In this document: piece by piece, positions 1-64,000 of the stretch
Layout of the letters: each line of letters starts with the position of its first letter
How positions within the stretch are numbered: position 1 is the stretch's first letter
Virus genome (UHGV): UHGV-0332176
DNA from: a virus
Length of the DNA: 64,000 bases
Strand: one strand, 5' to 3'
Position numbers and translations under genes: made by a program
The notes under the pieces: model-generated
Database searches by the model: none
What the model saw: the letters and a program-made list of their open reading frames with translations, nothing else
What the model was told of the DNA's origin: nothing

Positions 1-52
1 CTATTAAATCAGCAAATTATAAGGGTATAGTTTCTGAAATTTTTTATAGAAA

Positions 53-532
53 TTAGATTTCATAAACAATAAATTGTGGAGATTGTGCATATATATTCTC
101 TTCAGTAAATTGAATAATTCCATCACCTAAAACATATTTAACTTTAAAGGTATAAGTTCCACTTGGAATTATATCTAAATATTGTAATGAAAATGGATTA
201 TTTGAAGAAGCTGATGGAGAAACACAAGTTTGCTGACATAATAATGAATCATCTCTATAAAAATATATTTTAAACCAAGATGTACTATTGTTATTAGAAT
301 TGGCATCTCCACAAGTTGATAAAAAAATTGGTCTTCCTTTTGATGTTATAACAATTTCTTTGATAATTTCTGGATTTGAACTTGATAATGTTGAACCATT
401 TTCTAATTTAATCATATTATAATTGCGATTAAATTTATCATTTACATTAATTATATTACTTGTTAAATTATTTAATGTTTCTGTTAATTCATTAATACGT
501 GAAATAGGTAATTTACTTGTATCATTCATCAT
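53..532 (-). CDS. hypothetical protein; member of a 3-copy paralog family with conserved N-terminus M-x-DTSKLPISRV
   Basis: ORF of 159 aa. N-terminal motif is shared with 15601..16050(-) and 47411..48112(-). A conserved palindromic leader lies just upstream. Confidence 0.5.
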   Translation of the reverse strand: MMNDTSKLPISRINELTETLNNLTSNIINVNDKFNRNYNMIKLENGSTLSSSNPEIIKEIVITSKGRPIFLSTCGDANSNNNSTSWFKIYFYRDDSLLCQQTCVSPSASSNNPFSLQYLDIIPSGTYTFKVKYVLGDGIIQFTEENIYAQSPQFIVYEI

Positions 533-540
533 TTAACCCC

Positions 541-569
541 TTTGTTTGTATTTAATAAATACAAACAAA
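541..569. promoter_or_regulatory. perfect 29-nt palindrome tttgtttgtatttaataaatacaaacaaa in the 5' leader of the minus-strand paralog gene
   Basis: Read directly. The identical palindrome recurs at 16058..16086. A different palindrome with the same architecture sits at 48125..48153. Confidence 0.55.
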
Positions 570-599
570 TATTTTAGTTAAAAAATAATGGTATAAATA

Positions 600-1811
600 C
601 TAATAATCCCTTCTAAATTCATTTCCCCAAAAGTTATAATTACCACCAGTATTATAACCTTTAAAATATGATGCTCTGCCATATTTGTCATAAGTTTGAT
701 AAGTTTTTTGTGATAAACTTATTGCCATTGAAACATCGTGTGTTTTATTTTTTGGATATTTATATACTAAATAATAATTTCCTCTATTTGTATGAACATA
801 AATTCTATCATTTTTAGCATCATAAAATAAAGTTCCATTTAATTTTTGAGAATCTTTAACATTTTTACTATTTCCAACTCTAAATGTTGGAGCAACAGTT
901 AATATTGCATCACGAACAGCAATATCTCCAACTGAACCCATACCATTTTTAGGAGCTTCATCAAAATAATAGATAACATTTGATGTTGATTTCCATTCAT
1001 CATCTATTTTTTTATATAATGTTTGTAAAATAGCAACACTTGAATACATACCATTAGTAAAGGTATATTGGGATAAATTATCAGATTTTGTTAATTGGGC
1101 AGCATTTATAAAAATACCATATGAATCATTAATAGTTGAAAATATAGGGTTATTATTTTTATCTAACAATTTAATAATACATTTTAAAATTAATGATGTT
1201 TTAAATTTTGCTGTAACATAGACCCTATAAATATCATCGCTAATTTTGGAAATTCCGCCATTATGTATTTGAATTTCTCCAAAATCAGTATCAATTTTTT
1301 GAACTGTAGCATTATTTTTTGAAATATCACATAAAACATTTACACCAAAAATTTCTTTATTATCCATTAAACATACAGCAATATTTGTTAATTCAACTGT
1401 TTTAACATATAAACTAAATGTAAAAGTTGATGTTAAATCATTATAAAAAATATATTCTGCTCTATGTTCTGCATTAACTGTTGATGATGTCATTTTTGAA
1501 CATTGATTATATGGAAATAAAACTAATGGTTCTTTGGTTATTTTTGTATTTGTTTTAATCCAATTAGGAGCATTAAAATTTTCTGAATATTTAATATAAT
1601 TGTATAATCTTATATATTTTGCATAATAATCACCATTAATACCAATATCATTTGTTGGTAATTTTTTTTCATTTTTATATAAATGTTGATTAATTGATTC
1701 CCATTTTGTTGTATTTTTTACCCATAATGAACCATCAAATGAAGGGAAAATTAAATCTTTTTTATGGTCAATATTAATTGAATTTTGCATATTAATCCTA
1801 TATTTTAACAA
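600..1811 (-). CDS. hypothetical protein (403 aa), possibly structural
   Basis: Long ORF directly upstream (same strand) of 53..532. No recognisable motif. Confidence 0.5.
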   Translation of the reverse strand: MLKYRINMQNSINIDHKKDLIFPSFDGSLWVKNTTKWESINQHLYKNEKKLPTNDIGINGDYYAKYIRLYNYIKYSENFNAPNWIKTNTKITKEPLVLFPYNQCSKMTSSTVNAEHRAEYIFYNDLTSTFTFSLYVKTVELTNIAVCLMDNKEIFGVNVLCDISKNNATVQKIDTDFGEIQIHNGGISKISDDIYRVYVTAKFKTSLILKCIIKLLDKNNNPIFSTINDSYGIFINAAQLTKSDNLSQYTFTNGMYSSVAILQTLYKKIDDEWKSTSNVIYYFDEAPKNGMGSVGDIAVRDAILTVAPTFRVGNSKNVKDSQKLNGTLFYDAKNDRIYVHTNRGNYYLVYKYPKNKTHDVSMAISLSQKTYQTYDKYGRASYFKGYNTGGNYNFWGNEFRRDY

Positions 1812-1917
1812 ATTTATAATAATATTTACCCACTTATTAAAACAAAATAGTTATTGACTTTTTCATTTTGATAATATAAATTAAGTAAATAAATTTACAA
1901 CAACTTAAAAAGGTTAA

Positions 1918-2622
1918 ATGAGAATATTAAAAAAACTTGGGTTTGTTGTTTTGTTTTTATGTATCTTTTCAACTCCATTGTTGTATTCATCATCGTATGC
2001 ACATACTTTTAATGGGTTACAGATGGAAAGTAATATTCAAACAAGTGACCTTCAAACTCAAAAGAAAAAAGAAATATTAGATATTCTTGAAAAAGAAAAT
2101 TTAATATTAACCGAAATAAAGGCGTTGAGGAAAGATAAGCAGGAAGATGTGGTGTGTCTTGCTTTGAATATGTACCACGAAAATAGGGGTTCCTCACTTG
2201 AAGACCGAATAGCATCAACATATGTTGTTTATAATAGGCAATATGATAAACCTTCTAAATCGTTATGTGATGTTATTTTTGAGAAATGGCAATTTTGTTG
2301 GACAAATAATACAAAAATTCCTGTTCCTAAAGAATTACAAGTATGGAATAAAATACAACAAGATGCTTATAAAATGTATTTAAATCCTAAGTTTAAAAAT
2401 TTGGCAAAAGAATTTCGTTTAAAACATTATGTTGCATCATATATGATACCAATGAAAAATAAGCCAAAATGGATTGATAAAAGATTATTTAAAATAGACA
2501 TTGGTAAACATTCTTATATATCATTGAATAAAGAAGATATGAAATATAAAGGTTCAATGATAAAAATTGTTCAACAAGGTAAACATTTATTAGAAAACAA
2601 AATATATATTAAAAAGAGATAA
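1918..2622 (+). CDS. secreted SleB/CwlJ-like cell-wall hydrolase (Hydrolase_2 family), candidate lysin
   Basis: N-terminal signal-peptide-like hydrophobic stretch. Motifs NMYHENRGSS...VVYNR...QFCW match the SleB cortex-lytic hydrolase signature. RBS aaaaagg. Confidence 0.55.
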   Translation: MRILKKLGFVVLFLCIFSTPLLYSSSYAHTFNGLQMESNIQTSDLQTQKKKEILDILEKENLILTEIKALRKDKQEDVVCLALNMYHENRGSSLEDRIASTYVVYNRQYDKPSKSLCDVIFEKWQFCWTNNTKIPVPKELQVWNKIQQDAYKMYLNPKFKNLAKEFRLKHYVASYMIPMKNKPKWIDKRLFKIDIGKHSYISLNKEDMKYKGSMIKIVQQGKHLLENKIYIKKR

Positions 2623-2641
2623 AGAAATTTATCTCTTTTTT
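2613..2641 (+). terminator. rho-independent terminator (aagagataaa/tttatctctt + T-run)
   Basis: Hairpin plus a T6 run immediately after the stop codon. Confidence 0.5.
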
Positions 2642-2723
2642 GTTAATATAATACTTTATGCTTATACCTTTATAACACTTTATTTTTAAGTAAATATTTA
2701 AAGATATACTTAAAGGATAAAGA

Positions 2724-3038
2724 ATGAGTTTACAACAATATCAATGGAGAATTAAACCAAATAGATTATATGTTGTACGAAAATTAAATAGTTTAGTTTC
2801 TAACCAGCAAATAGAGCCAAATATAATGGTTAATGGTAAAGTAAATATTTACGGTTTGAATTCTGATGAAAAACCAACATTAATTGATGAAATGTGTTTA
2901 CCAATTGTTAATCATAATGTTTCTGGTTTTGCATCATTTGAAATTATACCAACATATTTATATTGTCGTGGAAATGCTGAAGATATTATTCTTACAGGTA
3001 TTGAAGTATTAGAAGATTTAGGTGAATTACAAGGATAA
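2724..3038 (+). CDS. hypothetical protein (104 aa)
   Basis: RBS aaagga 8 nt upstream; adjacent to the tail-fibre genes. Confidence 0.45.
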   Translation: MSLQQYQWRIKPNRLYVVRKLNSLVSNQQIEPNIMVNGKVNIYGLNSDEKPTLIDEMCLPIVNHNVSGFASFEIIPTYLYCRGNAEDIILTGIEVLEDLGELQG

Positions 3039-3040
3039 AA

Positions 3041-4219
3041 ATGGTAAAGTTATTCCAATACACAAATTATATAGATTATAATGAATTAATCAATAAACCA
3101 TTAATTAATAAAGTTGTTGTTGAAGGTGATAAATCATTAGCTGATTATGGTATTCAACCTGCTGGTAATTATGCTCATTTAAATGATAATGGAAAAGTAC
3201 CATTAGAAGAATTAGATGATTCTATTTTAGGTAATTTACAATTTCAAGATGTCTGGGATGCTAAAAATAATAATCCTCAATTACCATTAGTACCAACAAA
3301 AAAAGGTCAATATTGGATTGTTTCAACAGCAGGAGAACAATTTGGATTATCTTTTAATACGGGCGATTGGTTAGTTGCTGGTGATAGTGTATGGCAAAAA
3401 GTTGATAATTCAGATGCTGTTACTTCAGTTAATGGTAAAATTGGAAATGTTATTCTAACAGCTAATGATATTAATTATAATAATGAAACTGTTAGTGACG
3501 CTCTTGATTCTAAACAAAATCAATTAACAGCTGGTAAAAATATTAAAATTGAAAATAATATTATTTCTGCTGAATTTAATACAGCTATTATTGATTATAA
3601 TTTAACTTATAATAAACCATCAATTAATGGTGTTGAATTAATTAATAATAAAGCATTAGAAGATTTTGATATTCAAAGAACTATTAAAGCTGGAAATAAT
3701 GTTTATCTAACAAAATCTGAAACAGATAAAATGTTAGATACTATTAATGTATATGATGCAACTGAAACAAGAAAAGGTGTTTCTGAAATTGCAACTCAAG
3801 CAGAAGTAACAGCAGGAACAGATGATTTTAGATATATTACACCAAAAAAATTAAAAATTGTAACTGATGAAATTGATACAACTATACAAAATCAATATGA
3901 TACATTACATAGCGAAATAATTGAAGAATCACAAAGAGCAATTAGAGCAGAAAATTCTCTTTTATCTGAAATTCAATCAGAAGAACTAAGAGCATCAACA
4001 GCAGAAACTAATATTAATAATGATTTAACATCTCATAAAAATAATACAAATAACCCACATAATGTAACTGCTGAACAATTAAGTGTATATACAAAAACAG
4101 AAATTGATAATTTATTATCAACTATTAATACAAATTATCAAGAAATATTAAAAACAATTTCAGATTTAGATGCCCGTCTTACTAAAATGGAAACTAATAT
4201 TGATGGGGGCGGAGCTTAA
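3041..4219 (+). CDS. tail-fibre-like protein (392 aa) with DYNELINKP...GIQ.AGNY repeat motif and C-terminal coiled region
   Basis: Motif DYNELINKPLINKV...ADYGIQPAGNYA is shared with 4866..6152 and 6170..6925. Rich in N/T/S residues. Confidence 0.55.
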   Translation: MVKLFQYTNYIDYNELINKPLINKVVVEGDKSLADYGIQPAGNYAHLNDNGKVPLEELDDSILGNLQFQDVWDAKNNNPQLPLVPTKKGQYWIVSTAGEQFGLSFNTGDWLVAGDSVWQKVDNSDAVTSVNGKIGNVILTANDINYNNETVSDALDSKQNQLTAGKNIKIENNIISAEFNTAIIDYNLTYNKPSINGVELINNKALEDFDIQRTIKAGNNVYLTKSETDKMLDTINVYDATETRKGVSEIATQAEVTAGTDDFRYITPKKLKIVTDEIDTTIQNQYDTLHSEIIEESQRAIRAENSLLSEIQSEELRASTAETNINNDLTSHKNNTNNPHNVTAEQLSVYTKTEIDNLLSTINTNYQEILKTISDLDARLTKMETNIDGGGA

Positions 4220-4267
4220 CATTTAATAAATATTTTTATAAAATATATTTTATAAGGAAAAAGTAAA

Positions 4268-4855
4268 ATGATTCAAGGAACAAAAATTTATAGTGTATCT
4301 GTAGCTAATGCTGCTGGTTCTACAAATGAAGAAAAAGGATTTTTAGATAATAAAAAAGTATCTGATTATTCTGATTTTGATATTTCTACACAACCAGTTG
4401 AAGGTGAAACATTAGAACAATATAAAATTAAAGCTCGTGGATTGGTTAGATATAATCAAATGTGCTTAAATTTACAAAGAGGATTAGATTATTTAGGTGA
4501 AGTTGAAACAACTGGTGCAAATCATATTACTCCACCAACAAAATTAGAATTTAAAGTTGCTTATAGTCAACCAGATGGTTTATGTGTTCAAGTTGCTGAT
4601 TCTGATTATGAAGAAGATGAGGAAATTTTTAAAACACGAGATGGCAGAGTATTCTTTAAAGGAACAAAAGCAATTAAACGTTTAATTGCTATGGTATTAG
4701 TTGATGATTATACTGTTATTGCTAATTATTTTGATAATACTAAAACTCCATCAGGAAATCCATTAGGTTGGCAATTAAAAGAATTAGTAGTTAAAGGTCC
4801 AATTGCTGATTTAGAAACTGCTGAAGCATTAGTAACAGTAACTGAACTTTTATAA
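4268..4855 (+). CDS. hypothetical protein (195 aa)
   Basis: RBS aaggaaaaag upstream; between tail-fibre genes. Confidence 0.45.
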   Translation: MIQGTKIYSVSVANAAGSTNEEKGFLDNKKVSDYSDFDISTQPVEGETLEQYKIKARGLVRYNQMCLNLQRGLDYLGEVETTGANHITPPTKLEFKVAYSQPDGLCVQVADSDYEEDEEIFKTRDGRVFFKGTKAIKRLIAMVLVDDYTVIANYFDNTKTPSGNPLGWQLKELVVKGPIADLETAEALVTVTELL

Positions 4856-4865
4856 GGAGTAAATA

Positions 4866-6152
4866 ATGGCTAATGAAAATGCAACTAAAATTCAATTAAG
4901 ACACGATTCATCTGCAAATTGGTTTGCTAATAATCCAATTTTAGCTGAAGGTGAAGTTGGTATTGAAATTGATAAAAATAGAATGAAAGTTGGTAATGGT
5001 GTAAGTCATTACAATGATTTAGAATATTTTTCTGATACTGTTGATTATAATGAATTAATTAATAAACCACAAATTAATAGTATCGGTTTGATGGGTAACT
5101 TATCTTTACACGAATTAGGTATTCAAGCAGAAGGCGATTATGCAACTGTATTAACTTTAACAGAAGGTTTATCAGAAAAAGCTGATAAAGCTGATACTTA
5201 TACTAAAACTGAAATTGATACTGAATTTTCTTCACTTATTAAAGTTCCAGCTATTGATGGACACGATGGAGAATGGTTAACTAATAAAGATGGAGTAGTT
5301 AAATGGGAAAATCTTGGTGATTCAGTTGTTACTAATGAAGAATTAACAACTGCATTAGAACCATATGCTTTAAAAACTAATATACCTACAAAAAATTCTC
5401 AATTAGAAAATGATTCTGACTTTGTAACTTTAACTGAATTAGCAGAATCTGATTATGTAACAAATACAAATTTAACAACTAAATTAGGTGAATATGTTAC
5501 TAATACTGCATTAGCTGAAGAAGGATATGCAAAAAATAGTGAATTAGCTCAAGTTGCAAAATCAGGTTCATATAATGATTTAACAAATAAACCAACTATT
5601 CCAACTGTTCCTGAAAATATTACAACTCAAGGAAATACTTTTAACGGAGCTAATCAATTAGTAAAATTAGAAGCTGATGGTAAATTACCAGCATTAGATG
5701 GAAGTAAATTAACTGGAATAAGTTCTGGAACATCTGATTATTCTGTATTATCTAATAAGCCACAAATTAATTCAGTTGAATTATCAGGTAATAAAACATT
5801 AGACCAATTAGGAATTCAAGCTAAAGGAGATTTTGCAGTTAAATCAACTACATTATCTGGATATGGTATTACAGATGCATATACAAAGACTGAATCTGAT
5901 AATAAATATGCAACTCAAACTTCTTTGAATTCTTATTTAACAACTGCATCAGCTTCTACAACTTATGCTACTAAAACAGAATTAGTAGATAAAGCTGATG
6001 TTGAAGATATTCCACAAGGAAATCAATTAATGGCTGGACAAGCTCCTACTGTTGCCGATATTAGTGCAGAAACAGTTACAGATATTCCAGGTTTAATTAG
6101 TGCAATTAATGCAATTTTAGCTCAATTAAGAACACGTAATGTTATTGAATAA
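4866..6152 (+). CDS. tail-fibre-like protein (428 aa) with multiple (Y/S)xxLxNKPxIN...LGIQAxG(D/N)Y repeats
   Basis: Internal repeats. A 74-nt segment is near-identical to one in the next gene. Confidence 0.55.
   Translation: MANENATKIQLRHDSSANWFANNPILAEGEVGIEIDKNRMKVGNGVSHYNDLEYFSDTVDYNELINKPQINSIGLMGNLSLHELGIQAEGDYATVLTLTEGLSEKADKADTYTKTEIDTEFSSLIKVPAIDGHDGEWLTNKDGVVKWENLGDSVVTNEELTTALEPYALKTNIPTKNSQLENDSDFVTLTELAESDYVTNTNLTTKLGEYVTNTALAEEGYAKNSELAQVAKSGSYNDLTNKPTIPTVPENITTQGNTFNGANQLVKLEADGKLPALDGSKLTGISSGTSDYSVLSNKPQINSVELSGNKTLDQLGIQAKGDFAVKSTTLSGYGITDAYTKTESDNKYATQTSLNSYLTTASASTTYATKTELVDKADVEDIPQGNQLMAGQAPTVADISAETVTDIPGLISAINAILAQLRTRNVIE
5754..5827 (+). repeat. 74-nt direct repeat (73/74 identical to 6380..6453) spanning adjacent tail-fibre genes
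   Basis: aataagccacaaattaattcagttgaattatcaggtaataaaacattagaccaattaggaattcaagctaaagg. A second 32-nt repeat pair is 5856..5887 and 6629..6660. Confidence 0.8.
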
Positions 6153-6169
6153 ATTAAAGGAATAATTAT

Positions 6170-6925
6170 ATGACAGAAAGAATTGATATTAAATATGTAT
6201 TAAAAGATACAAAAGCAAATTGGACAAGTTTTAATCCAATTTTATCAAAAGGTATTATGGCTTATGAAACTGATACAAATTTAATTAAATTATTTGATGG
6301 TGTTTCTGATTATAATTCATTAGCATATATTGGTGGAACAGGTGGTTCATCTACACCAACTGATTATGCATCTTTATCTAATAAACCACAAATTAATTCA
6401 GTTGAATTATCAGGTAATAAAACATTAGACCAATTAGGAATTCAAGCTAAAGGTAATTATTTGGTTTCATCTGATTTAAATAATTATGCTTTGAAATCTG
6501 AATTACCTACAAATACAAGTGATTTAACAAATGATTCTGGATTTTTAACATCTATTCCTTCAGAATATGTTACTGAAACAGAATTAAATAGCAGTTTAGA
6601 AGATAAAGCTGATACTGCAACAACTTTATCTGGATATGGTATTACAGATGCATATACAAAAACTGAAGCTGATGGTAAATATGCAACAAAAACTGAATTA
6701 TCTAATAAAGCTGATACAAGTGCATTATCTAATTATGCAACTACATCTGCTTTAACAGAAGGATTAGCAGAAAAAGCCGATACAAGTGCATTACCTGCTT
6801 CAACTTCTTTAATGAATGGAACTGCTCCTTCTGTTGCTGATTTTGCAGGAGCTGATGCAGAAGGATTAAAAACAGAATTAAATGCATTTTTAGCCCAACT
6901 TAAAACTCGTGGTGTAATTGCATAA
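6170..6925 (+). CDS. tail-fibre-like protein (251 aa), paralog of the C-terminal part of 4866..6152
   Basis: Shares the SNKPQINSVELSGNKTLDQLGIQAKG and SGYGITDAYTKTE segments. C-terminal ...AQLKTRGVIA resembles ...AQLRTRNVIE of the previous gene. Confidence 0.55.
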   Translation: MTERIDIKYVLKDTKANWTSFNPILSKGIMAYETDTNLIKLFDGVSDYNSLAYIGGTGGSSTPTDYASLSNKPQINSVELSGNKTLDQLGIQAKGNYLVSSDLNNYALKSELPTNTSDLTNDSGFLTSIPSEYVTETELNSSLEDKADTATTLSGYGITDAYTKTEADGKYATKTELSNKADTSALSNYATTSALTEGLAEKADTSALPASTSLMNGTAPSVADFAGADAEGLKTELNAFLAQLKTRGVIA

Positions 6926-6948
6926 TAAAAATTTAAATTGTATAAATA

Positions 6949-6985
6949 AAAACACTTATGTTATATTTCATAAGTGTTTTTTATT
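6949..6985 (+). terminator. rho-independent terminator
   Basis: aaaacacttatg...cataagtgtttt hairpin followed by ttatt. Confidence 0.5.
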
Positions 6986-6997
6986 GGAGAAAAATAA

Positions 6998-8257
6998 ATG
7001 AAAAAAATTAAATGGTCAGCTTTAATAACAATGATTGTTTCATTGTTAATTTCAATAGTTTCTGGATATTGTACAGTTGTAGGTATGGGAAATGTTTTTA
7101 TTTCAGCTGCATCAGTAACAATGTTTATTGCATCAGTTATTGAATTGGGTCGTGTTGTTTTAATTTATGATTTACACCATTATTGGGATAAAATGAAATT
7201 ATATCAAAAAATTCCTGGTGTCTGTATGTTATTAGTTGCCATTACTTTATCTGCAATGGGTATTTTTGGTTTTATGTCTAATGCTCATTCTCAACGAACC
7301 CAAGAAATTATTCCTATTGAAATGGAAATAAAACAAAAACAAACTGAAATTAAAATTTTAAATGATGCTATTTTAATTAATAATCAACAATTAAATCAAT
7401 TTAATAACAAAGCATTAGACAAATATACAGAAATGGGTTATGTAACAAAAGCTGTTAATTTACAAAAAGAACAGCAAAAAATTACAGATAAATTATATGA
7501 TGATAATAGACAAAAACAAAATGAAATTACAAAATTAAATCAAGAAATATTAAATTTACAATTAACGGCTGAACAAAAAGCTCCAACATTAGCCCATTTA
7601 AAATATTATGCAAAATTATTTAATGTTGATAATGATACAGCCATAATAATTTTTATTGTAATGATAATGACGGTATTTGATACATTAGCAATGTATTTAA
7701 TGATTACTTCTGATTGGATTTCAAAATTAGATGATGAAATTAAAATTATAAATAATAATCAAATAAATTATGATACAAATGAATTAAATAAAATTGAAAC
7801 AAAACTTAATCAACTCTTGGATATGAAGCCAATAGAAAAAATTAATAATAATCAAGATATTGATTTTTCACCTGTTTTTAATGCAATAAAGCAAGATTCA
7901 GATTATCAAATTGATTCATTAAAAAAGGTTGTAAATGAAAATAGTAAAATAACTATTAATAAATTAAATGAAGAATTTATTAAATTACAAAATAATTTAA
8001 AAGATAATACACTTATTGATAAATTGACAACAATTGAAGAAAATTTAAAAGAAGTTCAAAATAAATCTAATAAAATTGAAGTTAATAATATTGACGAACA
8101 ACTTGATAATTTGATAAACTCCATTAATGATAATGATAGTATCATTGGAACAAACTCATTTAAAAAATATATTTTAGATAATCCGTTAGTATTAGATTAT
8201 TTAAAAGATTATTTTAAAAATGATAAAAAAGTATTAACAAAATTAAATAAATTATAA
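6998..8257 (+). CDS. membrane-anchored coiled-coil protein (419 aa)
   Basis: Two or three N-terminal hydrophobic segments, then long Q/N/K-rich heptad-like regions. Confidence 0.45.
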   Translation: MKKIKWSALITMIVSLLISIVSGYCTVVGMGNVFISAASVTMFIASVIELGRVVLIYDLHHYWDKMKLYQKIPGVCMLLVAITLSAMGIFGFMSNAHSQRTQEIIPIEMEIKQKQTEIKILNDAILINNQQLNQFNNKALDKYTEMGYVTKAVNLQKEQQKITDKLYDDNRQKQNEITKLNQEILNLQLTAEQKAPTLAHLKYYAKLFNVDNDTAIIIFIVMIMTVFDTLAMYLMITSDWISKLDDEIKIINNNQINYDTNELNKIETKLNQLLDMKPIEKINNNQDIDFSPVFNAIKQDSDYQIDSLKKVVNENSKITINKLNEEFIKLQNNLKDNTLIDKLTTIEENLKEVQNKSNKIEVNNIDEQLDNLINSINDNDSIIGTNSFKKYILDNPLVLDYLKDYFKNDKKVLTKLNKL

Positions 8258-8270
8258 TTAGTGAGGGAAA

Positions 8271-8492
8271 ATGAAAACATATAATCCAAAAAAATCTGGA
8301 AATGTCATTTATGTTATAGATAATGATATTACAAAAGCATTAAATAGATTACGTCACGAAACTGCACCTTTATTAAAAGAATTAAAGATGAAAAGATTTT
8401 TTGAATCAAATTCTGAAAAGAAAAGACGTAAAAAGAAAGAAGCAATTGCTCGTGAAAAAATGAGACAACGAAAAGCTGAAATGTTTTTTTAA
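8271..8492 (+). CDS. small basic protein (73 aa)
   Basis: RBS gagggaaa; K/R-rich C-terminus. Confidence 0.35.
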   Translation: MKTYNPKKSGNVIYVIDNDITKALNRLRHETAPLLKELKMKRFFESNSEKKRRKKKEAIAREKMRQRKAEMFF

Positions 8493-8503
8493 TATGAAAA
8501 AAT

Positions 8504-8536
8504 GATTCTTTTAAAAAGAATCATTTTTTATTTTTG
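8504..8536 (+). terminator. rho-independent terminator
   Basis: aaaatgattcttt/aaagaatcatttt hairpin plus a T-run. Confidence 0.5.
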
Positions 8537-8589
8537 CATACCTCTTAATGTTTGTGATATTATTCAAATATCAAGAAAATCCTTGATAA

Positions 8590-8700
8590 ATACGTATTGT
8601 GGGGATTTAGAAAAGCTAATAGAATTTTTACAGACAAGCATTTAGAAAAGCTAATAGAATTTTTTTAGAAACGCACAATAGACAAGCAAATAGACAAGCA
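8590..8700 (+). repeat. direct repeats in the gp32-like gene leader (tagaaaagctaatagaattttt x2; agacaagca x3)
   Basis: Read directly upstream of the 8715 start. Confidence 0.7.
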
Positions 8701-8714
8701 TTTAGGAGAGAAAA

Positions 8715-9845
8715 ATGAATACAATTGAAGAATTAAGAAAAAAAATTAACGCTAAAGTTGCAAAAGCAGAATCTAATACATCAACTCTTGGTGGTACAAT
8801 TTTCCCATTTAATACATTAAAAGCAGGTGATACCGTAACCATTCGTTTTATTAATGATGGTGAAGATAATGATGTGTTTTGGCGTGAACGTAGAACAAGA
8901 ACATTTGAATTTCCATCAGTAAAGCAAGCTAATGGTCAAGTAATATATAATAGATGTTTCGTAGATGTTCCAGCATTTAATTTAAAATATGATGAAGTAA
9001 TTTATAGTGATTTACCAGAAGATTATCTATATAAATCTGAAGATGATGTTATTCAAAAAAGAATTAAAGGATTTTGGGGTGAAACTGATGAAGAAAAAGC
9101 ATTATATTATAAATTTGCTAGAAGAAAATCTTATGTATTTCAAGGTTTTATAAGAAGTGGATATGAAAATAATAAAGCATTAGAACCAAATAAACTTTAT
9201 CGTTTTTATATTGGCGAAGATTTATTTAATGCTATTAAGACTTTCTTAAATCCACAAATGGGTATTAATTGTATGCCAACTGACCCTGAAAACGGTTTAG
9301 ATTTTATTTTATCAGTTACAAGTAAAAAATCTGGTAATAAAGAGTTTAAAGATTATTCAATTTCTCAATGGGCAAGAGCAAATTCTTCATTAACTAATGA
9401 TGAAAAAACTGCATTAGAAATTAATAAACCATTTGTATTAAAGAATTTTATTTTTAAAAGACCAACTGCTGAAGAAGAAAATGTTATGATGGAAATGTTT
9501 GAAGCATCATATAATTCTGAACCTTATGATGTTGTAAAATGGAGTAAATTTTTTAAACCAAATAATGTATTTTTTGATGCAGATGGTAATATTAAAGATT
9601 TAAAATCAAATACTAATGCTACTACTCAAGCAAGAGAAATACCTACAAGTCAAGTACAACAATTTGTTCAAGAAACTGTTAGTACAACAGTTCAACAACC
9701 TATTGTTCAACAAACTGTTGTTCAGCAACCAACTATGACTGCTCCACAAATTATTTCTCAACATACTGAAGCAGTAAGTGGTGAAAATCCAAAAGATGTT
9801 ATTAATAGTATTTTAGGAAAATATAATATTCAAACAAATAACTAA
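8715..9845 (+). CDS. T4 gp32-like single-stranded DNA-binding protein
   Basis: Segments YYKFARRKSYVFQGFI and LDFILSVTSKKSGNKEFKDYSIS align with the T4 gp32 core. Q-rich C-terminal tail. RBS aggagag. Confidence 0.65.
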   Translation: MNTIEELRKKINAKVAKAESNTSTLGGTIFPFNTLKAGDTVTIRFINDGEDNDVFWRERRTRTFEFPSVKQANGQVIYNRCFVDVPAFNLKYDEVIYSDLPEDYLYKSEDDVIQKRIKGFWGETDEEKALYYKFARRKSYVFQGFIRSGYENNKALEPNKLYRFYIGEDLFNAIKTFLNPQMGINCMPTDPENGLDFILSVTSKKSGNKEFKDYSISQWARANSSLTNDEKTALEINKPFVLKNFIFKRPTAEEENVMMEMFEASYNSEPYDVVKWSKFFKPNNVFFDADGNIKDLKSNTNATTQAREIPTSQVQQFVQETVSTTVQQPIVQQTVVQQPTMTAPQIISQHTEAVSGENPKDVINSILGKYNIQTNN

Positions 9846-9931
9846 TCAAAATTAATAAGTCGGGGAAAATAATATTGTTTTATTTTCCCGAAATAAATTA
9901 TAATTTAATTATTAACTAAGGAGAATATTAT

Positions 9932-11017
9932 ATGAGACCAATTGATATTAGTAAATTTCAAAAAAGTGCATTAAAAAATGTTGATGGTATTTCAGCAGGT
10001 TTTAGTAATCCAGATACTTGGATACATACAGGAAACTATGCTTTAAATTTTAGAGTTTCTGGTGATTTTTATAAAGGATTTCCGCTTGAAGGTAAAATGA
10101 CATTATTAGCTGGTGATTCTGGAACAGGTAAATCATATATTGCTATTGGTAATATTGCTAAATGGTGTCAAGATAATAATGTATTACCTTTAATTATAGA
10201 TACAGAAAATGCTTTAGATAGAGATTGGGTTGAAGCATTTAATTTTGACCCAGATGGATATTGTTTATATTATCGTGCATCTATTTTAGATAAAATTGCA
10301 GGTATTATGTCTGATTTTATTGAAGGATATAAAAAAGAATATTCAGATATGCCATATAATGAAAGACCTAAAGTTCTAATTATTATTGATTCATTAGGTA
10401 TGGCAATTACACCAACTGAACAAAAGCAATTTGAAGATGGAGATATGAAAGGCGATTTAGGTCGTAAACAAAAACAAATCTATTCAATTTGTCGTAATTT
10501 TATGGCTTCTTGTGGAGCAGAACCAATTGGTATGTTATGTACTCAACATACTTATGCATCACAAGATTTATTTAATCCTGATGCTGTTATTGCAGGTGGT
10601 AAAGGTCTTGAGTTCACACCATCTATTGTTATAGCAATGTCAAAAAATAAATTAAAAGAAGATGAAGATGGTAAAAAAACTACTGATGTTAAAGGTATTA
10701 AAGTAAGAGCGACTGTTAGAAAAACAAGATATACACAACCATTTCAAGATGTAAAATTTAATATCCCTTGGGATAGTGGTATGGACCCATATTCAGGATT
10801 ATTTGAATTATTTGCTGAACAATTAATGTTTAAAGGAAAATATATTCTTTCAAAAGAAGGTTCTTGGGTTGCATATTATTCACTACATACAGGTGAACAA
10901 ATTTTCAAAAAATATCGTAAAGATATTACCAATGAAGATTATGATATGATTATGAAAGATTATGTAAATGCCACTTCTTCAACTTTATTAGTTACAGAAG
11001 AAGGTAATAAAGAATAA
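9932..11017 (+). CDS. uvsX: UvsX/RecA-family recombinase
   Basis: Walker A GDSGTGKS. Motif IIIDSLGMA matches the T4 UvsX ...FIDSLGNLA region. 361 aa. RBS aaggaga. Confidence 0.75.
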   Translation: MRPIDISKFQKSALKNVDGISAGFSNPDTWIHTGNYALNFRVSGDFYKGFPLEGKMTLLAGDSGTGKSYIAIGNIAKWCQDNNVLPLIIDTENALDRDWVEAFNFDPDGYCLYYRASILDKIAGIMSDFIEGYKKEYSDMPYNERPKVLIIIDSLGMAITPTEQKQFEDGDMKGDLGRKQKQIYSICRNFMASCGAEPIGMLCTQHTYASQDLFNPDAVIAGGKGLEFTPSIVIAMSKNKLKEDEDGKKTTDVKGIKVRATVRKTRYTQPFQDVKFNIPWDSGMDPYSGLFELFAEQLMFKGKYILSKEGSWVAYYSLHTGEQIFKKYRKDITNEDYDMIMKDYVNATSSTLLVTEEGNKE

Positions 11018-11025
11018 AAAAGTTC

Positions 11026-11060
11026 TTGACAAATATTTTTTTCTAATATATCTTATACTC
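11026..11060 (+). promoter_or_regulatory. sigma70-type promoter (gttcTTGACA ... cttatact) with a downstream palindromic element
   Basis: TTGACA with an upstream A-tract. The -10 spacing is ambiguous. The element ctcatcaaagcaatttgatgag at 11058..11079 is conserved with 46375..46391. Confidence 0.4.
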
Positions 11061-11102
11061 ATCAAAGCAATTTGATGAGTTTATTTTTAAAGGAAATTAA
11101 TA

Positions 11103-11324
11103 ATGCCATTTAGTATTTTTTGTGTTCTTTTGACAATAGGTATCGTTAGTTTTGGTATCTGTCGTTATAAAAATTGGGTAACTAAAGAAAATTTTAATCA
11201 GAAGTTACTTGAAAATAAAAAATTTATGGATATGTATAAAGAATATGAAGATTTTGTATCAAAATATCCAGAATTTGAAAAAGAAAAAAATGTTATTGAA
11301 AAATTTATGAAAGGGAAAAAATAA
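11103..11324 (+). CDS. small membrane protein (73 aa)
   Basis: N-terminal TM helix; RBS aaagga. Confidence 0.35.
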   Translation: MPFSIFCVLLTIGIVSFGICRYKNWVTKENFNQKLLENKKFMDMYKEYEDFVSKYPEFEKEKNVIEKFMKGKK

Positions 11325-12478
11325 TGATTAAACAATTTGTGGGAATTTTTGGAATTATTGGAGCAGTAGTTGCAATTTTTTGTTCTGCTTCTTTATTTGA
11401 AACAAACACTTTTGGTAATTATCAAATTAAACAAGCAGCAATGTCTGGAACAATTTCAGTAAGAAATGATGCTGGTTTATATTGGCAAGGTTTTGGTTCA
11501 ATTACCACTTATCCAGTATCTGAAGATATTGATTTTGAAAAACAGAAATTAGAAGTTCGTTTTAATGATGGTTCAGTTGCACAAGTTATTGGTACTGTTA
11601 AATTTAAGATGCCTTCAAATCCTGAAAAACAAAAAGAATTACATAGAGATTATGGAAATTATGCGAATGTTGAAAGAGATTTAATTGTTCGTAATGTAAG
11701 TGAAGCTCTATCTAATACTGCAACATATATGGTAGCTGAAGATTCTTATGCTTCTGGTCGTGCTGTCTTTTCAGATTTAGCTATGCAACAATTAAAAGAA
11801 GGTATTTTTAAAACATCTACAAAAACTGTTGAAGTTGTTGATACTGATGGAACAAAATTTAAGAAAAAGGAAATTCGTGTAGTTTATGATGAAAATGGTA
11901 ATCCTGTTATCCAAAAACCTTCTTTACTTAAACATTACGGCATTGAAATTCTTCAATTTGTTGTTAATGACTTCAAATATGACGCAAAAATTGATGATTT
12001 GATTGCCCGTAAGAAAGACGCTGAACAAAATAAAGTTGTAGCTATGGCAAATGCCGAAAAAGCAAAGCAGGATGCTATTACAGCTGAAGAACAAGGTAAA
12101 GCAAAAATTGCTGAAGCTAAAGCCCAAGCAGAAGTTGCAAAAATTACCGCTGTTGTTGAAGCTCAAAAGAAAGCAGAAGTTGCAAAATTAGAAGCTGAAC
12201 AAGCAAAATATGAAGCTCAAAAGATTGCTGAAAAAGGTAAAGCAGAAGCAGAAGTTGCAAAACAAAAAGTTGCTGCTGGTTTAACTCCACTTGAAAAAGC
12301 AACTATTGAAAAAGAAACTGCCATCGGTGTTGCTCAACAGTTAGCAAATGTTAAATTCCCTGATACAATGGTTATTAGTGGTGGTTCAGATGGAAAAGCT
12401 AATCCTTGGGATGCGGTTGGTTTGAATCAAATGATGGAAATTACTTCTAAAATTAAAAATGCTAAAATGATTCAGTAA
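11324..12478 (+). CDS. SPFH/band-7 (prohibitin/HflKC-like) domain membrane protein
   Basis: N-terminal TM segment, SPFH-like core, and an A/E/K-rich coiled-coil C-terminal region typical of the HflK/C and flotillin family. Confidence 0.6.
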   Translation: MIKQFVGIFGIIGAVVAIFCSASLFETNTFGNYQIKQAAMSGTISVRNDAGLYWQGFGSITTYPVSEDIDFEKQKLEVRFNDGSVAQVIGTVKFKMPSNPEKQKELHRDYGNYANVERDLIVRNVSEALSNTATYMVAEDSYASGRAVFSDLAMQQLKEGIFKTSTKTVEVVDTDGTKFKKKEIRVVYDENGNPVIQKPSLLKHYGIEILQFVVNDFKYDAKIDDLIARKKDAEQNKVVAMANAEKAKQDAITAEEQGKAKIAEAKAQAEVAKITAVVEAQKKAEVAKLEAEQAKYEAQKIAEKGKAEAEVAKQKVAAGLTPLEKATIEKETAIGVAQQLANVKFPDTMVISGGSDGKANPWDAVGLNQMMEITSKIKNAKMIQ

Positions 12479-12482
12479 AATA

Positions 12483-12509
12483 AAGGTGGGTTATAACCCA
12501 CCTTTTTTG
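12483..12509 (+). terminator. rho-independent terminator (aaaggtgggtt/aacccaccttt + T6)
   Basis: Read directly. Confidence 0.6.
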
Positions 12510-12538
12510 TTGACAATATATTTTTTCTGATATATTAT
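12510..12538 (+). promoter_or_regulatory. sigma70-type promoter TTGACA-N15/17-TATATT
   Basis: Immediately after the terminator and upstream of the small ORF at 12567. Confidence 0.4.
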
Positions 12539-12566
12539 CATTTAACATTAAATAAAGGAGAAATTA

Positions 12567-12746
12567 ATGGGAATTAATGCTATAAAATTTATTTTAGAAA
12601 AATGTGAAAGAATGATTAGAGAAGCTGATTATGAATATGATTGTGAAAATGAATTAAAATCTTGGTGGGATGAATATACTAAAAAACCAAGCGTATATGA
12701 ACAATGGAAAGAACGGGCTTCAAAAATTCGGAAATATCAAAGATAA
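12567..12746 (+). CDS. small hypothetical protein (59 aa), not in the supplied ORF track
   Basis: ATG 7 nt after RBS aaaggag; ends taa at 12744-12746. Confidence 0.35.
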   Translation: MGINAIKFILEKCERMIREADYEYDCENELKSWWDEYTKKPSVYEQWKERASKIRKYQR

Positions 12747-12809
12747 TTATTTTTGATTTTTATTTAAAGTGATGATAAATTATTATGTGTTTATTATAGG
12801 AGATTTTTT

Positions 12810-13043
12810 ATGAGAGACGAAGATATATATTATATTTGGAATATTTTAAAAGAATTCATTCAAATTAAAGATAGAGAAGAAGCAGCATTAGCTATGCTTG
12901 AATATGTTTATAATAATGATGGAGATGTTGGATTAATTAAAGATACAGCTCAAGAAGAAGACGATGAATTTTTATCAAAATTAATTGAAAAACATCGTGA
13001 AGATTTATTAGATGAATATGATGAACCAGAGGAAGATTGGTAA
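12810..13043 (+). CDS. small acidic protein (77 aa)
   Basis: RBS aggag; D/E-rich. Confidence 0.4.
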   Translation: MRDEDIYYIWNILKEFIQIKDREEAALAMLEYVYNNDGDVGLIKDTAQEEDDEFLSKLIEKHREDLLDEYDEPEEDW

Positions 13044-13045
13044 AA

Positions 13046-13501
13046 ATGGAATATTTTAAATTAATTAAAAAAGATGAAACTAAATTAGAAGATGTATTAA
13101 ATCATTTTAATGAAGAATATGAAATTGCTCGTGAAGAAATTAAAATTAAAGGAAAATTAAATAGATGTATTGCAGAATTGCCATCATTATTTGAAATTAG
13201 ATTTTCTCAATTACAAGAATTAGAAGCAATTTTAGCTTATTTTACAAATAAATTAAATGGTTTAAGAGGTTCTATTTACAGACAACTTCAGGAACATTCA
13301 AAAAGACAATTAACATCAACTGATATAAAACAGTATGTTGATAGTGATGATAAAGTATTAGCAATGCAAACAATTATTAATGAAATTGCATTGGTTAGAA
13401 ATAAATTTATTTCTTTATCTAAAGGATTTGAAACAAAAAATTGGCAATTAAGTAATTTAACAAAATTACAATGTGCAGGTTTAGATGATATTCAAATTTA
13501 A
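13046..13501 (+). CDS. hypothetical protein (track start 13037 is a TTG; ATG at 13046 is preferred)
   Basis: RBS ggaag 10 nt upstream of ATG 13046. Confidence 0.4.
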   Translation: MEYFKLIKKDETKLEDVLNHFNEEYEIAREEIKIKGKLNRCIAELPSLFEIRFSQLQELEAILAYFTNKLNGLRGSIYRQLQEHSKRQLTSTDIKQYVDSDDKVLAMQTIINEIALVRNKFISLSKGFETKNWQLSNLTKLQCAGLDDIQI

Positions 13502-13513
13502 TTGTGAGGAATT

Positions 13514-13921
13514 ATGAAAGTTTATACAAAAGTTAAAACACATTATAATCATAGTGATGTTGGTATTGTTTTATTAAGTGATAAAAATGATATTTATTTA
13601 CAAGAAGGATTTAAAATACAAAATACTGATAATATTGAAGCACATACATATGGAATTAAACGAGCTTTAAGTTTTGTTAAAAATATGAAACCTTTATATG
13701 CAAAAAATGATTTAGAAGTATTAATACCTGAAGATGTAAATGAAAAATTATTTCAATCAAGATTAAAAACAGATTCTTATATTTCTTATATTCAAGAAAA
13801 TTTGAATATTAAAATTATCCCTCAACAAACCATATTAGAGAATGATGAATATTTCAAAATGATTGCAGGGCATCAATTATTAAATATGAATATTCCTTTA
13901 TTATCAACAAAAGAAAGATAG
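13514..13921 (+). CDS. hypothetical protein (135 aa)
   Basis: RBS tgagga upstream. Confidence 0.4.
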   Translation: MKVYTKVKTHYNHSDVGIVLLSDKNDIYLQEGFKIQNTDNIEAHTYGIKRALSFVKNMKPLYAKNDLEVLIPEDVNEKLFQSRLKTDSYISYIQENLNIKIIPQQTILENDEYFKMIAGHQLLNMNIPLLSTKER

Positions 13922-13945
13922 TAAATAACTAAAAAGGATATTTTA

Positions 13946-14182
13946 ATGAATAAAGAACAAGCATATTTAAGCATTATTAATGCAACAATAAAAACATTAA
14001 ATGAATGTATTCAACGTATGGATTCTCATATTAGAAATTATTCTCAAACCCATCAAGTTTCTTCTAAAGAAAGCGATGAACATATGACTTATGTTGAAAA
14101 TGTTGTAAAAGTATTAACACGAATTGCAAAAGTAATAAGTTCCAGAGCAGATACTGTTTACAAAGCTGGAAAATATGATTAA
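13946..14182 (+). CDS. hypothetical protein (78 aa)
   Basis: RBS aaaagga. Confidence 0.35.
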   Translation: MNKEQAYLSIINATIKTLNECIQRMDSHIRNYSQTHQVSSKESDEHMTYVENVVKVLTRIAKVISSRADTVYKAGKYD

Positions 14183-14248
14183 GTTAAATAAATATTTAAA
14201 GATAATAAAATAAATTGTTATCTGTATAATTTATTTAAGGAGAATTTT

Positions 14249-15010
14249 ATGGGAAGACCTCTTGCTGGTTTTGGATTTTTTAATGCCGAAAAAAGATTCG
14301 ATGCTGAAACAGAAAACTTTGAAAAAGTTAAAATTCACGCATTTTTAGAACAAGATGCTGAACCATCTGCTTGGGTTGCTAATACTCAATATAATGTTGG
14401 TGATAAAGTTAAAAATGGTTCAAAATATTATGTTTGTAAAACAGCAAATTCACAATCATCATTTTTAGCTGTTGAAGCTACTCCTGCTGCTTGGAAAGCA
14501 TCAACATTATATCACGTTGGTGATAAAGTTTCTAATGCTGGTTCAAATTATATTTGTAAAACTGAACATACATCAACTGATGATTTTTCTGCTGATTCTG
14601 CTAATTGGGATGCTTATACATTAATTACTTATTGGACAGAATATACATTAGGTGGTGGAGCAATTGAAGATTGTAAAATTATTAAACAAACAGGTTTTAA
14701 TAAATATTTAGTTTCTGCTTCTGCTGATGAAAATCGTCAAGGTATTGTTATGTTAGTTGACAAAACTGATGCAACAGTAGCTGGAACTGCTTATATTACA
14801 ATTACTAAGTTAGCAGATTCATCAACAAAATATGCAAGAAAAATTGTTAGAAATATTATTGAAACATTTGATGGTGAAGCATTAGCATATCAATATGATT
14901 TAACAGAAACAGATGGCGTTTTTGCAGGTGCATTTAATAAAGATAAAACTGTTACTGAATGTTATCCTGAAGTTTTTGCATCAGCTAAATCTAAATCAAG
15001 AAAAAAATAA
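14249..15010 (+). CDS. protein with two chitin-binding-type-3 (CBM5/12)-like repeats
   Basis: Two copies of AW..(S/N)T.Y.VGDKV.N(G/A)S.YY(V/I)CKT. RBS aaggaga. Confidence 0.4.
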   Translation: MGRPLAGFGFFNAEKRFDAETENFEKVKIHAFLEQDAEPSAWVANTQYNVGDKVKNGSKYYVCKTANSQSSFLAVEATPAAWKASTLYHVGDKVSNAGSNYICKTEHTSTDDFSADSANWDAYTLITYWTEYTLGGGAIEDCKIIKQTGFNKYLVSASADENRQGIVMLVDKTDATVAGTAYITITKLADSSTKYARKIVRNIIETFDGEALAYQYDLTETDGVFAGAFNKDKTVTECYPEVFASAKSKSRKK

Positions 15011-15083
15011 AAAATATTGAAATTATATAAAAATAAACCTATTATTAATTTAATAGGTTTATTTTTTATAAGGAGAAATATAT

Positions 15084-15575
15084 ATGACAATTAGAGTTGG
15101 TAAATTTGAAAAAATTAGTTTAAAACAATGGCATAAAGATTATCTTTCATTAGATGATAAAATGCTTAATGAAATCATTAAAATTCCAACAAGAGCAACA
15201 AAAGGTTCAGCAGGTTACGATATTGTAACTCCATTTGATATTGATTTAAAAGTTGGTGAATCTATGAAAGTTCCAACAGGATTAAAATGTAAAGTTGATA
15301 ATGGTTGGTTTCTTGGTATTTTTCCAAAATCAGGGCTTGGTTTTAAATATTCATTAAGATTGGGTAATTCTATTGGAGTTATTGATGAAGATTATTATAA
15401 TAATGAAAATAATGAAGGTCATATTTGGGTAAAAATTCAAAATGATGGTGATAAAGATTTTCATTTAGATGCAGGAAAAGCATTTTGTCAAGGTATTTTT
15501 TTGCCATATGGAATTACTTATGATGATGAATCAGAAGGCGTAAGAATTGGTGGGTTAGGCTCAACTAATGCTTAA
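15084..15575 (+). CDS. dut: dUTP diphosphatase (dUTPase)
   Basis: All five dUTPase motifs are present: SAGYDIV, PKSGLG, GVIDEDY, GIF, RIGGLGSTN. Confidence 0.7.
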   Translation: MTIRVGKFEKISLKQWHKDYLSLDDKMLNEIIKIPTRATKGSAGYDIVTPFDIDLKVGESMKVPTGLKCKVDNGWFLGIFPKSGLGFKYSLRLGNSIGVIDEDYYNNENNEGHIWVKIQNDGDKDFHLDAGKAFCQGIFLPYGITYDDESEGVRIGGLGSTNA

Positions 15576-15603
15576 AAAAGAGAGGATTAATCCTCTCTTT
15601 TTA
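15576..15603. terminator. bidirectional rho-independent terminator between convergent genes
   Basis: aaaagagaggatt/aatcctctctttt, flanked by an A-run and a T-run. Confidence 0.6.
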
Positions 15604-16050
15604 ATATCCACAAGCATACCAGTTAGCCATTTGGATTGATTCATTATAAGTGCTATTAATATACCAACGAATTTTAACACTATCATTTTTAAATGAATAA
15701 AATCCCATCATTGCTGTACATAAACCATTACCTTCATTATCTCTATCTGTTCTAAAAGGTGTAGCAAATATTTGATAATTGACATTTGAAAAATTAATTA
15801 AAAAATTAATATTAGCTCCACCTAAATCTTTAATAAATGAACCATAATTATATACTCCGCCTTGTTCAATCCATCCATCATTCCATTTACGATACCATTG
15901 AGTATTATTTTCATTAGAACCAGATTCAATAACATATTTCATTGAATCTAATTTATTATTAATAATATTAAAATTGTTATTAATTTCATTTAATTTATCA
16001 ATTAATTTATCAACACGTGAAATAGGTAATTTACTTGTATCTGCCATCAT
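15601..16050 (-). CDS. hypothetical protein; MxDTSKLPISRV paralog family
   Basis: N-terminus MMADTSKLPISRVDKL. Conserved palindromic leader at 16058..16086. Confidence 0.5.
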   Translation of the reverse strand: MMADTSKLPISRVDKLIDKLNEINNNFNIINNKLDSMKYVIESGSNENNTQWYRKWNDGWIEQGGVYNYGSFIKDLGGANINFLINFSNVNYQIFATPFRTDRDNEGNGLCTAMMGFYSFKNDSVKIRWYINSTYNESIQMANWYACGY

Positions 16051-16057
16051 TTATCCC

Positions 16058-16086
16058 CTTTGTTTGTATTTAATAAATACAAACAA
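16058..16086. promoter_or_regulatory. 29-nt palindrome identical to 541..569 in the leader of a paralog gene
   Basis: Read directly. Confidence 0.55.
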
Positions 16087-16144
16087 ACTTTATAAAGCAA
16101 ATCCAAAGGAATAAATATTATTATATTAATAGGAGAATATAATA

Positions 16145-16669
16145 ATGTTTGAAGAAATTGTTACTCAATATGGGTCATCAGAACCAATACAATCATCAAA
16201 TAATTTAATTATGTCAGATAAATCTGATAAAAAAATAGTTATCTCTTTCCCTCTTTTAATGAGAATAATGGAATGGTGTCACGAAGATGCTAAAGATGAT
16301 GTTGAATTACATAAAGTTATGGAAAAATTAATTGCATTTAATGATGGAATCAATCCGCTAACAATTGATGTTTATGATTGTTTAATTGATGGTGTTGAAT
16401 TATCAAATACATCTGAATTAAATGATTTAGTAGAACCAATGAAAGCAGGTTGTTTTTCAGAATATGATATGTCAGATGCTGTTAATACAGTAAAAAAATC
16501 ATATGATGAAATGAAACCTTTAGTTCCAACATTTTCTTGGGAACAAGGTTTAGATGATAATTCAACGATTATTAATTTAAATAATGAAGATTGTTCAAAC
16601 CAAGCACAAGAAATTGATTCAGATATGGAAAAAGAAATTCAAAATTTAATTAATTTAAGTAAATTATAA
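16145..16669 (+). CDS. acidic hypothetical protein (174 aa)
   Basis: RBS taggaga. Confidence 0.4.
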   Translation: MFEEIVTQYGSSEPIQSSNNLIMSDKSDKKIVISFPLLMRIMEWCHEDAKDDVELHKVMEKLIAFNDGINPLTIDVYDCLIDGVELSNTSELNDLVEPMKAGCFSEYDMSDAVNTVKKSYDEMKPLVPTFSWEQGLDDNSTIINLNNEDCSNQAQEIDSDMEKEIQNLINLSKL

Positions 16670-16681
16670 TTAGGATATTAA

Positions 16682-19420
16682 ATGGCAATTAATTGGATAA
16701 CTGCACAAGGAATTTTATTAAAAGATTATGAAGAAGCACCTGCTAATAATATTTTTATACAGGTTGAACCAACAACTTCAATAATCAAAAAAATAGCAGG
16801 AGAATATCCATTAAATATGGATTTAGTTTATGTTGAACCAGGAAAGTATCAATTAATAAGTACAACTGGTAAATTGCCAATTGTTAATGAAGAAACAACT
16901 TATTATTTTACATTAAGAGCTGAAAATGAAGATGAATATTCAGACAGATGGTTTGGAATAACTATTTTAAATAAACAAACTGATTGGGATATGCCAGAAA
17001 CATATTTTGAATATTCAGAAACATCTTATGTTTCATTACAAATGAAATTATTAAATGCTCAAGGAAATGAAGAATTTTTTAAAATATCTGGTGAAATGCC
17101 ACCAAGTTTATTAATTAATAAATCTGGATTAATTTATGGAATAGTTGATGAACAAGATAAAGAAAAAACATTTTATTTTACAATTGGTGTTCGCCGTGAT
17201 GATAACATTATCTTAACAAAAGATTTTAGTATAAAAGTTGTTAAATTATCATCATTAAATGAACCGATTTGGATTACTGAAGCAGGTTTTTTAGGTGTTT
17301 TAGAATATGATGAATCTTCTAATTTATTTGTTAAAGCGTATGACCCGAATGGTTTACCAATAACGTATACTTTATCAACATCAGGTAATGATAATTTACC
17401 ACCTGGTTTATATTTAGATGAAAATACAGGTAAAATTAAGGGTCGCTTATCAACTCGTTATACTGATACTTGGAATTTTACTATTAATGTAACTAATGGA
17501 GATTATACAGTTTCTCGTGATTTTTATATTAATACGAATGTAATTTCAGAAAATAATAAAATTGAATGGGTTTCTGAATCTTTATTAGGGAATATTGCTA
17601 TTGGAAATAATGTATATATTCAATTAGAAACTAATTCTAAAAAAACAGTAAATTATACTATTGTTAGTGGAAATTTACCAGCGGGTTTATCATTTTCATC
17701 AACTGGTTCAATAAATGGTGTTCTGGAATATCAAGAAATTAAACCTTACTCTTTTATTGTTGAAGCATCTAATGGTTCAAATGTTATTCAAAAAGAATTT
17801 ACAATTAATGTTATTAAAGGGTTAGGTCAAAATGCATTAAAATGTTTTTATTATATTAATAATGAATATATGGTTGAATATAATGAAATGAAAAACTCTT
17901 TTGATACAGAAACTGCTTATCAACCATTAAATAGCAAATATGATATTAATACAAAACCTCGTTTAGATATTTGTACATTAAATTGCTTTGATAAAATTTT
18001 ATTAAAACATATATTAAATTTTAATTCAACAGATTCTTATCATTGGAAACGAACTGTTAAACAAGATTTTAATAATATATATTCAGTTTATTATAAAGAA
18101 TTACAAGAAGTTAATAGTGATTCAAACACTTATCATATAAATGGAAATAAAACTTTTATTAAACAATCAGAAACTTCACCAACTGGTTGGGTTACTGAAT
18201 ATGGAAATACTCCAATTCAACCTAATTCAACATTAGGTAATGATTGGATAGATGGTAAAAAATATTATATTAATTCTTTTAATGAAAAAATTTATATAGA
18301 ATTTTTAAATGATTCAATGTATTATGAAATAGAAACTTTAAAAATTGTACCTTTTGGAACACCTATTTTTAAAGAACAAAAAACTTTTCAAAATGAATTA
18401 ATTGAATATCTTTATATTTTAAATAATGAAAATAAAATTTATGTAACACAAGCTGCTGATAATCAATTATTAAATATTGAAACACAAACAGTTTTATCAG
18501 ATACAAAAGAAAATATTGAAGTATTACAAGATGAAAGAACAAGAAGATGGTATTTTATTCCTGATAGTTCTTTAAATATTGTACCTGCATCAGTAACAGG
18601 TATTAGAGATGCTTTAAATACTCAAATTTTTGTTGAAAAGAATAATAATTTAAATGTTGTTTATGATGTAGCAACACAAGTTATTATAAATGGAATTGAT
18701 ACATCTAAAAAATTTATAATTAAATGGGATAATGAACGAAAAACTTATTATACAGAATTTAATGGGGAAGAAGTTTATTTAGATGTATATGCTGTATTAG
18801 AAACTGACCCAACAAAAACACCAATTCAAGTTGAAGGATTTATTAATGGTACAAATTATCAATTAGTTAGAGTATGGCAACAATTTAATAACACAGATGT
18901 TGATTATTTAAATTATTTGGTTTATGAAAAAGGTACTAATAAATTAGAAGAAAATATTATTTTTGAATTAGATTGGAATAAAGGAAGTGAATTCATTATT
19001 CAAAATGGTGTTGTTCATTTTATTAGTTATATTGATACTCCTTGGATGTATAAACCAGAATTAAATGAATCAGTTGGTTATGGTGAAGAAATAGTTTTAC
19101 CTTATATTTTAGATTATGATGTTAGAGATATAAATTCAAAGCCATATATCTATTTTTTTGATAAAGAAAATGAATCTTTAATTGAATGGAAAAATAGATA
19201 TTATCCAACACTTGATTTATTTTATTCAATACCAAATACAAATGTTGTATCATTATCTAATTTAAATCAACAAGAACGTGATGGAAAATATTGGACTGGT
19301 AAAAAATTTGTATTTTTTGAAGTAACATTTGAACCTATTTATAATAAAAATATTGACATTTTCTCAATACAATTTTACAATCATAATCAAGAATATTCAC
19401 CAGAATTTCAATTAATTTAG
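16682..19420 (+). CDS. large protein (912 aa) with three He_PIG/cadherin-like putative Ig repeats (LPxGL...TG.I.G)
   Basis: MPPSLLINKSGLIYGIV, LPPGLYLDENTGKIKGRL and LPAGLSFSSTGSINGVL, spaced about 100 aa apart. Confidence 0.5.
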   Translation: MAINWITAQGILLKDYEEAPANNIFIQVEPTTSIIKKIAGEYPLNMDLVYVEPGKYQLISTTGKLPIVNEETTYYFTLRAENEDEYSDRWFGITILNKQTDWDMPETYFEYSETSYVSLQMKLLNAQGNEEFFKISGEMPPSLLINKSGLIYGIVDEQDKEKTFYFTIGVRRDDNIILTKDFSIKVVKLSSLNEPIWITEAGFLGVLEYDESSNLFVKAYDPNGLPITYTLSTSGNDNLPPGLYLDENTGKIKGRLSTRYTDTWNFTINVTNGDYTVSRDFYINTNVISENNKIEWVSESLLGNIAIGNNVYIQLETNSKKTVNYTIVSGNLPAGLSFSSTGSINGVLEYQEIKPYSFIVEASNGSNVIQKEFTINVIKGLGQNALKCFYYINNEYMVEYNEMKNSFDTETAYQPLNSKYDINTKPRLDICTLNCFDKILLKHILNFNSTDSYHWKRTVKQDFNNIYSVYYKELQEVNSDSNTYHINGNKTFIKQSETSPTGWVTEYGNTPIQPNSTLGNDWIDGKKYYINSFNEKIYIEFLNDSMYYEIETLKIVPFGTPIFKEQKTFQNELIEYLYILNNENKIYVTQAADNQLLNIETQTVLSDTKENIEVLQDERTRRWYFIPDSSLNIVPASVTGIRDALNTQIFVEKNNNLNVVYDVATQVIINGIDTSKKFIIKWDNERKTYYTEFNGEEVYLDVYAVLETDPTKTPIQVEGFINGTNYQLVRVWQQFNNTDVDYLNYLVYEKGTNKLEENIIFELDWNKGSEFIIQNGVVHFISYIDTPWMYKPELNESVGYGEEIVLPYILDYDVRDINSKPYIYFFDKENESLIEWKNRYYPTLDLFYSIPNTNVVSLSNLNQQERDGKYWTGKKFVFFEVTFEPIYNKNIDIFSIQFYNHNQEYSPEFQLI

Positions 19421-19429
19421 GAGAATAAA

Positions 19430-19693
19430 ATGACAATGATTTTCTTTGAAGCAGATAAATTGAAAAATTTATCTAATATAGAGCTTATTAATAAAAGACA
19501 AGAATTAGAAGAACAATTATCTTCTGTTAAAAAAAATATAGTTTCATCTGATATTTTAAATTCAATGAATATGATACTTGAATATTATACTAATGAAATT
19601 GATGTAAGAATTGCATCGGGAACATTAGATATGGATGAAATTGAAGAATTAGAAGAAGAAAACTTTTTTAAGAAAATGAATGACAGAAAATAA
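19430..19693 (+). CDS. hypothetical protein (87 aa)
   Basis: RBS aggaga. Confidence 0.35.
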   Translation: MTMIFFEADKLKNLSNIELINKRQELEEQLSSVKKNIVSSDILNSMNMILEYYTNEIDVRIASGTLDMDEIEELEEENFFKKMNDRK

Positions 19694-20213
19694 AGTAATT
19701 AATTTAGGAAATAGAGTTATTGATAATGATGGTAATGTTGTCTATTGTGTAGATGCATTAATAGAATTATTATATAATGGAGAAATACCATCTGAAATCT
19801 TATTTCCATATAATAATGAAGATGTTTTATTATTTAATAAATTTTCTTATGAAAATTTTGATGATATACAATATACATTACCAAAAAAATTATTAAGTGT
19901 GGAAGAAAGAAAAAATTTTTGGTTTTATCCCGATAGATATGATAATATTAATTTAGAAGAATATTTTTTAAATCTTTGTCAAACAGATATTGAACGACAA
20001 CGAGTTAAAGAAGAATTAGAACTTTATAAAGAAAAAGGATTTGAAAAATTTTTAAGATTTTGTATCTTTTTTTCCGATAAAATTATAGAAAATGATTGGG
20101 TAATTGGAGTTGGGCGTGGCTCATCTTGTGCTTCATACTTATTATATCTATTAAAAATACATTTAGTTGATTCAATAAAATATAATTTAGATATAAAGGA
20201 ATTTTTAAAATAA
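19680..20213 (+). CDS. hypothetical protein (177 aa)
   Basis: ATG overlaps the previous stop by 14 nt. C-terminal GVGRGSSCASYLL has a weak DnaE-like look, judged not significant. Confidence 0.4.
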   Translation: MTENKVINLGNRVIDNDGNVVYCVDALIELLYNGEIPSEILFPYNNEDVLLFNKFSYENFDDIQYTLPKKLLSVEERKNFWFYPDRYDNINLEEYFLNLCQTDIERQRVKEELELYKEKGFEKFLRFCIFFSDKIIENDWVIGVGRGSSCASYLLYLLKIHLVDSIKYNLDIKEFLK

Positions 20214-20941
20214 TGATTTTATATAATGATGATTGTTTAAAAATATTACCAATAATTGAAAGTAAATCAATTGATATGATTTGTTCTGATTTACCTTATG
20301 AAGTTACACAAAATAAATCAGATATTAAAATTCCTTTTGAACCATTGTGGAAAGAATATGAAAGAATAATTAAAGATAATGGATGTATTGCATTATTTGG
20401 TCAAGGAATTTTTTATGTTGATTTAGTAAATTCAAATCGTAAATTATTTAGATATGATTTAATTTGGAATAAAGTTTTAACAAGTGGTTTTTTAAATGCT
20501 AAAAGAATGCCTTTAAGACAACACGAACAAATTGCAATTTTTTATAAAAAATTGCCAACATATAACCCTCAATTTATTCAAGGAAAACCATCTCACGATA
20601 AAGGAACTGCTTATAAAACAAAAGAAACAGTAAATCAAAATTATGGTTATTATAAAGCAGTTGACGATGAACGCAAAGGTTCAACAGAAAAATATCCAAC
20701 AAGTATTTTAAAATTTATTAAACCTCATCCAAGTATTGCTAAACATAGAACAGAAAAATCTATTGAATGCTTAGAATGGCTTATTAAAACTTATACAAAT
20801 GAAGGTGAAACAGTTTTAGATAATTGTATGGGAGCAGGTTCGTGTGGTATTGCTTGTAAAAATACTAATAGAAATTTTATAGGTATTGAGTTAGATAAAC
20901 ATTATTTTGATATTGCAAAGGAAAGAATAACTAATGGATAA
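20213..20941 (+). CDS. DNA N6-adenine/N4-cytosine methyltransferase (beta class; DPPY-like motif SDLPYE first, FxGxG last)
   Basis: Motif IV SDLPYEV near the N-terminus and motif I DNCMGAGSCG near the C-terminus. Confidence 0.65.
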   Translation: MILYNDDCLKILPIIESKSIDMICSDLPYEVTQNKSDIKIPFEPLWKEYERIIKDNGCIALFGQGIFYVDLVNSNRKLFRYDLIWNKVLTSGFLNAKRMPLRQHEQIAIFYKKLPTYNPQFIQGKPSHDKGTAYKTKETVNQNYGYYKAVDDERKGSTEKYPTSILKFIKPHPSIAKHRTEKSIECLEWLIKTYTNEGETVLDNCMGAGSCGIACKNTNRNFIGIELDKHYFDIAKERITNG

Positions 20942-21311
20942 AGAATTTTTAAATAACTTATTTTTATGGTTAGCTGAACAACATATGAAAGATGTTGGTG
21001 GACAATTTGGACATTGGAATGAACGAGAAATTTTTAGTGATACAGAAAAAGATGAATATGGTTGTCCAAAATTTTTGGGAGTTGAAGAACTTCCAATAGA
21101 AGAATTATATGAAATTGTTGATAACCCAGTAGGTGATAAACAAGAATATAATGATTTATTTTTAGAAGAAACACCTGATGAATATAAATTTATCACATAT
21201 GAATATGTTGACCAGCAGGTTAATGGTGGTTATTCTGGTGATGATTATGCTGGCTATATATATTATCCATTACCAAATGGTAAATTTATGAAAGTTTATT
21301 ATAATTGTTAA
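20934..21311 (+). CDS. acidic hypothetical protein (125 aa)
   Basis: Overlaps the previous stop (ATGGATAA). Confidence 0.4.
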   Translation: MDKEFLNNLFLWLAEQHMKDVGGQFGHWNEREIFSDTEKDEYGCPKFLGVEELPIEELYEIVDNPVGDKQEYNDLFLEETPDEYKFITYEYVDQQVNGGYSGDDYAGYIYYPLPNGKFMKVYYNC

Positions 21312-21320
21312 ATTTTTCTC

Positions 21321-21348
21321 TTGACAAGTAATTTTTCTATGTTATATT
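21321..21348 (+). promoter_or_regulatory. sigma70-type promoter TTGACA-N16-TGtTATATT
   Basis: Extended -10. Upstream tttttctc rather than an A-tract. Confidence 0.5.
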
Positions 21349-21384
21349 AACCTTATTAGAAACAAACAATGAAAGGTTAAAACA

Positions 21385-21843
21385 ATGGAAAAATATTTTA
21401 ATAAAAAACTTTATACAGATGTTCAATCTTGGAAAGTAATTGAACTTGATGAAGTTAAAGGTGAAGCAACAGTAATAGCTGTTGAAAAAGAACCTCAAAA
21501 TTTAGAATTTGTTGAAGGTGGATTTGCTGCTCATTGTGTAAACAATTATGAAGCATTTCAAAATGCTCCTATTGTTGAAGTTAAAGGTGCACAACCTTTC
21601 AAAGTTTACCGTAAAAAAGATGGTGTTTGGTATAAAAAGAACAAGGTTGGTTATTCTCTTGATAAAAGATTTGTTGATTTGGATGATTTAAAATCTAAAA
21701 TTGAAGATAATGAAGTAATTGAAGTTGATGAGTTCAGCGTTTACGTTTTAAAAGTTAAGAAAAATGGTCAATTACGAACAACTTTCACAAAATTTGGTGA
21801 AATGGAAGATGTTTGCCGTTATTTTTATGATTACAACTTTTAA
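21385..21843 (+). CDS. hypothetical protein (152 aa)
   Basis: RBS aaaggtt. Confidence 0.45.
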   Translation: MEKYFNKKLYTDVQSWKVIELDEVKGEATVIAVEKEPQNLEFVEGGFAAHCVNNYEAFQNAPIVEVKGAQPFKVYRKKDGVWYKKNKVGYSLDKRFVDLDDLKSKIEDNEVIEVDEFSVYVLKVKKNGQLRTTFTKFGEMEDVCRYFYDYNF

Positions 21844-21857
21844 GAAGGAGAATAAAA

Positions 21858-22253
21858 ATGACTTCTAAAATTGATGAATTAAAAAGGCAATATGATGAAA
21901 TTGGTTTACAAATTGAATCATTGTATACTCAACGAATGAATATTGTAAATGAAATACATAATATTATTTTAAAAAATCATTTATATGAAACTGATTCAAT
22001 AAAATATGCTGAAAAGCATTTAGAAGAAATATCATTAATAATTGATAATGGCACAAGTATTGAAGTTGAGCATTTTAGAAATGTTAGTGTTGATGATGAT
22101 GGACATTTTAGTGCATATGATTGGGGAGAAATGAGTCATTCTGGTTATCGTTGGAGTGATTTAAAAAATTCTTATGTTACTGATAATTGTTTTGGTGATG
22201 ATAATGTACCTGTAAAAATTATTGGATTTTTTGATGTAAAAGTTGAAGAATAA
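21858..22253 (+). CDS. hypothetical protein (131 aa)
   Basis: RBS aaggaga. Confidence 0.4.
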   Translation: MTSKIDELKRQYDEIGLQIESLYTQRMNIVNEIHNIILKNHLYETDSIKYAEKHLEEISLIIDNGTSIEVEHFRNVSVDDDGHFSAYDWGEMSHSGYRWSDLKNSYVTDNCFGDDNVPVKIIGFFDVKVEE

Positions 22254-22280
22254 AAAAATAAAAAAAATTAAAAAAAGTTC

Positions 22281-22309
22281 TTGACAAGTAAAATTATTTA
22301 TATTATATA
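22281..22309 (+). promoter_or_regulatory. early-type promoter aaaaaaagttcTTGACA-N17-TATATA, first of a cluster of four
   Basis: Read directly. The next roughly 220 nt hold no ORF longer than 3 codons. Confidence 0.55.
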
Positions 22310-22533
22310 TGTAAAAACAGAGAGGAAATGAGGTGAGATACCTTATTGAAAAAATTGAGTAAGAAGTACAATGAAAGATTTTTGATGGTGTATAAAAGCA
22401 ACACTCTGACAGTTATAAAAGTATTTTACAATATTTTTAATAGAGATATTATAAAATATTTTTAAAATTTTTAATTTATTATTATAAATATCTTATGAAT
22501 GAATAAATATTTTTGAAAAGAATAAAAAAAATC

Positions 22534-22562
22534 TTGACAATTAAAATAAATAAGTTTATAAG
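22534..22562 (+). promoter_or_regulatory. early-type promoter TTGACA-N17-TATAAG
   Basis: Followed by a 26-codon micro-ORF (22589..22669, MIHSNVENNRDYQMFAIKPASKRAYM) and a terminator. Confidence 0.5.
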
Positions 22563-22700
22563 AAAGTTATTAAAGGAAAAAAGTTTAAAATGATACACAG
22601 TAATGTGGAAAATAATAGAGATTATCAAATGTTTGCGATTAAACCTGCAAGCAAAAGGGCTTATATGTAACTATACATAGATATAAAAATAGATACAAAA

Positions 22701-22739
22701 TAAGCTCTAAAAAGAAAATCTTTAGAGCTTTTTCTTTTT
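22701..22739 (+). terminator. rho-independent terminator (aagctctaaa...tttagagctt + T-run)
   Basis: Read directly. Confidence 0.55.
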
Positions 22740-22763
22740 AATAAAAATAAATTAAAAAAGTTC

Positions 22764-22792
22764 TTGACATTAAAAAATAAATGATGTATAAG
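22764..22792 (+). promoter_or_regulatory. early-type promoter aaaaagttcTTGACA-N17-TGtATAAG
   Basis: The transcript starts in an 8-bp hairpin ttgaaaga...tctttcaa. Confidence 0.55.
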
Positions 22793-22860
22793 AACAAATA
22801 TTGAAAGAAATTGAAAACATAAGTTGAAAAAAATCTTTCAAAAATATTTAAAAAAAGTTC

Positions 22861-22889
22861 TTGACAAACAAAATTAAATAGTTTATAAA
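22861..22889 (+). promoter_or_regulatory. early-type promoter aaaaaaagttcTTGACA-N17-TATAAA
   Basis: Drives the ORF-free 22.9-23.4 kb region and then the tRNA cluster. Confidence 0.55.
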
Positions 22890-22924
22890 GAACACATAAG
22901 AACGAAAGTTCTTGTTATAAAAGA

Positions 22925-23380
22925 AAAAATGGAGACCTTGCTCCTTGATAAACTTTAAATAATCTAAATCACCAAGGGATAACCTGACGACCATATAGTG
23001 TAACAGCGGATATGGAGAACGGTTTGAGAGAGATAGCAAAAACCTCTCAATTTATATAAATTGTTAATATCTGAAAAGATGAGAACTTTGTTGTATAACG
23101 ATGGCAGTATCGGAGACTGGAAAAATGCTTCGGATTAACAATTTATATAAATTATTCAATTAAAAGAAAAATATTAAATATATCCGTGAAATACCTCCTT
23201 TTTATGTTTCCGAAAATTAAAAACATTGATTGAATAATTTAAATTATGTCTCGACTCTTGAAAGATAGAATATCGGGGCGACAATTTGAAATATAATTGT
23301 CCGTTATGGGTGATGTTGGAAAGGTTAGCGAATCCCGAATCATACGAAAATGATAAAATAAGAAAACCTTTCAATATTTA
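22925..23380 (+). ncRNA. candidate structured non-coding RNA(s) between the last early promoter and tRNA-Tyr
   Basis: About 450 nt with no ORF over 25 codons on the + strand. Multiple long-range complementary pairs: ccttg/caagg, ttgagagag/cctctcaa, gacaatt/aattgtc. Confidence 0.3.
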
Positions 23381-23382
23381 AT

Positions 23383-23466
23383 GGGCAGGCTGCGAAGTTG
23401 GAGAGTCGCCTTTGACTGTAAATCAAATCCCTTCGGGGTGAGTGTGTTCGAATCACACCCTGCCCA
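23383..23466 (+). tRNA. tRNA-Tyr(GUA), type II with a long variable arm; CCA encoded (to 23469)
   Basis: Acceptor gggcagg/cctgccc; anticodon loop ctGTAaa; T-arm gtgtg-ttcgaat-cacac. Confidence 0.8.
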
Positions 23467-23602
23467 CCATTTAAAATATATTATTTAATTAGTTAATTTG
23501 ATGAAATATATATTTAGTTAATATATAAAATAATCTATGAAAGAAGTGAAAATTCTTTCATATTATTTAACTAATAAACTTTAACTAATTAAATAATATA
23601 TT

Positions 23603-23676
23603 GGACATATAGCTCAGTCCAGTAGAGCACCAGACTGAAAATCTGGGTGTCGGTGGAGCGAAGCCACCTGTGTCCA
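23603..23676 (+). tRNA. tRNA-Phe(GAA) with an atypical T-loop (agcgaag); CCA encoded
   Basis: Acceptor ggacata/tgtgtcc; anticodon loop ctGAAaa; variable gtgtc. The T-loop lacks the TTC consensus. Confidence 0.6.
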
Positions 23677-23820
23677 CCAATTTTAAAAATATGGAACTCA
23701 TAAAAGTAATATTATTAGTATGCTATTAGCGATATAGACGAAAGTGAAAATAATATGAAATGAACGGAGTTTAAATTCCATAGACTATATTCGAAAAGAT
23801 AGGTATAGTCATTTATAAAT

Positions 23821-23894
23821 GGGCCAGTAGTTCAGCTGGGAGAACGCCTGCTTTGCACGCAGGATGTCGTGGGTTCAAGCCCCACCTGTGTCCA
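23821..23894 (+). tRNA. tRNA-Ala(UGC)-like, probably chimeric or a pseudo-tRNA: its 3' acceptor strand does not pair with its 5' end
   Basis: Body is nearly identical to bacterial tRNA-Ala through the T-arm. The 22-nt 3' tail ccacctgtgtccaccaatttta (23882..23903) is an exact copy of the tRNA-Phe tail (23664..23685). Confidence 0.45.
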
Positions 23895-23904
23895 CCAATT
23901 TTAT

Positions 23905-23977
23905 TCCTCGTTAGCTCAATGGTTAGAGCAATCGGCTGTTAACCGATAGGTTTGGGGTTCGAGTCCCTAACGGGGAG
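23905..23977 (+). tRNA. tRNA-Asn(GUU); CCA encoded
   Basis: Acceptor tcctcgt/acgggga; anticodon loop ctGTTaa. Confidence 0.8.
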
Positions 23978-24301
23978 CCACTTTTTAATAAAAGTTTTGT
24001 ATGAAAACTAGTGAGTAATACAAAAAGTTTAACCCAACTGTACTTCAACAGGGTTCTTACAGAAGAAATAATCTGTCGTAGGATAGAAAATGTCTATGTT
24101 ATGGAAGTGTACACCAAAGTTTTGGCGTTTGAGTGGTAGTTACCAAATAAAACTATAAACTACCATATTTACAGTTTTTAGCTTAACATTATGTTAAGTA
24201 TTACAGAAAAAGTCTTTTGGGTCTCTACCAAAAGCGTTGAACTGGACGGCTATGGGCAGATGGTTCTTATGTAGAATACGATAAATTCTACAATTTTATA
24301 T

Positions 24302-24377
24302 CGGGTAGTCGCCTAATCTGGTATGGCACTTGCTTTGGGAGCAAGAAAAATTGGCGGTTCAAATCCGTCCTACCCGA
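24302..24377 (+). tRNA. tRNA-Pro(UGG); CCA encoded
   Basis: Acceptor cgggtag/ctacccg; anticodon loop ttTGGga; 7-8 nt variable loop. Confidence 0.7.
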
Positions 24378-24429
24378 CCATATATTTAATAAATACTTGT
24401 ATAAATAACAAGTTAAGGATTATTAAGTC

Positions 24430-25011
24430 GTGATTAATAGATTTGAAAAGATAGAAAATGAAAAATTTATAGAAATATTTAATACTTCTGAAAGTAAAGG
24501 TGAAATTTGTCGTAAATTAAATATGCATAATAATGGTAAATCTATGAAATATATTAATGCAATGATTAAAGAACTTGGTTTGAATATAAATATTTTTAAA
24601 GAAAATCATTTCAATAAATATCATATAAAAAAGATTTGCCCTGTATGTGGTAAAGAATTTATTACAACAACAACGGAAAAAGGTAAGAATAAGGTATGTT
24701 GCTCATATTCGTGTGCTAATACTTATTTTCGTAGTGGTGAAAATAATGGAATGTATAAAAATTCTAATCTTTCAGGAAGAAATTCTTATTCAACTATTTG
24801 TTTTAGACATCATCCTCATAAGTGTTGTATATGTGGCGAAGAAAATATAGTTGCTGTTCATCATTATGATGGTAATCATAATAATAATGATATAAGTAAT
24901 TTAATTCCTTTATGTCCAACACATCATTGTTATATACATTCACGATTCAAAAATAAAATACAAGATAAAGTTGATGAATATAGAAATAATTTTATAAAAT
25001 CAAATAGTTAA
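24430..25011 (+). CDS. HNH homing-endonuclease-like protein with an N-terminal Zn-ribbon (GTG start)
   Basis: HNH motif HHYDGNHNNNDISNLIPLCPTHH. Zn ribbon CPVCGKEF...CCSYSC is shared with 27708 and 33183. Embedded between tRNA genes. Confidence 0.6.
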   Translation: MINRFEKIENEKFIEIFNTSESKGEICRKLNMHNNGKSMKYINAMIKELGLNINIFKENHFNKYHIKKICPVCGKEFITTTTEKGKNKVCCSYSCANTYFRSGENNGMYKNSNLSGRNSYSTICFRHHPHKCCICGEENIVAVHHYDGNHNNNDISNLIPLCPTHHCYIHSRFKNKIQDKVDEYRNNFIKSNS

Positions 25012-25285
25012 TAATTTTTCTAAATGGTGCTGAATTACCACAAGTACTTATTTCAGTTAAATGTAGTTGCAAAAAATATGGTCGCTCCATAAGAACTCAA
25101 GCCATTTAAACTTTGGGTTAATGCATACCAATAGTCCAAAGCATTCGAAGTCAGCCGCTTCGTAAAATAGGAGTATAGTTTTTTGAATATTTTGACTAGA
25201 CTATAAATATTCTCCATCTATGGAAGAAATAGTCGTGGATATTGACTAACCCGAAGTATTACGAGAAGATACTTCAAATTTTAAT

Positions 25286-25358
25286 GGTTCGGTGACAGAA
25301 CGATTAATGTACTCGCCTGCAAAGCGATGTTTAGTGGGTTTGACTCCCACCCGAATCT
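25286..25358 (+). tRNA. tRNA-Cys(GCA), weak D-stem; CCA encoded
   Basis: Acceptor ggttcgg/ccgaatc; anticodon loop ctGCAaa; T-loop tttgact. Confidence 0.5.
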
Positions 25359-25389
25359 CCAATTTATTTTTTAAGAATGGTGAGAAATT

Positions 25390-25483
25390 GATTTACATAG
25401 ACTGGAAATCCGTGTGTAGAAAGTTCGATTCTTTCCCCATCGACCATTTAACGGTGGGTAGCTCATTGGTAGAGCAACGTTAA
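25390..25483 (+). ncRNA. tRNA fragments: a 3' half (T-arm gaaag-ttcgatt-ctttc + cccatcg-a-CCA) followed by a 5' half (ggtgggt-a-gctc-attggta-gagc-a-acgtt)
   Basis: No complete cloverleaf could be folded by eye. The 5'-half motif tagctcat(a)ttggtagagcaacg recurs at 34146..34169. Confidence 0.35.
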
Positions 25484-25531
25484 ATGATAATCAATTGTTA
25501 TGTTCCTTCTTAATTTTTTATAAAAAAGTTC

Positions 25532-25559
25532 TTGACATTAAAAAATTATGTGTTATATT
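25532..25559 (+). promoter_or_regulatory. early-type promoter aaaaaagttcTTGACA-N16-TGtTATATT
   Basis: Read directly; upstream of the 25606 gene. Confidence 0.6.
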
Positions 25560-25605
25560 ACCATTATCAAATGATGATAACATTTTTTAATGAAAGAAAA
25601 ATAAA

Positions 25606-25839
25606 ATGGCAAATACAAATTCAAATTTAGAATTAGGTAAAATTGAAAACAAATGTGGATTTCATATTCATATGGTTCTTTTTGGTGTTAAAAGTGATAT
25701 TATTCGTTATGATATTACTCTTGAAGAAGCTAAAGATTTAATTAATAAAGCTAAAAAAGAATGCGAAAGAGCAGGAATGGAATTCCAATTAATTGAATTT
25801 GAGGAAGTCAAAGTTTCCGTAAAGAAACTTAAATTTTAA
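25606..25839 (+). CDS. small hypothetical protein (77 aa)
   Basis: Follows its own promoter. A hairpin ggaagttaag...cttaacttcc lies downstream. Confidence 0.4.
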   Translation: MANTNSNLELGKIENKCGFHIHMVLFGVKSDIIRYDITLEEAKDLINKAKKECERAGMEFQLIEFEEVKVSVKKLKF

Positions 25840-26432
25840 AAGTTTTGGTAGTTGGAAGTTAAGCTATTAGGGCAGGAGCAACTTAACTTCCATCTATTGA
25901 TACGAATCCTGATTTATTAATTACCTTCACGTGGTTCAGGATGTAAGTAAGAATTGCAGTTTATAACATAAGACAATTTCTGAAACTAAAAATTAATTTT
26001 TAAAATGATTTAATTGAATTATAGTAAATTAAATAAGTTGATTAAATACGTGAGCAATATAGAATCAACAATTGGTATAAAAGCAGATTATAACCGAACT
26101 ACTTAGGCTTACGGTAGACGTAGGGTATAACCACGATTAGGGCAATTTATTTTGAATCTTCATTATGAGTCCTCAACAAATATAATCGTTTTTAAAAAAT
26201 TCTGCATATTTAAATTTTTAAAATTATCTTTATGATGTCTTTCGTTCCTTTCATTGTTGTTACATAAAGATAATTTTGGAGAGATTAATCTCTCCACTTA
26301 TAGAAACATTAAAGATGTCAGTTCGAATCTGACCTGCCTGAATAAAAACTTTTAATATTAAATTGATATTAAAAGTCGGGTGGTAGTAATAACGGTAGAA
26401 TAGTAATGTTGCTATAAATGGAGAATTTTTAT

Positions 26433-26504
26433 GGGTGTATAAGTCAACGGTTAGACTAACAGCCTTTTAAGCTGTAGATGAGGGTTCGATTCCCTCTGCA
26501 CCTA
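26433..26504 (+). tRNA. tRNA-Lys(UUU); CCA encoded
   Basis: Acceptor gggtgta/tgcacct (two G.U pairs); anticodon loop ctTTTaa. Confidence 0.7.
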
Positions 26505-26873
26505 CCAATTTATATTATTGTAGTTAAATACTTTAATGTATCGTCTAATGGCAAGACACCCTCTGTTCGTGTTGAGGGAAATATAGGTTCGAATCCTAAT
26601 AATCATTAAAAATATATAAGAAAAATAACAAGTTTCTTTTTTGATAATTTGGTATTGGAAATTAATGCCCAATTATGACAAGTATTTAACAAAATTTCCT
26701 GACTCTAATCAAAGAATTAGTGATTGATAATTTAATAATTATCTGTGTGCGTGATATGACACCCTTTATCAACGCTTGCATACAAGACTGCATAAATCAA
26801 GATGGGTAGGTGGCTGTTTATCCGTTTCACCTTTCAAATGATAAACAAAACGTTAAAACGGATTGCATTTTAT

Positions 26874-26945
26874 TCTGGTGTAGCTCAATGGTGGAGCAAT
26901 CGGCTGTTAACCGAAAGGTTGTAGGTTCAAGTCCTATCGCCAGAG
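26874..26945 (+). tRNA. tRNA-Asn(GUU), second copy; CCA encoded
   Basis: Acceptor tctggtg/cgccaga; anticodon loop ctGTTaa. Confidence 0.7.
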
Positions 26946-27179
26946 CCAATTATAATAGTAATCATAATATTTAATTTAATAGGATTTTGGTAGCTAGATA
27001 ACCCAAGATATGAAAATTAATATTGATGATATGGTTTAAGATTTTGACCATTAACCGTAATGAAAATCCAGTTTATTTATTGTACTCGGTTAACAATAAC
27101 GTAGAATTGGTAATTCTTAGAAAGGTACGTTAAGCCTTTTATTAAATAAATATCTTATATAATTTATGAGGTATTAAAG

Positions 27180-27602
27180 ATGAGATTAATAGACATATTA
27201 GCATTATTTAAAGCTATTAAAAATACTGCTAAAAAATATCATTGGAAAACAACAGGTTCAACTTTTATGTCAGACCATTTATTATTTGATAGAATTTATG
27301 ATGATATTGATGATGACCAAGTTGATACAATTGTTGAACAATATTATATGGGTGTTGGAAGAAAAGATATTAATGATTTAGATAATTTAATTACATTATC
27401 TGCACAATATGAAGGTAAATCATTTTCTGCAACTTCTGAAAGTATAATTTTAATGTATCAAGAATTAGCAAGAATGATGAATACATTTTTAATTAATATT
27501 GAAAAATTAAATTTATTAAGAGGTATTAATTCTGAATTAGATAATCTTTCTTCAACTATTACACAATTATATGGTTTAGTAACTGCAAGATTATGTCAAT
27601 AA
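27180..27602 (+). CDS. hypothetical protein (140 aa)
   Basis: RBS gaggta; sits between tRNA genes. Confidence 0.45.
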   Translation: MRLIDILALFKAIKNTAKKYHWKTTGSTFMSDHLLFDRIYDDIDDDQVDTIVEQYYMGVGRKDINDLDNLITLSAQYEGKSFSATSESIILMYQELARMMNTFLINIEKLNLLRGINSELDNLSSTITQLYGLVTARLCQ

Positions 27603-27604
27603 TT

Positions 27605-27679
27605 GGGGCTGTGGGCGAATTGGTAGAGCCACCACCCTTTCAAGGTGGATTCTTGCCCGTTCAAGTCGGGTCAGTCCTA
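27605..27679 (+). tRNA. tRNA-Glu(UUC); CCA encoded
   Basis: Acceptor ggggctg/cagtcct; anticodon loop ctTTCaa (same as E. coli tRNA-Glu); T-arm gcccg-ttcaagt-cgggt. Confidence 0.7.
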
Positions 27680-27707
27680 CCATTTTTTATTAAGAAAGAA
27701 ATAAAAA

Positions 27708-28423
27708 ATGTATATATGTAAGAATTGTGGTAAAGAATTTTTAGAAAAATATAGCAAATGGTCAAATGGAGATTTTTGTTGTAAAGAATGTGCTAGAAGT
27801 TATTCAACAAAAAATAAAAGACAAGAAATTAATGAAAAAGTTTCTAAAACATTAAAAGGAAGAATTATTGGAAAAAATTCTTTATTAAAAAATATTAATA
27901 TTAAGCAACAATATGAAAAAGCTCCTTTATTATGTCCAATATGTAACAATATAATTTTATATGAAAGATATATTAAACATAGAAAAACTTGTAGTACAGA
28001 ATGTGGTAAAGAATTAGCAAAAAGAAATCATTCTCATCAAGGTGGTGGTTATAGAAAAAGAGCAGGAAGAAGTAAGCACGGATATTACAAAGGAATTTAT
28101 TGTGATTCAACTTATGAGTTAGCTTATTTAATTTATTGTTTAGACCATAATATTAATATTAAAAGATGTGAAGAAACATTTGAATATGAATATAATGGAA
28201 AAAACATAAATATCATCCTGATTTTATTGTTAATGATGAAATTATAGAGATAAAAGGTTATCATAATAATTTGGTCGATATTAAAATGAAATCTATTATA
28301 AATAGAAAATATAAAATATTATATATTAATGATTTATTTAAATCATTTGAATATGTTAGTAAAGCATATAATAAAAAATTTCATAATAAATGGAATAATT
28401 TTTATGAATTATATGATGAATAA
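27708..28423 (+). CDS. Zn-ribbon + Vsr-like PD-(D/E)xK endonuclease (homing-endonuclease-like), needs a -1 frameshift at slippery heptamer A_AAA_AAC (28199..28205); the 0-frame stops at 28247
   Basis: The 0-frame carries two Zn ribbons (CKNCGKEF..CCKEC; CPICNN..CSTEC). The -1 frame continues as HKYHPDFIVNDEIIEIKGYHNN... (Vsr/DUF559-like PDF...EIKG nuclease motif) to TAA at 28421. Ends 1 nt before tRNA-Asp. Confidence 0.5.
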
Positions 28424-28424
28424 T

Positions 28425-28501
28425 GGTGTGTGGGAGAGCTGGGTGTTCTCGCCTGCCTGTCACGCAGGAGATTCAGAAGGGTTCGAACCCCTTACACACC
28501 G
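28425..28501 (+). tRNA. tRNA-Asp(GUC); CCA encoded
   Basis: Acceptor ggtgtgt/acacacc; anticodon loop ctGTCac. Confidence 0.75.
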
Positions 28502-28709
28502 CCAATTTTTTGAGATATATGCCTAGCAGTTTTCGGTAAAAAATCAAGAAAACAAATGCCTGTATGGTTAAGACATATATCTATCGTCTGTGGAAAATAA
28601 TAGTCCGTAAGGTTCTGTAATACAAGATATTATAGGTTAAATGTTCAGCTATCGAACGGAGAATAGCCAAACCAGCAAATAAGGTGGAAAGCCTTATATT
28701 AATTGTTAT

Positions 28710-28782
28710 GGGTGTGTAGCTTAAATGGTAGAGAAACTGACTCTTAATCAGTATGATGAGGGTTCGAAGCCCTCTGCACCCA
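28710..28782 (+). tRNA. tRNA-Lys(CUU); CCA encoded
   Basis: Acceptor gggtgtg/tgcaccc; anticodon loop ctCTTaa. 3' half closely related to tRNA-Lys(UUU). Confidence 0.6.
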
Positions 28783-28798
28783 CCAAAAAAATAATTAT

Positions 28799-28871
28799 GC
28801 ACCCATAGGCTAATTGGACAAACCCAAAGTCTTCTAAACTTTTATTACAGGTTCGAGTCCTGTTGGGTGTG
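28799..28871 (+). tRNA. tRNA-Arg(UCU); CCA encoded; D-arm irregular
   Basis: Acceptor gcaccca/tgggtgt; anticodon loop ctTCTaa. Confidence 0.55.
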
Positions 28872-29252
28872 CCAGTTATAATTTTATTAAATAATTTGCC
28901 AGCAGGGAAAAGTGAAATGACGCTTCCACCCACTTATTAGGGTTAGATATAGCATCCTTTGCCGTGATGTTTAGTCAGCATCCTTGAAGTTTCATATTGA
29001 GGAAACTTGACATCGTGAAGGAAAGGTTAAACGTCAGACCATAAATAATGGAACAGTTTGTAAAAGAGCCTTTTAAACTGTGGAATAAGTGGCAAATTAT
29101 TTAATAAAATTTTTATGATGAAACGGTGTGGCGGTGTACATATCTGAAAGTAATAGACCTGGTCTTTTAATTTGAAAGTGAAAATTAAACAAAGGTATTA
29201 CCGTTAGAGGAAGTAAGAAGTCAATGGTTCAACTCCATTTTTCATCATTTAT

Positions 29253-29325
29253 GCTCGGTTAGTTCAGCTGGAAGAACATCGCTTTTACACAGCGAGGGTC
29301 GGGAGTTCAAACCTCTCACCGAGTA
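29253..29325 (+). tRNA. tRNA-Val(UAC); CCA encoded
   Basis: Acceptor gctcggt/accgagt; anticodon loop ttTACac. Confidence 0.75.
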
Positions 29326-29330
29326 CCAAT

Positions 29331-29401
29331 TTCGGGGTCGTCTAGTGGTAGGACATTGCACTTTGACTGCAATAACGTTGGTTCGAATCCAGCTCCCGAA
29401 G
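29331..29401 (+). tRNA. tRNA-Gln(UUG); CCA encoded; starts 2 nt after the previous CCA
   Basis: Acceptor ttcgggg/tcccgaa; anticodon loop ctTTGac. Confidence 0.7.
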
Positions 29402-29683
29402 CCAATTTTTAACTTGGGTTTTAACATTTTTATCCCTTTTCCGAAAAAGAAAATGTTAATAGTTGTAATTACAACTCGTTGAGGAATACTATCGTGAAAA
29501 AGTATTGGTTTATTGATTGTTTTTTATATGCTTTGGAACTCCCAGAGACCTGAAATCAATAAGGTATAATAAAGCATCTTAATTTAATAATGGGTAAGAT
29601 TGTAGAATCTCTGATATTAAATTTTAAAGTTTTATTCGTGAATACGGAAACAATGTTAAGTACGTTAATCTTAACAATTTTAT

Positions 29684-29772
29684 GGTGAGTTGGTAGAGTC
29701 AGGTTTAATACAGCAGTTTGCTAAACTGTCGCTTCCGAAAGGTTGCCAGAGGTTCAAATCCTCTACTCACCG
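29684..29772 (+). tRNA. tRNA-Ser(GCU), type II with a long variable arm; CCA encoded
   Basis: Acceptor ggtgagt/actcacc; anticodon loop ttGCTaa; variable arm about 18 nt. Confidence 0.7.
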
Positions 29773-29803
29773 CCATTAAAAATTAAAAAAATAAAAAAAG
29801 TTC

Positions 29804-29832
29804 TTGACAATTAAGAATTTAAAGAATATATT
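29804..29832 (+). promoter_or_regulatory. early-type promoter aaaaaaagttcTTGACA-N17-TATATT
   Basis: Read directly; precedes a structured leader and tRNA-Ile. Confidence 0.55.
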
Positions 29833-29864
29833 CTTTATATAAGGTGCTGATATGCCTTAAATCA

Positions 29865-29985
29865 AAATTATCAGTCCGAGTTTAAAGTTTGGGGTGAGAT
29901 AAACTTTGGTTTAAAGTAATCCAGAAACTTTGGTTTCAATATTTCGCATTAAAATATTGCGTTGGACTGATTATCCCAAAACCAT
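29865..29985 (+). ncRNA. structured leader or small-RNA candidate closed by long-range pairing atcagtccga / ttggactgat and containing two aaactttggttt repeats
   Basis: Read directly; no ORF. Confidence 0.3.
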
Positions 29986-30008
29986 TACGATAAGATGGTT
30001 TATTTAAT

Positions 30009-30082
30009 AGGCTCGTGGTGGAAGTGGTTAACACGTTGCTCTGATAAAGCAAAGATTCCCAGTTCGATTCTGGGCGAGCCTA
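30009..30082 (+). tRNA. tRNA-Ile(GAU); CCA encoded
   Basis: Acceptor aggctcg/cgagcct; anticodon loop ctGATaa. Confidence 0.75.
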
Positions 30083-30119
30083 CCAAATTTAAAATAATTT
30101 ATTTGTGGGAGTATTATAA

Positions 30120-30332
30120 ATGCCAATGGAAAAGAAAGTTTTAACTGATGCAGAAAAAGAATTAAAAAAGAAAGAACACGAATTTAATAAGAAAATTAAT
30201 CAAGTTTGGAAGTTAAGACCATATAAAATTAATGGAATTTCTAAAAATGTTGGTAAAGCTCCAAAATGCAATACAAAAGTTAAAACTGAAAAACCAGTAG
30301 AAATGGTAAATCAGAAAAAGAAAAAGAGATAA
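30120..30332 (+). CDS. small lysine-rich basic protein (70 aa)
   Basis: ORF between tRNA genes. Upstream gggagtattataaatg gives a weak RBS. Confidence 0.35.
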   Translation: MPMEKKVLTDAEKELKKKEHEFNKKINQVWKLRPYKINGISKNVGKAPKCNTKVKTEKPVEMVNQKKKKR

Positions 30333-30340
30333 AAATAAAT

Positions 30341-30413
30341 GCTCCGATAGGCTATGTGGTTAAACCAGGGAGCTTATATCTCTCAATGCACGGTTCGAGT
30401 CCGTGTCGGAGTA
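30341..30413 (+). tRNA. tRNA with anticodon UAU (Ile, AUA-decoding); CCA encoded
   Basis: Acceptor gctccga/tcggagt; anticodon stem gggag/ctctc with loop ctTATat; T-arm cacgg-ttcgagt-ccgtg. Confidence 0.55.
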
Positions 30414-30422
30414 CCATATTTT

Positions 30423-30495
30423 TCTCCGATAGCTAAACGGTTAAAGCTGTCCGCTCATAACGGAAAGATTGGGGGTTCGATTCCCTCTCGGAGAA
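30423..30495 (+). tRNA. tRNA(CAU), elongator Met or Ile2-lysidine type; CCA encoded
   Basis: Acceptor tctccga/tcggaga perfect; anticodon loop ctCATaa; three G-C pairs at 29-31/39-41. Confidence 0.65.
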
Positions 30496-30808
30496 CCATT
30501 TTTATAAAAGTTTTGGTTCAGACAATACGCACAAGGTGAAGATAGCACAACGGTGATGAACCATTGATATAAAAAGAATGATTTAGCGGTCATAAACTAT
30601 TATATTATAAAAGTGTCTGATGACTTTAGTTCTTTTCAATAAGGAAAAGAGTTGCAACAACCATTAATTTAAATGTTTGCTAACAAGTTCATTTAAATTA
30701 AGTATGGTAATAATGTTAGAGGAAAAATTTATTGATTTGACTATGTTAAAATCAATCGGTGAATTTTAATAATTCTCATAAATCATCTGTTAAGTGATTA
30801 TTATATAT

Positions 30809-30880
30809 AGCGGGATAGAGCAGGGGTAGCTCACTTGGCTCATAACCAAGAGGTCGGGTGTTCGAGTCACTCTCCCGCAA
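30809..30880 (+). tRNA. initiator-like tRNA-fMet(CAU): 1:72 A.A mismatch, A11:U24, 3' end CCCGCAACCA as in E. coli tRNA-fMet
   Basis: Anticodon arm cttgg-ctCATaa-ccaag; D-stem gagc/gctc with A11-T24; T-arm gggtg-ttcgagt-cactc. Confidence 0.6.
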
Positions 30881-30993
30881 CCATTTAATAGGTAGGTACG
30901 AAGATAGCTCAAATACCTCGTAAAACTAAATAGTCGTGCTATCCGCAAACTTTTGTAGAGTAAATGGCGATATAAGTAACTCTACATTTTAAT

Positions 30994-31066
30994 GGCAGAT
31001 TAGTGAAATGGTTTATCACGGCTGACTCATATTCAGCAATTACAAGTTCAATTCTTGTATCTGCTA
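30994..31066 (+). tRNA. tRNA(CAU), third CAU-anticodon tRNA (Met or Ile2); CCA encoded
   Basis: Acceptor ggcagat/atctgct; anticodon loop ctCATat; T-loop ttcaatt. Confidence 0.6.
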
Positions 31067-31094
31067 CCAATAATTTTTTTGTGGGAAATAATCA

Positions 31095-32249
31095 ATGACA
31101 AATTATATTGTAAATAATAATAATGTTAGAATATTTGGTGATGAAGAAGTTAATATTCAACCAAATTTGCCATTAGGTACATATTTAGTAAAAGAAAATC
31201 CTATGTCTGGTGAATTATATTTAGAAAAAACAGTCAATTTTACAAAGCCAACAAAAATTTATGGAGATTGTGAATTTCAATCTGAAAGAATTATTACAAC
31301 ATTTAAAGATAGACCAAAGAATACAGGTGTATTATTAAATGGTGCAAAAGGGTCAGGAAAAACATTTTTAGCAAAATATATTTCTTATAAGTTGTTAAAT
31401 GAAAATTATTCAACAATTGTTATTAATGAAATTTTTAATCCAACAAAATTGTCATTATTATTACAAACAATTTCTGAACCTTGTGTAATTATTTTTGATG
31501 AATTTGAAAAAATTTATCAACCAAGTAAAAATGATAATAATAATCCTCAAAATGGTTTATTATCATTATTAGATGGTTTATTTCAAACAAAAAAATTATT
31601 TATTTTTACTTGTAATGATGATAATAATATTTCTGATTTAATGAAAAATAGACCAGGTCGTGTTTATTATAAATTAGAATTTAAAGGTATTAACGATAAA
31701 GCTATTGAAGAATACTGTGAAGAAAAATTAATTAATAAAAAATATCTTTCACAAATTTTTAGTATCAAAAAAATGATTAAAGATTTTACATTTGATATTC
31801 TTCAAACAATCGTAGAAGAAGTTAACAGATATAATGAAACTCCATTGGATGCTGTTAAAATGTTAAATGTTACTCCACAATCATTATATACAAGATATAG
31901 TATTTCTGTTAAACCTTTACAAGGTCAAAAAATTATTAATTATGAAAAAACAATATGGATGAATCCTTTATCTTCAGATGAAGAATCAGTTTGGATTAAA
32001 CGTTATGGAACTGAATTAAATATTGATGATGAAGATAGTAAACGAAAAATTATTAGTGATATAGCAATAAATGATGATGACGATGATGAAGAAGATAATG
32101 ATGAAAAAACAACTGATTATGTCATTATTTCATTAGAAACATTAATATCCACAAATAAAAATACCTATGTTTATAATAGTGGTGGTTATCAAATTATTTT
32201 AACAAAAAAAGAAATTGATACAACTGATATGTGGAGATATGCTGTTTAA
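31095..32249 (+). CDS. AAA+ ATPase (classic clade)
   Basis: Walker A GAKGSGKT, Walker B IIFDEFE, sensor-2-like NRPGRVYYKLEF. Acidic C-terminal tail. Confidence 0.6.
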   Translation: MTNYIVNNNNVRIFGDEEVNIQPNLPLGTYLVKENPMSGELYLEKTVNFTKPTKIYGDCEFQSERIITTFKDRPKNTGVLLNGAKGSGKTFLAKYISYKLLNENYSTIVINEIFNPTKLSLLLQTISEPCVIIFDEFEKIYQPSKNDNNNPQNGLLSLLDGLFQTKKLFIFTCNDDNNISDLMKNRPGRVYYKLEFKGINDKAIEEYCEEKLINKKYLSQIFSIKKMIKDFTFDILQTIVEEVNRYNETPLDAVKMLNVTPQSLYTRYSISVKPLQGQKIINYEKTIWMNPLSSDEESVWIKRYGTELNIDDEDSKRKIISDIAINDDDDDEEDNDEKTTDYVIISLETLISTNKNTYVYNSGGYQIILTKKEIDTTDMWRYAV

Positions 32250-32268
32250 TTATTTTGTAAAAAAATAC

Positions 32269-32297
32269 TTGACATATAAAAATTATTATGTTATATA
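32269..32297 (+). promoter_or_regulatory. early-type promoter aaaaaatacTTGACA-N17-TGtTATATA
   Basis: Followed by about 750 nt with no ORF. Confidence 0.55.
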
Positions 32298-32299
32298 TA

Positions 32300-32830
32300 A
32301 TATTGTTCCTAATGATGAATTAGGTTAGATGAAAAATCTGTAAAAATTGTGTTTATTTTTAATAATTCAGAAAGGAGTTATATATCAGAATCATTCAATA
32401 ATTGGTATTATTAACCAATAGGAAGCCTTTTTAAGGCAATGAGAGTAACCAATCTTTCTTTTGATATATTATAATTTGTTGTTACTTGAATAATGGGTCG
32501 CCAGCCCATAAAAGTATACAGATGATAAACTGAAAAGTTTTGAAGGTAGTTGTGAGTAATATGAGCATAAGGTTGAAATAGCCACAGTTGGATAACTGTG
32601 AGTGACGTAAGAACCAGACAAATCGTGGTTGAAGAATCTGATGGCTGTATCTGGTTGGGAGTAATCAATCTCCCCATCTATTAAGCAAAGGAGTAATTAA
32701 CCTTTGTGGATGTGACTGAATAATGTGTGAATATGAGGGGCTTGTCGGTAGTCAGGAGTCCGACCAACAAATTATAACAGTTTGTGGCAGTCGTTCTGTT
32801 AAAAACTCTGCCTTTTTATTTAAATTGATA
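32300..32830 (+). ncRNA. promoter-proximal ORF-free region, candidate large structured RNA
   Basis: No + strand ORF longer than 40 codons. GC-richer islands (gggtcgccagccc, gaggggcttgtcggtagtcaggagtccgacc) in an AT-rich background. Confidence 0.25.
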
Positions 32831-32851
32831 GTAAGAAAAAGATTTACATAG
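32827..32851 (+). repeat. unit-start repeat, copy 6 (gatagtaagaaaaaGATTTACATAG)
   Basis: Family consensus TTGnnAATAGTGAG-N5-7-AGATTTACATAG. Other copies: 32912..32942, 33878..33902, 33975..33999, 34066..34090, 34218..34243. Confidence 0.7.
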
Positions 32852-32932
32852 ATTAATTTTTGGTATTAATAACAACAAATTTTTTTCAGGGTTCTTCAAT
32901 TTAAATAAAAATTGCGAATAGTGAGTTATTAG

Positions 32933-33006
32933 ATTTACATAGCTAAATTGGTTAAAGCATCAAATTGTTAATTTGAGTATTGTAGGTTCAATTCCTACTG
33001 TAAACA
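32933..33006 (+). ncRNA. tRNA-shaped RNA (Y-RNA-like unit 1): acceptor atttaca/tgtaaac with A1.C72 mismatch, anticodon-loop ttGTTaa, canonical T-arm gtagg-ttcaatt-cctac, no encoded CCA
   Basis: Immediately follows repeat copy 1. Every bona fide tRNA in the island encodes CCA; this one does not. Confidence 0.45.
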
Positions 33007-33041
33007 CAATCTAATAGAATGTTCTTTCGCTTTTTATTATT

Positions 33042-33070
33042 TTGACATTTTTAATTAAATGTTTTATAAA
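33042..33070 (+). promoter_or_regulatory. promoter TTGACA-N17-TATAAA about 10 nt upstream of tRNA-Ser(UGA)
   Basis: Read directly. Confidence 0.5.
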
Positions 33071-33079
33071 TAAATTTAT

Positions 33080-33162
33080 GGAAGGCAACTGGCTGGATGA
33101 AGACACCGACTTGAAATCGGCTGGGCAGAGATGCTTTGGGGGTTCGAGTCCCTCGCCTTCCG
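33080..33162 (+). tRNA. tRNA-Ser(UGA), type II with a long variable arm; CCA encoded
   Basis: Acceptor ggaaggc/gccttcc perfect; anticodon loop ctTGAaa; T-arm ggggg-ttcgagt-ccctc. Confidence 0.65.
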
Positions 33163-33182
33163 CCATTTTTTTGAGAAAAAAT

Positions 33183-33569
33183 ATGAAATGTTTAAATTGT
33201 GGTAAAGAAATATTTGATAAAAAACATAAAAATAGAAAATATTGTTGTAATAAATGTCAAAAAGAATTTGAATGGAAACAAACAAAACAATTAATTGAAA
33301 TTTATAATACATATCAATTAAAAAATTATAATGAATATACTGCAAGAAGGACAGCTAAAAAATATTTAATTGAAAAATATGGAAATAAATGTAGTATTTG
33401 TGGAACGACTCATTGGTTAGGAAAACCAATTTTATTAATTGCTGACCATATAGATGGAGATGCCACAAATAATTCAATAAATAATATTAGACTTATTTGT
33501 TCTAATTGTGATGCTACATTAGATACATATAAAGCTAAAAATAAAAGTACAAGAACAAGTCGTAAGTAG
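33183..33569 (+). CDS. HNH homing-endonuclease-like protein with N-terminal Zn ribbon (start at MKCLNCGKE; the track's upstream extension overlaps tRNA-Ser)
   Basis: HNH motif ADHIDGDATNNSINNIRLICSNCD. Zn ribbon CLNCGKEI...CCNKC is shared with 24430 and 27708. Confidence 0.6.
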   Translation: MKCLNCGKEIFDKKHKNRKYCCNKCQKEFEWKQTKQLIEIYNTYQLKNYNEYTARRTAKKYLIEKYGNKCSICGTTHWLGKPILLIADHIDGDATNNSINNIRLICSNCDATLDTYKAKNKSTRTSRK

Positions 33570-33574
33570 TTTTT

Positions 33575-33646
33575 GCCTTCGTGGCTCAATGGTACAGCAG
33601 TCGATTTGTAATCGACCATTTCCTCGTTCAAGTCGGGGCGAAGGCA
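33575..33646 (+). tRNA. tRNA-Thr(UGU); CCA encoded
   Basis: Acceptor gccttcg/cgaaggc perfect; anticodon loop ttTGTaa. Confidence 0.75.
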
Positions 33647-33667
33647 CCAATTTTTAAGAGCTGACAA

Positions 33668-33719
33668 GCTGTTCCGCTTCTTATATTAAATAATATATAG
33701 CTTCTCGAACAGCGTTTTA
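33668..33719 (+). terminator. terminator-like hairpin after tRNA-Thr (gctgttc...gaacagc + gtttt)
   Basis: Read directly; large loop. Confidence 0.35.
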
Positions 33720-33877
33720 ATAAACTCTCCCGCTAAAGATACTTTGTGTATACAGCGAATATGGATAAACGTTAAATCGTTTTAATAACTATAATATAAC
33801 ACGTGTGAAAAAGTTATTATGAGTAAAGAGTTTTCATCAATCTCTATAAACAAAATTGATGAAATTATTTAAATGGT

Positions 33878-34205
33878 AATAGTGAGAAATAGATTTACAT
33901 AGATACTAACATTCAAACTGTTACAATATTAAAGAATCTATTAATATGTTCTTTACCAATTAAATAATTTTGACAATAGTGATATAAAGAATTACATAGA
34001 TAACTGATTATTATCTGCCAGAAAATATTTCTTTATTATTATTCTTTGTCATATAAAAAATTAGCAATAGTGAGAGAAAGATTTACATAGGCTTGTAACC
34101 CGTAGGTAATTGGTTCGAATCCAATCAGATGAATGAAAATTCATTTGTAGCTCATATTGGTAGAGCAACGAAAAAAAGAATCTTTCAATATGTTCTTTGC
34201 TTAAT
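33878..34205 (+). repeat. tandem degenerate Y-RNA-like units 2 to 4, each repeat followed by tRNA-arm-like pieces (T-arm attgg-ttcgaat-ccaat at 34109..34125; D-arm/5'-half atttgtagctcatattggtagagcaacg at 34141..34169)
   Basis: Repeat copies at 33878, 33975 and 34066. Each unit ends near (a)tatgttcttt: 33019, 33946, 34190. Confidence 0.5.
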
Positions 34206-34234
34206 AAATTTTTTGGTGATAGTGATTAATTAGG

Positions 34235-34306
34235 TTTACATAGTGAAATGGTTAACACATTTGTCTTGAAAACAAAGAAATGCAGGTTCGAGTCCTGCTG
34301 TAAATA
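34235..34306 (+). ncRNA. tRNA-shaped RNA (Y-RNA-like unit 5): acceptor gtttaca/tgtaaat, type-I body with Ser-type anticodon loop ctTGAaa, T-arm gcagg-ttcgagt-cctgc, no encoded CCA
   Basis: Immediately follows repeat copy 5. The acceptor helix is nearly identical to unit 1 despite a different anticodon. Terminator follows. Confidence 0.45.
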
Positions 34307-34341
34307 ACACCTAATTTTTTGTTCTTCACCTAACATTTTGC

Positions 34342-34373
34342 AACCCAAGAACATATGTTCTTGGGTTTTTTTA
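34342..34373 (+). terminator. rho-independent terminator (aacccaagaacat/atgttcttgggtt + T7)
   Basis: Read directly. Confidence 0.6.
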
Positions 34374-34385
34374 TTAAATAAATTC

Positions 34386-34414
34386 TTGACATATTTTATT
34401 TAATATGTTATAAA
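34386..34414 (+). promoter_or_regulatory. promoter aaattcTTGACA-N17-TGtTATAAA for the TROVE gene
   Basis: Read directly. Confidence 0.55.
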
Positions 34415-34454
34415 CAGGAATGTAAATTAACCTTAACTTATGGAGTGTTGAAAA

Positions 34455-35744
34455 ATGAAAACAAATAAAGCAATTAAAAAAGACCCAGTATATACTTATG
34501 AAGGTGGTAAAGCATCTCATATTTCTGAATTAGAAGAACTTAAAAGAGCAACAATGTCTTGTTTGCTTTGGGAAGATAATTTCTATGAAGATGGAGTATC
34601 TATTGCAGATAGAATTACCTCATTAGTTAAGGCTTGTATAGATAAAGGTCATTATGATGATGTTATTGATATTTTAAAGAAAGTTAAATTTGATATGAAA
34701 ATTCGTCATTGTCCTTTATGGATGATTGTTGCAATTTATAAAGCTGGTAAAACAATTTCTAAAGATGTTATTGCATCTATCTTAACAAGACCTGATGATA
34801 TGGGTGAATTGCTATCTTTATATAGAAAAGATAATGAAAAATCTCCTATTCCAAATGCTATTAAGAAAGGTATGGCTATTGCATTACAAAAATTTGATGA
34901 ATATCAATTAGCAAAATGGAATCGTAATGCAAATTATAAATTAGTTGATATTGTTAATATTTGCCATCCAAAGGTAACTGAAGCTATTGATAAATTAGTT
35001 AAAGGTACTTTAGAAACTCCTAAAACTTGGGAAGTTTTACTTTCAGCAGCAGGTTCAGATAAAGAAAAGAAAAAAGATGCTTGGAATGAATTAATTGAAT
35101 CTAATAAATTACCAGATATGGCTTTATTAAAGAATATTCGTGGTATGCTAGAAAGCGGTGTATCAAAAACTGTTATTGTTGATAGAATTAATATGATTAA
35201 AAGTGGTCGTTTACTACCAATTGATTATATTAGAGCTGCAGAAAATAATCCATCTTTAGAAAATGAAATTGAAAAGAAATTTCTAAATTGCTTTGAAAAA
35301 CCATCATTATACGGTAAAACTGCAATTCTTGTAGATGTTTCAGGTTCAATGGATGGTGAACGCTTAAAATATGCAAATGCATTGGCAATGATTGGACGTG
35401 AAATGTGCTCAGAAGTTGATATATATTCATTCTCTGATTATGTTAAATTTGTACCAAATCGTAGAGGTTTTGCATTAGCAGAAGCTATTGATAAATCTCA
35501 AACTCATTGGGGAACTAATATGTGGGATGCTATTACTGAAGTTGAAAAAGGACGTTATGATAGAATTATTGTTGTAACTGATGAACAAACTATGGGTAGT
35601 CCTCATAATGCTAAAATTAAAAATGCATATATGATTAATGTGGCATCTTATTCAAAAGGTGTTGGATATAACAATGGTTATAAACACATTAATGGTTTTT
35701 CAGATAAAGTATTCAATTACATTTCTGAAATTGAAAATGTATAA
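34455..35744 (+). CDS. Ro60/Rsr-like TROVE-domain protein (helical N-terminal region + C-terminal vWA with MIDAS DxSxS)
   Basis: TAILVDVSGSMDG MIDAS motif about 130 aa from the C-terminus, downstream of an alpha-helical repeat region, matching the Ro60 (TROVE) architecture. Adjacent to the tRNA-mimic array. Confidence 0.55.
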   Translation: MKTNKAIKKDPVYTYEGGKASHISELEELKRATMSCLLWEDNFYEDGVSIADRITSLVKACIDKGHYDDVIDILKKVKFDMKIRHCPLWMIVAIYKAGKTISKDVIASILTRPDDMGELLSLYRKDNEKSPIPNAIKKGMAIALQKFDEYQLAKWNRNANYKLVDIVNICHPKVTEAIDKLVKGTLETPKTWEVLLSAAGSDKEKKKDAWNELIESNKLPDMALLKNIRGMLESGVSKTVIVDRINMIKSGRLLPIDYIRAAENNPSLENEIEKKFLNCFEKPSLYGKTAILVDVSGSMDGERLKYANALAMIGREMCSEVDIYSFSDYVKFVPNRRGFALAEAIDKSQTHWGTNMWDAITEVEKGRYDRIIVVTDEQTMGSPHNAKIKNAYMINVASYSKGVGYNNGYKHINGFSDKVFNYISEIENV

Positions 35745-35759
35745 ATATTATTAACAAAC

Positions 35760-36068
35760 CCGATAGGCTTCTTATTTAATTGAGTAGTATGGGTATATTA
35801 GATGACTTAATGCTCACTCCCCTCTGCTACTCTTTAAATTAAATATAGCACAATTATCTTTCTGGAATTGACCAGATAAGTTTATTAAAATTCCTAGGTT
35901 AAATTAATAAATGGGTAGATTTATAAAATTATCCTAAACACGCTCTGATACTTTAATAGTATTAACGCTTATTATATGAGATTACATATAACAATTATAA
36001 TTTCAGCTGTTCAGTTATAATTGGGATATTGGATTTAATCAATTTAACAAGAGAGATTAATTTCTTTC
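35760..36068 (+). ncRNA. ORF-free region downstream of the TROVE gene, candidate additional Y-RNA-like RNA
   Basis: No ORF. Terminal complementarity gagtag...ctactc (35784/35829). Hairpin aacaagagaga...tctttcttgtt at 36046-36074. Confidence 0.25.
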
Positions 36069-36320
36069 TTGTTAAATTATTTTTGTATAAAAGGAAATAA
36101 AATGTTAAATTTAAAAAGTATTTTAAATGATAATATGAGAGTAAAATTTGATTTTTATCGTGATGGTGCTTTATGGTATTCAACAATGAATGGATTTCAA
36201 TTTCCTGTTTCCGTAAAAACATTAGCTGGTACAACAATTTTAAAAGCTAATGATAAAGCATCAGCATTTAGTTATTATATTAAAAAATATTATAATGAAT
36301 TAAATAAAGATAAGGAATAA
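36069..36320 (+). CDS. hypothetical protein (83 aa)
   Basis: RBS aaaaggaaataaaatg. Confidence 0.4.
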   Translation: MLNYFCIKGNKMLNLKSILNDNMRVKFDFYRDGALWYSTMNGFQFPVSVKTLAGTTILKANDKASAFSYYIKKYYNELNKDKE

Positions 36321-36325
36321 TTTAG

Positions 36326-36742
36326 ATGAGATTACAATTTTATGTTCAAACAAAAGAAATATCAAAAAATAATCAATTATATGGTGTTATGACAATGATT
36401 GATGATAAGCCATTTGATTATTTGATTGGTAATATGGAAGGTGATAAAGAATATGTTATTGATAAAGTATCTAAAAATATTTTAATTAAAAATAAAACTG
36501 TTTTAAAAAATAATTATTATTCTTTTAAATATGATAATTTAGATATAACGAAAAAAATGTTATATAAATTTCATACTGAAGATTTTTATAAACAGTATTC
36601 AAAAGAACAACAAACATCATTAGATGCATTACCAGCTATTTTTCTTTCTGATTTGACTAAATTATCTAACTTAACAAAACGAATGAATAATTACGAACAA
36701 TTATTACAAAATAAATTTTATAATTCAAAAAATCGCATTTAA
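36326..36742 (+). CDS. hypothetical protein (138 aa)
   Basis: RBS aaggaataatttagatg. Confidence 0.4.
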   Translation: MRLQFYVQTKEISKNNQLYGVMTMIDDKPFDYLIGNMEGDKEYVIDKVSKNILIKNKTVLKNNYYSFKYDNLDITKKMLYKFHTEDFYKQYSKEQQTSLDALPAIFLSDLTKLSNLTKRMNNYEQLLQNKFYNSKNRI

Positions 36743-36765
36743 TGCGATTTTTTTGTTGACAAGTA

Positions 36766-36793
36766 TTTTTATTATGTTATATTAATATCATCT
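36766..36793 (+). promoter_or_regulatory. promoter TTGACA-N16-TGtTATATT (preceded by terminator aaatcgcatt/aatgcgattt at 36728..36756)
   Basis: Read directly. Confidence 0.55.
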
Positions 36794-36889
36794 TAAATGT
36801 TTTGGAGAAAAATAATGGTATATCTTTTCATTTTTTGTATTTTATATTTTATTATTTTTAATGATTCAATTAATTAATGGAGAAAAAAT

Positions 36890-37129
36890 ATGAAATGGTA
36901 CACACAAGCAGATATGCCTTATGGTAAAGAACCGATTGTTGTAAAAACTGTTGATAAACAAATTTATTTAGGAAATCATCAACATATTCATAATTCTAAT
37001 CTTAAACATACTTTTAAGAATGAAGAACAATGGGTATTAACAACTAATCAACAAAAAATTGAATGGTCAAAAATTAAAGAATGGCATTATGTTCGAAAAA
37101 TTGTTGATGTAATTGAAAGGAAATTTTAA
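36890..37129 (+). CDS. hypothetical protein (79 aa)
   Basis: RBS atggagaaaaaatatg. Confidence 0.4.
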   Translation: MKWYTQADMPYGKEPIVVKTVDKQIYLGNHQHIHNSNLKHTFKNEEQWVLTTNQQKIEWSKIKEWHYVRKIVDVIERKF

Positions 37130-37399
37130 ATGAAAAATTATTTGATAATGGTTTATAATTTTAGTCAATGGATGTGGGTTTATGATTTCCAAAATAAAAA
37201 ATGGAATAAATTTAATTGGGGTAATAATATTTCTCCTAAGCAATTTCTTGAAATTGCTGAAAAATATAATATGTTTTATTTTTCAGCTAAAGATGTAGAA
37301 GAATCATATTCTAAATTTGATAAAGATGAAATAGAATTTATGGGTTTTGATGACCCAAACTGGAAAGAAAAAGTGAGGATTATAAGTTATGTTGGCTAA
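37130..37399 (+). CDS. hypothetical protein (89 aa)
   Basis: Start overlaps the previous stop (TAAATG). Confidence 0.4.
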   Translation: MKNYLIMVYNFSQWMWVYDFQNKKWNKFNWGNNISPKQFLEIAEKYNMFYFSAKDVEESYSKFDKDEIEFMGFDDPNWKEKVRIISYVG

Positions 37400-37733
37400 A
37401 AAGAAAAATATTTTTAAAAAGATATTGTATTTTATTATAATCGTTGGTACTCTTATTTTAGGATTATCTATTAGTGATGCAAATGCTAAATATGTTATTG
37501 CTTCTCAATATTCTTTTGATACAGACACATTTGCACAAATTTTAGAGATATGTGAAATGAAAGGTTGTCAACTTAAAGGTAATTTGGTTTATAATTCTTA
37601 TGGAAAATATTTACAAGTATTAATGGATTGTCCATACATATTTGATTATGAATATATAACAGAAAAAATGTTTGAATATTGGTCACACGATATAGAAATT
37701 AAATTGCCACAAGATATATCTAAATTTCTATAA
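37389..37733 (+). CDS. hypothetical protein with an N-terminal TM helix (114 aa)
   Basis: Overlapping start; hydrophobic N-terminus. Confidence 0.4.
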   Translation: MLAKKKNIFKKILYFIIIVGTLILGLSISDANAKYVIASQYSFDTDTFAQILEICEMKGCQLKGNLVYNSYGKYLQVLMDCPYIFDYEYITEKMFEYWSHDIEIKLPQDISKFL

Positions 37734-37747
37734 ATATGAATACGAAT

Positions 37748-37833
37748 GGTGGATGTAGTCAAGTTGGTCGAAGACGTTAGATTGTGGCTCTAATACATAA
37801 GAAACATCGTGGGTTCAAATCCCACCATTCACC
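37748..37833 (+). tRNA. tRNA-His(GUG)-like with G-1:C73, an atypical 15-nt variable region, and no clean CCA
   Basis: G-1 + gtggatg / cattcac + C73; anticodon arm ttaga-ttGTGgc-tctaa; T-arm gtggg-ttcaaat-cccac; 15 nt between the anticodon and T-stems; 3' end reads CAC. Confidence 0.35.
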
Positions 37834-37925
37834 CACCTCAATAATGCAATAACCTTTACGAGGTTTGAGGTATAAGTAATTCAATAGTTGGATGAAACTA
37901 ATAATTGCAAAATATTGAAAAATTT

Positions 37926-37999
37926 GGCTCGTTAGGCGAATTGGCATAGCCGTCTGTCTTAGGTACAGAAGTTTGGGGGTTCGAGTCCCTCACGAGCTA
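37926..37999 (+). tRNA. type-I (short variable arm) tRNA with Leu anticodon UAG and Leu-like D-arm; CCA encoded
   Basis: Acceptor ggctcgt/acgagct; D region ggcgaattggcatagcc resembles bacterial tRNA-Leu; anticodon loop ctTAGgt; variable loop only 5 nt. Confidence 0.5.
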
Positions 38000-38006
38000 C
38001 CAATAT

Positions 38007-38080
38007 GGGCAGATGACGGAATTGGTATACGTGCTACACTCAAAATGTAGATTTTGTGAGTTCAAATCTCACTCTGCCTA
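38007..38080 (+). tRNA. type-I tRNA with Leu anticodon CAA; CCA encoded
   Basis: Acceptor gggcaga/tctgcct; anticodon arm ctaca-ctCAAaa-tgtag; 5-nt variable loop; T-arm gtgag-ttcaaat-ctcac. Confidence 0.5.
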
Positions 38081-38244
38081 CCAAGATAAATTAAAATTGT
38101 GGGGAAAAATGAGAACAGTTTATGAATATATAAAAGAATTTATTCTTCAAATTTGTTGGCTTTTTAAATAATTTTGTGGAGAAATAATATGTGCAAAGAG
38201 GAAAATGACATCAAGTAAGTTAATAACTTATAGGAGATGTCAAA

Positions 38245-38556
38245 ATGACAAAAGGAAAAGATGTTCGCATCTATAAATCTTACAAAAAAATAGTTCGCCG
38301 TTATAATCGTGATTCAGGTTATATTGAATTTTACGAAGAAGAAGACCGTTGGGATTTCCCTTTCATTCGTAGAAAAAATGGATATGCTAAACTCAAAAAA
38401 AATAATGTTACTTGTAAAGAATTTGGAGTTAAAGGTGTTCCTAATGAAGATGTTAGCAAATATGACCCTTATAATGATGACCGTGCCAGAGCTTATGCTG
38501 AAGCTAAGAGCTGGAAAAGAAACTCTAAAAGAAAGCATCAATGGAAGGAATTGTAA
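38245..38556 (+). CDS. small basic protein (103 aa)
   Basis: RBS taggagatgtcaaaatg; K/R-rich. Confidence 0.4.
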   Translation: MTKGKDVRIYKSYKKIVRRYNRDSGYIEFYEEEDRWDFPFIRRKNGYAKLKKNNVTCKEFGVKGVPNEDVSKYDPYNDDRARAYAEAKSWKRNSKRKHQWKEL

Positions 38557-38775
38557 TAGCAACATTAAGTAAAGATTCTAAATATTATGATATTTCTAAT
38601 GGTAAGAAAAAATATATAAAATACATAACAAAAAGAAAAGCCAGAAGAAATTTTAAAAAAGGATTGATGGAAATAAATTCTAAAAAATTAGGTTGCCAGT
38701 TATATTACTATGATAGATATTGGTAAATAAAAGAGATTAAAAATATTATTATGTCTAATTTAATTATTATAGGTT

Positions 38776-39066
38776 ATGGAAAATAAAGATAGTTTATTTT
38801 TTCAGATGTACCAGATACAAAATGGTAAAATATTTGATTCAAAGGATTGCATCCTGTTAATGGAATCAAAAGTTTATAAATATCCAGAAGAAAAATGTCC
38901 ATTTTGTAATAGTATATTGGAAGACGGTCATTCAAAAGATTGTATGATGTATGAATATCCAACTATTTCAATCTGGTGGTTTATTTTACCCATATTATTA
39001 CTCATTGCTAGTGGATATATATGGATAAAGTTTAAAATAAATGAATATAAAAAGCGAAAGAAGTAA
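38776..39066 (+). CDS. membrane protein with a CxxC...HxxxC zinc-ribbon-like motif and C-terminal TM helix
   Basis: CPFCNS...HSKDC; hydrophobic ISIWWFILPILLLIASGYIWI. Confidence 0.4.
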   Translation: MENKDSLFFQMYQIQNGKIFDSKDCILLMESKVYKYPEEKCPFCNSILEDGHSKDCMMYEYPTISIWWFILPILLLIASGYIWIKFKINEYKKRKK

Positions 39067-39145
39067 TGTTTTTACAATTAACTTTTTCATTTTTAGTGTA
39101 TTACTGCTTGTGAAAGTCGTATACACTTTTTTTATTATAAAGTTC

Positions 39146-39174
39146 TTGACAAATTGTATCTCCTTGTGTAGAAT
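39146..39174 (+). promoter_or_regulatory. promoter aagttcTTGACA-N17-TGtAGAAT with a 10-bp inverted repeat (ccttgtgtag/ctacacaagg) spanning -10 to the RBS
   Basis: Read directly. The 3' arm contains the RBS aaggag of the 39198 gene. Confidence 0.5.
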
Positions 39175-39197
39175 GACCTACACAAGGAGATTTTTTT

Positions 39198-39641
39198 ATG
39201 TTAAAAACATATGATAAAACAAAATTAGTTTTAAAACCAATGTTTGATACCATTAAAATAGATTGGTATGCAGATGTTTATTATGGTGATACTTGCATCG
39301 GAAGAATTACTGACAGAAATGAAAAAGATATTGGTTATGATATGTATTCTATTAATATTAATGAGCATCAATATGAATGGTTTGACTTTCCAGAAATGAA
39401 TAATGAAAATAAACCTGAATTTGTTTTAGAAGAATATCTTAAACTTTGGAAAGAAATCAATAAAGATATTTTAGAAGTATGTTTAGAACAATTAAATGAA
39501 TTAAATGAACCAACAATAACAGCTCATACTGTTACTAAAATAATGAAAGAAACTGATAGAGGTCTTATACCTGTTAAAGAAGCATTAAGAAAAACAAATG
39601 GCAATATTGAAGAAGCAATTGAAATATTGAAAGGAAATTAA
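39198..39641 (+). CDS. hypothetical protein (147 aa)
   Basis: RBS aaggag inside the leader inverted repeat. Confidence 0.45.
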   Translation: MLKTYDKTKLVLKPMFDTIKIDWYADVYYGDTCIGRITDRNEKDIGYDMYSININEHQYEWFDFPEMNNENKPEFVLEEYLKLWKEINKDILEVCLEQLNELNEPTITAHTVTKIMKETDRGLIPVKEALRKTNGNIEEAIEILKGN

Positions 39642-39645
39642 AACT

Positions 39646-40503
39646 ATGGCAACTTTTAAAAATCCATCTCCAAAAATTATTGTTAGGATAGCAAGAGAAA
39701 AATTATTAGATGAATCAATGAACAATGCAATAGTTTTTCTTATGGATTGTTTAGATGGTATGGATGTTCATACAGCTCGTCAAATTATTTTAGGTAATTG
39801 GAATATTACAGAAGATTTTGACTTAGATGAAACACCTGATAAAGATTGGAAAGAAGAATTATCTAAAAATTTTCAATCAGTTTATAAAGATGGGTCAGAA
39901 AAGAAATTTTTTGAAATTATAAGTATGCCATCTACAAAATTTAGTCAACAATATTTAGATAAATTAAGATATTGTATTGAAAAAGGTAATTTAAATAATT
40001 ATATTGAAGCTGAATGGTTTAAATCTGTTAGTAGAAAGATTACACATCTTGAATTAAAAGAAATTGGAGATGTTTTTAATAGTTCTGTTGTTATTGGATA
40101 TTTAGATATTCCATATGATGAAGATTTACCAGTTCATTCTTTTTCAGAATTTACTGATAAAATTAAAAAAAGACATAATGACATTTATCATAATTTTAGT
40201 TCTGATAATTCTTATTATAAAGAAAATGCTGATATAGAATTTTTTAAATGTTATTGGTTAAATAAAGATGGAAATTTAACAATGGTTGAACATTATTGTC
40301 ACGAAAAGTATTGTGATGAAGTTAAACATATTCCTATTGAAATCTATGAAAAAAATAATGTTCGTATTCATTATATGGATTCATACCCATTAGTCGGTAA
40401 AACTTCATATATTGCATTAACGGAACAAAAACGATATACTGATAAGCAATTAGAAGTATTAATGAAAATGCCGTGGGTTAAACTTGACCCTGAAAAATTA
40501 TAA
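39646..40503 (+). CDS. hypothetical protein (285 aa)
   Basis: RBS aaaggaaattaaaactatg. Confidence 0.45.
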   Translation: MATFKNPSPKIIVRIAREKLLDESMNNAIVFLMDCLDGMDVHTARQIILGNWNITEDFDLDETPDKDWKEELSKNFQSVYKDGSEKKFFEIISMPSTKFSQQYLDKLRYCIEKGNLNNYIEAEWFKSVSRKITHLELKEIGDVFNSSVVIGYLDIPYDEDLPVHSFSEFTDKIKKRHNDIYHNFSSDNSYYKENADIEFFKCYWLNKDGNLTMVEHYCHEKYCDEVKHIPIEIYEKNNVRIHYMDSYPLVGKTSYIALTEQKRYTDKQLEVLMKMPWVKLDPEKL

Positions 40504-40514
40504 AAGGTGATTAA

Positions 40515-40778
40515 ATGGTTAAAATTGAAGTCGGAAAATGTTATCTTGCAAGAGATGGAAGAAAATGTTTTGTTTATTCTAAACCAAAATGTTTAGTTGA
40601 TACTTTTTTATTTGCAAGAGTAGAATATGATACTGATGAATTATGGGAAAATAAATTACACCATAATCATTATATGTGTAATTCTAATGGACTTATTTAT
40701 AAAGATGGATTTGATGAAAATGACCAAGAAATAATGGAAATTTTATCTTGGTTTGATTTAGTTAAGGAATGTGATTAA
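40515..40778 (+). CDS. hypothetical protein (87 aa)
   Basis: RBS aaaaggtg. Confidence 0.4.
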   Translation: MVKIEVGKCYLARDGRKCFVYSKPKCLVDTFLFARVEYDTDELWENKLHHNHYMCNSNGLIYKDGFDENDQEIMEILSWFDLVKECD

Positions 40779-40948
40779 TGACAAAATATAAATGTATATA
40801 TGGTTTTACAGAAAAAATAATTGAAGCATCTGATGAAGATGAAGCCAGAGATGAATTTGCATATAATTTTATTGAAAATGAAGATGAAATAAATGATTTT
40901 TTATTACAAGATATAAAATTTTGTACAAAAGTTGAGGAATGCGAATAA
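40778..40948 (+). CDS. small acidic protein (56 aa), not in the ORF track
   Basis: ATG overlaps the previous stop (TAATG); ends TAA at 40946. Confidence 0.3.
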   Translation: MTKYKCIYGFTEKIIEASDEDEARDEFAYNFIENEDEINDFLLQDIKFCTKVEECE

Positions 40949-41424
40949 TGTATAAATGGGAAATGAATATTATTAATGATTTTAATAATGAAAAATATAA
41001 ATGGTTATCTAATTTTTATCCTTCAAAATTTATTGCTAATGGTAAGGAATTTTGTAGTGTTGAACAATATTACCAATATGAAAAAGCAATAGAATTTAAT
41101 GATTTTGAAACTGCTGATAAAATTCTTAATACTTCTTCACCAGGTAAAGCTAAATCATTAGGTCGAGATGTTAAAAATTTTGATGATTTAGTATGGAATA
41201 AGTATAAAATTAATATAATGAAAGATGGATTATATGCTAAATTTACACAAAATTCTGAATTATATAATTTATTATTATCAACAGGTTCTTCTATAATAAT
41301 TGAAGGTAATCTATGGCAAGATACTTTTTGGGGTGTTGTAAATGGTGAAGGGCAGAATAATTTAGGATTACTATTAATGTTATTGAGAAATGAATTAAGA
41401 ATGTTAAAGGAAAATGAATGTTAA
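40948..41424 (+). CDS. NADAR-domain (YbiA-like) protein, candidate ADP-ribose/N-glycoside hydrolase (track start 40939; ATG 40948 preferred)
   Basis: Motifs SNFYPS..F, EQYYQYEKA, GKAKSLGRDV, KFTQN..L...LL.TG...IIEG...D.FWGVV..G.G.N.LG..LM..R match the NADAR consensus. Confidence 0.55.
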   Translation: MYKWEMNIINDFNNEKYKWLSNFYPSKFIANGKEFCSVEQYYQYEKAIEFNDFETADKILNTSSPGKAKSLGRDVKNFDDLVWNKYKINIMKDGLYAKFTQNSELYNLLLSTGSSIIIEGNLWQDTFWGVVNGEGQNNLGLLLMLLRNELRMLKENEC

Positions 41425-41702
41425 AAGACGAATTTTTAATACATTATAAACAATTATATAATTGTAAATGGTATCATTACATTTATTATTGGTTTTATAA
41501 TTTTTGGCAGTTGCTAAATTTTAAACATAAGCAATGTGTAACCATCTATCTTTGTCTTAAAGAAGATGAGCCATCTTCTGAAATGTTTTATGCCCCATAT
41601 ATTCCAATAGCAACAAATGATTTAAAAAAGGAATTACCAAAAGGAGTAATAAAGATAAACGATTGTTTTACAACAGATGAAAATGGTAGAGTATTGTATT
41701 AA
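41418..41702 (+). CDS. small protein, KWYH(Y/F)IYYWFYN motif family (paralog of 42716..43045)
   Basis: Motif shared with the 42716 ORF, with DNA-level similarity. Confidence 0.4.
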   Translation: MLKDEFLIHYKQLYNCKWYHYIYYWFYNFWQLLNFKHKQCVTIYLCLKEDEPSSEMFYAPYIPIATNDLKKELPKGVIKINDCFTTDENGRVLY

Positions 41703-41713
41703 AGGAAGACATA

Positions 41714-42280
41714 ATGAAAAATAATTTAGAAGATTTAATTGAACAGCATAATTTATTAAAAGAGCATCCATTTAGATTAGGTAATGATGAAAAATATCTT
41801 GGAAATTATGCCACAGAATTTCAATCATTTTATAAAAATGTATATGAATATTTAAAAAATGGTAAAACTTATACTGAAGCATATAATGATAAAAAATTTC
41901 AAGCTATGAGTAATATGTATCACGATTTTATGAAAATAACAAGTGATTTAAGGCATCGTATTAATGATATACCATTAGAAAAGAAAACAAATATTATTTT
42001 ATATTTAGAAATGATTTTAGGGTCTATTCATTTTTATTTGGATAATGGTTATTTTAAATCATATTATACATTTTCAGTATTAGAACCTAATAAGTATATG
42101 GTTTATGAATTTAAATATAGTAATAGAAATAAGTGGTCATTATATATGCCGAAAGATAAATTAAAAAAGACTTTAGATTATTATCTTGCTAAACCTCACG
42201 AAGATAACATTTATACATATATTGTTGAATATTATCAAGATTTATATGATAATTATGAAAAGGATTGGAAAGATGAGTGA
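41714..42280 (+). CDS. hypothetical protein (188 aa)
   Basis: RBS aaggaagacataatg. Confidence 0.45.
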   Translation: MKNNLEDLIEQHNLLKEHPFRLGNDEKYLGNYATEFQSFYKNVYEYLKNGKTYTEAYNDKKFQAMSNMYHDFMKITSDLRHRINDIPLEKKTNIILYLEMILGSIHFYLDNGYFKSYYTFSVLEPNKYMVYEFKYSNRNKWSLYMPKDKLKKTLDYYLAKPHEDNIYTYIVEYYQDLYDNYEKDWKDE

Positions 42281-42713
42281 TTATGAAATAATTAAACAAA
42301 TTATGAAACCATTTATGTCAAGAATTCATAAAGGATTAATAGCTGAAACATTAATTTCTGTAAATAAAATTAATGGTTCTATGACCGACTTATTAGCTCC
42401 CCAAATTATTCCAACTTACTATCAACAAATTCTTGATGATATAAAATTATATAAGAATAATATTCAAGTAATATTTTATGATGAAAGAAGTAATAGTATT
42501 AAAGGTTATATTGATTTAAAAAATTATAAAACTTATACAACAGAAGTTGAAGTAATTAAAGAAAAATATTTTAAACAATATAAACAAGATTTAAAATATA
42601 TCAATATTGTTTGTAATAAATTTAATGCTAAATCAGAATTTACAATAGACCGATTACATTCATCTATAATGGGTTGGAGTAATACAATTAATTTTGAAAT
42701 CAAAGGAAATTAA
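42273..42713 (+). CDS. hypothetical protein (track 42186 start trimmed to ATG 42273, MSDYEII)
   Basis: RBS aaaaggattggaaag before ATG 42273; 8-nt overlap with the previous gene. Confidence 0.4.
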   Translation: MSDYEIIKQIMKPFMSRIHKGLIAETLISVNKINGSMTDLLAPQIIPTYYQQILDDIKLYKNNIQVIFYDERSNSIKGYIDLKNYKTYTTEVEVIKEKYFKQYKQDLKYINIVCNKFNAKSEFTIDRLHSSIMGWSNTINFEIKGN

Positions 42714-42715
42714 AA

Positions 42716-43045
42716 ATGGATTTTAAAGAATTTCAAACAATAGAATTTAAATGGAATAGTAAATGGTATCATTTCATTTACTATTGGTTTTATAATCGTT
42801 GGCAAAAATATATTAAAAAATCTAATAAATGGATTGGTTGTTGCAGAGGTGATGCTTCCCGACCATTAAAAACAAAATATACAGTTGAATTTATTAATGA
42901 TATTACTAAAAATCAAGTTTGTGAAATAGATAATCAGTTAGTAGATAATTTAGCAATAGATTTACAAAAATCTATTGATGATGCTATTAAAGATAGATTA
43001 AATATAACAGATAATTGTAAAAATTTAAAAATAAAGGAAAAATAA
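42716..43045 (+). CDS. small protein, KWYHFIYYWFYN motif family
   Basis: Paralog of 41418..41702. Confidence 0.4.
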   Translation: MDFKEFQTIEFKWNSKWYHFIYYWFYNRWQKYIKKSNKWIGCCRGDASRPLKTKYTVEFINDITKNQVCEIDNQLVDNLAIDLQKSIDDAIKDRLNITDNCKNLKIKEK

Positions 43046-43278
43046 TGAATTACTTAAATATTAAAATGCCTTATCCAATGCCAGATGATTATAATATAGA
43101 ATTGGAAATTGGTGATTATATTGTTAAAGATAAAAATGGTGAATTCTTTATTGATAGTTGGGTAGATAATATAATGGGATTTTATTGTTGGGAATTGGAT
43201 GCCTTATCAGAAATCGTATGTAAATTACCTTCTTGTGAAGAATTACTTAAAATTTTGGAGAAAGAATATGCAGAATAA
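43045..43278 (+). CDS. hypothetical protein (77 aa)
   Basis: ATG overlaps the previous stop. Confidence 0.4.
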   Translation: MNYLNIKMPYPMPDDYNIELEIGDYIVKDKNGEFFIDSWVDNIMGFYCWELDALSEIVCKLPSCEELLKILEKEYAE

Positions 43279-43717
43279 AATTTTAGATGAATATAAAAAA
43301 GCTGTCAAAGAAAATGATTTTTGGAGAAAGAAAGTTTTAACTACTTTACGCTCTGAAATTAAAAATATGGAAATTATGCTTCGTCCAAAAAATTTAACAC
43401 CAACTGATGCAGATATTCTTTGTGTTATTCAAAAAATTATTAAACAAGATAAAGAAGCACTTGGTATGTTTATTGAAAGTGGACGACAAGATTTGATTGA
43501 TGCAACTAATACTGAAATTACAATTCTTGAAGAATTTTTACCAACACAATTAACAAATGATGAAATTGATAATATCATCAAACAAGAAATTGAAAATAAT
43601 AGCTATTCATCAATGAAAGATATGGGCAAATTGATGGGATATTTTAAGAATAATTATTCTGGTCAATGTGATATGGGATATGTATCTAAGAAAATTAAGG
43701 AGATGTTAAATGGATAA
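43268..43717 (+). CDS. GatB/YqeY-domain protein (track 43199 start trimmed to ATG 43268, MQNKILDEY)
   Basis: YqeY-like pattern ...LR.EI...E.....PTDADIL.VIQKIIKQ..EA...F.E.GR.DLIDA...EI.ILEEFLP.QL...EI...... Confidence 0.45.
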   Translation: MQNKILDEYKKAVKENDFWRKKVLTTLRSEIKNMEIMLRPKNLTPTDADILCVIQKIIKQDKEALGMFIESGRQDLIDATNTEITILEEFLPTQLTNDEIDNIIKQEIENNSYSSMKDMGKLMGYFKNNYSGQCDMGYVSKKIKEMLNG

Positions 43718-43967
43718 TATATTTGCAGGATTATCTAAAAAGCAAATATTATTAATATTGATGATGGCATATAAATGTAGTACATTAGTATCTCCATTAG
43801 ATATGAAAAAAATTTACAATATTTCTTATGATAGAAATTTTTCAGAATTTTTAAAAGATTTATGTTATAAAATTGATAATAATGAAATAATGAATATTGA
43901 TAATGATTATTTTTATTCAAAAGTTTTAAATAATTTAGAAAATGAATTAATAAATGAGGAAAAATAA
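43710..43967 (+). CDS. hypothetical protein (85 aa)
   Basis: Overlapping start. Confidence 0.35.
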   Translation: MDNIFAGLSKKQILLILMMAYKCSTLVSPLDMKKIYNISYDRNFSEFLKDLCYKIDNNEIMNIDNDYFYSKVLNNLENELINEEK

Positions 43968-44454
43968 AATGTTTAAACTAATCGGTAATACTATTGATAA
44001 AATGATGTCAAGTTTTGATAAATGTTTCGATAAATTCGATAAATTGGATAAATGTATAGATAAATTTGAAAGTAATTTTGCAGGTGGTACATTTACAAAT
44101 TGTAACTTTAAAAGTTTTAGAATTTCAAGTAAAGAAAAAAATAATATTCAAATTGGTAATAAAACGTATAATGGTAAAAATATTAGAGGTGTTAATAATA
44201 AAATTATTATTGATGATAATATTGTGCTTGATTCTTCTGAAATTCCTATAATTATTATTAATAGTGATGTTGATGGTATAGATGCCACTTCTGTAATAGT
44301 TAATGGTAATGTTAATGGAGATATTGATTGTACATCTATTAAAGTAGCTGGAAATGTAAAAGGTGATATAGATGGTACAAATGTTACTATTGAAGGAAAT
44401 TATGAAGGCAATATTGATGGACTAAATGTTACAATTAATAACAAAGGAAAATAA
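43954..44454 (+). CDS. repeat protein with tandem (V/I)xGNVxGDIDGTNV units, beta-helix/bactofilin-like
   Basis: C-terminal half is built of about 11-aa repeats, with corresponding DNA repeats at 44280..44440. Confidence 0.35.
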   Translation: MRKNKMFKLIGNTIDKMMSSFDKCFDKFDKLDKCIDKFESNFAGGTFTNCNFKSFRISSKEKNNIQIGNKTYNGKNIRGVNNKIIIDDNIVLDSSEIPIIIINSDVDGIDATSVIVNGNVNGDIDCTSIKVAGNVKGDIDGTNVTIEGNYEGNIDGLNVTINNKGK

Positions 44455-44669
44455 TGAAAAACGAAAGTTGTATAATATCAGATGTTCTTGATTGTGATGG
44501 TTTATATCAAGTAACATATAATAGAAAATGCAATAATTGTGATTATCAGGAATTAAAAGATAGAAAATTTGTTCAAGTTTTAAAAAACGGAATTACTCAA
44601 GATATTGATAATTGGCATTGTCCGAAATGTAATATATTAAATATGACTCAAATTACTGTTGATAAATAA
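44454..44669 (+). CDS. small Zn-ribbon protein (CNNCDY...CPKC)
   Basis: Two CxxC pairs. Confidence 0.35.
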   Translation: MKNESCIISDVLDCDGLYQVTYNRKCNNCDYQELKDRKFVQVLKNGITQDIDNWHCPKCNILNMTQITVDK

Positions 44670-44699
44670 ATGAAACATATTAAGTAAAAGGAGTCTAAA

Positions 44700-44987
44700 A
44701 TGACATTTAAAGAAATTTGGTCATCATTTTGTGATAAAACAAAAGAACAAGGAATCAAGGCTTGGGAAGGTATTAAACAAGTTTGTTCATCATCTTTTTC
44801 AATATTAAAAAATACTGTAATTGGATTTTTTACAGGTATATATAATTGGTTAGTTGATATTATTACTGGTGTTGGTAAAGTTGTAATTGCATTAGTATCT
44901 TTTGTTTTTTCAGCATTAGGTTCAGCTATTTTTGCAACATTAAAATTATGTTTAGATAAATTAATTGAATGGGTTACTAAATGGTAA
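44700..44987 (+). CDS. small membrane protein (95 aa)
   Basis: Two hydrophobic helices; RBS aaaggag. Confidence 0.4.
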   Translation: MTFKEIWSSFCDKTKEQGIKAWEGIKQVCSSSFSILKNTVIGFFTGIYNWLVDIITGVGKVVIALVSFVFSALGSAIFATLKLCLDKLIEWVTKW

Positions 44988-45053
44988 TATAATTTAAATT
45001 AGACTAATCTATACTATATAAATAAATGCATAATAAGAGAAAGGATTTTTATT

Positions 45054-45722
45054 ATGCATTTTTTATTTTCAACAATAAGTGGATTTATTGAATCAATCTG
45101 GCGTAGATGGTATGGTGGTTGGGTAGAAGGAACAATGGAAAATAAGTTACCTAAATGGTTATATAAATTTTTATCTTCTCGTGGAACACAAACCATTTTT
45201 AATTTAATATTTTTATTTGGCATTTTTATGCTTAATCCAATATGGACAGCAACTCCATTATGTAATTGGTTAATTACTCACAGTATTGCAGATTGGTGTA
45301 TTGCATCAATTATGTCAATTATTATTCAATTTGAATTTTGGAGTAGAGGACACGGACCTGCTTTTGATGAAGGACGGGGTATTCCAACACAAGAAACCAT
45401 TGAAAGATACCAAAAAGTATGGTGGGTATTTATTCCTAATAAATTAATTCCTGAAGAACATTGGTATGGATTTTTATATGATTTCATATGGATGTGGACA
45501 AGATATACAATTGGTTTATTTTTAATGATACCATTTTTATGGTCATTTAACATTCTTTGGTTAGGATTAATCGCAACAAGTATATATGCATTGTGTTGGA
45601 CATTATATGAAAGAGAATCTTGGATATTTCCATTAATTCCTTGGCAAATGGCATCTGTTTCTACACAATTAGCTGAATTATTAGTTGGATTTATTGTAGG
45701 CTTTTGGTTAATGTGGTTTTAA
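45054..45722 (+). CDS. Trp-rich polytopic membrane protein (222 aa)
   Basis: At least four hydrophobic segments; many W residues. Confidence 0.45.
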   Translation: MHFLFSTISGFIESIWRRWYGGWVEGTMENKLPKWLYKFLSSRGTQTIFNLIFLFGIFMLNPIWTATPLCNWLITHSIADWCIASIMSIIIQFEFWSRGHGPAFDEGRGIPTQETIERYQKVWWVFIPNKLIPEEHWYGFLYDFIWMWTRYTIGLFLMIPFLWSFNILWLGLIATSIYALCWTLYERESWIFPLIPWQMASVSTQLAELLVGFIVGFWLMWF

Positions 45723-45744
45723 ATTAAACACTTGACTAATAATT

Positions 45745-45778
45745 AAAACTGGAATATAATAATTCCAGTTTTATTTTT
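45745..45778 (+). terminator. rho-independent terminator (aaactggaat...attccagttt + T-run)
   Basis: Read directly. Confidence 0.55.
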
Positions 45779-45789
45779 ATGAGGGTTTT

Positions 45790-46332
45790 ATGGAAGAATG
45801 GAAAGATATAAAAGGATATGAAGGTTTATATTTAATTAGTAGTTATGGTCGTTGTAAAACAACAAATTTTAGACCTGGTTATGGTCGTATACCAGAAAGT
45901 TCAGAATGTATTTTAAAAATTGAAAATCCTGATTATCATCAAGGATATGCTCTTGTATCATTATCTAAAAATGGAAAAAAGAAAAAATTTAGAATACATA
46001 GATTAGTTGCTGAAGCATTTATTCCAAATCCTAATAATTATCCGTGTGTTAATCATATTGATGGAAACAAATTAAATAATAATGTTAATAATTTAGAATG
46101 GTGTACAGAAAAGCAGAATATGGAACACGCTGCTAAATTTAATTTAGTTAATCGTGGAAAACGGCAATATGTTAAACAATTAACATTAGATGGTAAATTA
46201 ATAAAAATTCATAAATCAATCAGAGAAGCATCTCGTGAAACAAATATTTGTAGAGATTCTATTACTAAATGTTTAAAAGGTAAGCAAAAACAATGTGGTA
46301 ATTTTAAATGGGAATATGTAGAAAATAAATAA
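45790..46332 (+). CDS. free-standing HNH homing endonuclease (NUMOD4 + HNH_3 + C-terminal IENR/NUMOD1-like HTH)
   Basis: WKDIKGYEGLYLISSYGRC (NUMOD4); HRLVAEAFIPNPNNYPCVNHIDGNKLNNNVNNLEW (HNH_3); IHKSIREASRETNICRDSITKCLKG. Confidence 0.6.
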   Translation: MEEWKDIKGYEGLYLISSYGRCKTTNFRPGYGRIPESSECILKIENPDYHQGYALVSLSKNGKKKKFRIHRLVAEAFIPNPNNYPCVNHIDGNKLNNNVNNLEWCTEKQNMEHAAKFNLVNRGKRQYVKQLTLDGKLIKIHKSIREASRETNICRDSITKCLKGKQKQCGNFKWEYVENK

Positions 46333-46340
46333 TTTTTCTC

Positions 46341-46368
46341 TTGACAAATAAAAAATATATCTTATATT
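46341..46368 (+). promoter_or_regulatory. promoter TTGACA-N16-TATATT, followed by the conserved palindromic element tatcaaggcaatttgataag (46373..46392)
   Basis: Same promoter+element architecture as 11026..11079. Confidence 0.5.
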
Positions 46369-46420
46369 ACACCTATCAAGGCAATTTGATAAGTTTTTAA
46401 TTTTTTATTGGAGAAAATGA

Positions 46421-46771
46421 ATGCTTGATACTACTAAATACGAAAACAAACTTTCTTATCCTAAAAGTATTAGTGAAGAAAGAACAGAGTATAGAAACCT
46501 TTTGGTAAAAGATAATCTTTCTCCTGCTCAAAAACTTCGTATTGAAGAATTGAAACCTATTGTTGATGAATTTGATGCTAAACGGAAAGCATATCGTGAT
46601 GAAGATAAACGTTTGTATGAACAATTCAAAAAAGATTTGTTTGAAGAATATGGAGTAACTAATAATCCAAAAGTTGAACAAGCATATTCTTTGGCTTATG
46701 CATATGGTCATTCTTGTGGCTTGAATGAAATTCAAAACTACTTTTCAGAATTGGTAGATTTAATTATCTAA
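46421..46771 (+). CDS. hypothetical protein (116 aa)
   Basis: RBS ttggagaaaatgaatg. Confidence 0.45.
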   Translation: MLDTTKYENKLSYPKSISEERTEYRNLLVKDNLSPAQKLRIEELKPIVDEFDAKRKAYRDEDKRLYEQFKKDLFEEYGVTNNPKVEQAYSLAYAYGHSCGLNEIQNYFSELVDLII

Positions 46772-46797
46772 TTTTTTGAAAAAATATATTTTACCTC

Positions 46798-46825
46798 TTG
46801 ACAAGTTAAAAACTGGTGTTATAAT
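46798..46825 (+). promoter_or_regulatory. promoter TTGACA-N16-TGtTATAAT, embedded in a 13-bp perfect inverted repeat aagttaaaaactg / cagtttttaactt (46801..46841)
   Basis: Read directly; the palindrome arms flank the -10 hexamer. Confidence 0.55.
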
Positions 46826-46859
46826 GACATCAGTTTTTAACTTATATGGAGATGAACGA

Positions 46860-47399
46860 ATGACTATTTTAACAACTGTTTCTTGCTTAAATCCTTTCTT
46901 TATGAATGATAGGCAAATTACAAACATTATTTTTTATAATGATGAAGGAATTTTATTTGAAACTCATCACGGCTGGTTTGGAAATAGCAATAATGTTTTT
47001 AAATCATTTGACCTTGTTGATGAAGTAAAAGTTCGCAGAATTACAGCTTTAAATAAATTGGATAAAAAAGAAAACTTTGTTGTTTCTTCATCAATTGCTT
47101 ATTCAAATGATAAAGGGTATGATTTATATCTTTATATTGATGGTAAAAATATCAGTCTTGATAAAGAAGAATTTAAAGAAGAAAACTTTTCTTCTACACA
47201 AATTAGAAAATATGTTAATCGTTGTTTAACTATTTATAATAAAAAAATTGACTTGGAAGAAACTTTAAAATTTGTAGATACTGATTTTGGTCAAGAAGTT
47301 AAAAAGATTGAAGAAGAATTATCTTCATTGGGTATTAAAATTAATCAATATGATTTAACAAAACTTTTGAAAAATTATAATTTAGTAAAGCGGTCTTAA
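46860..47399 (+). CDS. hypothetical protein (track 46776 start lies upstream of the promoter; ATG 46860 preferred)
   Basis: RBS ggag 8 nt before ATG 46860. Confidence 0.4.
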   Translation: MTILTTVSCLNPFFMNDRQITNIIFYNDEGILFETHHGWFGNSNNVFKSFDLVDEVKVRRITALNKLDKKENFVVSSSIAYSNDKGYDLYLYIDGKNISLDKEEFKEENFSSTQIRKYVNRCLTIYNKKIDLEETLKFVDTDFGQEVKKIEEELSSLGIKINQYDLTKLLKNYNLVKRS

Positions 47400-47415
47400 T
47401 GACCGCTTTTTTATC
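47386..47415. terminator. bidirectional terminator (aaagcggtc/gaccgcttt + T-run)
   Basis: Lies between convergent genes. Confidence 0.55.
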
Positions 47416-48112
47416 TTTCACTCATTGGAACTTCTGAATTAGCATATATAAATCTATATTGAAAAATTTCAGTATTTGTTATGTTAGAATTTATTTTAAT
47501 ATAATCATTTTTAGATACAGGAAATAAACATCTCATAATAACATCTGCTCCATTATGATACCATCCCTGACCATAAATATTATTAGAAAATATTTCAATA
47601 TAATTTGTTGTATTAATATCCGTTTTTTTCTGTAATGATATATATCCATTTGCTATTGCTGTATAACCTGTCAATCCTTGATTCCAAGTATTATCAGTAA
47701 TATCAATATATTTTTTACTGGGCATATCTAAACCTGCACCAGAAATTTGATACCATTCTGTCCATACACCTGTTTCATTTTCATTATATGAATTATAAGT
47801 ACGAGCATAAAGATTTGTTCCAATATTTGTTGAAATTATACTATTTTGTGAGTGGGCATATTGCCAAATTGCCTTCCTTGTTGGCGATGATTTTTGCGTA
47901 TGAACTGTTATAAACCATACTGTTGAATTAAAATCAACAGGACAATGGGTAATATCAATACTTCCAAAATCAACAGGTACATAATATAAACCCGTCTCAA
48001 TTAATGTATCAAAATCAGTATTTTTATTTTTAATTATATAATTTGATTTAGAATTTAATATATCATTTAATCCATCAACACGTGAAATAGGTAATTTACT
48101 TGTATCAACCAT
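47411..48112 (-). CDS. hypothetical protein; MxDTSKLPISRV paralog family (233 aa)
   Basis: N-terminus MVDTSKLPISRVDGL. Leader palindrome at 48125..48153. Confidence 0.5.
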   Translation of the reverse strand: MVDTSKLPISRVDGLNDILNSKSNYIIKNKNTDFDTLIETGLYYVPVDFGSIDITHCPVDFNSTVWFITVHTQKSSPTRKAIWQYAHSQNSIISTNIGTNLYARTYNSYNENETGVWTEWYQISGAGLDMPSKKYIDITDNTWNQGLTGYTAIANGYISLQKKTDINTTNYIEIFSNNIYGQGWYHNGADVIMRCLFPVSKNDYIKINSNITNTEIFQYRFIYANSEVPMSER

Positions 48113-48208
48113 AATTTTATCCCCTTTGAAGTTATTTAATAAATAACTTCAAACCTTTTTAATGAGAGTTCAATGAATAAATATTTGTATAGTTTTAAAG
48201 GTTTTTAA

Positions 48209-50890
48209 ATGGCTGAAATTTTAGGAAATAAATTAAAAATAAATTCAATTGATATTATCCCTTCAACTATCAATCATAATGATGAATATTTAAAAGTTTC
48301 TAGTGATGAAACAAAATATGAATATGTTTCTAATGAAGAAATTAAAAATGAGTTAGATATTTCTTATAATAAAAATGCAACCGTTAATAAAGGTTATAAT
48401 AAAGCATATGATTTATGTTTAACTAATTTTTCAACTGGCTTATTAACATCAAATTGCAGTAATGGATTTGTTATTACAACAAATGGTTCACAATTAGATG
48501 GAAATTGGTCAGTATTAAATTCTTATCGGGGAATAATATTAGATGAATGGTATTCTGCAAAAGCTGATAACATATATCTTCAAATTCAATGCCCAATACC
48601 AATGGCATATACTGGTTTATTAAGAAAAGTTACTGATTGGTATGATAATGTTAGAGCTTATGAACCTTTAAATTTCATAGTTGAAGCATCAAATGATGGA
48701 CAAACCTTTAATGAGATATTTAATCATACAGAAACTGTTTTAGTGCCTCTTAATGTATATACCTATAATTTTAATGAAAACAAAGTAAAATATTTATATT
48801 GGAGATTTAGATACCCTACTGGTGGTGTATCTGGACAGCGTTTTTCTATGATGTTTCTTGGAGAGATTGAACCAAATATTTTTACTCAAACTGAATTTCA
48901 AAAAAATAACATTATTAAAATGCACCCATTTTGGATGCAGGAATTAATACCATACAGAACGACATATACTGATGCAGAAAATAATGGTACTGTATCAGGA
49001 AGTGAAAATATTACTGAATATAATGCTAATAATCAAATGTGGCAAGCATTCCGTGGTCGTGTAGATACTTCAAATCAAGGGTGGATGTCAGCAAATACTC
49101 AAGCAGTTCCTTGTGAGTTAAGATATACACCAACAAACATATATACACCTGGTTATTATTCTTTTTCTTTTAGAAAAGGTATATGGGGTGATACTTGGGG
49201 ATATACACCAATAAATGTTGCTATTGTTATTGTAGATGAAAATGATGTAGAATATCCAGTATGGCATAGAGTTATGCATTTAATTAATCCAGCTACATTT
49301 TCATCAGAAATTCTTTATATACCATTTTCATTTAAACAAGTAAAATGGAGAATTGATGCTAAGTATTCAACACGCGTTTCAATGGGTCATTGCCAAATTT
49401 TAAAATGTGAAAATATTGATTCTTATAATGCTGGTAATGTTAGAGTAGATTATAATATTTTTACTGCAACAAAAGGTCATAATATAAGAGCAGGTGGATA
49501 TTTCCATTTACCAACAATTGAATATAATGTTAGTGAAGATAATCCTTTAGAAGTTACTTTTCCTGATAATTCAAAGAAAACTTTTACATCATTATCTTCT
49601 ATTACAATAAAACCTCAAAAGAAATTTAGATTAATTACTCCAAAACATTTAGATTCAGAAACTTATAATCCAGCAACATTTGGAGAAGTAAGTAATAATC
49701 AAGATTATGTTAACATTGTACAAGGAACTTGTACAGGTATTGGTTCACAATTAGATTCATCAAGATATTTTTGGAAAGCTATTTGTACAGATGTACGAGC
49801 AGTTGATGATTGTTGGTTAACATCAAATAATGGTGCATTAGGTGGACCAATTTATACTTGGAATCAATTAAAACCAAAAGGTAGATATGTATTTAAATTT
49901 AATACTGGTTGGTGGCGAGATACAAATGGTTATTCAGCATCTGAAGTTAGAGTTCACGTAAGAAATGGTGATTCAGATAGCTGGAAAACTGTTTGGAATG
50001 TTGTTAATATTCCAGCAGCATATTCTACTTATTGGTGGTCACCTGTAATTGATATTGATTTTGAATTTAATCAAGTATATTTTGAAATGGTTTCACGAAA
50101 TCAAAGTTATCACGGTGGATTAGCTTGTTGTGCTGTTTTTCAAGAATGTGATTATGATTATCAAATTGGAACTGGTTGGTTAGTTTCTGATGATATTCGT
50201 CAAATTTATGAAAGAGCATATCAATATGCGTATGATTATCAAGAATCTCAAAATTTATATTTAAAAAAAGATGGAACAACTTATGGATTATCTAATTTAG
50301 TATATAGACAATCAGAACAACCATTAGAGCCAAAAGAAAATGATATTTGGTATAATAATAAACAAGAACCTTTAAGAGTTTATCAATATAAAAATAATGA
50401 ATGGGTTGCTTTTAATGATGTATTATTAGGTAATTTTAATTTAGTTAATGGTGTAATTCAATCATTTTATGATAATCCATATAATGATAATGGAACTTAT
50501 AAAAATTCAGATTGTATTTGGTCAAGTGAATTATCATTAACTGATGAAGCAACAATTGTTGATGGTGATGTTTTTACAATTACTAATTTAATATCTAATG
50601 TTTATCATAATTTAAATATTCAAGATACAACTAAATATAAAGCTGAATGCTATTTAAAATGTGTTGCTGAAGATTGTGGTTATGAACCAGGTGATATTGC
50701 TATGGGTACAATGATAGTTTTAACAGCAACTTTATTTGCTCAACCAATTCCATATTTAACAAAAAATACAATTGGTATTTGGACATCTAATTTAAATAAT
50801 GGTTGGAGAATTATTCATAAATGGTCAGGTCAAGTTGTAGAAGCAAATTGTAATAATTGGAGATTAGTATTTAAAATAAGGGAATTATAA
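48209..50890 (+). CDS. receptor-binding/tail-fibre-like protein, paralog 1 (893 aa) with a conserved C-terminal domain
   Basis: C-terminal YEPGDIA...IG(I/L)....N.G......W(R/K)(L/I)(V/I)F(K/R)I is shared with the next two genes. N-terminal regions differ. Confidence 0.5.
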   Translation: MAEILGNKLKINSIDIIPSTINHNDEYLKVSSDETKYEYVSNEEIKNELDISYNKNATVNKGYNKAYDLCLTNFSTGLLTSNCSNGFVITTNGSQLDGNWSVLNSYRGIILDEWYSAKADNIYLQIQCPIPMAYTGLLRKVTDWYDNVRAYEPLNFIVEASNDGQTFNEIFNHTETVLVPLNVYTYNFNENKVKYLYWRFRYPTGGVSGQRFSMMFLGEIEPNIFTQTEFQKNNIIKMHPFWMQELIPYRTTYTDAENNGTVSGSENITEYNANNQMWQAFRGRVDTSNQGWMSANTQAVPCELRYTPTNIYTPGYYSFSFRKGIWGDTWGYTPINVAIVIVDENDVEYPVWHRVMHLINPATFSSEILYIPFSFKQVKWRIDAKYSTRVSMGHCQILKCENIDSYNAGNVRVDYNIFTATKGHNIRAGGYFHLPTIEYNVSEDNPLEVTFPDNSKKTFTSLSSITIKPQKKFRLITPKHLDSETYNPATFGEVSNNQDYVNIVQGTCTGIGSQLDSSRYFWKAICTDVRAVDDCWLTSNNGALGGPIYTWNQLKPKGRYVFKFNTGWWRDTNGYSASEVRVHVRNGDSDSWKTVWNVVNIPAAYSTYWWSPVIDIDFEFNQVYFEMVSRNQSYHGGLACCAVFQECDYDYQIGTGWLVSDDIRQIYERAYQYAYDYQESQNLYLKKDGTTYGLSNLVYRQSEQPLEPKENDIWYNNKQEPLRVYQYKNNEWVAFNDVLLGNFNLVNGVIQSFYDNPYNDNGTYKNSDCIWSSELSLTDEATIVDGDVFTITNLISNVYHNLNIQDTTKYKAECYLKCVAEDCGYEPGDIAMGTMIVLTATLFAQPIPYLTKNTIGIWTSNLNNGWRIIHKWSGQVVEANCNNWRLVFKIREL

Positions 50891-52803
50891 TGACACAAAT
50901 TAATCCAAAAGTAGAATATGATAATTTAGAAGGATTTCCAACATATAATGGAAATGAAATTCATTATATTAAAAGTACCGATGATTTAATAAATTTAAAA
51001 GATGTTTCATTGGATACTGTAAAAACAGAAATGAATTTTAATAATCCACAAATATTAAATTATAATTATATTAAAGAAGCTCCAAAAAATATTTTACAAA
51101 ATATTCAAAAAGAAATTTTTACATTTCCTGTTATGACTGCTAATGAAACTGTTATTGGAGATTTAACATATATTGCATCAAGTTCATCACAATATAATGA
51201 TACTTATGCAGCGTGGAAAGCATTTACAGGTACATTTGCAGCTGAAACAGATGCTTGGCAATCTCAAGTATTACCAACAGTTGATGCACCACAATGGTTA
51301 AAAATTTATTGTGGTGGTCAAGATATATTTCCATTATATTGGATAATTGGAAATTGTGGTTCATATACTCGTTCAATGAAAAATTTTATTATTCAAGGCT
51401 CAAATGATGATTCTCAATGGACTGATTTAGTAACAGATATTAATTATTCTAATATAGCTAATGATACATTTTATGTTTATTCTACTATTAAAAATCAATC
51501 ATTTAAATATTTTAGAATTTATATTACAACAGGAAATGCTACTGATTTAGTAAAAGTTGGTAATTGGTCAATGGTTGGTTATTTAAATTCTTCTACAATT
51601 ACTATTCCTTCTAATATTAATGAACAAAACCCTTTAATTTATATTGATGATAATGGTGAATCTCATACAATTACAGATAATTTAACTATAAATGTTACAC
51701 CAACAAGTTATACAAATATTGTTCCTCATATGAATAGTAATGCTGAACAAGGTTGGACATTAACAAGTAATAGAATGAATGGTTATACTTATGCTCAACC
51801 ATATTATATGACAAATGGAATTAATACTCAAGGTTTCCATTGCAATACTGCAATTGCAACTAATAATATAAGTTATGTTTCATATACAAGAGATACATCA
51901 TTTACACCTGTTGCATTTAAAATTAAAAATAGATGGGATTATGGAAGTGATATTAGTTATGAAGCAATAGTTGGTTTTAATGTTAAAAATGAAAAATCAA
52001 ATGTTTTATATAGAACTAACCAACATTATCGTTTAGCTCAAAATACTTGGCAAGAATTTAGATTACAACGGATTGAACCTTGTATGTCATTTATAATTGA
52101 AGCATTTAATTCCGATAATACTAATGCTTATCATAATTATGGTAGAGGATTTGAAATTTTAGTAGAAGATAATAATGGTACAGATTTCTTAGAATGGAGT
52201 ACATCATATATCTTTTTAAATACAACTACTGAACAATTAGTAGAAGAAAAAGGTGATTTTATTATTTCTCAAGTAATGCCTTCAACACCTAAAAATAATG
52301 ATTTATGGTTAAGTATTTTAGATAAAGGTAGAGTTTATAAATTTAATGGTACTTCGTGGGATTTAACAACTTATATTCCTATTGCGATGATTGTATATAA
52401 CTATTATCAAATTTCATCAGTATATAATTATCCTTTAAATGCTAATTGGTATGATTTAACTACTAAATCAATGTGGAAATCTCCTGAATTAATGCCAGCA
52501 ACAAATAGTTGGATTATGTATCCTCATAATCAACAATTTCAAAATATTAAAACAAAATTTTATGATATGATTTTAATTAATAAAATTGCAGAATTTGGAT
52601 ATGAACCAGGTGATATTGCAGAAGGAGTGTCTATTGATTATGTAGCAACTGATAATCGTTATCCAACAGTATTTTTAGATAATAAATTTATTGGTATACA
52701 TACAGGAACATTAAATACAGGTATATCAATATTACAAAAAAATAGTTCAGTTGAACAATATATAACATTAGCCAATTGGCGTATAATATTTAGAATATGG
52801 TAA
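50890..52803 (+). CDS. receptor-binding/tail-fibre-like protein, paralog 2 (637 aa)
   Basis: Shared C-terminal domain (FGYEPGDIAEG...ANWRIIFRIW). ATGA start/stop overlap. Confidence 0.5.
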   Translation: MTQINPKVEYDNLEGFPTYNGNEIHYIKSTDDLINLKDVSLDTVKTEMNFNNPQILNYNYIKEAPKNILQNIQKEIFTFPVMTANETVIGDLTYIASSSSQYNDTYAAWKAFTGTFAAETDAWQSQVLPTVDAPQWLKIYCGGQDIFPLYWIIGNCGSYTRSMKNFIIQGSNDDSQWTDLVTDINYSNIANDTFYVYSTIKNQSFKYFRIYITTGNATDLVKVGNWSMVGYLNSSTITIPSNINEQNPLIYIDDNGESHTITDNLTINVTPTSYTNIVPHMNSNAEQGWTLTSNRMNGYTYAQPYYMTNGINTQGFHCNTAIATNNISYVSYTRDTSFTPVAFKIKNRWDYGSDISYEAIVGFNVKNEKSNVLYRTNQHYRLAQNTWQEFRLQRIEPCMSFIIEAFNSDNTNAYHNYGRGFEILVEDNNGTDFLEWSTSYIFLNTTTEQLVEEKGDFIISQVMPSTPKNNDLWLSILDKGRVYKFNGTSWDLTTYIPIAMIVYNYYQISSVYNYPLNANWYDLTTKSMWKSPELMPATNSWIMYPHNQQFQNIKTKFYDMILINKIAEFGYEPGDIAEGVSIDYVATDNRYPTVFLDNKFIGIHTGTLNTGISILQKNSSVEQYITLANWRIIFRIW

Positions 52804-52811
52804 GGTAAAAA

Positions 52812-54518
52812 ATGGCAAATAAAACAAGTTATACAAATGTAGAGGGTTTAGTACCATTAAAAAATAATGGAAATAAATTTATTGGTATTAAAAATAATCA
52901 ATTACAAGCAGTATCTAATGAAAATTTATTAGATTCATTTAATATTAGTCAAAGAATACCATTTAGTGTTAATACTTGTTCAGATACTTTTATTAAGCCA
53001 TATGGTATTATTTCAAGTGGAAATGAAATTATATTATATCCAATGAAATTAATGGATTCAAGTAATACTATTGAAATAAATTTAACTGAAACATTAACTA
53101 AAAATATGAATTTATTTGCTGAAGGAAATAATCAGGGTTGTAAAGATAATTCTTATACAAAATGGCAACAACCTGTTATGACTGGTGAATATACTCCTTA
53201 TGGTCATTGTTTTCAATCACAAGGAACAATGACATCAGCTCCTTATATGGCAATGGATGGTGTTATTGATTCTCCATTAAATCAATGGTTAGCATCTACA
53301 ATTAATTCAACTTGGATATATACAAATACTAATCCAATTATTGTTGAATCACTTTATTTACATAATACTAATACAGCTAATAGAAGTAGAGATTTAGATA
53401 TTTTTATTAATGAAGATATTAATCAAAAAATTTTAGAAAATTATGTATGTTCGCCAGATGTATATGATATTAATTATATTAATATTCCTGCTGAAAATAG
53501 AATTGAATCATCATCTATTGGTATTTTAGTTAAAACTGCTTTTGCAGGAACAACTGTTGGATTTACAGAAATTGAAATAAATGCTAAAACTAAATATGTT
53601 CAACCTAATACATACTACAATGTATTTTTAATTACAAATAAAGAACAAACTAAAGTTGATTTTATAATTACAACTGATAAACAACCAATTATGCCTTCTG
53701 GATTTGAAGATGGTTATTATGCTTATGTTAAACAAGTACAAACAGATTTAATTTATAATATTTTTGAAACATCTTTAGGTGATGGTTTAGTGTTTGATAT
53801 GAGTCGTCCATTAACTATTACAGATTGTAATAATCAAACAACCATTATTACAAATGAATTACCTATAATAAAATTTAATGATACTGATTTAACTAAGGAA
53901 ATTATTCATACTGTATATTGTAAAAGTGATGGAACAATATATGATAGAACCGCTAAATTTTATAAAAATTTAGATTCGTTACCAACTGCGTATCAAATTG
54001 GAGAAGTAGCTTTCATTACTGGTAATTATGCTAATGGAAAAGCATTTGAATGGGATGGAGAAAATTGGATAGACTTTAATGATGTTCCTATTTGTGAAGT
54101 ATATCGTTATAATAATAAATCCATAGCAATTAATCAATTTCCTTGCAATAACAATTTTTATATTAAATCTCTACAAAATGATGTATGGATTCACGAAGAA
54201 ACAATGAAATTAGGATTTAATTATATAATTCCTCATAATTTAAATATTGAAGATATTTCAGATTATAAATTTGATTGTCAAATGTTATGTATTCAAGCTG
54301 ATGCAGGTTATTTACCAGGTGAATTAGCAATGTGTCCAACATTAGTTTTTAATGCAACAAATAACATTCGTAATATTCAGCCATATTTAACAAAAAATTA
54401 CATTGGTTTAATGTCAGGAACAGTTAATACAGGTTTTTGGGTTGTAAACAAAACAAGAGGATATGCTTGGGATGCTAATCTTTCTTGTTGGAAACTCATA
54501 TTTAGAATTTGGAAATAG
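52812..54518 (+). CDS. receptor-binding/tail-fibre-like protein, paralog 3 (568 aa)
   Basis: Shared C-terminal domain (AGYLPGELAMC...SCWKLIFRIWK). Confidence 0.5.
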   Translation: MANKTSYTNVEGLVPLKNNGNKFIGIKNNQLQAVSNENLLDSFNISQRIPFSVNTCSDTFIKPYGIISSGNEIILYPMKLMDSSNTIEINLTETLTKNMNLFAEGNNQGCKDNSYTKWQQPVMTGEYTPYGHCFQSQGTMTSAPYMAMDGVIDSPLNQWLASTINSTWIYTNTNPIIVESLYLHNTNTANRSRDLDIFINEDINQKILENYVCSPDVYDINYINIPAENRIESSSIGILVKTAFAGTTVGFTEIEINAKTKYVQPNTYYNVFLITNKEQTKVDFIITTDKQPIMPSGFEDGYYAYVKQVQTDLIYNIFETSLGDGLVFDMSRPLTITDCNNQTTIITNELPIIKFNDTDLTKEIIHTVYCKSDGTIYDRTAKFYKNLDSLPTAYQIGEVAFITGNYANGKAFEWDGENWIDFNDVPICEVYRYNNKSIAINQFPCNNNFYIKSLQNDVWIHEETMKLGFNYIIPHNLNIEDISDYKFDCQMLCIQADAGYLPGELAMCPTLVFNATNNIRNIQPYLTKNYIGLMSGTVNTGFWVVNKTRGYAWDANLSCWKLIFRIWK

Positions 54519-54528
54519 TATAAATATT

Positions 54529-54536
54529 TTATATAA
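54529..54536 (+). promoter_or_regulatory. TATAAATA match (T4-type late-promoter -10 consensus) 18 nt upstream of the 54554 gene
   Basis: Exact octamer; a second exact copy is at 6944..6951, upstream of 6998. Confidence 0.3.
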
Positions 54537-54553
54537 GAAATGAAGGATTATGT

Positions 54554-55279
54554 ATGTCTACAATTTATGATATAGCTGGTACAAGTGCAAATTCATTTAA
54601 TTTAAATGGTAAGGTAACATTATTACAAGGTGATGAAGCTCCACAAATATATCAAGGAGTTGATGGTGATGTTTATTTTAGAACAAATGGTTTAATTTAT
54701 TCTAAACAAAATGGAACTTGGTTAAACTTATCATCTGCATCATTACCAGATGCTGCAACAGGTGATGGTAAATTTATTGTTTCTAATGGACAAAACTATG
54801 AATTTTATGATTTATCTGTTAATGATATTGCATTTTTATCAAGAAATAATGTATTTACAGGTAGCAATACATTTAATAATGTTGTTCAAGGTACAGCATT
54901 CAGAACTTATTGGGGTGACTTAGCTGAAATTTATGAAACTGATAAGGAATATCCAAAAGGTACATTGGTTAAATTTGGTGGTGATAAAGAAATTACAATA
55001 GCCGATACACAAGTTAATGCAGTAATTTCTTCAGAACCTGGTTTAATTTTAAATACTCAAAATAAAACAGGTCAAGCTATTGCATTAATTGGTAGAGTTC
55101 CTGTTAGAGTTATTGGTAATTGTAAAAAATTTGATTATTTAACATTATCAGATGTTCCAGGTGTTGCAACTGTATTAGAAGATAATGAATTTCCATTAAA
55201 TGTTATTGCAAGAGCATTAGAAAATAAAGATTATGTTGAAGAAGGTCTAGTTCTTTGTGTTATAAAATTTGATTTATAA
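54554..55279 (+). CDS. tail-fibre-associated protein (241 aa)
   Basis: Adjacent to the RBP paralogs; G/N/T-rich. Confidence 0.4.
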   Translation: MSTIYDIAGTSANSFNLNGKVTLLQGDEAPQIYQGVDGDVYFRTNGLIYSKQNGTWLNLSSASLPDAATGDGKFIVSNGQNYEFYDLSVNDIAFLSRNNVFTGSNTFNNVVQGTAFRTYWGDLAEIYETDKEYPKGTLVKFGGDKEITIADTQVNAVISSEPGLILNTQNKTGQAIALIGRVPVRVIGNCKKFDYLTLSDVPGVATVLEDNEFPLNVIARALENKDYVEEGLVLCVIKFDL

Positions 55280-55303
55280 TTTTTTATTTTTGCTTTCTTT
55301 TAT

Positions 55304-55338
55304 TAAATCCTCTATATTTGTATAGGGGATTTTTTATA
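55304..55338 (+). terminator. rho-independent terminator (aaatcctctata...tataggggattt + T6)
   Basis: Read directly. Confidence 0.55.
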
Positions 55339-55368
55339 ATAAATAATTAATATAATTGGAGAAAATAT

Positions 55369-56136
55369 ATGGTAAAATTTTCATATAAATTAGTAAAAAC
55401 AGATAAAATAGTTCGTAAAGATGAAAATAAACATAAAATAATTGAATTAATTCCTCATAATGATATTACAAAAGAGGAATTAATAGATTTATTAAAATAT
55501 GTTTATGATTTAGAAAATAATGAAAAATTTAAAGATAATATTTTATTAAAATTAAAAGGATTAAATACTGACTTAATTGAAGAATCTATTAAATATTCTT
55601 TGACAAGAGAAGATTTAAAAGACCCTTTAATGATTTTAAATATTATTAATTTAATTAAAATTTATAATAATTTAAATGATAATTTTTTCCAAGATGAAAA
55701 TATCTATATTGATTCAAAAAAGCAATTATTAGATATTAAAAAACATATTAAACAAGAATTAAAAGATTTTATTAAAAAATTAAGTATCTACTTTATTTCA
55801 ATAATTAAATCTTATAATAAAGTAACTTATACCTCTCTTGATACTTATACTGTTTTACCAAATATTTATAAAACAATATTTTTATCATCTGACTTTTTAA
55901 CATTAGCAGGTATTTTATCAGTATCAGATTCATTTAATACAGAAGAATGTGTTACTGTTAAGGATTCATTTACATATGTTTCTTCATTATTAACAAAAAA
56001 TTTATTAAGTATTAATTTAATGAATAACTTTTTTAAAGATTTTGATGAAAAAATAAAAAAGGATAAAAATGACAATAGCAACCAATCAAGTAATTGTTTA
56101 TCAAGATTTATTAGATTTTGTTTTAACAAATCTTAA
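55369..56136 (+). CDS. hypothetical protein (255 aa), K/N/I-rich
   Basis: RBS attggagaaaatatatg. Confidence 0.4.
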   Translation: MVKFSYKLVKTDKIVRKDENKHKIIELIPHNDITKEELIDLLKYVYDLENNEKFKDNILLKLKGLNTDLIEESIKYSLTREDLKDPLMILNIINLIKIYNNLNDNFFQDENIYIDSKKQLLDIKKHIKQELKDFIKKLSIYFISIIKSYNKVTYTSLDTYTVLPNIYKTIFLSSDFLTLAGILSVSDSFNTEECVTVKDSFTYVSSLLTKNLLSINLMNNFFKDFDEKIKKDKNDNSNQSSNCLSRFIRFCFNKS

Positions 56137-56689
56137 AGCAAAATGCTCAAATATTGATACTTTTGCAAGTAATGTTCCTGTTTCTTTACGAAATGGTTCA
56201 AGTTATGTATTAGCTTCTACTCCTGGCGGAAATGGAACAGTAACAGCAACTGGTACAGTTAATGATAGTTTATTAGTAACTGTTCCTACTGCAACAGTTG
56301 AACAACAATTGAATGATTTTTTAATTGCCAGAGGAATTAAAAACAAACCTGATAGAGTAGTTGCTTTTAAAGATATTATGAATTTTTATAATAATATTGC
56401 GTCATTTTTGGCTACAAAATTAATGTTTGTAAGTAATAGTTTTGGTAGTGGAACATTTATTTTTTATAATAGTGCAAATAATTCATATCCATCTGTAAAT
56501 TTAAATGTATCAGATATTAATTTTACTAATCCTGAAATTAAAACAAGCATTACAGATTTAATGAATGCAATTAATAATGTTTCAAATACTCACTATGCAG
56601 CAACAACTATTGTTTATACGTGTTCATCAAGTAGTTCATCAAGTTGTTCTTCATCAAGTTCAATGTTTATTGCATATATGGATATATAA
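56069..56689 (+). CDS. hypothetical protein with C-terminal poly-Ser/Cys tail (YTCSSSSSSSCSSSSSMFIAYMDI); paralog of the next gene
   Basis: RBS aaggataaaaatg. Overlaps the previous gene by 68 nt. Tail encoded by the DNA microsatellite tcatcaagt(n)t at 56624..56663. Confidence 0.4.
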   Translation: MTIATNQVIVYQDLLDFVLTNLKAKCSNIDTFASNVPVSLRNGSSYVLASTPGGNGTVTATGTVNDSLLVTVPTATVEQQLNDFLIARGIKNKPDRVVAFKDIMNFYNNIASFLATKLMFVSNSFGSGTFIFYNSANNSYPSVNLNVSDINFTNPEIKTSITDLMNAINNVSNTHYAATTIVYTCSSSSSSSCSSSSSMFIAYMDI

Positions 56690-57240
56690 TGGCTTTACAA
56701 AATATTACATACAACGAAATAGTTGAAACAGTTAAAAATTATATTAAAACAAATTGTATGAATATTGCAAATTTTGGAGCAATTCCAGCTGCCTTTAAAG
56801 CAGGTTATACATTATCAGGAAATATTAGTTCTTCAGGTGATAGATATACTTCTAAATATGTTGTAACAATTACAAGAGCTGTTACACAGGTTGCATCAAG
56901 TGTTGTTGATACAGATATGAATAATTTTTTAACAACAATTAATGTAACTAATAAATTAAATAATAATATTCCTGCAAGTGAATTTATTAATTTTATTAAT
57001 GATATAGTTAGTTTTTGTTCAACAAAATTATGCTTTGCAACTAGTCAATATGATGGAAATAGATATTTAATTTATTATACACCTAATACTTCATATTCTT
57101 CAATTGTTTCAATTAATACAAATGAAAGTAATAAAATTGTTCAAGCAAATGATGTTAATTCAATATTAAATATGCTTTTGAATGTTATTAAACAAAATAT
57201 CAGAAATGTCCCTTGTACATATAATATTGCATTATCATAA
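56689..57240 (+). CDS. hypothetical protein, paralog of 56069..56689 (track start 56644 trimmed to ATG 56689)
   Basis: Shared segments (NNFL..I...NK; F(L/C)(A/S)TKL.F...). TAATG overlap. Confidence 0.4.
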   Translation: MALQNITYNEIVETVKNYIKTNCMNIANFGAIPAAFKAGYTLSGNISSSGDRYTSKYVVTITRAVTQVASSVVDTDMNNFLTTINVTNKLNNNIPASEFINFINDIVSFCSTKLCFATSQYDGNRYLIYYTPNTSYSSIVSINTNESNKIVQANDVNSILNMLLNVIKQNIRNVPCTYNIALS

Positions 57241-57288
57241 TTTAATTGATATACTTTTCTTTAATAAAAATATTGAAGGAAACATATT

Positions 57289-58155
57289 ATGAATTGTAAA
57301 CCTGTTTATGAATTTTTATTATGGGATAATTGTAATAATCATTGTAAATTTTGCTGGCAACGAGAAAATCCTCGCTTATTTAATAAATCTCAACGAGAAA
57401 TCATTTTAAATAATGTAATTAAATTTATTAATAGTAATAAATTTAAAAAAGATAGTCATATTCTCATTGTTGGCGGAGAAATTTTTGATAATCCATCTGA
57501 TTTTGAATTATTAGATACATTTTTTTGCCAAATACTTGAATTTATGATTAATGGAACAATTGATTTATTATATATCAATACAAATCTAATATATAAAGAT
57601 TTAACAGGTATTATTCGTTTAATTAAACGAATAGAAACATTAAATTTATTTGATAGATTAAGATTTACAACATCCTTTGATATAGAAGGAAGATTTAAAT
57701 CAGAAGATGATAAACAATTAATGTTATCTAATTTAAAACTTTTAACAGGAATTTATGATAAATTGCAAGTTGTTACAAATATCATTTTAACTAAACCTAT
57801 GTGTCAAGCAATTATTAATGATAAATTTAGTGTTGGACAATTTATGAAAAAATATAAATGCTGGGTTAATCTAATTCCATATATTGTTTTAGATAATAAT
57901 TTAACAGCGGATAGAGAAGAAATATTTTCAACATTACAAAAAGTTGATGAAGAAAATAATGGTTATTTACAAAAATATATTACAAATTTAGATTTAGCAC
58001 AAGATAAGTTATTATATATGTATAAAGATAATAAATTTCAATTTTGTAGTTGTGAAAATTCTGAATGTGGACATTCAATAAACTTTAAGAAATATTCAGA
58101 TACTAATGATTGTTATATTTGTGATTTAAAGGAATTATTCAATGGAAAAATTTAA
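57289..58155 (+). CDS. radical SAM enzyme, paralog A (CNNHCKFC; GGE motif; C-terminal Cys cluster CENSECGH...CYICD)
   Basis: CxxxCxxC 14 aa from the N-terminus; IVGGEIF; C-terminal C..C..CGH...C..C. Confidence 0.6.
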   Translation: MNCKPVYEFLLWDNCNNHCKFCWQRENPRLFNKSQREIILNNVIKFINSNKFKKDSHILIVGGEIFDNPSDFELLDTFFCQILEFMINGTIDLLYINTNLIYKDLTGIIRLIKRIETLNLFDRLRFTTSFDIEGRFKSEDDKQLMLSNLKLLTGIYDKLQVVTNIILTKPMCQAIINDKFSVGQFMKKYKCWVNLIPYIVLDNNLTADREEIFSTLQKVDEENNGYLQKYITNLDLAQDKLLYMYKDNKFQFCSCENSECGHSINFKKYSDTNDCYICDLKELFNGKI

Positions 58156-59062
58156 AAATAAAAATCGTTTTATTCAATTTGAATTATGGAAAGACTGTAG
58201 TTTAGGTTGTAAATTTTGTTTTAATAAAAAACAAAAAGATGTTAATAAAATTGAATCTTTACAATTTGTTTTAAATAAATTAGATGATTCCGAAATGTTA
58301 GATTATAATGAAATTGGTTTTATTGGCGGAGAATTTTTTAATAATGAATTAAAAGATAATGATGTTAAACAACTTTTTTATAATTTATTTAAAAAACTTT
58401 CTACTATGCATTTTGAAAAAATATATATTACAGGAGCATTAATGTATGATATGCAACAATATCTTATCCCTTTTTTAAATTATTTAAAAAAATTAAAAAT
58501 ATTAGAAAAAGTTTTATTATGCACATCATATGATTTAAAATATCGTTTTTATACAAAAGAAAGAGAAGATTTATGGAAAAATAATATGTTAACACTTCAT
58601 AAATTATATCCAGAATTAAAATTACATACTGAAACAGTTATTACTCAATATTTTATTGATGCAGTTTTAAATGATGAATTTAGTATAACTGAATTTTGTA
58701 ATACATATCATACCAGATTAGATTATATTGAACCAACATCAGGATTATATTATAAAGATAAGCAAGAATGTATGAAAGATATTCCTGATTTTTTTCCAAC
58801 AAAAGATAGTTTTATTGATTTTATGATGAAAACAGGTGTAGAATCAAATGAAATAGATTTAAAAACATTTTTATCTATGGAAATACGTTCAAATAAATTA
58901 TATTATTTAGATGAAGGTATAAGATGTGTTTCAGCAAATAGACGTGAAAATGATGGAATGATTGTTCCAAAAGATAGTTCTATTAAATATGAAATTGGGT
59001 TTGCAGATTCTGATGATAATATGCCAGAATTAGTTAGAGATTTTTGTTTAACAGTAGGATAA
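58142..59062 (+). CDS. radical SAM enzyme, paralog B (CSLGCKFC), lacks the C-terminal CGH Cys cluster
   Basis: CxxxCxxC; IGFIGGEFF. Confidence 0.55.
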   Translation: MEKFKNKNRFIQFELWKDCSLGCKFCFNKKQKDVNKIESLQFVLNKLDDSEMLDYNEIGFIGGEFFNNELKDNDVKQLFYNLFKKLSTMHFEKIYITGALMYDMQQYLIPFLNYLKKLKILEKVLLCTSYDLKYRFYTKEREDLWKNNMLTLHKLYPELKLHTETVITQYFIDAVLNDEFSITEFCNTYHTRLDYIEPTSGLYYKDKQECMKDIPDFFPTKDSFIDFMMKTGVESNEIDLKTFLSMEIRSNKLYYLDEGIRCVSANRRENDGMIVPKDSSIKYEIGFADSDDNMPELVRDFCLTVG

Positions 59063-59066
59063 TATT

Positions 59067-60056
59067 ATGAATTTAATAGATTGGTGGATTAATTTAAATC
59101 CTTTAAATTATAAAGAAGAATTAGCATTATTATCTACACGAAATGATGAATATACTGGTAATGAAACAGATTTACCAAGTAATGAGGAATTTTTTAATCG
59201 TTTGCCAATGTGTAATTTATCTAAACCATATAGTGTACGTGTTGATAAATGTGCAACAACTTTAATTCAAGGTTTATTTGATACTTATATTGATGATGAT
59301 ACACTTGTTATATATACTGAAAATGAACATTATAAAATTAAAGAAATTCTTAATACGTTTAAAAATAGATTAGTATTAAGTTATGATGATATTCTTAAAT
59401 TAAATATGTCTAAAATAGCTTCAAGTCTATCTAAATTTAAAAAAGTATTTGTATACATTATTGGGACACAATTATCTAGTGGAGAAATTACACCTCAATA
59501 TTTTTTTATTAAATTAAAAGAATTATTAAATACTTATAAATGCCATTATAAATTAGTTTTAGATGACGTACACGGAATGTATTTTGTTCCTCGTGATTAT
59601 AGTTTATTTGATTATATTATTGGTACAACTCACGCTTTAATTCCAACATATCATATGGGAATTTTAATTGGTAAAGAAAATATGAATAAGTTTGGTAAAA
59701 ATGGTTATCATTGGATAATTGATTATTTTGAAGCATTAGATGTATTATTAAGTAGAAAAGAAAAAATTTATCAATTTAATTATGTATTAGAGCAAAGTTT
59801 AGCTGATATTTTAGCAAAAGGGAAATGTCATTTATTAACTCAAAAAGCTCCTCATTTATTTGCTATTAAAACAGACCAAATAAACTTTAATCAAGAATTT
59901 AAAAATGAAATGGATGAATATGGAATACGTTTAGAAGGAGTAAATAATGAATTAAAATATATTCTTCTTAGAGTATCACAATTTATTATTAATCCTCAAA
60001 ATTTAAAAGAAGGTATAGAAACTTTAAAAATAGCATTAGATTATATGTATGAATAG
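59067..60056 (+). CDS. non-rSAM protein embedded in the array (329 aa), possible PLP-fold enzyme (LVLDDVHG)
   Basis: No CxxxCxxC; the D-D-V-H segment resembles aminotransferase fold-I motifs only weakly. Confidence 0.35.
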   Translation: MNLIDWWINLNPLNYKEELALLSTRNDEYTGNETDLPSNEEFFNRLPMCNLSKPYSVRVDKCATTLIQGLFDTYIDDDTLVIYTENEHYKIKEILNTFKNRLVLSYDDILKLNMSKIASSLSKFKKVFVYIIGTQLSSGEITPQYFFIKLKELLNTYKCHYKLVLDDVHGMYFVPRDYSLFDYIIGTTHALIPTYHMGILIGKENMNKFGKNGYHWIIDYFEALDVLLSRKEKIYQFNYVLEQSLADILAKGKCHLLTQKAPHLFAIKTDQINFNQEFKNEMDEYGIRLEGVNNELKYILLRVSQFIINPQNLKEGIETLKIALDYMYE

Positions 60057-60065
60057 GAAAAACAA

Positions 60066-61001
60066 ATGGATAATAAGCAAAATATGGTTCAATTTGGTGT
60101 ATGGAGTAATTGTTGTAATGCGTGCGATTTTTGTTTACGTGAAGAAAGAATTCCATATAGTAAAGAAAAGCAATTATATTATTTAGATATGATTAAAAAA
60201 AATATTGAATATATTGATTGGAAAGATAAATTTTCTTATGGTATCTCATTATTAGGCGGTGAATTATATTATATTACTGATAAAGATTTACAAAAATCAT
60301 TTTTAGAATTGATTGATGTTATTATTGAAAAAATTTTAAAAGTTTCTCCAAATCCAGAATGCAAATATTCAACAGTAACTAATGGATTATACGACCCAAC
60401 ATTTTTATATCAAGTAATTGATAAAATTGTTAAAGAAGTAGGATTAAAAGCAATTGATGTTAATTTTTCATATGATTTAAAATATAGATTTAAATCAGAA
60501 GAAGATAGATTAAAAGTTCTAAAAAATATTAATGATTTTCATAAAAGATATAATTATAATGTTGGTGTACAAATGATTATGACACAATATGTAATTAATG
60601 AATGGAAAGCTGGCAGATTTGATGTTAATAAATTTATGGAAGAAGAAATTCCTGGTAATTATTTAACATTTTTATATCCACATCCTATTAGAACAGGTAA
60701 AAAATTAGACGATTTTAATTTTAACCGAACAGACTTTTTAGATTTTATTCAATATTTAAAAGATGAATGTTATAATGTATATTTGTCATTTTTACATTCA
60801 ACTAAAAATTCAGGAACATTTAAATATACTGGTTTACAAAATCGTGTACATCCTTCAGTAGATGCTCAACCAGTTTTATCAGATGGAAAAGAAATAATTA
60901 ATGAAAATTGCGGGCACTCAATTATATATAAATGTTATAGTGATTGTGATGATTGTGTATTATGTGATTTAAAAGAATTTGATGAGGAAGTATATATATG
61001 A
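60066..61001 (+). CDS. radical SAM enzyme, paralog C (CCNACDFC; C-terminal CGHSIIYKCYSDCDDCVLCD)
   Basis: Both motifs read directly; LLGGELYY. Confidence 0.6.
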   Translation: MDNKQNMVQFGVWSNCCNACDFCLREERIPYSKEKQLYYLDMIKKNIEYIDWKDKFSYGISLLGGELYYITDKDLQKSFLELIDVIIEKILKVSPNPECKYSTVTNGLYDPTFLYQVIDKIVKEVGLKAIDVNFSYDLKYRFKSEEDRLKVLKNINDFHKRYNYNVGVQMIMTQYVINEWKAGRFDVNKFMEEEIPGNYLTFLYPHPIRTGKKLDDFNFNRTDFLDFIQYLKDECYNVYLSFLHSTKNSGTFKYTGLQNRVHPSVDAQPVLSDGKEIINENCGHSIIYKCYSDCDDCVLCDLKEFDEEVYI

Positions 61002-61984
61002 AAAAACAAATGCAATTTGAATTATGGGATGAATGTAATTCTAAATGTACTTTTTGTCATTTATGTAATAAAAATAATATAACACCAAATGAAACAAAAC
61101 TTAATATGATTCAAGATACTTTAGATAAAATATCTAATTTATCTATATATGATGAGTATGATACAATAGGTTTTATTGGTGGAGAATTTTTTCAAGGTCA
61201 ACTTAATACTCCTGAAATTAAATCTAAATTTATGGAATTAATGGATAAATCAAGATGGTTATTAGATAATGATTATATTGAGAATGTATGGATTAATATA
61301 ACTTTAACAATTGGAAACCAAAATGACTTATATGACGTTTTAAAGCGTTTTGAAGGGCATAAAGGAAATTTATGGTTACTTACTTCATATGATACGTTAG
61401 GACGCTTCCATAGCCAAAAAATGCTGGATAATTGGGATTATCATATGAAAAACATTCATAAGTTATATCCAGAAATTAAATTTAATATTACAAGTATATT
61501 AACAGGTGACTTTATTGAAAAGTATTTAAATAATGAAATAAATTTTACACAAATGATGGAAGAATATCATTGTTCATTATTTTTTAAAGTTCCTGCATTA
61601 CAAAAAGAATTCTATAAATCCAATAAAGAAATGAATAATGCCATTGGTCATTTTTTTCCAACAAGAGATTTATTTTTAGAATTTTTAACTACTTTTCGTC
61701 AAACAGAACATCCTGATTTATGGAATAAATTATTTAATATTGCATATCGGGCTGATACATTGTATTGTCAAGAGAATGGGGATGATATAGAAATTACTCG
61801 TAATAAAGATAATGATTATATGGAAATTATTATTGATAATACAACAAATAAACAACTAATTAGAGATAAAGAAAAACAAATGGATTATATTATGGATTGT
61901 GGACATTTAAGTACATATAATTCATATGTTGATGAAGATGGATGTGCAATTTGTGATAAATTAATGATAGAAGAATTAATATAA
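60998..61984 (+). CDS. radical SAM enzyme, paralog D (CNSKCTFC; C-terminal CGHLSTYNSYVDEDGCAICD)
   Basis: Shares a 66-nt identical tract with paralog E. Confidence 0.6.
   Translation: MKKQMQFELWDECNSKCTFCHLCNKNNITPNETKLNMIQDTLDKISNLSIYDEYDTIGFIGGEFFQGQLNTPEIKSKFMELMDKSRWLLDNDYIENVWINITLTIGNQNDLYDVLKRFEGHKGNLWLLTSYDTLGRFHSQKMLDNWDYHMKNIHKLYPEIKFNITSILTGDFIEKYLNNEINFTQMMEEYHCSLFFKVPALQKEFYKSNKEMNNAIGHFFPTRDLFLEFLTTFRQTEHPDLWNKLFNIAYRADTLYCQENGDDIEITRNKDNDYMEIIIDNTTNKQLIRDKEKQMDYIMDCGHLSTYNSYVDEDGCAICDKLMIEELI
61178..61243 (+). repeat. 66-nt tract identical to 62184..62249 and 65/66 to 63618..63681, inside three rSAM paralogs (encodes GGEFFQGQLNTPEIKSKFMEL)
   Basis: Exact nucleotide identity inside otherwise diverged paralogs. 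Confidence 0.8.
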
Positions 61985-62003
61985 AAATTTTAAAGGATTA
62001 ATA

Positions 62004-62954
62004 ATGAGTAAACAATTACAATTTGAATTATGGCAAGAATGTAATTCTAAATGTAAATTTTGTTATTTAGGAAAAGAAAATTGTTATACGCCAAATGAAA
62101 TAAAATTACAATCATTACAAAATGCATTAGATAAAATATCAGATTTATCAATTTATAAAGAATATGATACATTATCATATTTAGGTGGAGAATTTTTTCA
62201 AGGTCAACTTAATACTCCTGAAATTAAATCTAAATTTATGGAATTAATGAAAAAAACAGCGTGGCTATATGAACATAACTACATTAAACACGTATGGATT
62301 TATGCTACTTTAACAATTGGTGACCAAAAAGATTTATATGAAACTTTAAATTTATTTAATAAAAAAGATGAATTATGGATTTTAACTTCATATGATACAA
62401 TTGGAAGATTTCATACACAAAAAATGTTAGATAATTGGGATTATCATATGAAAAACATTCATAATTTATATCCAGAAATTAAATTTAATATTACAACCAT
62501 ACTTTCTGAAGATTGTATAGACAAATATTTAAATGATAATTTATCATTTAAAAAAATGATGGAAGAATATCATTGTTCATTCTTTTTTAAACAATGCGGA
62601 AATGGACCATATTCAAAAGAAGAAATGAATACTATTCTTCCACATTTTTTTCCACCACGAGATAAATTTATAGATTTCCTACAAAAATTTCGTAATGAAG
62701 AAAACGATGAAATGTGGAATAAATTATTTAATATTCATTATAGAGCTGATAGTTTATATAGAAATTTTAATGATAAAAATCATCAAATGGAATTAAATGT
62801 ACGTCATAAGGATTCATTAAATGAAATTGAAAATAATAATAAAGATGAAATGGAAACAAATGATTGTGGACATTTAAAAGTTTATGCAGCTTATATAGAT
62901 TGTGATGATTGTGTATTATGTGATAAATTAATGATAGAAGAACTTTTAAAATAA
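62004..62954 (+). CDS. radical SAM enzyme, paralog E (CNSKCKFC; C-terminal CGHLKVYAAYIDCDDCVLCD)
   Basis: Read directly. Confidence 0.6.
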   Translation: MSKQLQFELWQECNSKCKFCYLGKENCYTPNEIKLQSLQNALDKISDLSIYKEYDTLSYLGGEFFQGQLNTPEIKSKFMELMKKTAWLYEHNYIKHVWIYATLTIGDQKDLYETLNLFNKKDELWILTSYDTIGRFHTQKMLDNWDYHMKNIHNLYPEIKFNITTILSEDCIDKYLNDNLSFKKMMEEYHCSFFFKQCGNGPYSKEEMNTILPHFFPPRDKFIDFLQKFRNEENDEMWNKLFNIHYRADSLYRNFNDKNHQMELNVRHKDSLNEIENNNKDEMETNDCGHLKVYAAYIDCDDCVLCDKLMIEELLK

Positions 62955-62964
62955 GGATTAATAA

Positions 62965-63441
62965 ATGATTACTATTGAAAATAATGATAAAGATATTACT
63001 ATTGAAAATGATAAAAATCAACCATATGTTAAAAAAATTATTTTAAATAAAGATTTAACAATTAAAGCTCAAACAAATACATCTTTTAATATTAATACAA
63101 TTTTTACTTTTTCAGATAATAATGATTTTGCATTTGTTGAAGGTGTTATTGTTGAAGCAAATGATTATTATATTGTTGGTGAAGTATATAGTTTAGACCG
63201 TGAAAATAATAAATTATCATTATTAATTGGGAATAATTCTAATAAATCTTATACAATTCCTGCTGGCACACATATTGGTAATATATATATTACATCAAAA
63301 AATTTGACAGGAAATGTTATTTATGATAATGGTAATTTAGCAGTTATTGATTATAATAATTTTTATAAAGTTGATAATACAACCTTAACTGAATATCCAG
63401 ATGGAAAAAAAGCTATTACTATTAACTTGGATAAAGAATAA
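62965..63441 (+). CDS. non-rSAM hypothetical protein inside the array (158 aa)
   Basis: RBS aaggattaataaatg. Confidence 0.4.
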   Translation: MITIENNDKDITIENDKNQPYVKKIILNKDLTIKAQTNTSFNINTIFTFSDNNDFAFVEGVIVEANDYYIVGEVYSLDRENNKLSLLIGNNSNKSYTIPAGTHIGNIYITSKNLTGNVIYDNGNLAVIDYNNFYKVDNTTLTEYPDGKKAITINLDKE

Positions 63442-64000
63442 TGAGCTTACAAATACAATATGAATTATGGCGAGAGTGTAATTGTAACTGTACATATTGC
63501 ACTCTTGGTTTTGATAATCATAAAACCGAGAATAAATTAAAACTTCAATCAATGCAAACCGCTATTGATGAAATGAAAAACTTTGAACCAAATGAACATC
63601 AAACAGTAGGTTTTATTGGTGGAGAATTTTTTCAAGGTCAACTTAATACTCCTGAAATTAAATCCAAATTTATGGAATTAATTAAAGTAGCTAATGATTT
63701 ATTAAATAATCATATTGTTAAAGATTTATGGTTAAATGCTTCATTATTAATTGGTAATCAAAAAGATTTATATGAAGCTATTGATTTAATTGATGATAAA
63801 ACAAAATTATGGATTTTAACTTCATATGATAGTATTGGAAGATTTCATACTCCTAAAATGCTAGAAACTTGGCAATATCATATGAAAAATATTCATAATT
63901 TATATCCAGAAATTAAATTAAACACAACGAGCATATTAACAGGTGATTTTATTGAAAAATATTTAAATGATAATATTGATATTAAAGAATTTAAAGCAAC
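63441..64000 (+). CDS. radical SAM enzyme, paralog F (CNCNCTYC), truncated by the window end
   Basis: CxxxCxxC and VGFIGGEFFQGQLNTPEIKSKFMEL. Confidence 0.55.
   Translation, partial: MSLQIQYELWRECNCNCTYCTLGFDNHKTENKLKLQSMQTAIDEMKNFEPNEHQTVGFIGGEFFQGQLNTPEIKSKFMELIKVANDLLNNHIVKDLWLNASLLIGNQKDLYEAIDLIDDKTKLWILTSYDSIGRFHTPKMLETWQYHMKNIHNLYPEIKLNTTSILTGDFIEKYLNDNIDIKEFKA

Follow-up and report, generated by a model that had tools for sequence, protein, structure and literature searches.

A ~15-kb region of the window (the whole 64,000-nucleotide stretch of DNA that was analysed) is indeed an island of tRNA genes, from an uncultured giant/jumbo phage rich in AT (~26% GC), and it probably combines 25 phage tRNAs with a Ro60/Y RNA surveillance module, selfish homing-endonuclease genes, and further conserved tRNA-like RNAs. 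The Ro60 gene and the seven-copy Y-RNA-like family that accompanies it give the spacers between the tRNA genes their most likely meaning. A phage Ro60/Y RNA system is already known; here it is set within a tRNA island. The phage origin is indicated by PHROG matches to tail-fibre and SSB and by relatives that are IMG/VR viral contigs of 217 kb and 287 kb.

The tRNA island had been proposed in an earlier note from hand-folded genes, and both the proposal and the gene list stand, the latter matching exactly the 25 bona fide tRNA genes that we find, all on the + strand. ARAGORN called 25 + strand cloverleafs between 23383 and 38083, and at gathering score the Rfam tRNA model called 23, among them Cys(GCA) (25286-25358 in that match), which default ARAGORN missed; relaxed ARAGORN (-ps90) added Cys and a type-II Ser(UGA). 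The bona fide count leaves out two ARAGORN calls, 'Asn' at 32933-33007 and a type-I 'Ser UGA' at 34234-34306, which are not ordinary tRNA genes because they lack CCA and lie inside a repeated stem module. Encoded CCA is near universal, as had been noted (24 of the 25 tRNAs, the exception being His). The His and two Leu tRNAs (37748-38083) are kept in relatives L011, L013, and L136. Several sigma-70-like promoters would drive transcription of the 25 tRNAs along the + strand, presumably into multi-gene precursors that are cut by host RNase P and 3' nucleases. The evidence for the following genes is from ARAGORN and Rfam, except where other evidence is given:

23383-23469, +: tRNA-Tyr(GUA)
23603-23679, +: tRNA-Phe(GAA)
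23821-23893, +: Ala-like tRNA(UGC)
23905-23980, +: tRNA-Asn(GUU), first copy
24302-24380, +: tRNA-Pro(UGG)
25286-25361, +: tRNA-Cys(GCA) (Rfam tRNA 47.5 bits; ARAGORN -ps90)
26433-26507, +: tRNA-Lys(UUU)
26874-26948, +: tRNA-Asn(GUU), second copy
27605-27682, +: tRNA-Glu(UUC)
28425-28504, +: tRNA-Asp(GUC)
28710-28785, +: tRNA-Lys(CUU)
28799-28874, +: tRNA-Arg(UCU)
within 29253-31069, +: tRNAs Val(UAC), Gln(UUG), Ser(GCU), Ile(GAU), and UAU
30423, 30809, and 30994 (within 29253-31069), +: three CAU tRNAs
33080-33165, +: tRNA-Ser(UGA), type II, G73, atypical D arm (ARAGORN -ps90; Rfam tRNA-Sec model 31 bits)
33575-33649, +: tRNA-Thr(UGU)
from 37748, +: tRNA-His(GUG), G-1:C73, long variable region, no CCA
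37926-38002, +: tRNA-Leu(UAG), type I
38007-38083, +: tRNA-Leu(CAA), type I

Within the island lies the following gene:

34455-35744, +: Ro60/Rsr orthologue, 429 aa, TROVE ring and vWA domain (Pfam TROVE, E 1.9e-15; PHROG 850)

Judged by its sequence, this ORF is a Ro60 (TROVE+vWA) orthologue. The vWA domain retains the MIDAS motif DVSGSM, homologues number 4235 (the matches listed carry TROVE), and the best PDB match, over the full length, is the Ro60 of Thermus phage phiLo (9KOP/9L5Y, E 1.9e-11). Neither this gene nor the seven-copy family beside it had been recognised in the earlier note.

YrlA RNAs are encoded beside Ro60 in bacteria and in 22 phages, with several Y RNAs per locus (PMC4201824). 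In the island, repeat families D8 and D9, folds, and script delimitation define seven paralogous modules, E1 to E7, built on one common scaffold: a 5-bp outer helix, a 1-nt bulge, a 2-bp helix RG/CY, an internal loop (5' side UGAGA, written (U/C)GA(G/A); 3' side AUGUU), a 7-bp inner helix, and an invariant UACAUAG. Scanned on both strands with a descriptor, the whole 64 kb has the full-signature scaffold at the seven sites E1 to E7 only. The tips fall into three classes (two of permuted YrlA type, two complete CCA-less cloverleafs, and three plain hairpins):

25373-25511, +: E1, YrlA type (Rfam YrlA RF02553, full-length model, 40.7 bits, E 4e-6, below gathering score 69); T arm GAAAG/CUUUC, 7-bp closed acceptor CCCAUCG/CGGUGGG (loop starts ACCA), D arm GCUC/GAGC
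32824-32900, +: E2, short, hairpin tip (repeat families, folds, covariation)
32914-33030, +: E3, scaffold around a complete CCA-less cloverleaf (ARAGORN 'tRNA-Asn GUU' 32933-33007)
33875-33957, +: E4, short, T-arm-like hairpin tip UAACA-UUCAAAC-UGUUA (folds, covariation)
33972-34050, +: E5, short, anticodon-arm-like hairpin tip with a 7-nt loop (folds, covariation)
34063-34201, +: E6, YrlA type (Rfam YrlA 36.6 bits, E 6e-5, below gathering score 69); T arm AUUGG/CCAAU, 9-bp acceptor closed by GAAA, D arm GCUC/GAGC
34215-34330, +: E7, scaffold around a complete CCA-less type-I cloverleaf (ARAGORN 'tRNA-Ser UGA' 34234-34306), with a terminator directly 3' (34342-34367)

The Rfam YrlA matches, at 25394-25507 and 34101-34172, are both full length and have the diagnostic permutation, in the order T arm, closed acceptor, D arm; the topology of Yrn1 is non-permuted (PMC4201824). 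The E6 orthologues of L001 (9060-9175) and L002 (9057-9171) also match YrlA, and synteny with Ro60 is directly observed, orthologous YrlA matches lying just upstream of it in L001, L002, and L003.

Covariation support for the E1 to E7 scaffold is strong. Across 24 distinct scaffolds, 97.6% of cells are paired, a percentage inflated because the 3' halves were picked by a pairing-maximising script; 12 of the 14 pairs changed on both sides, and the covariation score is 0.83 versus 0.21 for shuffled and 0.08-0.16 for slid controls, with the conserved GUUCU beside each site unscored. The same architecture stands upstream of Ro60 in L003 (59% Ro60 identity), L006 (39%), and L008 (36%), and when these distant lineages are pooled with the others 96.1% of cells are paired and the score is 0.99 versus 0.25. 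The first module of L003 contains GGCGAAUG, which fits the published GNCGAAN0-1G exactly, and the Rfam YrlA consensus itself has GGCGAAUG on the 5' side and AuGuucC on the 3' side. The E1 to E7 loop motif (UGAG/UGAU/UAAG) differs from CGAA, and we infer that on the 5' side it is the local version of GNCGAA, the motif published for Ro/Rsr binding. Within 10 kb of Ro60 in L011, L012, and L136 (73-79% Ro60 identity) there is no Y-like module or YrlA match, and adjacency is therefore not universal.

The alternative that survives best, which we nonetheless consider unlikely, is that the scaffold is a tRNA-precursor processing or stability signal, a helix between leader and trailer that RNase III, E, or P cuts, rather than a Ro60 site, with E3 and E7 as genuine tRNAs given CCA post-transcriptionally and the short and permuted copies as by-products. 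The E3 and E7 cloverleafs are indeed the best matches in the window to the general tRNA model (66.7 and 70.7 bits, above every true island tRNA), they still have U8, G18G19, and a T-loop, and the modules stand in such tight tandem with tRNAs that they must be excised from longer transcripts. Near Ro60, relatives also have genes for Thg1-like enzymes and for a nucleotidyltransferase of the PolyA_pol family (CCA-adding type). Some phage T4 tRNAs receive CCA post-transcriptionally, and after such addition E3 and E7 may function as tRNAs. Against a processing signal, however, their anticodons vary between close orthologues: that of E3 is GUU in the window and UGA in the L001/L002 orthologue, that of E7 is UGA in the window, AAC in L001, and AAU in L002 (the last two with A34, not normally used by bacteria), and an L003 cloverleaf tip has GAU. 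The true tRNAs that neighbour E3 and E7 hold identity and order between orthologues, and all five pairs of the 'anticodon' stem in the cloverleaf tips covary. Most orthologues have an acceptor helix of just 5 bp, which a 4-5-nt bulge separates from the inner helix; E2, E4, and E5 tips on the same scaffold hold no releasable tRNA; both loop motifs match known Ro-bound YrlA RNAs; and the scaffold occurs in 0 of the 25 bona fide tRNAs. The cloverleaf tips of E3 and E7, the sole CCA-less cloverleafs in the island besides tRNA-His, are probably not decoders.

If the modules are Y RNAs, as we prefer, the outer surface of Ro60 would bind the internal loop of the scaffold. The tip varies between modules (a YrlA-type permuted mimic of tRNA, an entire cloverleaf that lacks CCA and whose anticodon is free to vary, or a plain hairpin) and would be a tether or gate joining Ro60 either to proteins that recognise tRNA or to a 3'-5' exonuclease of the host, PNPase for example. 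This tether or gate role has been shown for the Y RNAs of bacterial and phiLo phage Ro60 and is proposed here by likeness. The phiLo Ro60 binds two upstream Yrl RNAs via an internal bulge that bears CGAA, unlike the E1 to E7 loop, and assembles with host PNPase (PMC12135203); YrlA of M. smegmatis is cleaved by RNase P and receives CCA (PMC4201824). The island modules would be processed, and they may serve RNA/tRNA quality control during infection.

Three invading endonuclease genes had also been described, and all are present among the island's other protein genes:

24430-25011, +: HNH homing-endonuclease gene, 193 aa (PHROG 1271 HNH, E 3e-11)
27180-27602, +: ORF, 140 aa, weakly Dps/DUF5856-like DNA-binding protein (PHROG 3636, E 1.8e-10; Pfam DUF5856 below cut-off)
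27708-28423, +: zinc-finger/PD-(D/E)XK-like endonuclease gene, frameshifted (translations; weak PHROG HNH match in the N-terminal part)
30120-30332, +: ORF, 70 aa
31095-32249, +: AAA+ ATPase gene, 384 aa (Pfam AAA, E 2.7e-12; PHROG 2376, E 3e-85)
33183-33569, +: HNH homing-endonuclease gene, 128 aa (PHROG HNH, E 1e-19)

Both HNH genes are missing from L135, a relative 97-99.6% identical to the window over shared segments, and are therefore mobile; they would be selfish genes inserted between tRNA genes. L135 lacks window segments 24169-24289 and 24393-24991 (and with them the first HNH gene), and the adjacent tRNA-Pro is 77% identical to that of L135 versus 97-99% in the flanks. The second is a clean insertion between tRNA-Ser and tRNA-Thr, missing from L002 as well. 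The window ORF of the third endonuclease gene stops at 28247, and the L135 copy is intact (238 aa). The AAA+ ATPase gene is kept inside the island in relatives; its similarity is generic Cdc48-like only.

T-arm pieces in the spacers had been read as either decayed tRNA genes or tRNA-like ncRNAs, of which the second reading is supported and the first is not: compensatory changes, seen from paralogue to paralogue and from orthologue to orthologue, preserve the helices. The pieces cited lie no more than 10 nt from where they had been placed (GTCAG-TTCGAAT-CTGAC at 26317, AATGG-TTCAACT-CCATT at 29223, and TAGG-TTCGAAT-CCTA at ~26585), and the spacers named as ORF-free indeed have no ORF of at least 60 aa on either strand. 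Several spacer pieces show the permuted order typical of YrlA Y RNAs. The three examples are parts of further conserved tRNA-like RNAs, not decayed genes:

26292-26415, +: E8, third permuted tRNA-like RNA (MFE -40.1 kcal/mol, z -6.06); T arm 26317-26333, 7-bp closed acceptor into which an 11-bp hairpin is inserted, weak D arm, long basal stem
26536-26607, +: CCA-less pseudo-tRNA-like RNA (Rfam tRNA 26.5 bits; alignment, folds); D and T arms conserved, 'anticodon' arm variable
29117-29248, +: X1, tRNA-like RNA, no CCA (conservation versus L001, compensatory pairs); 9-bp acceptor-like stem stacked on the T arm (29223-29239), one long arm replacing D and anticodon arms

These three lack the UGAGA/UACAUAG scaffold, and their link to Ro60 is therefore only positional. 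In the L002 counterpart of E8, read by eye, the T, acceptor, and basal stems differ in sequence and still pair; the L002 counterpart of the pseudo-tRNA (585-650) scores 54.7 bits on the Rfam tRNA model.

It is very improbable that the spacer pieces are functionless tRNA genes that decayed while the array, evolving fast, underwent duplications, deletions, and rearrangements driven by endonucleases. The island is certainly dynamic, with HNH genes that come and go and a tRNA-Pro and Lys(CUU) region replaced relative to L135; the E8 D arm and the pseudo-tRNA acceptor are imperfect in the window, and the closed acceptor loop of E1 is still ACCAUUUAA, as in neighbouring tRNA gene 3' ends (repeat family D2). 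Decay would not, however, readily account for X1, which is 94% identical to L001 versus 72% for its surroundings (29115-30000) and has three compensatory pairs, one of them formed by its only two differences from L135. Nor would two adjacent remnants be expected to yield a T-arm, acceptor, D-arm order with complementary acceptor strands, or decayed genes a scaffold that recurs upstream of Ro60 in phages with only 36-59% Ro60 identity. Least credible of all is that the seven copies are a short DNA repeat conserved as DNA, either MITE-like or a target of recombination or homing that spread through the island: the copies, 77-139 bp long, do lie in a cluster, have ends complementary to each other, and occur in an island with homing endonucleases, but these 'inverted repeats' have a different sequence in almost all copies and still pair every time, G-U pairs and the RG/CY switch included, and therefore reflect RNA-level selection, while every copy is on the transcribed strand, orthologous positions are stable between genomes, and the island has no transposase.

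Candidate promoters and two further structured RNAs complete the island:

25532-25559, +: sigma-70-like candidate promoter TTGACA-16-TATATT (consensus scan, 11/12 matches)
29804-29832, 32269-32297, 34388-34416, 36756-36783: similar promoter-like blocks (repeat families D17 and D18)
32303-32815, +: conserved, highly structured non-coding RNA, ~500 nt (Alifold -110 kcal/mol, z -9.0 versus column shuffles)
35745-36078, +: conserved structured non-coding region directly 3' of Ro60 (RNAalifold)

The ~500-nt RNA sits downstream of a promoter-like site and has a manA-like core (32686-32774) that scores 25.8 bits on Rfam manA, below the gathering score of 55.2. The region 3' of Ro60 has no Rfam match; RNAalifold on the window, L135, L136, L011, and L012 gives it 70 pairs, 19 of them with compensatory changes, and a terminator (36041-36078) closes it.

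Ro60/Rsr proteins bind a Y RNA on their outer surface and single-stranded RNA ends in their central cavity, and the partnership of Ro60 with Y RNAs is conserved from bacteria to humans, in whom the two are lupus autoantigens. The tRNA island studied here carries a Ro60 gene and, near it, a seven-member family of Y-RNA-like modules (E1 to E7), neither of which the earlier note mentioned. The open reading frame at 34455-35744 matches Pfam TROVE (E 1.9e-15) and, weakly, vWA_2, and it aligns over its full length with the Ro60 of Thermus phage phiLo (9KOP/9L5Y; E 1.9e-11) with the MIDAS sequence DVSGSM aligned. Judged by sequence, it is a Ro60/Rsr orthologue with a predicted TROVE ring and a vWA domain bearing MIDAS DxSxS. 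It has 4235 homologues, those among the matches listed carrying TROVE, and 95 deposited phage genomes contain one, the top identity there being no higher than 42%. A link between the AAA+ ATPase of the island and the Ro60 vWA domain, of the kind seen in MoxR-vWA pairs, was considered and dropped, the similarity being only of a generic Cdc48-type AAA kind.

The source of this DNA is an uncultured jumbo phage, because its relatives are large viral contigs, it encodes phage proteins and it has no deposited DNA match. The G+C content is ~26% across the whole window, and tail-fibre-like and SSB proteins are encoded there (PHROG). Among 50,697 deposited phage genomes we found no DNA-level relatives of the island, the near-identity matches being tRNA-sized only. 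Relatives, which derive from gut and other metagenomes, were retrieved through the Ro60 protein. L001 and L002 are viral contigs from IMG/VR (217 and 287 kb; Ro60 protein identity 86-87%), L135 is a Logan contig of 26.7 kb (95%), and the others are more distant. Just 5' of the island, the stretch 19680-20941 holds an N6/N4 DNA methylase gene and a 177-aa ORF whose sole match is to part of the DNA polymerase III alpha NTPase domain.

Repeat analysis and folding delimit the seven modules as follows.

Y-RNA-like modules of the island
25373-25511, + strand, E1, YrlA-type tip
32824-32900, + strand, E2, short tip
32914-33030, + strand, E3, cloverleaf tip
33875-33957, + strand, E4, short tip
33972-34050, + strand, E5, short tip
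34063-34201, + strand, E6, YrlA-type tip
34215-34330, + strand, E7, cloverleaf tip

E4 to E7 lie 125-580 nt upstream of the Ro60 gene, E2 and E3 ~1.4-1.6 kb and E1 ~9 kb upstream, and orthologous arrays are present in L135, L001 and L002 and in four further contigs (L003, L006, L008 and L014). All seven share a scaffold with an outer helix of 5 bp and an inner helix of 7 bp. Between the two lie, in this order, a 1-nt bulge, a 2-bp helix that is AG/CU except in E1 (GG/CC) and an internal loop with UGAGA on its 5' side and (A)AUAUGUU on its 3' side; an invariant UACAUAG completes the scaffold. The sequence of these helices differs in nearly every copy, and their pairing is always kept. Five contigs (the window, L135, L001, L014 and L003) supply 24 distinct scaffolds, in which 97.6% of cells are paired, a percentage made optimistic by a pairing-maximising script that located the 3' halves, with the neighbouring conserved GUUCU outside the score; 12 of the 14 pairs are changed on both sides, and the covariation score is 0.83, against 0.21 for shuffles and 0.08-0.16 with the partner slid. 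Individual orthologues compensate in the same manner, with GGUGA/UCACC becoming GAUGA/UCAUC in L135 and AAAGAUU/AAUCUUU becoming AAGGAUU/AAUCCUU in L001. A descriptor scan of both strands of the whole window found the full signature at the E1 to E7 sites only, weaker matches remaining at the shuffled level.

Two other pairings were rejected. ACAUA with a 3' UAUGU is available in the YrlA-type copies only and would cross the covarying inner helix, and AGAA/UUCU in place of the 2-bp RG/CY helix fails in E1, E3, E5 and E7, whereas RG/CY holds in all 24 scaffolds. Scanning viral_contigs with TAGTGAN{6,12}TTACATAG gave at least 120 single matches, apparently by chance; a stricter pattern, ATAGTGAN{5,9}GATTTACATAG, recovered only two contigs already found, together with single matches at eight other loci, none with a well-paired scaffold.

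The scaffold is not confined to the clade of the window. Five modules with 5' GGCGA(A/G) lie upstream of Ro60 in L003 (Ro60 identity 59%); one of them is GGCGAAUG, an exact instance of the Rsr-binding motif GNCGAAN0-1G, and L008 has GGUGAAGG. There are three modules in L006 (39%), two in L008 (36%) and one in L014 (56%), and those of L006 and L008 read 5' GG(U/C)G(U/A)AG, then UACUUC, then 3' YUGUUCC. With four lineages pooled, 96.1% of cells are paired and the covariation score is 0.99 against 0.25. The motif in the clade of the window takes the forms AGUGAGA, AGUGAUU, AGUAAGA and GGUGAGA, in which the G and the GA are kept and C is replaced by U, and its position and context match the GNCGAAN0-1G (CGAA) site, which lies near the 5' end in the basal-stem internal loop. 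The 5' part of the Rfam YrlA consensus contains GGCGAAUG and the 3' part AuGuucC; in phiLo, two Yrl RNAs encoded upstream of the phage Ro60 have CGAA within their large internal bulge (PMC12135203). Because the same scaffold recurs upstream of Ro60 in other lineages and agrees with the YrlA consensus and with the phiLo study, we read E1 to E7 as probable YrlA/YrlB-class Y RNAs, their motif having drifted within a genome that is AT-rich. An Rfam E-value search found no YrlA match at the Ro60 loci of three other contigs (L011, L012 and L136). At 2023-6751 of L006, the Ro60 gene and its three Y-like modules lie inside an 18-tRNA array, and the association of Ro60 with tRNA islands therefore recurs in separate lineages.

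The scaffold presents three types of tip. E1 and E6 carry a T arm, a closed acceptor hairpin and a D arm (GUAGCUCA..GGUAGAGC), which is the permuted domain order of YrlA, and both match that Rfam model in a 16.5-kb search, from which the E-values derive: 25394-25507 at 40.7 bits (E 4e-6, whole model) and 34101-34172 at 36.6 bits (E 6e-5), scores that do not reach the gathering score of 69. Equivalent matches lie directly upstream of Ro60 in L001, L002 and L003. The 7-bp closed acceptor of E1, CCCAUCG/CGGUGGG, has a loop beginning ACCA, and we infer a resemblance to the RNase P-cut, CCA-carrying YrlA of Mycobacterium smegmatis. Of the short tips, that of E4 has a T-arm-like hairpin and that of E5 a hairpin resembling an anticodon arm. 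Modules E3 and E7 hold complete cloverleafs, which ARAGORN calls "Asn" and type-I "Ser" and which, at 66.7 and 70.7 bits, score higher on the general tRNA model than anything else in the window.

The E3 and E7 cloverleafs do not have the properties of decoding tRNAs. Their anticodons are not conserved, being GUU or UGA among E3 orthologues and UGA, AAC or AAU among E7 orthologues, with GAU in the L003 cloverleaf; the flanking true tRNAs retain identity and order among the same orthologues. They encode no CCA, and most orthologues have an acceptor of just 5 bp (UUACA/UGUAA), from which a 4-5-nt bulge leads into the inner scaffold helix. Covariation extends to every one of the five "anticodon" stem pairs. 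Because the stem covaries while the anticodons vary, the arm thus appears to be kept as a structure and not as a decoder. An alternative explanation, in which the scaffold is a processing signal of real tRNAs, would sit comfortably with the high model scores of E3 and E7; it would leave the changing anticodons and the short tips to be explained separately, and we consider it unlikely. The reading of E1 to E7 as Y RNAs carries a warning for annotation, since the 25 "tRNA" calls that ARAGORN makes here by default include two Y-RNA domains, and L008 has at least one such call. The L008 call, a "tRNA-Pro" at 2058-2134 upstream of Ro60, is the 5' part of a YrlA-like Y RNA; an annotated 68-nt "tRNA-Gln" at 5128-5195 of Caulobacter phage CcrColossus (L147), in a 1.3-kb non-coding gap upstream of Ro60, may be a similar case.

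The genes surrounding the modules form a phage tRNA island of a familiar kind. T4, T5, KVP40 and other jumbo phages have islands of 20-30 co-oriented tRNA genes with small ORFs and HNH-type endonucleases between them, and the T4 cluster also holds stable non-tRNA RNAs, the species 1 and 2 RNAs. The present island differs from these in that about a third of it is conserved non-coding RNA other than tRNA, and in its Ro60 gene with a putative ligand family. ARAGORN at default settings finds 25 cloverleafs, on the + strand only, at 23383-38083. The Rfam tRNA model finds 23 at gathering score, including Cys(GCA) at 25286-25358, which default ARAGORN missed, and an Rfam E-value search adds the Glu and Asp tRNAs; Cys and the type-II Ser(UGA) at 33080-33165 are also called by ARAGORN at a relaxed threshold. 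Only three cloverleafs lack an encoded CCA, namely His, "Asn" at 32933 and type-I "Ser(UGA)" at 34234. With this "Asn" and "Ser(UGA)" set aside as no ordinary tRNA genes, 25 bona fide tRNAs remain, serving 18 amino acids, with Gly and Trp missing (ARAGORN, Rfam). The hand-folded set of the earlier note was confirmed by these automated tools and corresponds exactly to the 25 bona fide genes, and its observation that nearly all encode CCA holds with His as the sole exception.

Several individual genes are unusual. The three terminal tRNAs, at 37748-38083, depart from the usual form: that for His, with G-1:C73 and a variable region of 15 nt, lacks CCA, and Leu(UAG) and Leu(CAA) are 77-nt type-I tRNAs that lack the long variable arm expected of bacterial tRNA-Leu. 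This trio also occurs in L011, L013 (a further comparison contig) and L135, and only His and Leu(UAG) occur in L136 and L001/L002. In the 23603-23893 region, tRNA-Phe has a non-canonical T loop (AGCGAAG), an Ala-like tRNA keeps G3:U70 despite two acceptor mismatches, and the two have an identical 3' end, CACCTGTGTCCACCA. Between tRNA-Tyr and tRNA-Phe, a long AT-rich near-palindrome (23470-23600) is far better folded than shuffles, with z-scores of -6.6 and -5.1 on the two strands. No tmRNA was found in the window (ARAGORN, Rfam); L136, whose Ro60 is 79% identical, has a two-piece, permuted tmRNA at 12146-12483 (Rfam 104 bits).

The spacers of the island were earlier described as ORF-free and containing tRNA-arm-like pieces, which suggested decayed tRNA genes or tRNA-like ncRNAs. 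All three quoted orphan T-arm pieces lie within 10 nt of where they were placed, and the named spacers contain no ORF of at least 60 aa. By their sequence comparisons, the three pieces belong to three conserved tRNA-like RNAs outside the scaffold family. E8 (26292-26415; z-score -6.06) combines a T arm and a weak D arm with a long basal stem and a 7-bp closed acceptor into which an 11-bp hairpin is inserted; direct reading of L002 finds other sequences there that keep the pairing, with AUUGG/CCAAU in the T stem, GUAUAU/AUAUAC in the acceptor, GUUU/GAAC in the D stem and UGCUGG/CCAGCA in the basal stem. The element at 26536-26607 is a CCA-less cloverleaf with conserved D and T arms and an "anticodon" arm whose loop is 10 nt here and 3-4 nt in L002. 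X1 (29117-29248) stacks a 9-bp acceptor-like stem on a T arm and has a single long arm besides; its identity to L001 is 94%, in surroundings (29115-30000) that are 72% identical, and one of its three compensatory pairs is made up of its only two differences from L135. Decay does not yield this pattern of conservation and compensatory pairing, which favours the tRNA-like ncRNA half of the earlier proposal and makes the decay half very improbable. Least credible of all is a DNA repeat element as the origin of the seven scaffold copies, whose helices change in sequence and keep their pairing.

We compared alignments of the window and L002 with column-shuffled nulls and found conserved structure in six further spacers; three coding controls gave z -0.7, -1.7 and +0.8, and four other spacers were not significant against the same nulls.

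Spacers with conserved structure (window and L002)
26950-27180: z -6.8; 7 compensatory pairs, null 1.1
28505-28709: z -5.7; 7 compensatory pairs, null 1.2
30499-30808: z -4.8; 10 compensatory pairs, null 3.2
30884-30993: z -4.2; 4 compensatory pairs, null 0.3
32300-32823: z -9.0; 6 compensatory pairs, null 3.0
33650-33874: z -3.4; 4 compensatory pairs, null 1.1

A sliding 150-nt MFE z-score on both strands did not discriminate, true tRNAs lying near 0 and the mean at about -0.9 on each strand. The RNA at 32303-32815, ~500 nt in length, follows a promoter-like site and is both highly conserved and very stable in structure (z -9, alifold -110 kcal/mol), with a core at 32472-32810 and long stretches nearly identical to L001/L002, against ~78% in nearby coding DNA. 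Within it, 32686-32774 matches the phage-associated manA motif (RF01745) at 25.8 bits, below the gathering threshold of 55.2, with the core matched and the optional hairpins deleted.

Three endonuclease genes had been proposed as invaders of the island, and for the two HNH genes presence and absence against L135 bears this mobility out. These genes (24430-25011 and 33183-33569; PHROG HNH E 3e-11 and 1e-19, Pfam HNH_3 weak) are HNH homing endonuclease genes by sequence, with predicted cleavage, and L135, elsewhere 97-99.6% identical over shared segments, has neither of them. Between the Ser and Thr tRNAs the second forms a clean insertion, which L002 lacks as well. Beside the first, tRNA-Pro (24289-24393, against L135 395-498) is 77% identical within flanks of 97-99%, as co-conversion during homing might leave it. 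At 27708-28423, the third gene is frameshifted in the window; it has N-terminal zinc-finger motifs and, in L135, a PD-(D/E)XK-like C-terminus. Another replacement relative to L135 affects the Lys(CUU) region (28711-28785), where L135 has ~490 extra nt with a 54-aa ORF.

Phage Ro60 genes with upstream Y RNAs are already known (PMC4201824, PMC12135203, PMC7824862), and the YrlA Y RNAs of bacteria and phages contain a circularly permuted tRNA mimic, M. smegmatis YrlA being cleaved by RNase P and carrying CCA (PMC4201824). Like YrlA/YrlB, E1 to E7 occur in multiple copies near a Ro60/TROVE gene and have a stem internal loop with a putative GNCGAA-type motif on the 5' strand and AUGUUC on the 3' side; E1 and E6 share the permuted T arm, closed acceptor and D arm of YrlA, and E4 recalls M. 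smegmatis YrlB, a short partner that may retain only a T-arm-like hairpin. They differ from YrlA/YrlB in a motif drifted to (A/G)G(U/C)GA(G/A) in an AT-rich clade, in Rfam scores of 37-41 bits against a threshold of 69, in numbering seven copies where two to four are found there, in the invariant UACAUAG at the base of every tip, and in lying inside a phage tRNA island with a full cloverleaf on two copies. Yrn1 of Deinococcus radiodurans has T- and D-like arms in the reverse order to YrlA relative to the RNA ends (PMC4201824), with a middle stem-loop at the anticodon position and a Ro-binding stem extending from the acceptor position, a topology that by description E3 and E7 share. E3 and E7 differ from Yrn1 as near-canonical, complete cloverleafs with the top tRNA-model scores in the window, set on one scaffold with YrlA-type copies in the same array. 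The phiLo Ro60 (9KOP, 9L5Y; PMC12135203) is likewise phage-encoded, has Y-like RNAs directly upstream and is the nearest solved-structure match; its Yrl RNAs have a stem, an internal bulge containing the binding motif and a stem, a layout shared by E1 to E7 with their putative motif, whereas they number two, no tRNA island context is reported for them and the protein similarity is remote. In the limited literature that we searched, we did not find described a seven-member array, a class with cloverleaf tips and anticodons free of constraint, a single scaffold bearing both topologies, or an array embedded in a tRNA island that is rich in other conserved RNAs.

Ro60 binding and assembly with host PNPase were demonstrated for phiLo (PMC12135203), and by analogy with this work and with PMC4201824, E1 to E7 would bind Ro60 and may tether it to PNPase or gate its cavity. 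Our model builds on the observed gene content, RNA structures, synteny and HNH gene mobility. The island would be transcribed from sigma-70-like promoters at ~25532, 29804, 32269, 34388 and 36756, and the tRNAs and Y RNAs would be cut out of common precursors. Ro60 would bind the scaffold loop, and the tRNA-like tip would tether or gate it toward a host exonuclease or tRNA-binding proteins, the outcome for the phage being RNA or tRNA quality control beside its tRNA supply. A bolder idea, which we think probably wrong, is that the array is a "bait" system, in which Ro60-bound Y RNAs with interchangeable tRNA look-alikes, either a permuted tRNA or an entire cloverleaf with a freely evolving anticodon arm, serve as decoys or sensors for host tRNA-targeting defence nucleases or tRNA-modifying enzymes, and Ro60 with a recruited exonuclease is coupled to surveillance or clearance of damaged tRNA while the 25 tRNAs resupply translation. 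As its corollary, permuted YrlA-type and non-permuted Yrn1-type RNAs, for which independent origins have been proposed (PMC4201824), could interconvert on one scaffold. The locus is a natural experiment, with seven Y-like RNAs that have one well-supported scaffold and three kinds of tip in a tRNA supply island, and it offers testable constructs for what a tRNA mimic recruits. Should Ro60 binding not be borne out, it would still be a well-documented tRNA island of a phage, with an unusual wealth of conserved structured RNAs.

The Ro60 gene is also accompanied downstream. From its stop codon to the terminator runs a 334-nt conserved multi-hairpin RNA (35745-36078) with 70 predicted pairs, 19 of which show compensatory changes; it has no Rfam match, and it stays with Ro60 in L136, L011 and L012, which lack the upstream Y-like array. 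It may serve as a structured 3' UTR or be a further RNA associated with Ro60. Near Ro60 there are Thg1-like genes in L011 and L012, NADAR and YqeY genes in L011 and a PolyA_pol/CCA-adding-type nucleotidyltransferase in L013; together with the NADAR gene of the window (40939-41424), these neighbours suggest a broader RNA-repair and tRNA-maintenance gene set.

What the first reader, a model, noticed from the sequence alone, without database searches (positions are those of the whole stretch)
32820..36068. Ro60/TROVE-like protein gene preceded by a tandem array of tRNA-shaped repeat units, a candidate phage Rsr / Y-RNA module
The 34455..35744 product has the Ro60 architecture: an alpha-helical N-terminal region and a C-terminal vWA domain with the MIDAS motif VDVSGSMDG. 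Immediately upstream, six copies of a about 25-nt motif (TTGnnAATAGTGAG-N5-7-AGATTTACATAG) each start a unit. Units 1 and 5 fold into complete tRNA cloverleaves with Asn-type and Ser-type anticodon loops. They share an almost identical acceptor helix, ATTTACA/TGTAAAC and GTTTACA/TGTAAAT, and encode no CCA; unit 1 also has an A1.C72 mismatch. Every genuine tRNA in the island encodes CCA. Units 2 to 4 carry shuffled T-arm and D-arm pieces and end near (a)tatgttcttt. Bacterial Rsr partners (Y RNAs/YrlA) are tRNA mimics encoded next to rsr. The conserved terminal helix with a 2-nt bulge (ATTTACAtaG vs CTGTAAAT) would fit a Ro-binding stem.
Basis: partly seen in the sequence, partly recalled or inferred. 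Interest (0 to 1): 0.85.

Follow-up and report, generated by a model that had tools for sequence, protein, structure and literature searches.

The report
Phage Ro60 gene with Y-RNA array
A human-gut phage encodes a Ro60-type ring-shaped RNA-binding protein next to seven small RNAs that share one conserved docking stem but carry different heads, two of them complete tRNA look-alikes. Ro60 paired with such "Y RNAs" is already known, also in phages, but this expanded, modular set is a new variant.

Summary
ORF 34455..35744 is a Ro60/Rsr orthologue: it passes Pfam TROVE, has an intact MIDAS motif, and its AF2 model matches only Ro60 structures.

The repeated motif marks seven units, six upstream and one at 25371. 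Each unit has the layout: closing helix P0, a conserved bulged non-canonical helix (5' UAGUGAG / 3' AUGUUCU), helix S, UUACAUAG plus a variable module, then back.

P0 and S covary strongly. A pair inside the "loop" (R-Y) covaries perfectly in 62 units.

A covariance model built from the scaffold finds 62 copies in 42 of 86 sources searched (85 phage TROVE loci plus this window). All lie on the gene's strand. It finds almost none in control phage DNA.

The 5' motif is the published Rsr-contact motif GNCGAA with C changed to U. So these are Y RNAs of the YrlA kind.

Two units carry YrlA-type T/D arms and three carry short hairpins. Two carry full cloverleaves that are unlikely to decode. They lack CCA, unlike every other tRNA here. 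Their nucleotides 1-2 belong to helix S. Their anticodons differ between near-identical genomes.

Verdict: interpretation supported; a new variant of a known kind.

The parts
25371..25513 (+). Unit Y1, a Y RNA with a YrlA-type tRNA-like module (T arm, closed stem, D arm). P0 is TTAAGAA/TTCTTAA, the 5' motif is UGGUGAG, S is AATTGATT/AATCAATT, and the 3' motif is UAUGUUCC.
   Evidence: Rfam YrlA 40.7 bits, below the gathering score of 69. Scaffold. The MFE fold reproduces P0 and S.
32821..32903 (+). Unit u0, a short Y RNA with a 31-nt hairpin module. P0 is TAAATTGA/TCAATTTA and S is GAAAAAGATTT/AAATTTTTTTC.
   Evidence: Model R1 scores it 43.6 bits. MFE equals the centroid and shows the scaffold, z -2.4.
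32914..33030 (+). Unit u1, a Y-RNA scaffold carrying a full cloverleaf (32933..33006, anticodon GTT). It has A73, an A1.C72 mismatch and no CCA.
   Evidence: Rfam tRNA 66.7 bits. R1 56.1 bits. No CCA. The anticodon differs in orthologues: GTT, GTA or TGA.
33874..33958 (+). Unit u2, a short Y RNA with a 37-nt module. It is absent from some 95%-identical relatives.
   Evidence: R1 58.3 bits.. The unconstrained MFE fold prefers a different structure.
33971..34051 (+). Unit u3, a short Y RNA with a hairpin module (GATAA...TTATC).
   Evidence: R1 53.4 bits. Fold z -3.2.
34063..34201 (+). Unit u4, a Y RNA with a YrlA-type tRNA-like module (T arm GGTTCGAATCC, closed stem, D arm TAGCTCA..GGTAGAGC).
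   Evidence: Rfam YrlA 36.6 bits at 34101..34172, model positions 23-87. Scaffold. Fold.
34215..34330 (+). Unit u5, a Y-RNA scaffold carrying a full cloverleaf (34234..34306, anticodon TGA). It has a short variable arm and no CCA.
   Evidence: Rfam tRNA 70.7 bits. R1 54.4 bits. A genuine type-II tRNA-Ser(UGA) with CCA sits at 33080..33164. Orthologues carry TGA, AAC, AAT or GAT.
34342..34376 (+). Intrinsic-terminator-like hairpin with a T run, closing the RNA array.
   Evidence: 11-bp stem with 5 G-C pairs followed by TTTTTAT.
34386..34414 (+). Sigma-70-like promoter candidate for the Ro60 gene (TTGACA, 17 nt, TATAAA). A GGAG ribosome-binding site follows at 34441.
   Evidence: Read directly from the sequence. 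It was not listed by the consensus scan because the last base of the -10 is A. This is inference only.
34455..35744 (+). Ro60/Rsr orthologue, 429 aa. A TROVE HEAT-repeat ring plus a vWA domain with a MIDAS motif (D294-x-S296-x-S298, T354, D376).
   Evidence: Pfam TROVE 57.4 bits. PHROG 850 'RNA-binding protein', E 7.5e-30. AF2 pLDDT 89.7. The top 13 Foldseek PDB hits are all Ro60/Rsr, TM 0.62-0.69. phmmer against PDB gives phiLo phiRo60 at E 1.9e-11.
35755..35935 (+). Conserved structured element in the 3' region of the Ro60 transcript. Its role is unknown. It is listed because it travels with the gene.
   Evidence: Conserved in relatives down to 73% protein identity, including those without adjacent Y units. 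RNAalifold gives 27 pairs, 6 of them with compensatory changes, from 6 sequences.
36041..36085 (+). Terminator-like hairpin with a T run, ending the Ro60 transcription unit.

Best explanation
The region is a phage Ro60 (Rsr) ribonucleoprotein module. It comprises one Ro60 orthologue and seven Y RNAs of the YrlA/YrlB kind, six of them in the tRNA island just upstream of the gene.

Each RNA is closed by pairing of its two ends (helix P0). Then follows a conserved bulged helix:
- an invariant bulged U;
- an R-Y pair and a G-C pair;
- a U.U mismatch, a G.U pair and an A.G mismatch;
- a 3-nt bulge on the 3' strand.
The 5' strand of this helix (UAGUGAG; UGGUGAAG in most relatives) is the known Rsr-contact motif GNCGAA(G) with C changed to U. 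After it comes helix S, then a YUAY-containing motif (UUACAUAG) and a variable module.

Inferred mechanism: the bulged helix docks on the outer face of the Ro60 ring, as in the Xenopus Ro-Y RNA complex. The module then points away from the ring and recruits or mimics something. The modules are of three kinds: a YrlA-type tRNA-like domain (2 units), a short hairpin (3 units) and a complete tRNA cloverleaf (2 units).

By analogy with Rsr-Y RNA-PNPase and with Thermus phage phiRo60, the RNPs would redirect or blunt host exoribonuclease and RNA-surveillance activity during infection. Their position inside the phage's tRNA island suggests tRNA-related targets.

The cloverleaf units are most likely tRNA mimics displayed on Ro60, not decoders.

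Shown here: protein family and fold, RNA architecture and covariation, linkage to TROVE genes, and the non-tRNA features of the cloverleaves. Inferred: transcription and processing, Ro60 binding, and the partners and biological role.
For: Protein:
- Passes the Pfam TROVE threshold.
- MIDAS residues are invariant in 34 homologues.
- The confident AF2 model matches only Ro60/Rsr structures.

RNA scaffold:
- Thirteen units were found by sequence motif alone, in the window (7) and in locus L001 (6). All of them show P0 and S pairing with different sequences.
- On 19 units, 92.7% of cells are paired against 59% in shuffles. All 14 pairs have two-sided changes, 0 of 500 shuffles reach the covariation score, and slid controls give 38-48%.
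- On 62 units, 91.7% are paired against 54% in shuffles, with covariation score 1.007 against 0.278.
- One pair was not part of the search model: column 11 with column 140. It reads G-C 40 times and A-U 22 times and is never unpaired. Its neighbours are a conserved G-C, U.U, G.U and A.G.
- Compensatory changes occur between 95%-identical orthologues.

Linkage to TROVE genes:
- Model R1 gives 62 hits at E<=0.01 in 42 of 86 sources searched (the window plus 85 loci, nearly all fetched for carrying a TROVE gene). All are on the gene's strand, 54 upstream and 8 downstream, at a median distance of about 150 nt.
- R1 gives 1 hit at that threshold in 888 kb of other viral contigs.
- In IMG/VR, multi-copy matches to the window's motif occur only in the two contigs that carry the close TROVE homologue.

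Homology to known Y RNAs:
- Two units contain the YrlA T/D-arm core.
- The motif GGUGAAG corresponds to GNCGAAN0-1G, and 4 family members have the C (Chen 2014).
- The related locus L003 (59% protein identity) has GGCGAG/GGCGAA in the same place.
- UUAC fits the conserved YUAY.

Cloverleaves are not decoders:
- No CCA, whereas all other tRNAs of the island have it.
- tRNA nucleotides 1-2 are part of helix S. The 7-bp acceptor stem is broken (U2.U71) in orthologues, while S is kept.
- Anticodons are GTT, GTA or TGA at one position and TGA, AAC, AAT or GAT at the other, among close relatives.
- u1 has A73 where both genuine tRNA-Asn genes have G73. u5 lacks the long variable arm of the genuine tRNA-Ser(UGA) at 33080.

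Precedent:
- Y RNAs next to Ro60 were reported in 22 phages (Chen 2014).
- phiRo60 binds two phage Y-like RNAs and host PNPase (PMC12135203).
Against: - There are no expression or binding data for this phage.
- The Rfam YrlA scores (36.6 and 40.7 bits) are below the gathering score of 69 and cover only the tRNA-like core. Rfam's own alignment of the stems is different and probably wrong.
- The canonical motif is not matched exactly: U replaces C in 44 of 48 units outside the seed set.
- Several relatives at 62-79% protein identity have the gene but no recognisable unit within 4-10 kb. Adjacency is therefore not obligatory, or their RNAs differ.
- Model R1 misses long-module units, so counts per locus are lower bounds.
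- R1 hits are fitted to the model, which inflates P0 and S pairing. It does not inflate the 11-140 pair.
- Single-sequence fold z-scores are modest, -1.95 to -3.24.
- The unconstrained fold of u2 prefers another structure.
- The cloverleaf units keep all tRNA tertiary-contact nucleotides. They could still be cut out and given CCA by host enzymes.
Confidence: 0.8

Rival explanations
1. Units u1 and u5 are ordinary phage tRNAs (Asn, Ser). The shared flanks are leader-trailer processing helices, for example RNase III or RNase E sites, that punctuate a polycistronic tRNA transcript. The Ro60 gene is merely a neighbour.
For: - Both score among the best tRNAs of the island, 66.7 and 70.7 bits.
- All tertiary-contact nucleotides are present.
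- They lie in a tRNA island.
- Hosts usually have a CCA-adding enzyme.
- M. smegmatis YrlA is itself cut by RNase P and receives CCA (Chen 2014).
Against: - The same flanks enclose five units that are not tRNAs.
- None of the roughly 25 genuine tRNAs of the island has these flanks.
- The flank motif tracks TROVE genes across phages in which the enclosed module is only a 6-47-nt hairpin.
- The anticodon changes between near-identical genomes and includes A34 forms.
- The acceptor stem is not conserved as 7 bp, there is no CCA, and the identity elements are wrong.
Confidence: 0.1
2. The repeated 5' motif is a phage promoter (TTGnnA, 16-17 nt, TACATA) that drives each small gene. The similarity between units is a DNA-level regulatory signal, not RNA structure.
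For: - The TTGnnA ... TACATA spacing of 16-17 nt resembles a -35/-10 pair, for example TTGACA-17-TACATA in u3.
- True TTGACA-type promoters do occur in this island.
Against: - The '-35' bases vary and are matched base for base by the sequence after GTTCT, 80-140 nt downstream. Helix P0 is 91.7% paired on 19 units and 88.2% on 62 units, and all of its pairs show two-sided changes.
- That pairing has meaning only if these bases are transcribed.
- The same architecture exists in GC-rich phages with entirely different P0 sequences.
- TACATA lacks the consensus final T. The sigma-70 scan found no more sites than in shuffles, 54 against 43 +/- 6.
Confidence: 0.03
3. The scaffold is a real structured RNA, but it is bound by some other factor, or is a self-contained ribo-regulator. 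Its linkage to TROVE genes reflects shared regulation rather than direct binding.
For: - No binding data exist.
- Some TROVE loci lack units nearby.
- The strongly conserved apical motif GUUACUUC/UUACAUAG has no assigned partner.
Against: - The conserved strand matches the motif protected by Rsr and contacted by Ro60 in the systems studied (Chen 2014).
- The bulged-helix design parallels the animal Ro site.
- The RNA follows the gene across protein identities from 98% down to 33%, with the same strand and close spacing.
Confidence: 0.07

Closest known systems
Bacterial YrlA/YrlB Y RNAs with Rsr (Salmonella Typhimurium, Mycobacterium smegmatis; Chen et al. 2014, PMC4201824; structure preprint 10.1101/312249)
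   Same: - The RNAs are encoded next to the Ro60 orthologue on the same strand.
- The 5' and 3' ends pair.
- A purine-rich G-N-C/U-G-A-A motif lies on the 5' strand.
- YUAY follows the stem.
- One RNA per locus has a T arm, a closed stem and a D arm (units Y1 and u4). A shorter partner lacks them, as YrlB does.
- Most phage relatives have exactly such a pair of RNAs.
   Different: - The motif has U instead of C in most members.
- The 3' strand (UUGUUCY) and the bulged non-canonical helix are strongly conserved, whereas in YrlA only the 5' strand was recognisable.
- Rfam's YrlA model scores these RNAs below threshold and only on the tRNA-like core.
- There are seven RNAs instead of one to three.
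- Two units carry an unpermuted cloverleaf with an anticodon arm. YrlA lacks an anticodon loop, and its Ro module stands where the anticodon stem would be.
Thermus phage phiLo phiRo60 with Yrl1/Yrl2 (Hu et al. 2025, PMC12135203; PDB 9KOP, 9L5Y)
   Same: - It is a phage-encoded Ro60 with Y-like RNAs just upstream.
- It is the best PDB match of this protein by sequence (E 1.9e-11) and by fold (E 4e-16).
- It offers a tested function: binding host PNPase and attenuating it.
   Different: - Only 20% identity in the structure-based alignment.
- phiRo60 has about 500 residues against 429 here.
- It has two RNAs, defined by a CGAA motif in a large bulge.
- No tRNA-shaped modules were described.
Deinococcus radiodurans Yrn1
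   Same: Its tRNA-like part was modelled with a T arm and an 'anticodon arm' in the normal order relative to the Ro-binding stem (Chen 2014). Units u1 and u5 have the same order.
   Different: - Yrn1 has no full D arm, a 6-nt 'anticodon' loop and no variable region.
- It would not pass as a tRNA.
- u1 and u5 score 67-71 bits on the tRNA model.
Animal Y RNAs (Ro60-binding bulged helix)
   Same: A conserved helix near the paired termini is distorted by bulges and read by Ro60 mainly on the 5' strand (summarised in PMC12135203 and PMC4201824). The helix found here has a single bulged U on the 5' strand and a 3-nt bulge on the 3' strand. As I recall it, this is the bulge arrangement described for animal Y RNAs. 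I could not retrieve that paper, so this point rests on memory.
   Different: - The sequence differs (GGUCCGA in animals).
- Animal Y RNAs have no tRNA-like module.
Other phage Ro60-like genes beside tRNA genes or abundant small RNAs: E. coli phage Bas63 gp130, which counters the Ppl defence (PMC11482910), and Listeria phage CKA15_055 (PMC12282133)
   Same: - Each is a Ro60-like gene adjacent to annotated tRNA genes or highly expressed small RNAs.
- The authors speculate that some of these are Y RNAs.
- The Bas63 case suggests an anti-defence role.
   Different: - No RNA architecture was defined in those papers.
- Neither protein is among the close homologues found here.

Membership tests
Ro60 / Rsr (TROVE-domain ring protein) | TROVE domain detected above the curated threshold | tested here: met
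   Pfam PF05731 at 57.4 bits against a cut-off of 23. All listed homologues carry PF05731.
Ro60 / Rsr (TROVE-domain ring protein) | C-terminal vWA domain with a MIDAS motif (DxSxS ... T ... D) | tested here: met
   D294, S296, S298, T354 and D376 are invariant in 34 homologues. The Pfam VWA_2 hit is only 19.3 bits, below its cut-off of 27. vWA-domain structures follow the Ro60 hits in the Foldseek list.
Ro60 / Rsr (TROVE-domain ring protein) | Overall fold: a HEAT-repeat toroid closed by the vWA domain | tested here: met
   The AF2 model has pLDDT 89.7. The top 13 PDB matches are phiRo60, Xenopus and human Ro60 and D. radiodurans Rsr, with TM 0.62-0.69 normalised to the query. The protein is about 70-100 residues shorter than these.
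Ro60 / Rsr (TROVE-domain ring protein) | Binds Y RNA on its outer surface and misfolded RNA in its cavity | not testable with these tools
   Needs EMSA, RIP or structural work.
Y RNA (YrlA/YrlB type) | Encoded adjacent to the Ro60 orthologue | tested here: met
   Six units lie 125-1634 nt upstream and one lies about 9 kb upstream, all on the same strand. The same holds in 42 of 86 sources searched (the window plus 85 loci, nearly all fetched for carrying a TROVE gene). Control DNA gives 1 hit in 888 kb.
Y RNA (YrlA/YrlB type) | The 5' and 3' ends pair into a long stem that holds the Ro60 site; size about 80-130 nt | tested here: met
   P0 plus the bulged helix plus S are supported by covariation. 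Units are 81-143 nt long.
Y RNA (YrlA/YrlB type) | Rsr-contact motif GNCGAAN0-1G near the 5' end | tested here: inconclusive
   The window has UAGUGAG or UGGUGAG, and the wider family has UGGUGAAG. The motif is matched except that C is U. Four of 48 non-seed units, and locus L003, have the canonical C.
Y RNA (YrlA/YrlB type) | Match to the curated Rfam YrlA model (RF02553) at its gathering score | tested here: not met
   40.7 bits (25394..25507) and 36.6 bits (34101..34172) against a gathering score of 69. The other five units give no YrlA hit.
Y RNA (YrlA/YrlB type) | tRNA-like module with conserved T and D arms and a closed 'acceptor' stem (YrlA only) | tested here: met
   Units Y1 and u4 align to model positions 23-87 with GGUUCGA and UAGCUCA..GGUAGAGC. 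The other five units do not have this module.
Canonical decoding tRNA (for units u1 and u5) | Cloverleaf passing the tRNA covariance model | tested here: met
   66.7 and 70.7 bits against a gathering score of 29. ARAGORN calls them Asn(GTT) and Ser(TGA).
Canonical decoding tRNA (for units u1 and u5) | Free 7-bp acceptor stem with a single-stranded NCCA 3' end (encoded CCA is the rule in this island) | tested here: not met
   There is no CCA, whereas all other tRNAs have it. Nucleotides 1-2 pair in helix S. Orthologues have U2.U71 while S stays intact. A 4-5-nt 3' bulge leads into S.
Canonical decoding tRNA (for units u1 and u5) | Anticodon and identity elements stable among orthologues | tested here: not met
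   The u1 position carries GTT, GTA or TGA. The u5 position carries TGA, AAC, AAT or GAT. u1 has A73 against G73 in the genuine tRNA-Asn genes. u5 has no long variable arm.
Canonical decoding tRNA (for units u1 and u5) | Aminoacylation and use on the ribosome | not testable with these tools
   Needs charging assays or tRNA sequencing.

The most novel reading that the evidence does not exclude
The cloverleaf-bearing Y RNAs may be 'anticodon-display' decoys. In this reading, Ro60 holds complete tRNA mimics whose anticodon stem-loops are swapped or mutated between closely related phages. The mimics would soak up or misdirect host factors that recognise particular anticodon loops, such as anticodon nucleases and other tRNA-targeting defences, or modification enzymes. 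They might also deliver such bound factors to an exonuclease. The anticodon arm would then be the fast-evolving specificity cassette of a phage counter-defence RNP.

The evidence fits this reading but does not demand it.
- Variation among orthologues is concentrated in the anticodon arm, while the D arm, T arm and scaffold stay constant.
- The loops keep the 7-nt, U33, purine-37 format.
- The loop of u5 is identical to that of the phage's own tRNA-Ser(UGA).
- A Ro60-like protein of phage Bas63 counters a defence system (PMC11482910).
Probability: 0.15. Interest if true: 0.85.

Novelty: new variant of a known kind. Interest (0 to 1): 0.6.

Why it matters
What the effector modules of Y RNAs do is the main open question about Ro60 in bacteria. 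The tRNA-like domain of YrlA still has no known partner.

This phage lineage offers a natural experiment. One Ro60 has seven RNAs with an identical docking stem and three kinds of head. These include a head that is a complete tRNA with an exchangeable anticodon arm.

The analysis also yields a sharply defined, covariation-supported Ro60-site model. That model picks out partner RNAs beside TROVE genes in dozens of phage lineages. It picks them out in the cultured, transcriptomically studied gut phage crAss001, where I found no paper in the searched library that describes Y RNAs. That makes binding, processing and function directly testable.

It also warns annotators that some 'tRNA genes' next to phage Ro60 genes are probably not decoders.

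Tried and rejected
- **ACAUAG/UAUGU pairing.** Rfam's alignment treats this as YrlA stem 1. I rejected it. It is topologically crossed with helix S, it is invariant within the window clade, and it has no counterpart in the wider family, whose apex is UUACUUC.
- **First IMG/VR pattern scan.** The pattern was too loose. Every locus it returned had a single match, and a strict re-scan found no real unit in them.
- **Second IMG/VR pattern scan.** The gap was mis-specified. Every locus it returned had a single match, and the known arrays of the L001/L002 contigs were missed.
- **Third IMG/VR pattern scan.** With the gap corrected, only the two TROVE-carrying contigs had arrays.
- **General pairing-only scanner.** It produced about 170 hits per shuffled window and was abandoned in favour of a covariance model.
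- **Model R1 with filters off.** It lost all units with modules longer than about 40 nt. Default filters recover the 117-121-nt cloverleaf units but still miss the 139-143-nt YrlA-type units, so counts are lower bounds.
- **Flank test on 201 predicted tRNAs in TROVE loci.** It found cloverleaf-in-scaffold units only in the window's own clade. RsoM2USA and L161 have plain tRNAs near the gene.
- **Relatives at 62-79% identity (L011-L015, L220).** They showed no units within 4-10 kb.
- **Sigma-70 promoter scan.** It was uninformative in this AT-rich DNA.
- **Neighbouring genes.** A Pfam/PHROG scan of eleven other ORFs across the window found no RtcB, RNA ligase, PNPase or other RNA-repair gene.
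- **Papers.** I could not retrieve Green et al. 1998 or the Sim & Wolin reviews.

Full report
**1. What is in the sequence**

The window is AT-rich phage DNA. It encodes tail proteins and HNH endonucleases and has an island of more than 25 tRNA genes between 23.3 and 38.1 kb.

ORF 34455..35744 (+, 429 aa) is present as described. The pattern ATAGTRA-N(6-14)-TTACATAG occurs six times between 32828 and 34243, all on the + strand. Dinucleotide-preserving shuffles give 0.02 expected. A looser regular expression adds a seventh copy at 25371.

Two units contain cloverleaves that rank among the best tRNA matches of the window:
- 32933..33006 scores 66.7 bits, anticodon GTT;
- 34234..34306 scores 70.7 bits, anticodon TGA.

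The observation therefore stands.

**2. The protein is a Ro60/Rsr orthologue**

- Pfam TROVE scores 57.4 bits against a curated cut-off of 23. The vWA models score just below their cut-offs.
- PHROG 850 'RNA-binding protein' matches end to end, E 7.5e-30.
- Among 34 homologues spanning 43-86% identity, D294, S296, S298, T354 and D376 are invariant. This is the MIDAS pattern.
- An AlphaFold2 model built on that alignment has mean pLDDT 89.7.
- Its 13 best Foldseek matches in the PDB are all Ro60 proteins: Thermus phage phiLo phiRo60, Xenopus and human Ro60, and D. radiodurans Rsr, with TM 0.62-0.69. Isolated vWA domains come only after them.
- By sequence alone, the only significant PDB match is phiRo60, E 1.9e-11 over the full length.

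**3. Anatomy of the units**

P0(5') | UAGUGAG | S(5') | UUACAUAG + module | S(3') | (A)AUGUUCU | P0(3').

It differs in every unit and is matched by the bases that follow GTTCT:
- TTAAGAA/TTCTTAA
- AAATTGA/TCAATTT
- GCGAA/TTCGC
- TGGTAA/TTACCA
- TGACAA/TTGTCA
- AGCAA/TTGCT
- GGTGA/TCACC

The 'N5-7' spacer is the 5' strand of helix S, again different in each unit and matched on the 3' side. Examples are AATTGATT/AATCAATT, TTATTAGATT/AATCTAATAG, GAAAGATT/AATCTTTC and AATTAGGT/ACCTAATT.

Unconstrained MFE folding reproduces P0 and S in six of the seven units. Fold z-scores run from -1.95 to -3.24.

**4. Covariation**

The 13 units of the window and of locus L001 (86% protein identity) were located by the sequence motif alone, so their pairing is not an artefact of selection.

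I built a module-deleted alignment of 19 units: 7 from the window, 6 from L001, 3 from L005 and 3 from crAss001. On it:
- 92.7% of cells are paired, against 59% in shuffles;
- all 14 pairs show changes on both sides;
- the covariation score is 0.851 against 0.231, reached by 0 of 500 shuffles;
- slid controls give 38-48% paired.

Between the window and 95%-identical relatives there are textbook compensatory changes. P0 of u5 changes from GGTGA/TCACC to GATGA/TCATC. S of u4 changes from GAAAGATT/AATCTTTC to AAAAGATT/AATCTTTT.

**5. The scaffold follows TROVE genes across phages**

I built a covariance model (R1) from the 19 scaffolds and searched 86 sources totalling 747 kb (the window plus 85 loci, nearly all fetched for carrying a TROVE gene).
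- It gave 62 matches at E<=0.01 in 42 of the 86 sources.
- Every match is on the strand of the TROVE gene. 54 are upstream and 8 downstream, at a median distance of about 150 nt.
- In 888 kb of viral contigs fetched for unrelated reasons it gave one such match. That match lies at the pattern match for which the contig had been fetched, so the control was biased towards hits.
- In IMG/VR, multi-copy arrays of the window's own motif occur only in the two contigs that carry the close TROVE homologue. About a hundred single matches are chance.

The 48 hits outside the seed loci have a sharp consensus:

P0 | U-G/A-G-U-G-A-A-G | S | G-U-U-A-C-U-U-C + 6-47 nt | S' | C-G-Y-U-U-G-U-U-C-Y | P0'.

On all 62 units, P0 and S are 91.7% paired against 54% in shuffles.

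**6. The 'internal loop' is a bulged non-canonical helix**

I tested pairs that were not part of the search model.
- The second base of the 5' motif and the last base of the 3' motif read G-C in 40 units and A-U in 22, and are never unpaired. Within the window itself, Y1 has G-C and u0-u5 have A-U.
- The next pair is G-C in 60 of 62 units.
- Then come an invariant U.U-type mismatch, a G.U pair in 61 of 62 units, a mostly A.G pair and an A-U pair.
- An invariant U is bulged on the 5' strand.
- Three nucleotides (G-Y-U) are bulged on the 3' strand before helix S.

This is a protein-recognition helix of the same general design as the bulged helix that Ro60 reads in animal Y RNAs (summarised in PMC12135203). 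That helix is not the conserved feature.

**7. Relation to known Y RNAs**

Chen et al. 2014 (PMC4201824) defined bacterial YrlA RNAs by four features:
- adjacency to rsr;
- a 5' motif GNCGAAN0-1G that overlaps the nucleotides protected by Rsr;
- a conserved YUAY after the stem;
- a module with T and D arms around a closed stem.

They reported such RNAs in 254 bacteria and 22 phages.

Here the 5' motif is GGUGAAG, or AGUGAG in the window. This is the same motif with C changed to U. Four family members, and all five units of the 59%-identical locus L003, carry the canonical GGCGAA/GGCGAG in that place. UUAC after helix S fits YUAY.

Units Y1 and u4 align to the T-arm / closed-stem / D-arm core of Rfam YrlA at 40.7 and 36.6 bits. 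Both scores are below the gathering score of 69, so formal Rfam membership is not met.

Most phage relatives have two RNAs, a short one and a YrlA-type one. Examples are L009 3756-3829 plus 3843-3975 and L140 2842-2913 plus 2930-3065. This mirrors yrlB-yrlA-rsr.

The window's clade has expanded this set to six or seven RNAs.

**8. The cloverleaf units are probably not decoders**

a) Twenty-four other tRNAs of the island, including two that ARAGORN missed, have CCA directly after the end I listed. tRNA-His has it too on my reading of its 3' end. u1 and u5 do not.

b) tRNA positions 1-2 are part of helix S. In orthologues the 7-bp acceptor stem is broken by U2.U71 while S is maintained. The conserved structure is S stacked on a 5-bp TTACA/TGTAA stem, with a 4-5-nt bulge where NCCA would be.

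c) The anticodon is not stable among human-gut relatives with 66-98% protein identity.
- The u1 position carries GTT, GTA or TGA. GTA occurs in a genome of the same 95%-identity class as GTT carriers.
- The u5 position carries TGA, AAC, AAT or GAT.
- AAC and AAT have A34, which on my own knowledge bacterial decoders use only in tRNA-Arg(ACG).

d) Variation is concentrated in the anticodon arm. The D arm, the T arm and the scaffold are nearly constant.

e) u1 has A73 where both genuine tRNA-Asn genes have G73. u5 lacks the long variable arm. It is also redundant with a genuine type-II tRNA-Ser(UGA) at 33080..33164, with which it shares an identical anticodon loop.

Known YrlA RNAs lack an anticodon loop, and their Ro module stands in the anticodon-stem position (preprint 10.1101/312249). 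The u1/u5 topology is different: the Ro module is on the acceptor end and a full anticodon arm is present. Only D. radiodurans Yrn1 has been modelled with a partial arrangement of this kind.

Cloverleaf-in-scaffold units were found only in the window's clade, at 59-98% protein identity.

**9. Transcription context (weak evidence)**

- A strong terminator-like hairpin (34342..34367 plus a T run) closes the array.
- A TTGACA-17-TATAAA element and a GGAG site precede the gene.
- A second terminator-like hairpin follows at 36041.
- The units have no obvious promoters of their own. They are probably cut out of island transcripts. This is inference.

**10. Most likely mechanism**

Shown: protein family and fold, RNA architecture, linkage to TROVE genes, and the non-tRNA features of the cloverleaves.

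Inferred from established Ro60 biology: the bulged helix docks on the outer surface of the ring, and the module recruits or mimics a partner.

Three precedents guide the inference:
- In D. radiodurans and Salmonella, the Y RNA tethers Rsr to PNPase.
- Thermus phage phiRo60 with its two Y-like RNAs binds host PNPase and dampens it (PMC12135203).
- A Ro60-like protein of phage Bas63 counters the Ppl defence, and its authors guessed that neighbouring 'tRNA genes' might be Y RNAs (PMC11482910).

In crAss001 the TROVE gene is an early gene (PMC8375218). A role in reshaping host RNA decay or surveillance early in infection, with tRNA-related targets, is the best-supported reading.

I put 0.8 on 'Ro60 plus a cognate Y-RNA array'. 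I put much less on any specific partner.

**11. Rivals**

- Ordinary tRNAs with processing flanks: 0.1.
- A structured RNA bound by another factor: 0.07.
- A repeated promoter: 0.03.

The arguments against each rest on the shared scaffold of the non-tRNA units, on covariation of the supposed -35 element, and on the match to the Rsr-contact motif.

**12. Novelty**

Phage Ro60 genes with Y RNAs are known (Chen 2014; Hu 2025) and have been suspected elsewhere (PMC11482910, PMC12282133, PMC7824862).

I found no description of the following in the searchable literature:
- the conserved bulged-helix scaffold of this approximately 430-aa phage TROVE subfamily, which no Rfam 15 family captures at its gathering score (only the T/D-arm core of Y1 and u4 gives sub-threshold YrlA hits);
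- its presence in crAss001 and other phages;
- the expansion to seven RNAs;
- full cloverleaf modules with changeable anticodon arms.

Chen et al. discarded hits that overlapped annotated tRNA genes. That filter would have hidden such units.

I rate this a new variant of a known kind, with interest 0.6.

**13. Limits**

- There are no expression or binding data.
- The host is unknown.
- R1-derived alignments lean towards the modelled pairs, though not towards the 11-140 pair.
- Long-module units are under-counted.
- Part of the literature on Ro60 could not be read.

Noticed in passing
window 32465-32815: A GC-enriched noncoding stretch of about 350 nt lies directly upstream of the first array unit. 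It is 88% identical to L001 1238-1590 and 97% identical to L218. The predicted consensus structure is extensive (-84 kcal/mol) and has 4 compensatory pairs from only 3 sequences. It ends in a GGCAG...CUGCC-UUUUU hairpin. The only Rfam hint is a weak manA match (25.8 bits) at 32686-32774. It is a candidate large structured RNA of unknown kind.
   Followed up: partly
window 35755-35935: A conserved structured element lies just after the Ro60 stop codon. It has ACCC/GGGU, GAUAG/UUAUC (which covaries to AGUAG/UUACU in L011) and a CUGG..CCAG hairpin. It is also present in relatives that lack adjacent Y units (L011, L013, L220). The window, L218 and L001 carry an extra inserted hairpin.
   Followed up: partly
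window 33080-33164 and 25286-25361: ARAGORN missed two genuine tRNAs that encode CCA. One is a type-II tRNA-Ser(UGA), which Rfam labels tRNA-Sec at 31 bits. The other is a tRNA-Cys(GCA), Rfam tRNA 47.5 bits.
   Followed up: yes
L136 (Bacteroides phage crAss001, NC_049977) 5907-6625: The 900-nt 'empty' gap downstream of the TROVE gene gp96 holds at least three standard scaffold units: 5907-5990, 6001-6078 and 6480-6625. It also holds two RNAs with tRNA-like termini (6084-6227 and about 6330-6480). In these, the Ro module is closed by a tetraloop and replaces the anticodon arm, which is a circular permutation of the YrlA layout. Rfam reads 6084-6227 as a tRNA with a 70-nt insertion.
   Followed up: partly
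window 33042-33075, 25527-25558 and 34386-34414: TTGACA-(16-17 nt)-TATAAA/TATATT promoter-like elements sit immediately after units u1, Y1 and u5 and in front of the next gene. This suggests a host with sigma-70-type promoters rather than Bacteroidetes-type promoters. They were read by eye only.
   Followed up: no
window 33650-33872: The noncoding stretch between tRNA-Thr and unit u2 is 95% identical to L218. An 83-nt core is 84% identical to L001. It contains a GCUGUUC...GAACAGC inverted repeat. Its function is unknown.
   Followed up: no
window 33186-33569 and 24430-25011: HNH endonuclease ORFs are interspersed in the tRNA island. The first is similar at the DNA level to HNH genes of crAss-like phages cr53_1 and cr116_1.
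   Followed up: no
L011, L012 and L220 (79% and 77% relatives): In these relatives the TROVE gene is not in a tRNA island. It is preceded by an IS605 OrfB/TnpB-like gene and DNA methyltransferases. L220 also has a Thg1-like gene about 9 kb downstream. No Y units were detectable within 4-10 kb.
   Followed up: partly
window 31095-32249: An AAA/STAND-like ATPase (PHROG 2376, E 3e-85) is conserved upstream of the array in the window and in L218/L219.
   Followed up: no

Follow-up and report, generated by a model that had tools for sequence, protein, structure and literature searches.

Two tRNA-Leu genes without the long variable arm and a tRNA-His with an expanded variable loop, probably all ordinary working genes of a phage tRNA array

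Textbooks treat tRNA-Leu's long variable arm as universal outside animal mitochondria. What, then, are two adjacent viral genes that carry leucine anticodons on short-armed bodies, and what is the tRNA-His beside them, whose variable region is far longer than usual? The DNA analyzed here, referred to as the window, is a stretch of 64,000 nucleotides of virus genome UHGV-0332176 with a G+C content of about 25%, and its source is a large AT-rich phage from gut-type metagenomes. Between 23.4 and 38.1 kb, the plus strand of the window carries 26 genes for tRNAs or tRNA-like RNAs arranged as an array, and the three genes in question are the last of them, at the 3′ end. A sequence-only reading had placed three atypical tRNAs here and had left two interpretations side by side, namely Leu isoacceptors lacking the long arm, or RNAs with another identity or function. 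The positions of the three genes were borne out by ARAGORN, Rfam, and the sequence itself, and the features of the locus are as follows.

37748..37836, plus strand: tRNA-His(GUG) (ARAGORN, Rfam, sequence, orthologues)
37794..37808, plus strand: variable region of tRNA-His, 15 nt, UACAUAAGAAACAUC (sequence; insertion in the Rfam alignment; predicted by folding to be unpaired)
37837..37925, plus strand: spacer separating tRNA-His from tRNA-Leu(UAG), two hairpins predicted (fold)
37926..38002, plus strand: tRNA-Leu(UAG), type I (ARAGORN, Rfam, MFE fold, orthologues)
38007..38083, plus strand: tRNA-Leu(CAA), type I (ARAGORN, Rfam, MFE fold, orthologues)
23383..38083, plus strand: tRNA array closed by the His-Leu-Leu trio (ARAGORN, Rfam)

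ARAGORN called tRNA-His(gtg) at 37749-37834, tRNA-Leu(tag) at 37926-38002, and tRNA-Leu(caa) at 38007-38083. The scores of the three genes against RF00005 were 58.5, 56.7, and 62.2 bits, respectively, relative to a gathering score of 29 (E-values of 1e-9 to 5e-11 for the whole window), which is typical of the remaining tRNAs of the array, and the next best of the other Rfam families reached only 17-30 bits on the trio, far under their own thresholds. Both tRNA-Leu are 74 nt long plus an encoded CCA and have A73. Their minimum free energy (MFE) folds are cloverleaves, in agreement with the earlier description of clean type I structures with anticodons UAG and CAA, and the better-scoring alternative fold that would have spoken against that description was found neither in the MFE folds of the Leu pair nor in another Rfam family. 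Thermodynamic z-scores were weak (-1.1 to -1.8), so the trio was judged real from covariance-model scores and comparison with relatives rather than from folding energy. The G+C content is normal in all three genes, and no promoter or terminator signals above chance were detected around them.

The two tRNA-Leu share a 5-nt variable loop, AGUUU in tRNA-Leu(UAG) and AUUUU in tRNA-Leu(CAA), well below the variable region of more than 10 nt that defines class II. The tRNA-Leu-like D arm that had been pointed out in the 37926 gene is indeed there, and it is found in both tRNA-Leu: GGCG-AAUUGGCAU-AGCC in tRNA-Leu(UAG) and ACGG-AAUUGGUAU-ACGU in tRNA-Leu(CAA). The anticodon loops read CUUAGGU, with G37, and CUCAAAA, with A36-A37-A38, respectively.

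Elsewhere in the array, tRNA-Tyr (87 nt) and tRNA-Ser-GCU (92 nt) have retained their long variable arms, and an extra match made by Rfam only, at 25286-25358, reads as Cys(GCA). We also observed a Glu-UUC tRNA with a Leu-like body, another case of discordance between body and anticodon. No tRNA-Leu(UAA) is present within the window. The Leu codons used by the phage are TTA (83%), CTT (8%), TTG (6%), and CTA (2%); the codons cognate to the two Leu genes are thus rare in the phage, and codon supply is a weak rationale for carrying them. In a Pfam search of about 40 ORFs of the window, the only RNA- or tRNA-related domains were YqeY, NADAR, and TROVE, the last in a TROVE/Ro60-like protein, and no aminoacyl-tRNA synthetase, CCA-adding enzyme, or Thg1 was identified.

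A megablast search with 20 kb of the window returned no close relative among cultured phages. Relatives were found instead via homologues of the neighbouring TROVE protein, in contigs of related phages that reach 387 kb in length, several of them from gut and animal metagenomes. In contigs L251, L254, and L256/L257, whose TROVE proteins are 95, 73, and 62% identical to that of the window, the order His-Leu(UAG)-Leu(CAA) likewise adjoins the TROVE gene, downstream of it in the window, L251, and L254, and upstream in L256/L257; contigs L258/L259 (TROVE identity 86-87%) carry only His and Leu(UAG) of the trio. The anticodons of the trio are conserved across these relatives, and the acceptor, anticodon, and T stems of the Leu orthologues differ by compensatory substitutions, with A73 and CCA kept in all of these genes. 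Overall, gene calls, structure, covariation, family membership (discussed later), and synteny mark the three as real tRNA genes. The variable regions of the Leu orthologues form a graded series, being 5 nt in the window and L251, 6 nt in Leu(UAG) of L254, 11 nt in Leu(CAA) of L256/L257, and 13 nt in Leu(UAG) of the huge phage LR756500, and a full-length Leu(UAA) of 87 nt is present in L257 as well. Such a series fits, and suggests, a stepwise erosion of an ancestral arm, in which case the ancestor of the two 74-nt tRNAs would have been an ordinary long-armed tRNA-Leu.

The features that had been read as those of a tRNA-His were confirmed by the sequence: G-1 (37748) stands opposite C73 (37833) in an 8-bp acceptor helix, the anticodon GUG lies at 37784-37786, 15 nt (37794-37808) separate the anticodon stem from the T stem where 4-5 nt are usual, and the 3′ trailer at 37834-37836 is CAC, not CCA. 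The MFE structure of this gene is not a clean cloverleaf; it keeps the 8-bp acceptor helix and the T arm and leaves the insertion unpaired. Orthologues are located at the same position in L251, L258, L259, L254, and L256/L257, and a homologue is present in LR756500. In these related tRNA-His sequences, G-1, C73, and GUG are invariant (7/7), and compensatory changes occur at 3:70, 5:68, 6:67, 11:24, 27:43, and 51:63. G-1:C73 and GUG are the determinants for HisRS, and the third gene is read as a tRNA-His that would be charged by HisRS.

The insertion itself has the form ACAU[A/U]AGAAACAUC in the window, L251, L258, L259, and LR756500. This near-identity is suggestive of constraint, although it comes from only three or four independent lineages and is not statistically compelling. 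The tRNA-His of L254 and L256/L257 has an ordinary short loop, and the insertion was lost or never gained in two related lineages, which means that the 15 nt are not essential. The expansion of the loop, from some 5 nt to 15 nt, may have taken place in a single sub-lineage of this phage group, which then retained it. A hairpin inside the insertion was considered and rejected, as the UCUA/UAGA pairing of LR756500 is broken in the window and in L251, leaving no conserved structure. A scan of viral contigs for further copies of the insertion gave one match, attributable to chance, with no tRNA there. Long variable regions are rare in tRNA-His, with 1 of 78 in sampled viral loci; the long loop of the window gene is nevertheless not unique, being shared by four relatives. 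The Leu pair is less atypical than the earlier reading proposed.

In L251, L258, and L259, the insertion-bearing tRNA-His has an encoded CCA and directly abuts Leu(UAG), whereas the window and L254 have ACCCACCUC in place of the CCA end, followed by a conserved hairpin-rich spacer. Over 63 nt, the spacer shares 90% identity with the L254 sequence 3′ of tRNA-His; it is absent from L251, L258, and L259, and its fold (37835-37925) has a z-score of -2.57. Since CCA is encoded at the end of this tRNA in a sister contig, the missing CCA of the window gene is local variation. 3′ trimming together with a CCA-adding enzyme would provide the CCA; among the relatives, L256/L257 encode a nucleotidyltransferase of the CCA-adding type, and Thg1-like proteins are also encoded by relatives.

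The Leu pair proved to have many counterparts. In a BLAST search of the 400-nt region against cultured phages, the matches were genes annotated as tRNA-Leu in T5-like Proteus phages, mycobacteriophages, and Vibrio, Aeromonas, Xanthomonas, and Streptomyces phages, and T5-like Escherichia phages also carry the family. The matched genes are 74-77 nt long, and their alignment to the window genes is gap-free in the variable region. A pattern made up of a D loop of the Leu type, the anticodon YAR, and the spacing to the T loop that type I shows gave at least 120 matches in IMG/VR viral contigs and at least 120 in bacterial and archaeal genomes; among the genome matches listed, 93 of 120 are in clusters of at least three tRNAs within 8 kb, and are therefore located in tRNA arrays. 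In a sample chosen independently of Leu, consisting of viral loci picked via an unrelated Asn tRNA (25 loci, 33 tRNA-Leu), type II accounted for 28 of the 33 tRNA-Leu and type I for five, from 3 of the 25 loci. Taken together with the matches of the two scans, this proportion makes short-arm Leu a common minority form among phage tRNA-Leu. The earlier statement that phage tRNA-Leu is normally type II is therefore right for the majority (28/33) but overlooks the 74-77-nt forms, which are common and are annotated in many GenBank phages. A dedicated study of short-arm phage tRNA-Leu was not found; a tRNA-array survey and a paper on phage tRNAs and nucleases (PMC10264068) are silent on the form, which, as far as we found, has only been remarked on in passing.

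The shortening is close to specific for leucine. Every tRNA-Ser in the Asn-anchored sample is at least 81 nt long, tRNA-Tyr is at least 79 nt long in 19 of 20 cases, and a short tRNA-Ser was seen once among 102 in the Leu-selected viral loci. In the latter loci, short arms outnumber long ones for UAG (96 vs. 7) and CAA (45 vs. 5) but not for UAA (39 vs. 41), and since these loci are biased to short arms, only the contrast between anticodons is meaningful. Their commonest Leu set is a long UAA together with a short UAG and/or CAA.

Members of the family are coherent in the elements that bear on leucine identity. A73 and A15:U48 are each found in 100% of the 101 unique 74-nt viral type-I Leu sequences among the matches listed and in the window pair, A73 and U48 likewise being invariant in a position-by-position comparison with 99 unique members, and neither feature is imposed by the search pattern; discriminator counts for the matches on genome contigs were left out, being unreliable in genes without CCA. 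Among the 101 viral sequences listed and the window pair, the D stem has 3 bp and a non-Watson-Crick 13:22 (G.A in 82), as in class II, and in the 101 sequences among the matches listed, 98-100% of the stem pairs are canonical, each position showing 3-6 types of pair. With the anticodon masked, the ten nearest neighbours assigned 165 of 165 type-I Leu to Leu. Of the 40 nearest neighbours in this comparison, type-I Leu made up 29 for tRNA-Leu(UAG) and 39 for tRNA-Leu(CAA), and the best non-Leu score of the window pair was far lower. AAYWGGYA, the motif of the D loop, is present in 57% of the unselected type-II Leu, as against 0-17% for other isotypes. In addition, the type-I body bears all six Leu anticodons (UAG, CAG, GAG, AAG, UAA, and CAA) and no non-Leu anticodon; the sole link between six anticodons spread over two codon boxes is leucine, which supports Leu identity.

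How such tRNAs would be charged is suggested by work on LeuRS. The E. coli enzyme is reported to ignore the anticodon and the long arm, to need A73, A14, A15:U48, G18G19, and A20a, and to remain active with arm-less tRNA-Leu variants; the archaeal enzyme requires the long arm (PMC9976931). All of A73, A14, A15:U48, G18G19, and A20a are present in both tRNA-Leu of the window. Both thus retain all the elements that LeuRS reads, and host LeuRS would be expected to charge the two short-arm tRNAs with leucine, although the LeuRS of the host may be unlike that of E. coli. We found no experimental support for leucylation of a short-arm phage tRNA-Leu, and later papers give MF402939 without sequence. 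The meaning of the codons was assessed with 61 distant TROVE homologues, on 11 CTN/TTG codons of one protein. In this protein of the window, CTN and TTG fall where leucine is conserved, the mean Leu fraction of the columns being 0.70 for CTN (n = 8) and 0.58 for TTG (n = 3), relative to 0.58 for TTA and a background of 0.10. During infection, CUN would be decoded as leucine by the UAG tRNA and UUG by the CAA tRNA. SerRS and TyrRS use the arm, and for this reason it cannot be lost from tRNA-Ser or tRNA-Tyr; its loss would be tolerated in Leu, where it is dispensable. If the arm is lost solely where the synthetase needs none, the Ser and Tyr tRNAs of the arrays are expected to stay long. LeuRS elements, the class-II D arm, family coherence, the retained Ser and Tyr arms, and codon meaning all argue for the first of the two original interpretations, and the likeliest reading of the Leu pair is that of genuine Leu isoacceptors that have lost a dispensable arm, not of decoys or mischarged tRNAs. 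It is probable that all three genes are working tRNA genes, two of them arm-less Leu acceptors and the third a tRNA-His.

The second interpretation, of another identity, mischarging, decoys, or mimics, gained no support for these three genes. If the short-arm tRNAs were charged with another amino acid, they would cause mistranslation or a recoding of CUN/UUG, and this would accord with the absence of the usual class II mark from both tRNAs, with the G1:U72 wobble at the top of both acceptor stems, and with the discordant Glu-UUC tRNA; recognition by LeuRS is itself deduced. However, the candidates to charge them are few. AlaRS is unlikely, as its mark, G3:U70, is absent from both tRNAs, in which 3:70 is C:G and G:C; SerRS is unlikely in the absence of a long arm; and the remaining synthetases read anticodons not carried here, according to established identity rules (PMC9976931). 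The confinement of the family to six Leu anticodons, the invariance of A73 and A15:U48, and the location of the window CTN/TTG codons at conserved Leu positions also speak against recoding, which we regard as the least credible of the explanations weighed here. Scarcely more credible is the idea that the genes are decaying, non-functional copies in which the arm deletion and the loop insertion represent damage. In line with decay, an encoded CCA is gone from the window tRNA-His, some relatives lack the insertion, and the cognate codons are rare. Yet every stem is intact, compensatory substitutions have accumulated in orthologues whose neighbouring proteins are 62-95% identical, the canonical pairing of the wider family at 98-100% comes with many pair types, and the Rfam scores are like those of other array tRNAs.

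It is also conceivable that the trio serves as decoys or mimics, either as sponges for host tRNA nucleases or as modules of Y RNAs that resemble tRNA and are bound by the Ro60-like protein of the phage. The TROVE/Ro60 protein is encoded in the same window, which holds at least two tRNA-like elements that look like mimics, and tRNAs of phages are known to act against defences that target tRNA (PMC10264068; PMC11555353). The two elements, at 32933 and 34234, have the features of Y RNA/YrlA-type mimics, including a core set in a long flanking helix, an unconstrained “anticodon,” and no CCA. By contrast, such features are not seen in the trio: the anticodons of its Leu and His genes are kept across relatives, CCA is encoded in both Leu genes and in tRNA-His of three relatives, G+C is normal, and the extended conserved flanking helix is lacking. 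Furthermore, position 37 matches the codon class, with G37 after G36 in the UAG tRNA and A36-A37-A38 in the CAA tRNA. Nuclease resistance and decoding are not exclusive, and we consider a role as decoys or mimics in place of decoding to be improbable.

Arm loss might be adaptive rather than neutral streamlining, in that a tRNA without the arm could be charged by any bacterial LeuRS and could evade host factors that grip the arm; the conserved His loop would then protect against a host nuclease or serve a phage factor as a handle, and the bias to short UAG and CAA but long UAA would reflect which host isoacceptors are attacked. We offer this as speculation, with a low probability of being correct. 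Candidate arm-gripping factors would be MenT3-like toxins, class-II-directed nucleases like eukaryotic Schlafens, and SerRS through mis-recognition. MenT3 anchors on the long loop of tRNA-Ser, and human Schlafens prefer class II tRNAs. Bacterial Schlafens were rejected as class-II-specific nucleases, as the sole characterised one cleaves Lys, Met, Ala, and other tRNAs. Relatives of the window encode Thg1-like and Ro60-like proteins, which are candidate phage factors for the His loop.

Overall, as far as the sequences allow, the Leu pair is best taken as ordinary, functional representatives of a class of arm-less phage tRNA-Leu that is widespread and little discussed, and the third gene as a tRNA-His with a rare conserved loop expansion. 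For annotation, this reading means that both genes should be called tRNA-Leu despite the absent arm and should not be taken for a case of recoding. It also means that a sizeable minority of phage tRNA-Leu (5/33 in the Leu-independent sample) lack the arm, and that Leu is nearly alone in this among the long-arm isotypes. Short-arm tRNA-Leu appear to keep exactly the elements that LeuRS reads, and may represent a natural experiment that confirms the identity rules established in vitro. Such compact Leu tRNAs are ready-made for genetic-code engineering. The tRNA-Leu of phage OSYSP is already in use for that purpose, with later papers citing GenBank MF402939; OSYSP carries a type-I Leu(UAA) but probably also has a T5-like long-armed Leu, and the tRNA-Leu in use may not be the short-arm gene.

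Among known tRNAs, the closest to the window pair are the 74-77-nt tRNA-Leu of cultured phages, which have the same 74-nt layout, 5-nt loop ending in U48, A73, and D loop AAUUGGYA, and in which an encoded CCA is usual and tandem pairs are frequent, as in the window. Carriers include Proteus phage 1 (MT679223, with adjacent UAA and UAG genes), Escherichia phage OSYSP (UAA), Mycobacterium phage Zetzy (CAG), Vibrio phage 1.208.B, Aeromonas phage BUCT695, Xanthomonas phage X1, and Streptomyces phage Sycamore. The window CAA gene aligns without gaps with the Proteus, Vibrio, and Aeromonas genes, and the window UAG gene with those of Zetzy and Sycamore. However, the window pair is just 72-82% identical to the cultured-phage genes, the phage families and hosts differ, and tRNA-Leu(UAG) of the window has G37, whereas family members with UAG mostly have A37. 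In T5, tRNA-Leu(UAG) is 85 nt long and long-armed, and many T5 relatives, including OSYSP, add a 74-nt Leu(UAA). The same phenomenon was noted in a horizontally acquired Mycobacterium tRNA cluster, where a tRNA-Leu(TAG) with a short variable loop is mentioned only in passing (Behra et al., 2019, PMC6582537); the cluster is thought to be phage-derived, and the organism differs.

The window pair also resembles class II tRNA-Leu in its anticodons, A73, A14, A15:U48, G18G19, A20a, 3-bp D stem, unpaired 13:22, and D-loop motif, and differs from it in having a 5-nt loop in place of the long variable stem-loop. For tRNA-His, the nearest parallels are the 88-nt tRNA-His of contig L086 and tRNA-Ile(UAU) of 87-96 nt, which likewise have an extra 10-20 nt in the variable region; their insertions form a stem-loop, whereas the 15 nt of the window gene are unrelated in sequence and have no conserved pairing. 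A mechanistic precedent for charging of the Leu pair is provided by arm-less engineered E. coli tRNA-Leu and animal mitochondrial tRNA-Leu, which LeuRS leucylates via A73, A14, and the tertiary core (PMC9976931). The engineered tRNAs are laboratory constructs and the mitochondrial ones have a LeuRS of their own, whereas the window pair is natural and viral and would need the enzyme of a bacterial host.

Just upstream of a gene for a Ro60/Rsr-like TROVE protein, the window carries a Y-RNA-like signal and a tRNA-like element, the latter one of a pair found also in related phage contigs reached via the TROVE protein (L251, L258 and L259):

34455-35744 (+), TROVE protein, Ro60/Rsr-like (Pfam E 1.9e-15)
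34101-34172, YrlA (Y RNA-like) match, sub-threshold in Rfam
34234-34306, 'tRNA-Ser(UGA)', 73 nt
32933-33007 and 34234-34306, the two tRNA-like elements of the window
L251 8851-8924 and 9778-9850, the two tRNA-like elements
L258 7823-7898 and 9218-9290, the two tRNA-like elements
L259 8497-8572 and 9214-9286, the two tRNA-like elements

The YrlA match (E 6e-6) has 36.6 bits, below the gathering score of 69. The nominal tRNA-Ser(UGA) is AT-rich, lacks CCA and has a body that is not Ser-like, and its flanks pair as a long helix enclosing the tRNA-like element. A Y-RNA-type tRNA mimic is the probable reading, in preference to a Ser tRNA with a short arm. Both elements of the window are AT-rich and CCA-less, and they are paralogues with conserved flanks. 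Among close relatives, the 'anticodon' at one site is GUU vs. UGA, and at the other UGA vs. AAC vs. AAU, while the stems of both elements show compensatory changes. Because the 'anticodons' vary while the stems change in a compensatory manner, this sequence comparison argues against a decoding role for the two elements.

Three further features lie in the tRNA array of the window:

27605-27682, 'tRNA-Glu(UUC)'
25286-25358, tRNA-Cys(GCA) (Rfam, 47.5 bits)
37837-37925, 89-nt spacer from tRNA-His to tRNA-Leu(UAG), two hairpins by folding

In the nominal tRNA-Glu(UUC) the D arm is of Leu type (GGCG-AAUUGGUAG-AGCC), and U48 and A73-CCA are present; masking the anticodon gives 40 nearest neighbours, of which 32 are Leu and 1 is Glu. 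Among the matches listed, its D-loop motif is present in one of the 124 Glu tRNAs of the sampled loci, and the motif combined with A73-CCA in none of them. Judged from sequence, anticodon and body may be discordant in this tRNA. At the equivalent position in L251, the tRNA is likewise called Glu(UUC). The tRNA at 25286-25358, found by Rfam and missed by ARAGORN, has U73 and CCA and reads as Cys(GCA). The two hairpins of the spacer were obtained in a fold of 37835-37925 (z = -2.57). L254, the 73% relative, keeps the spacer 3' of its tRNA-His, with 90% conservation over 63 nt, and L251, L258 and L259 lack it cleanly. The spacer may represent a small RNA, or an element for processing or termination.

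Leu tRNAs reading CUN codons are expected to carry G37. In a comparison of position 37 across the type-I Leu family, covering viral and genome loci, A37 occurs in 44/52 short-arm Leu(UAG) tRNAs of the viral set (among the matches listed), and the tRNA-Leu(UAG) of the window, unlike most of these, retains G37. The A37 state may be related to anticodon-loop changes proposed for nuclease evasion.

Genes for Thg1-like proteins and a nucleotidyltransferase occur in related contigs, and several other ORFs of possible interest were noted in the window:

L253 20119-20931 (-) and L254 17563-18378, Thg1-like proteins
L256/L257 1-645, PolyA_pol / CCA-adding-type nucleotidyltransferase
43199-43717, YqeY/GatB-like protein
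40939-41424, NADAR domain protein
31095-32249, AAA/STAND-type NTPase, within the tRNA array
57289-62954, series of ORFs matching radical-SAM or 4Fe-4S models

Thg1 is the tRNA-His guanylyltransferase family. Neither a Thg1-like protein nor the nucleotidyltransferase was found inside the window in Pfam scans of about 40 ORFs. Four of the radical-SAM / 4Fe-4S matches fall under the Pfam gathering score and one is over the PF13353 cut-off.

Unusual tRNAs were also identified in other viral loci, including the huge phage LR756500 (L003):

L003 3109-3193, tRNA-Glu(UUC), 85 nt, enlarged variable region
L003 4583-4665, tRNA-Leu(UAG), 83 nt, 13-nt variable region
L016 4203-4294 (-) and L062 5458-5550 (-), tRNA-Ile(UAU), long variable arm
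L017 264-354, L025 4722-4815, L059 2356-2447 and L102 1032-1123, tRNA-Ile(UAU), long variable arm

The variable region of the LR756500 tRNA-Leu(UAG) includes GCUUAAUUGC, which recurs in an 83-nt tRNA-Asn of another viral locus, L023. The tRNA-Ile(UAU) is recurrent (the loci in the list are examples), with a length of 87-96 nt, A73, CCA and a conserved motif, CCAGAUUAGCG / CUAGAUAAGG, in its long variable arm. It makes up 16/73 of the 'Ile' tRNAs in the loci selected by short-arm Leu tRNAs (among the matches listed) and 3/24 of those in the sample anchored on an unrelated Asn tRNA. Class-II-shaped yet with an Ile anticodon, this phage-locus tRNA recalls the nev-tRNAs of nematodes.
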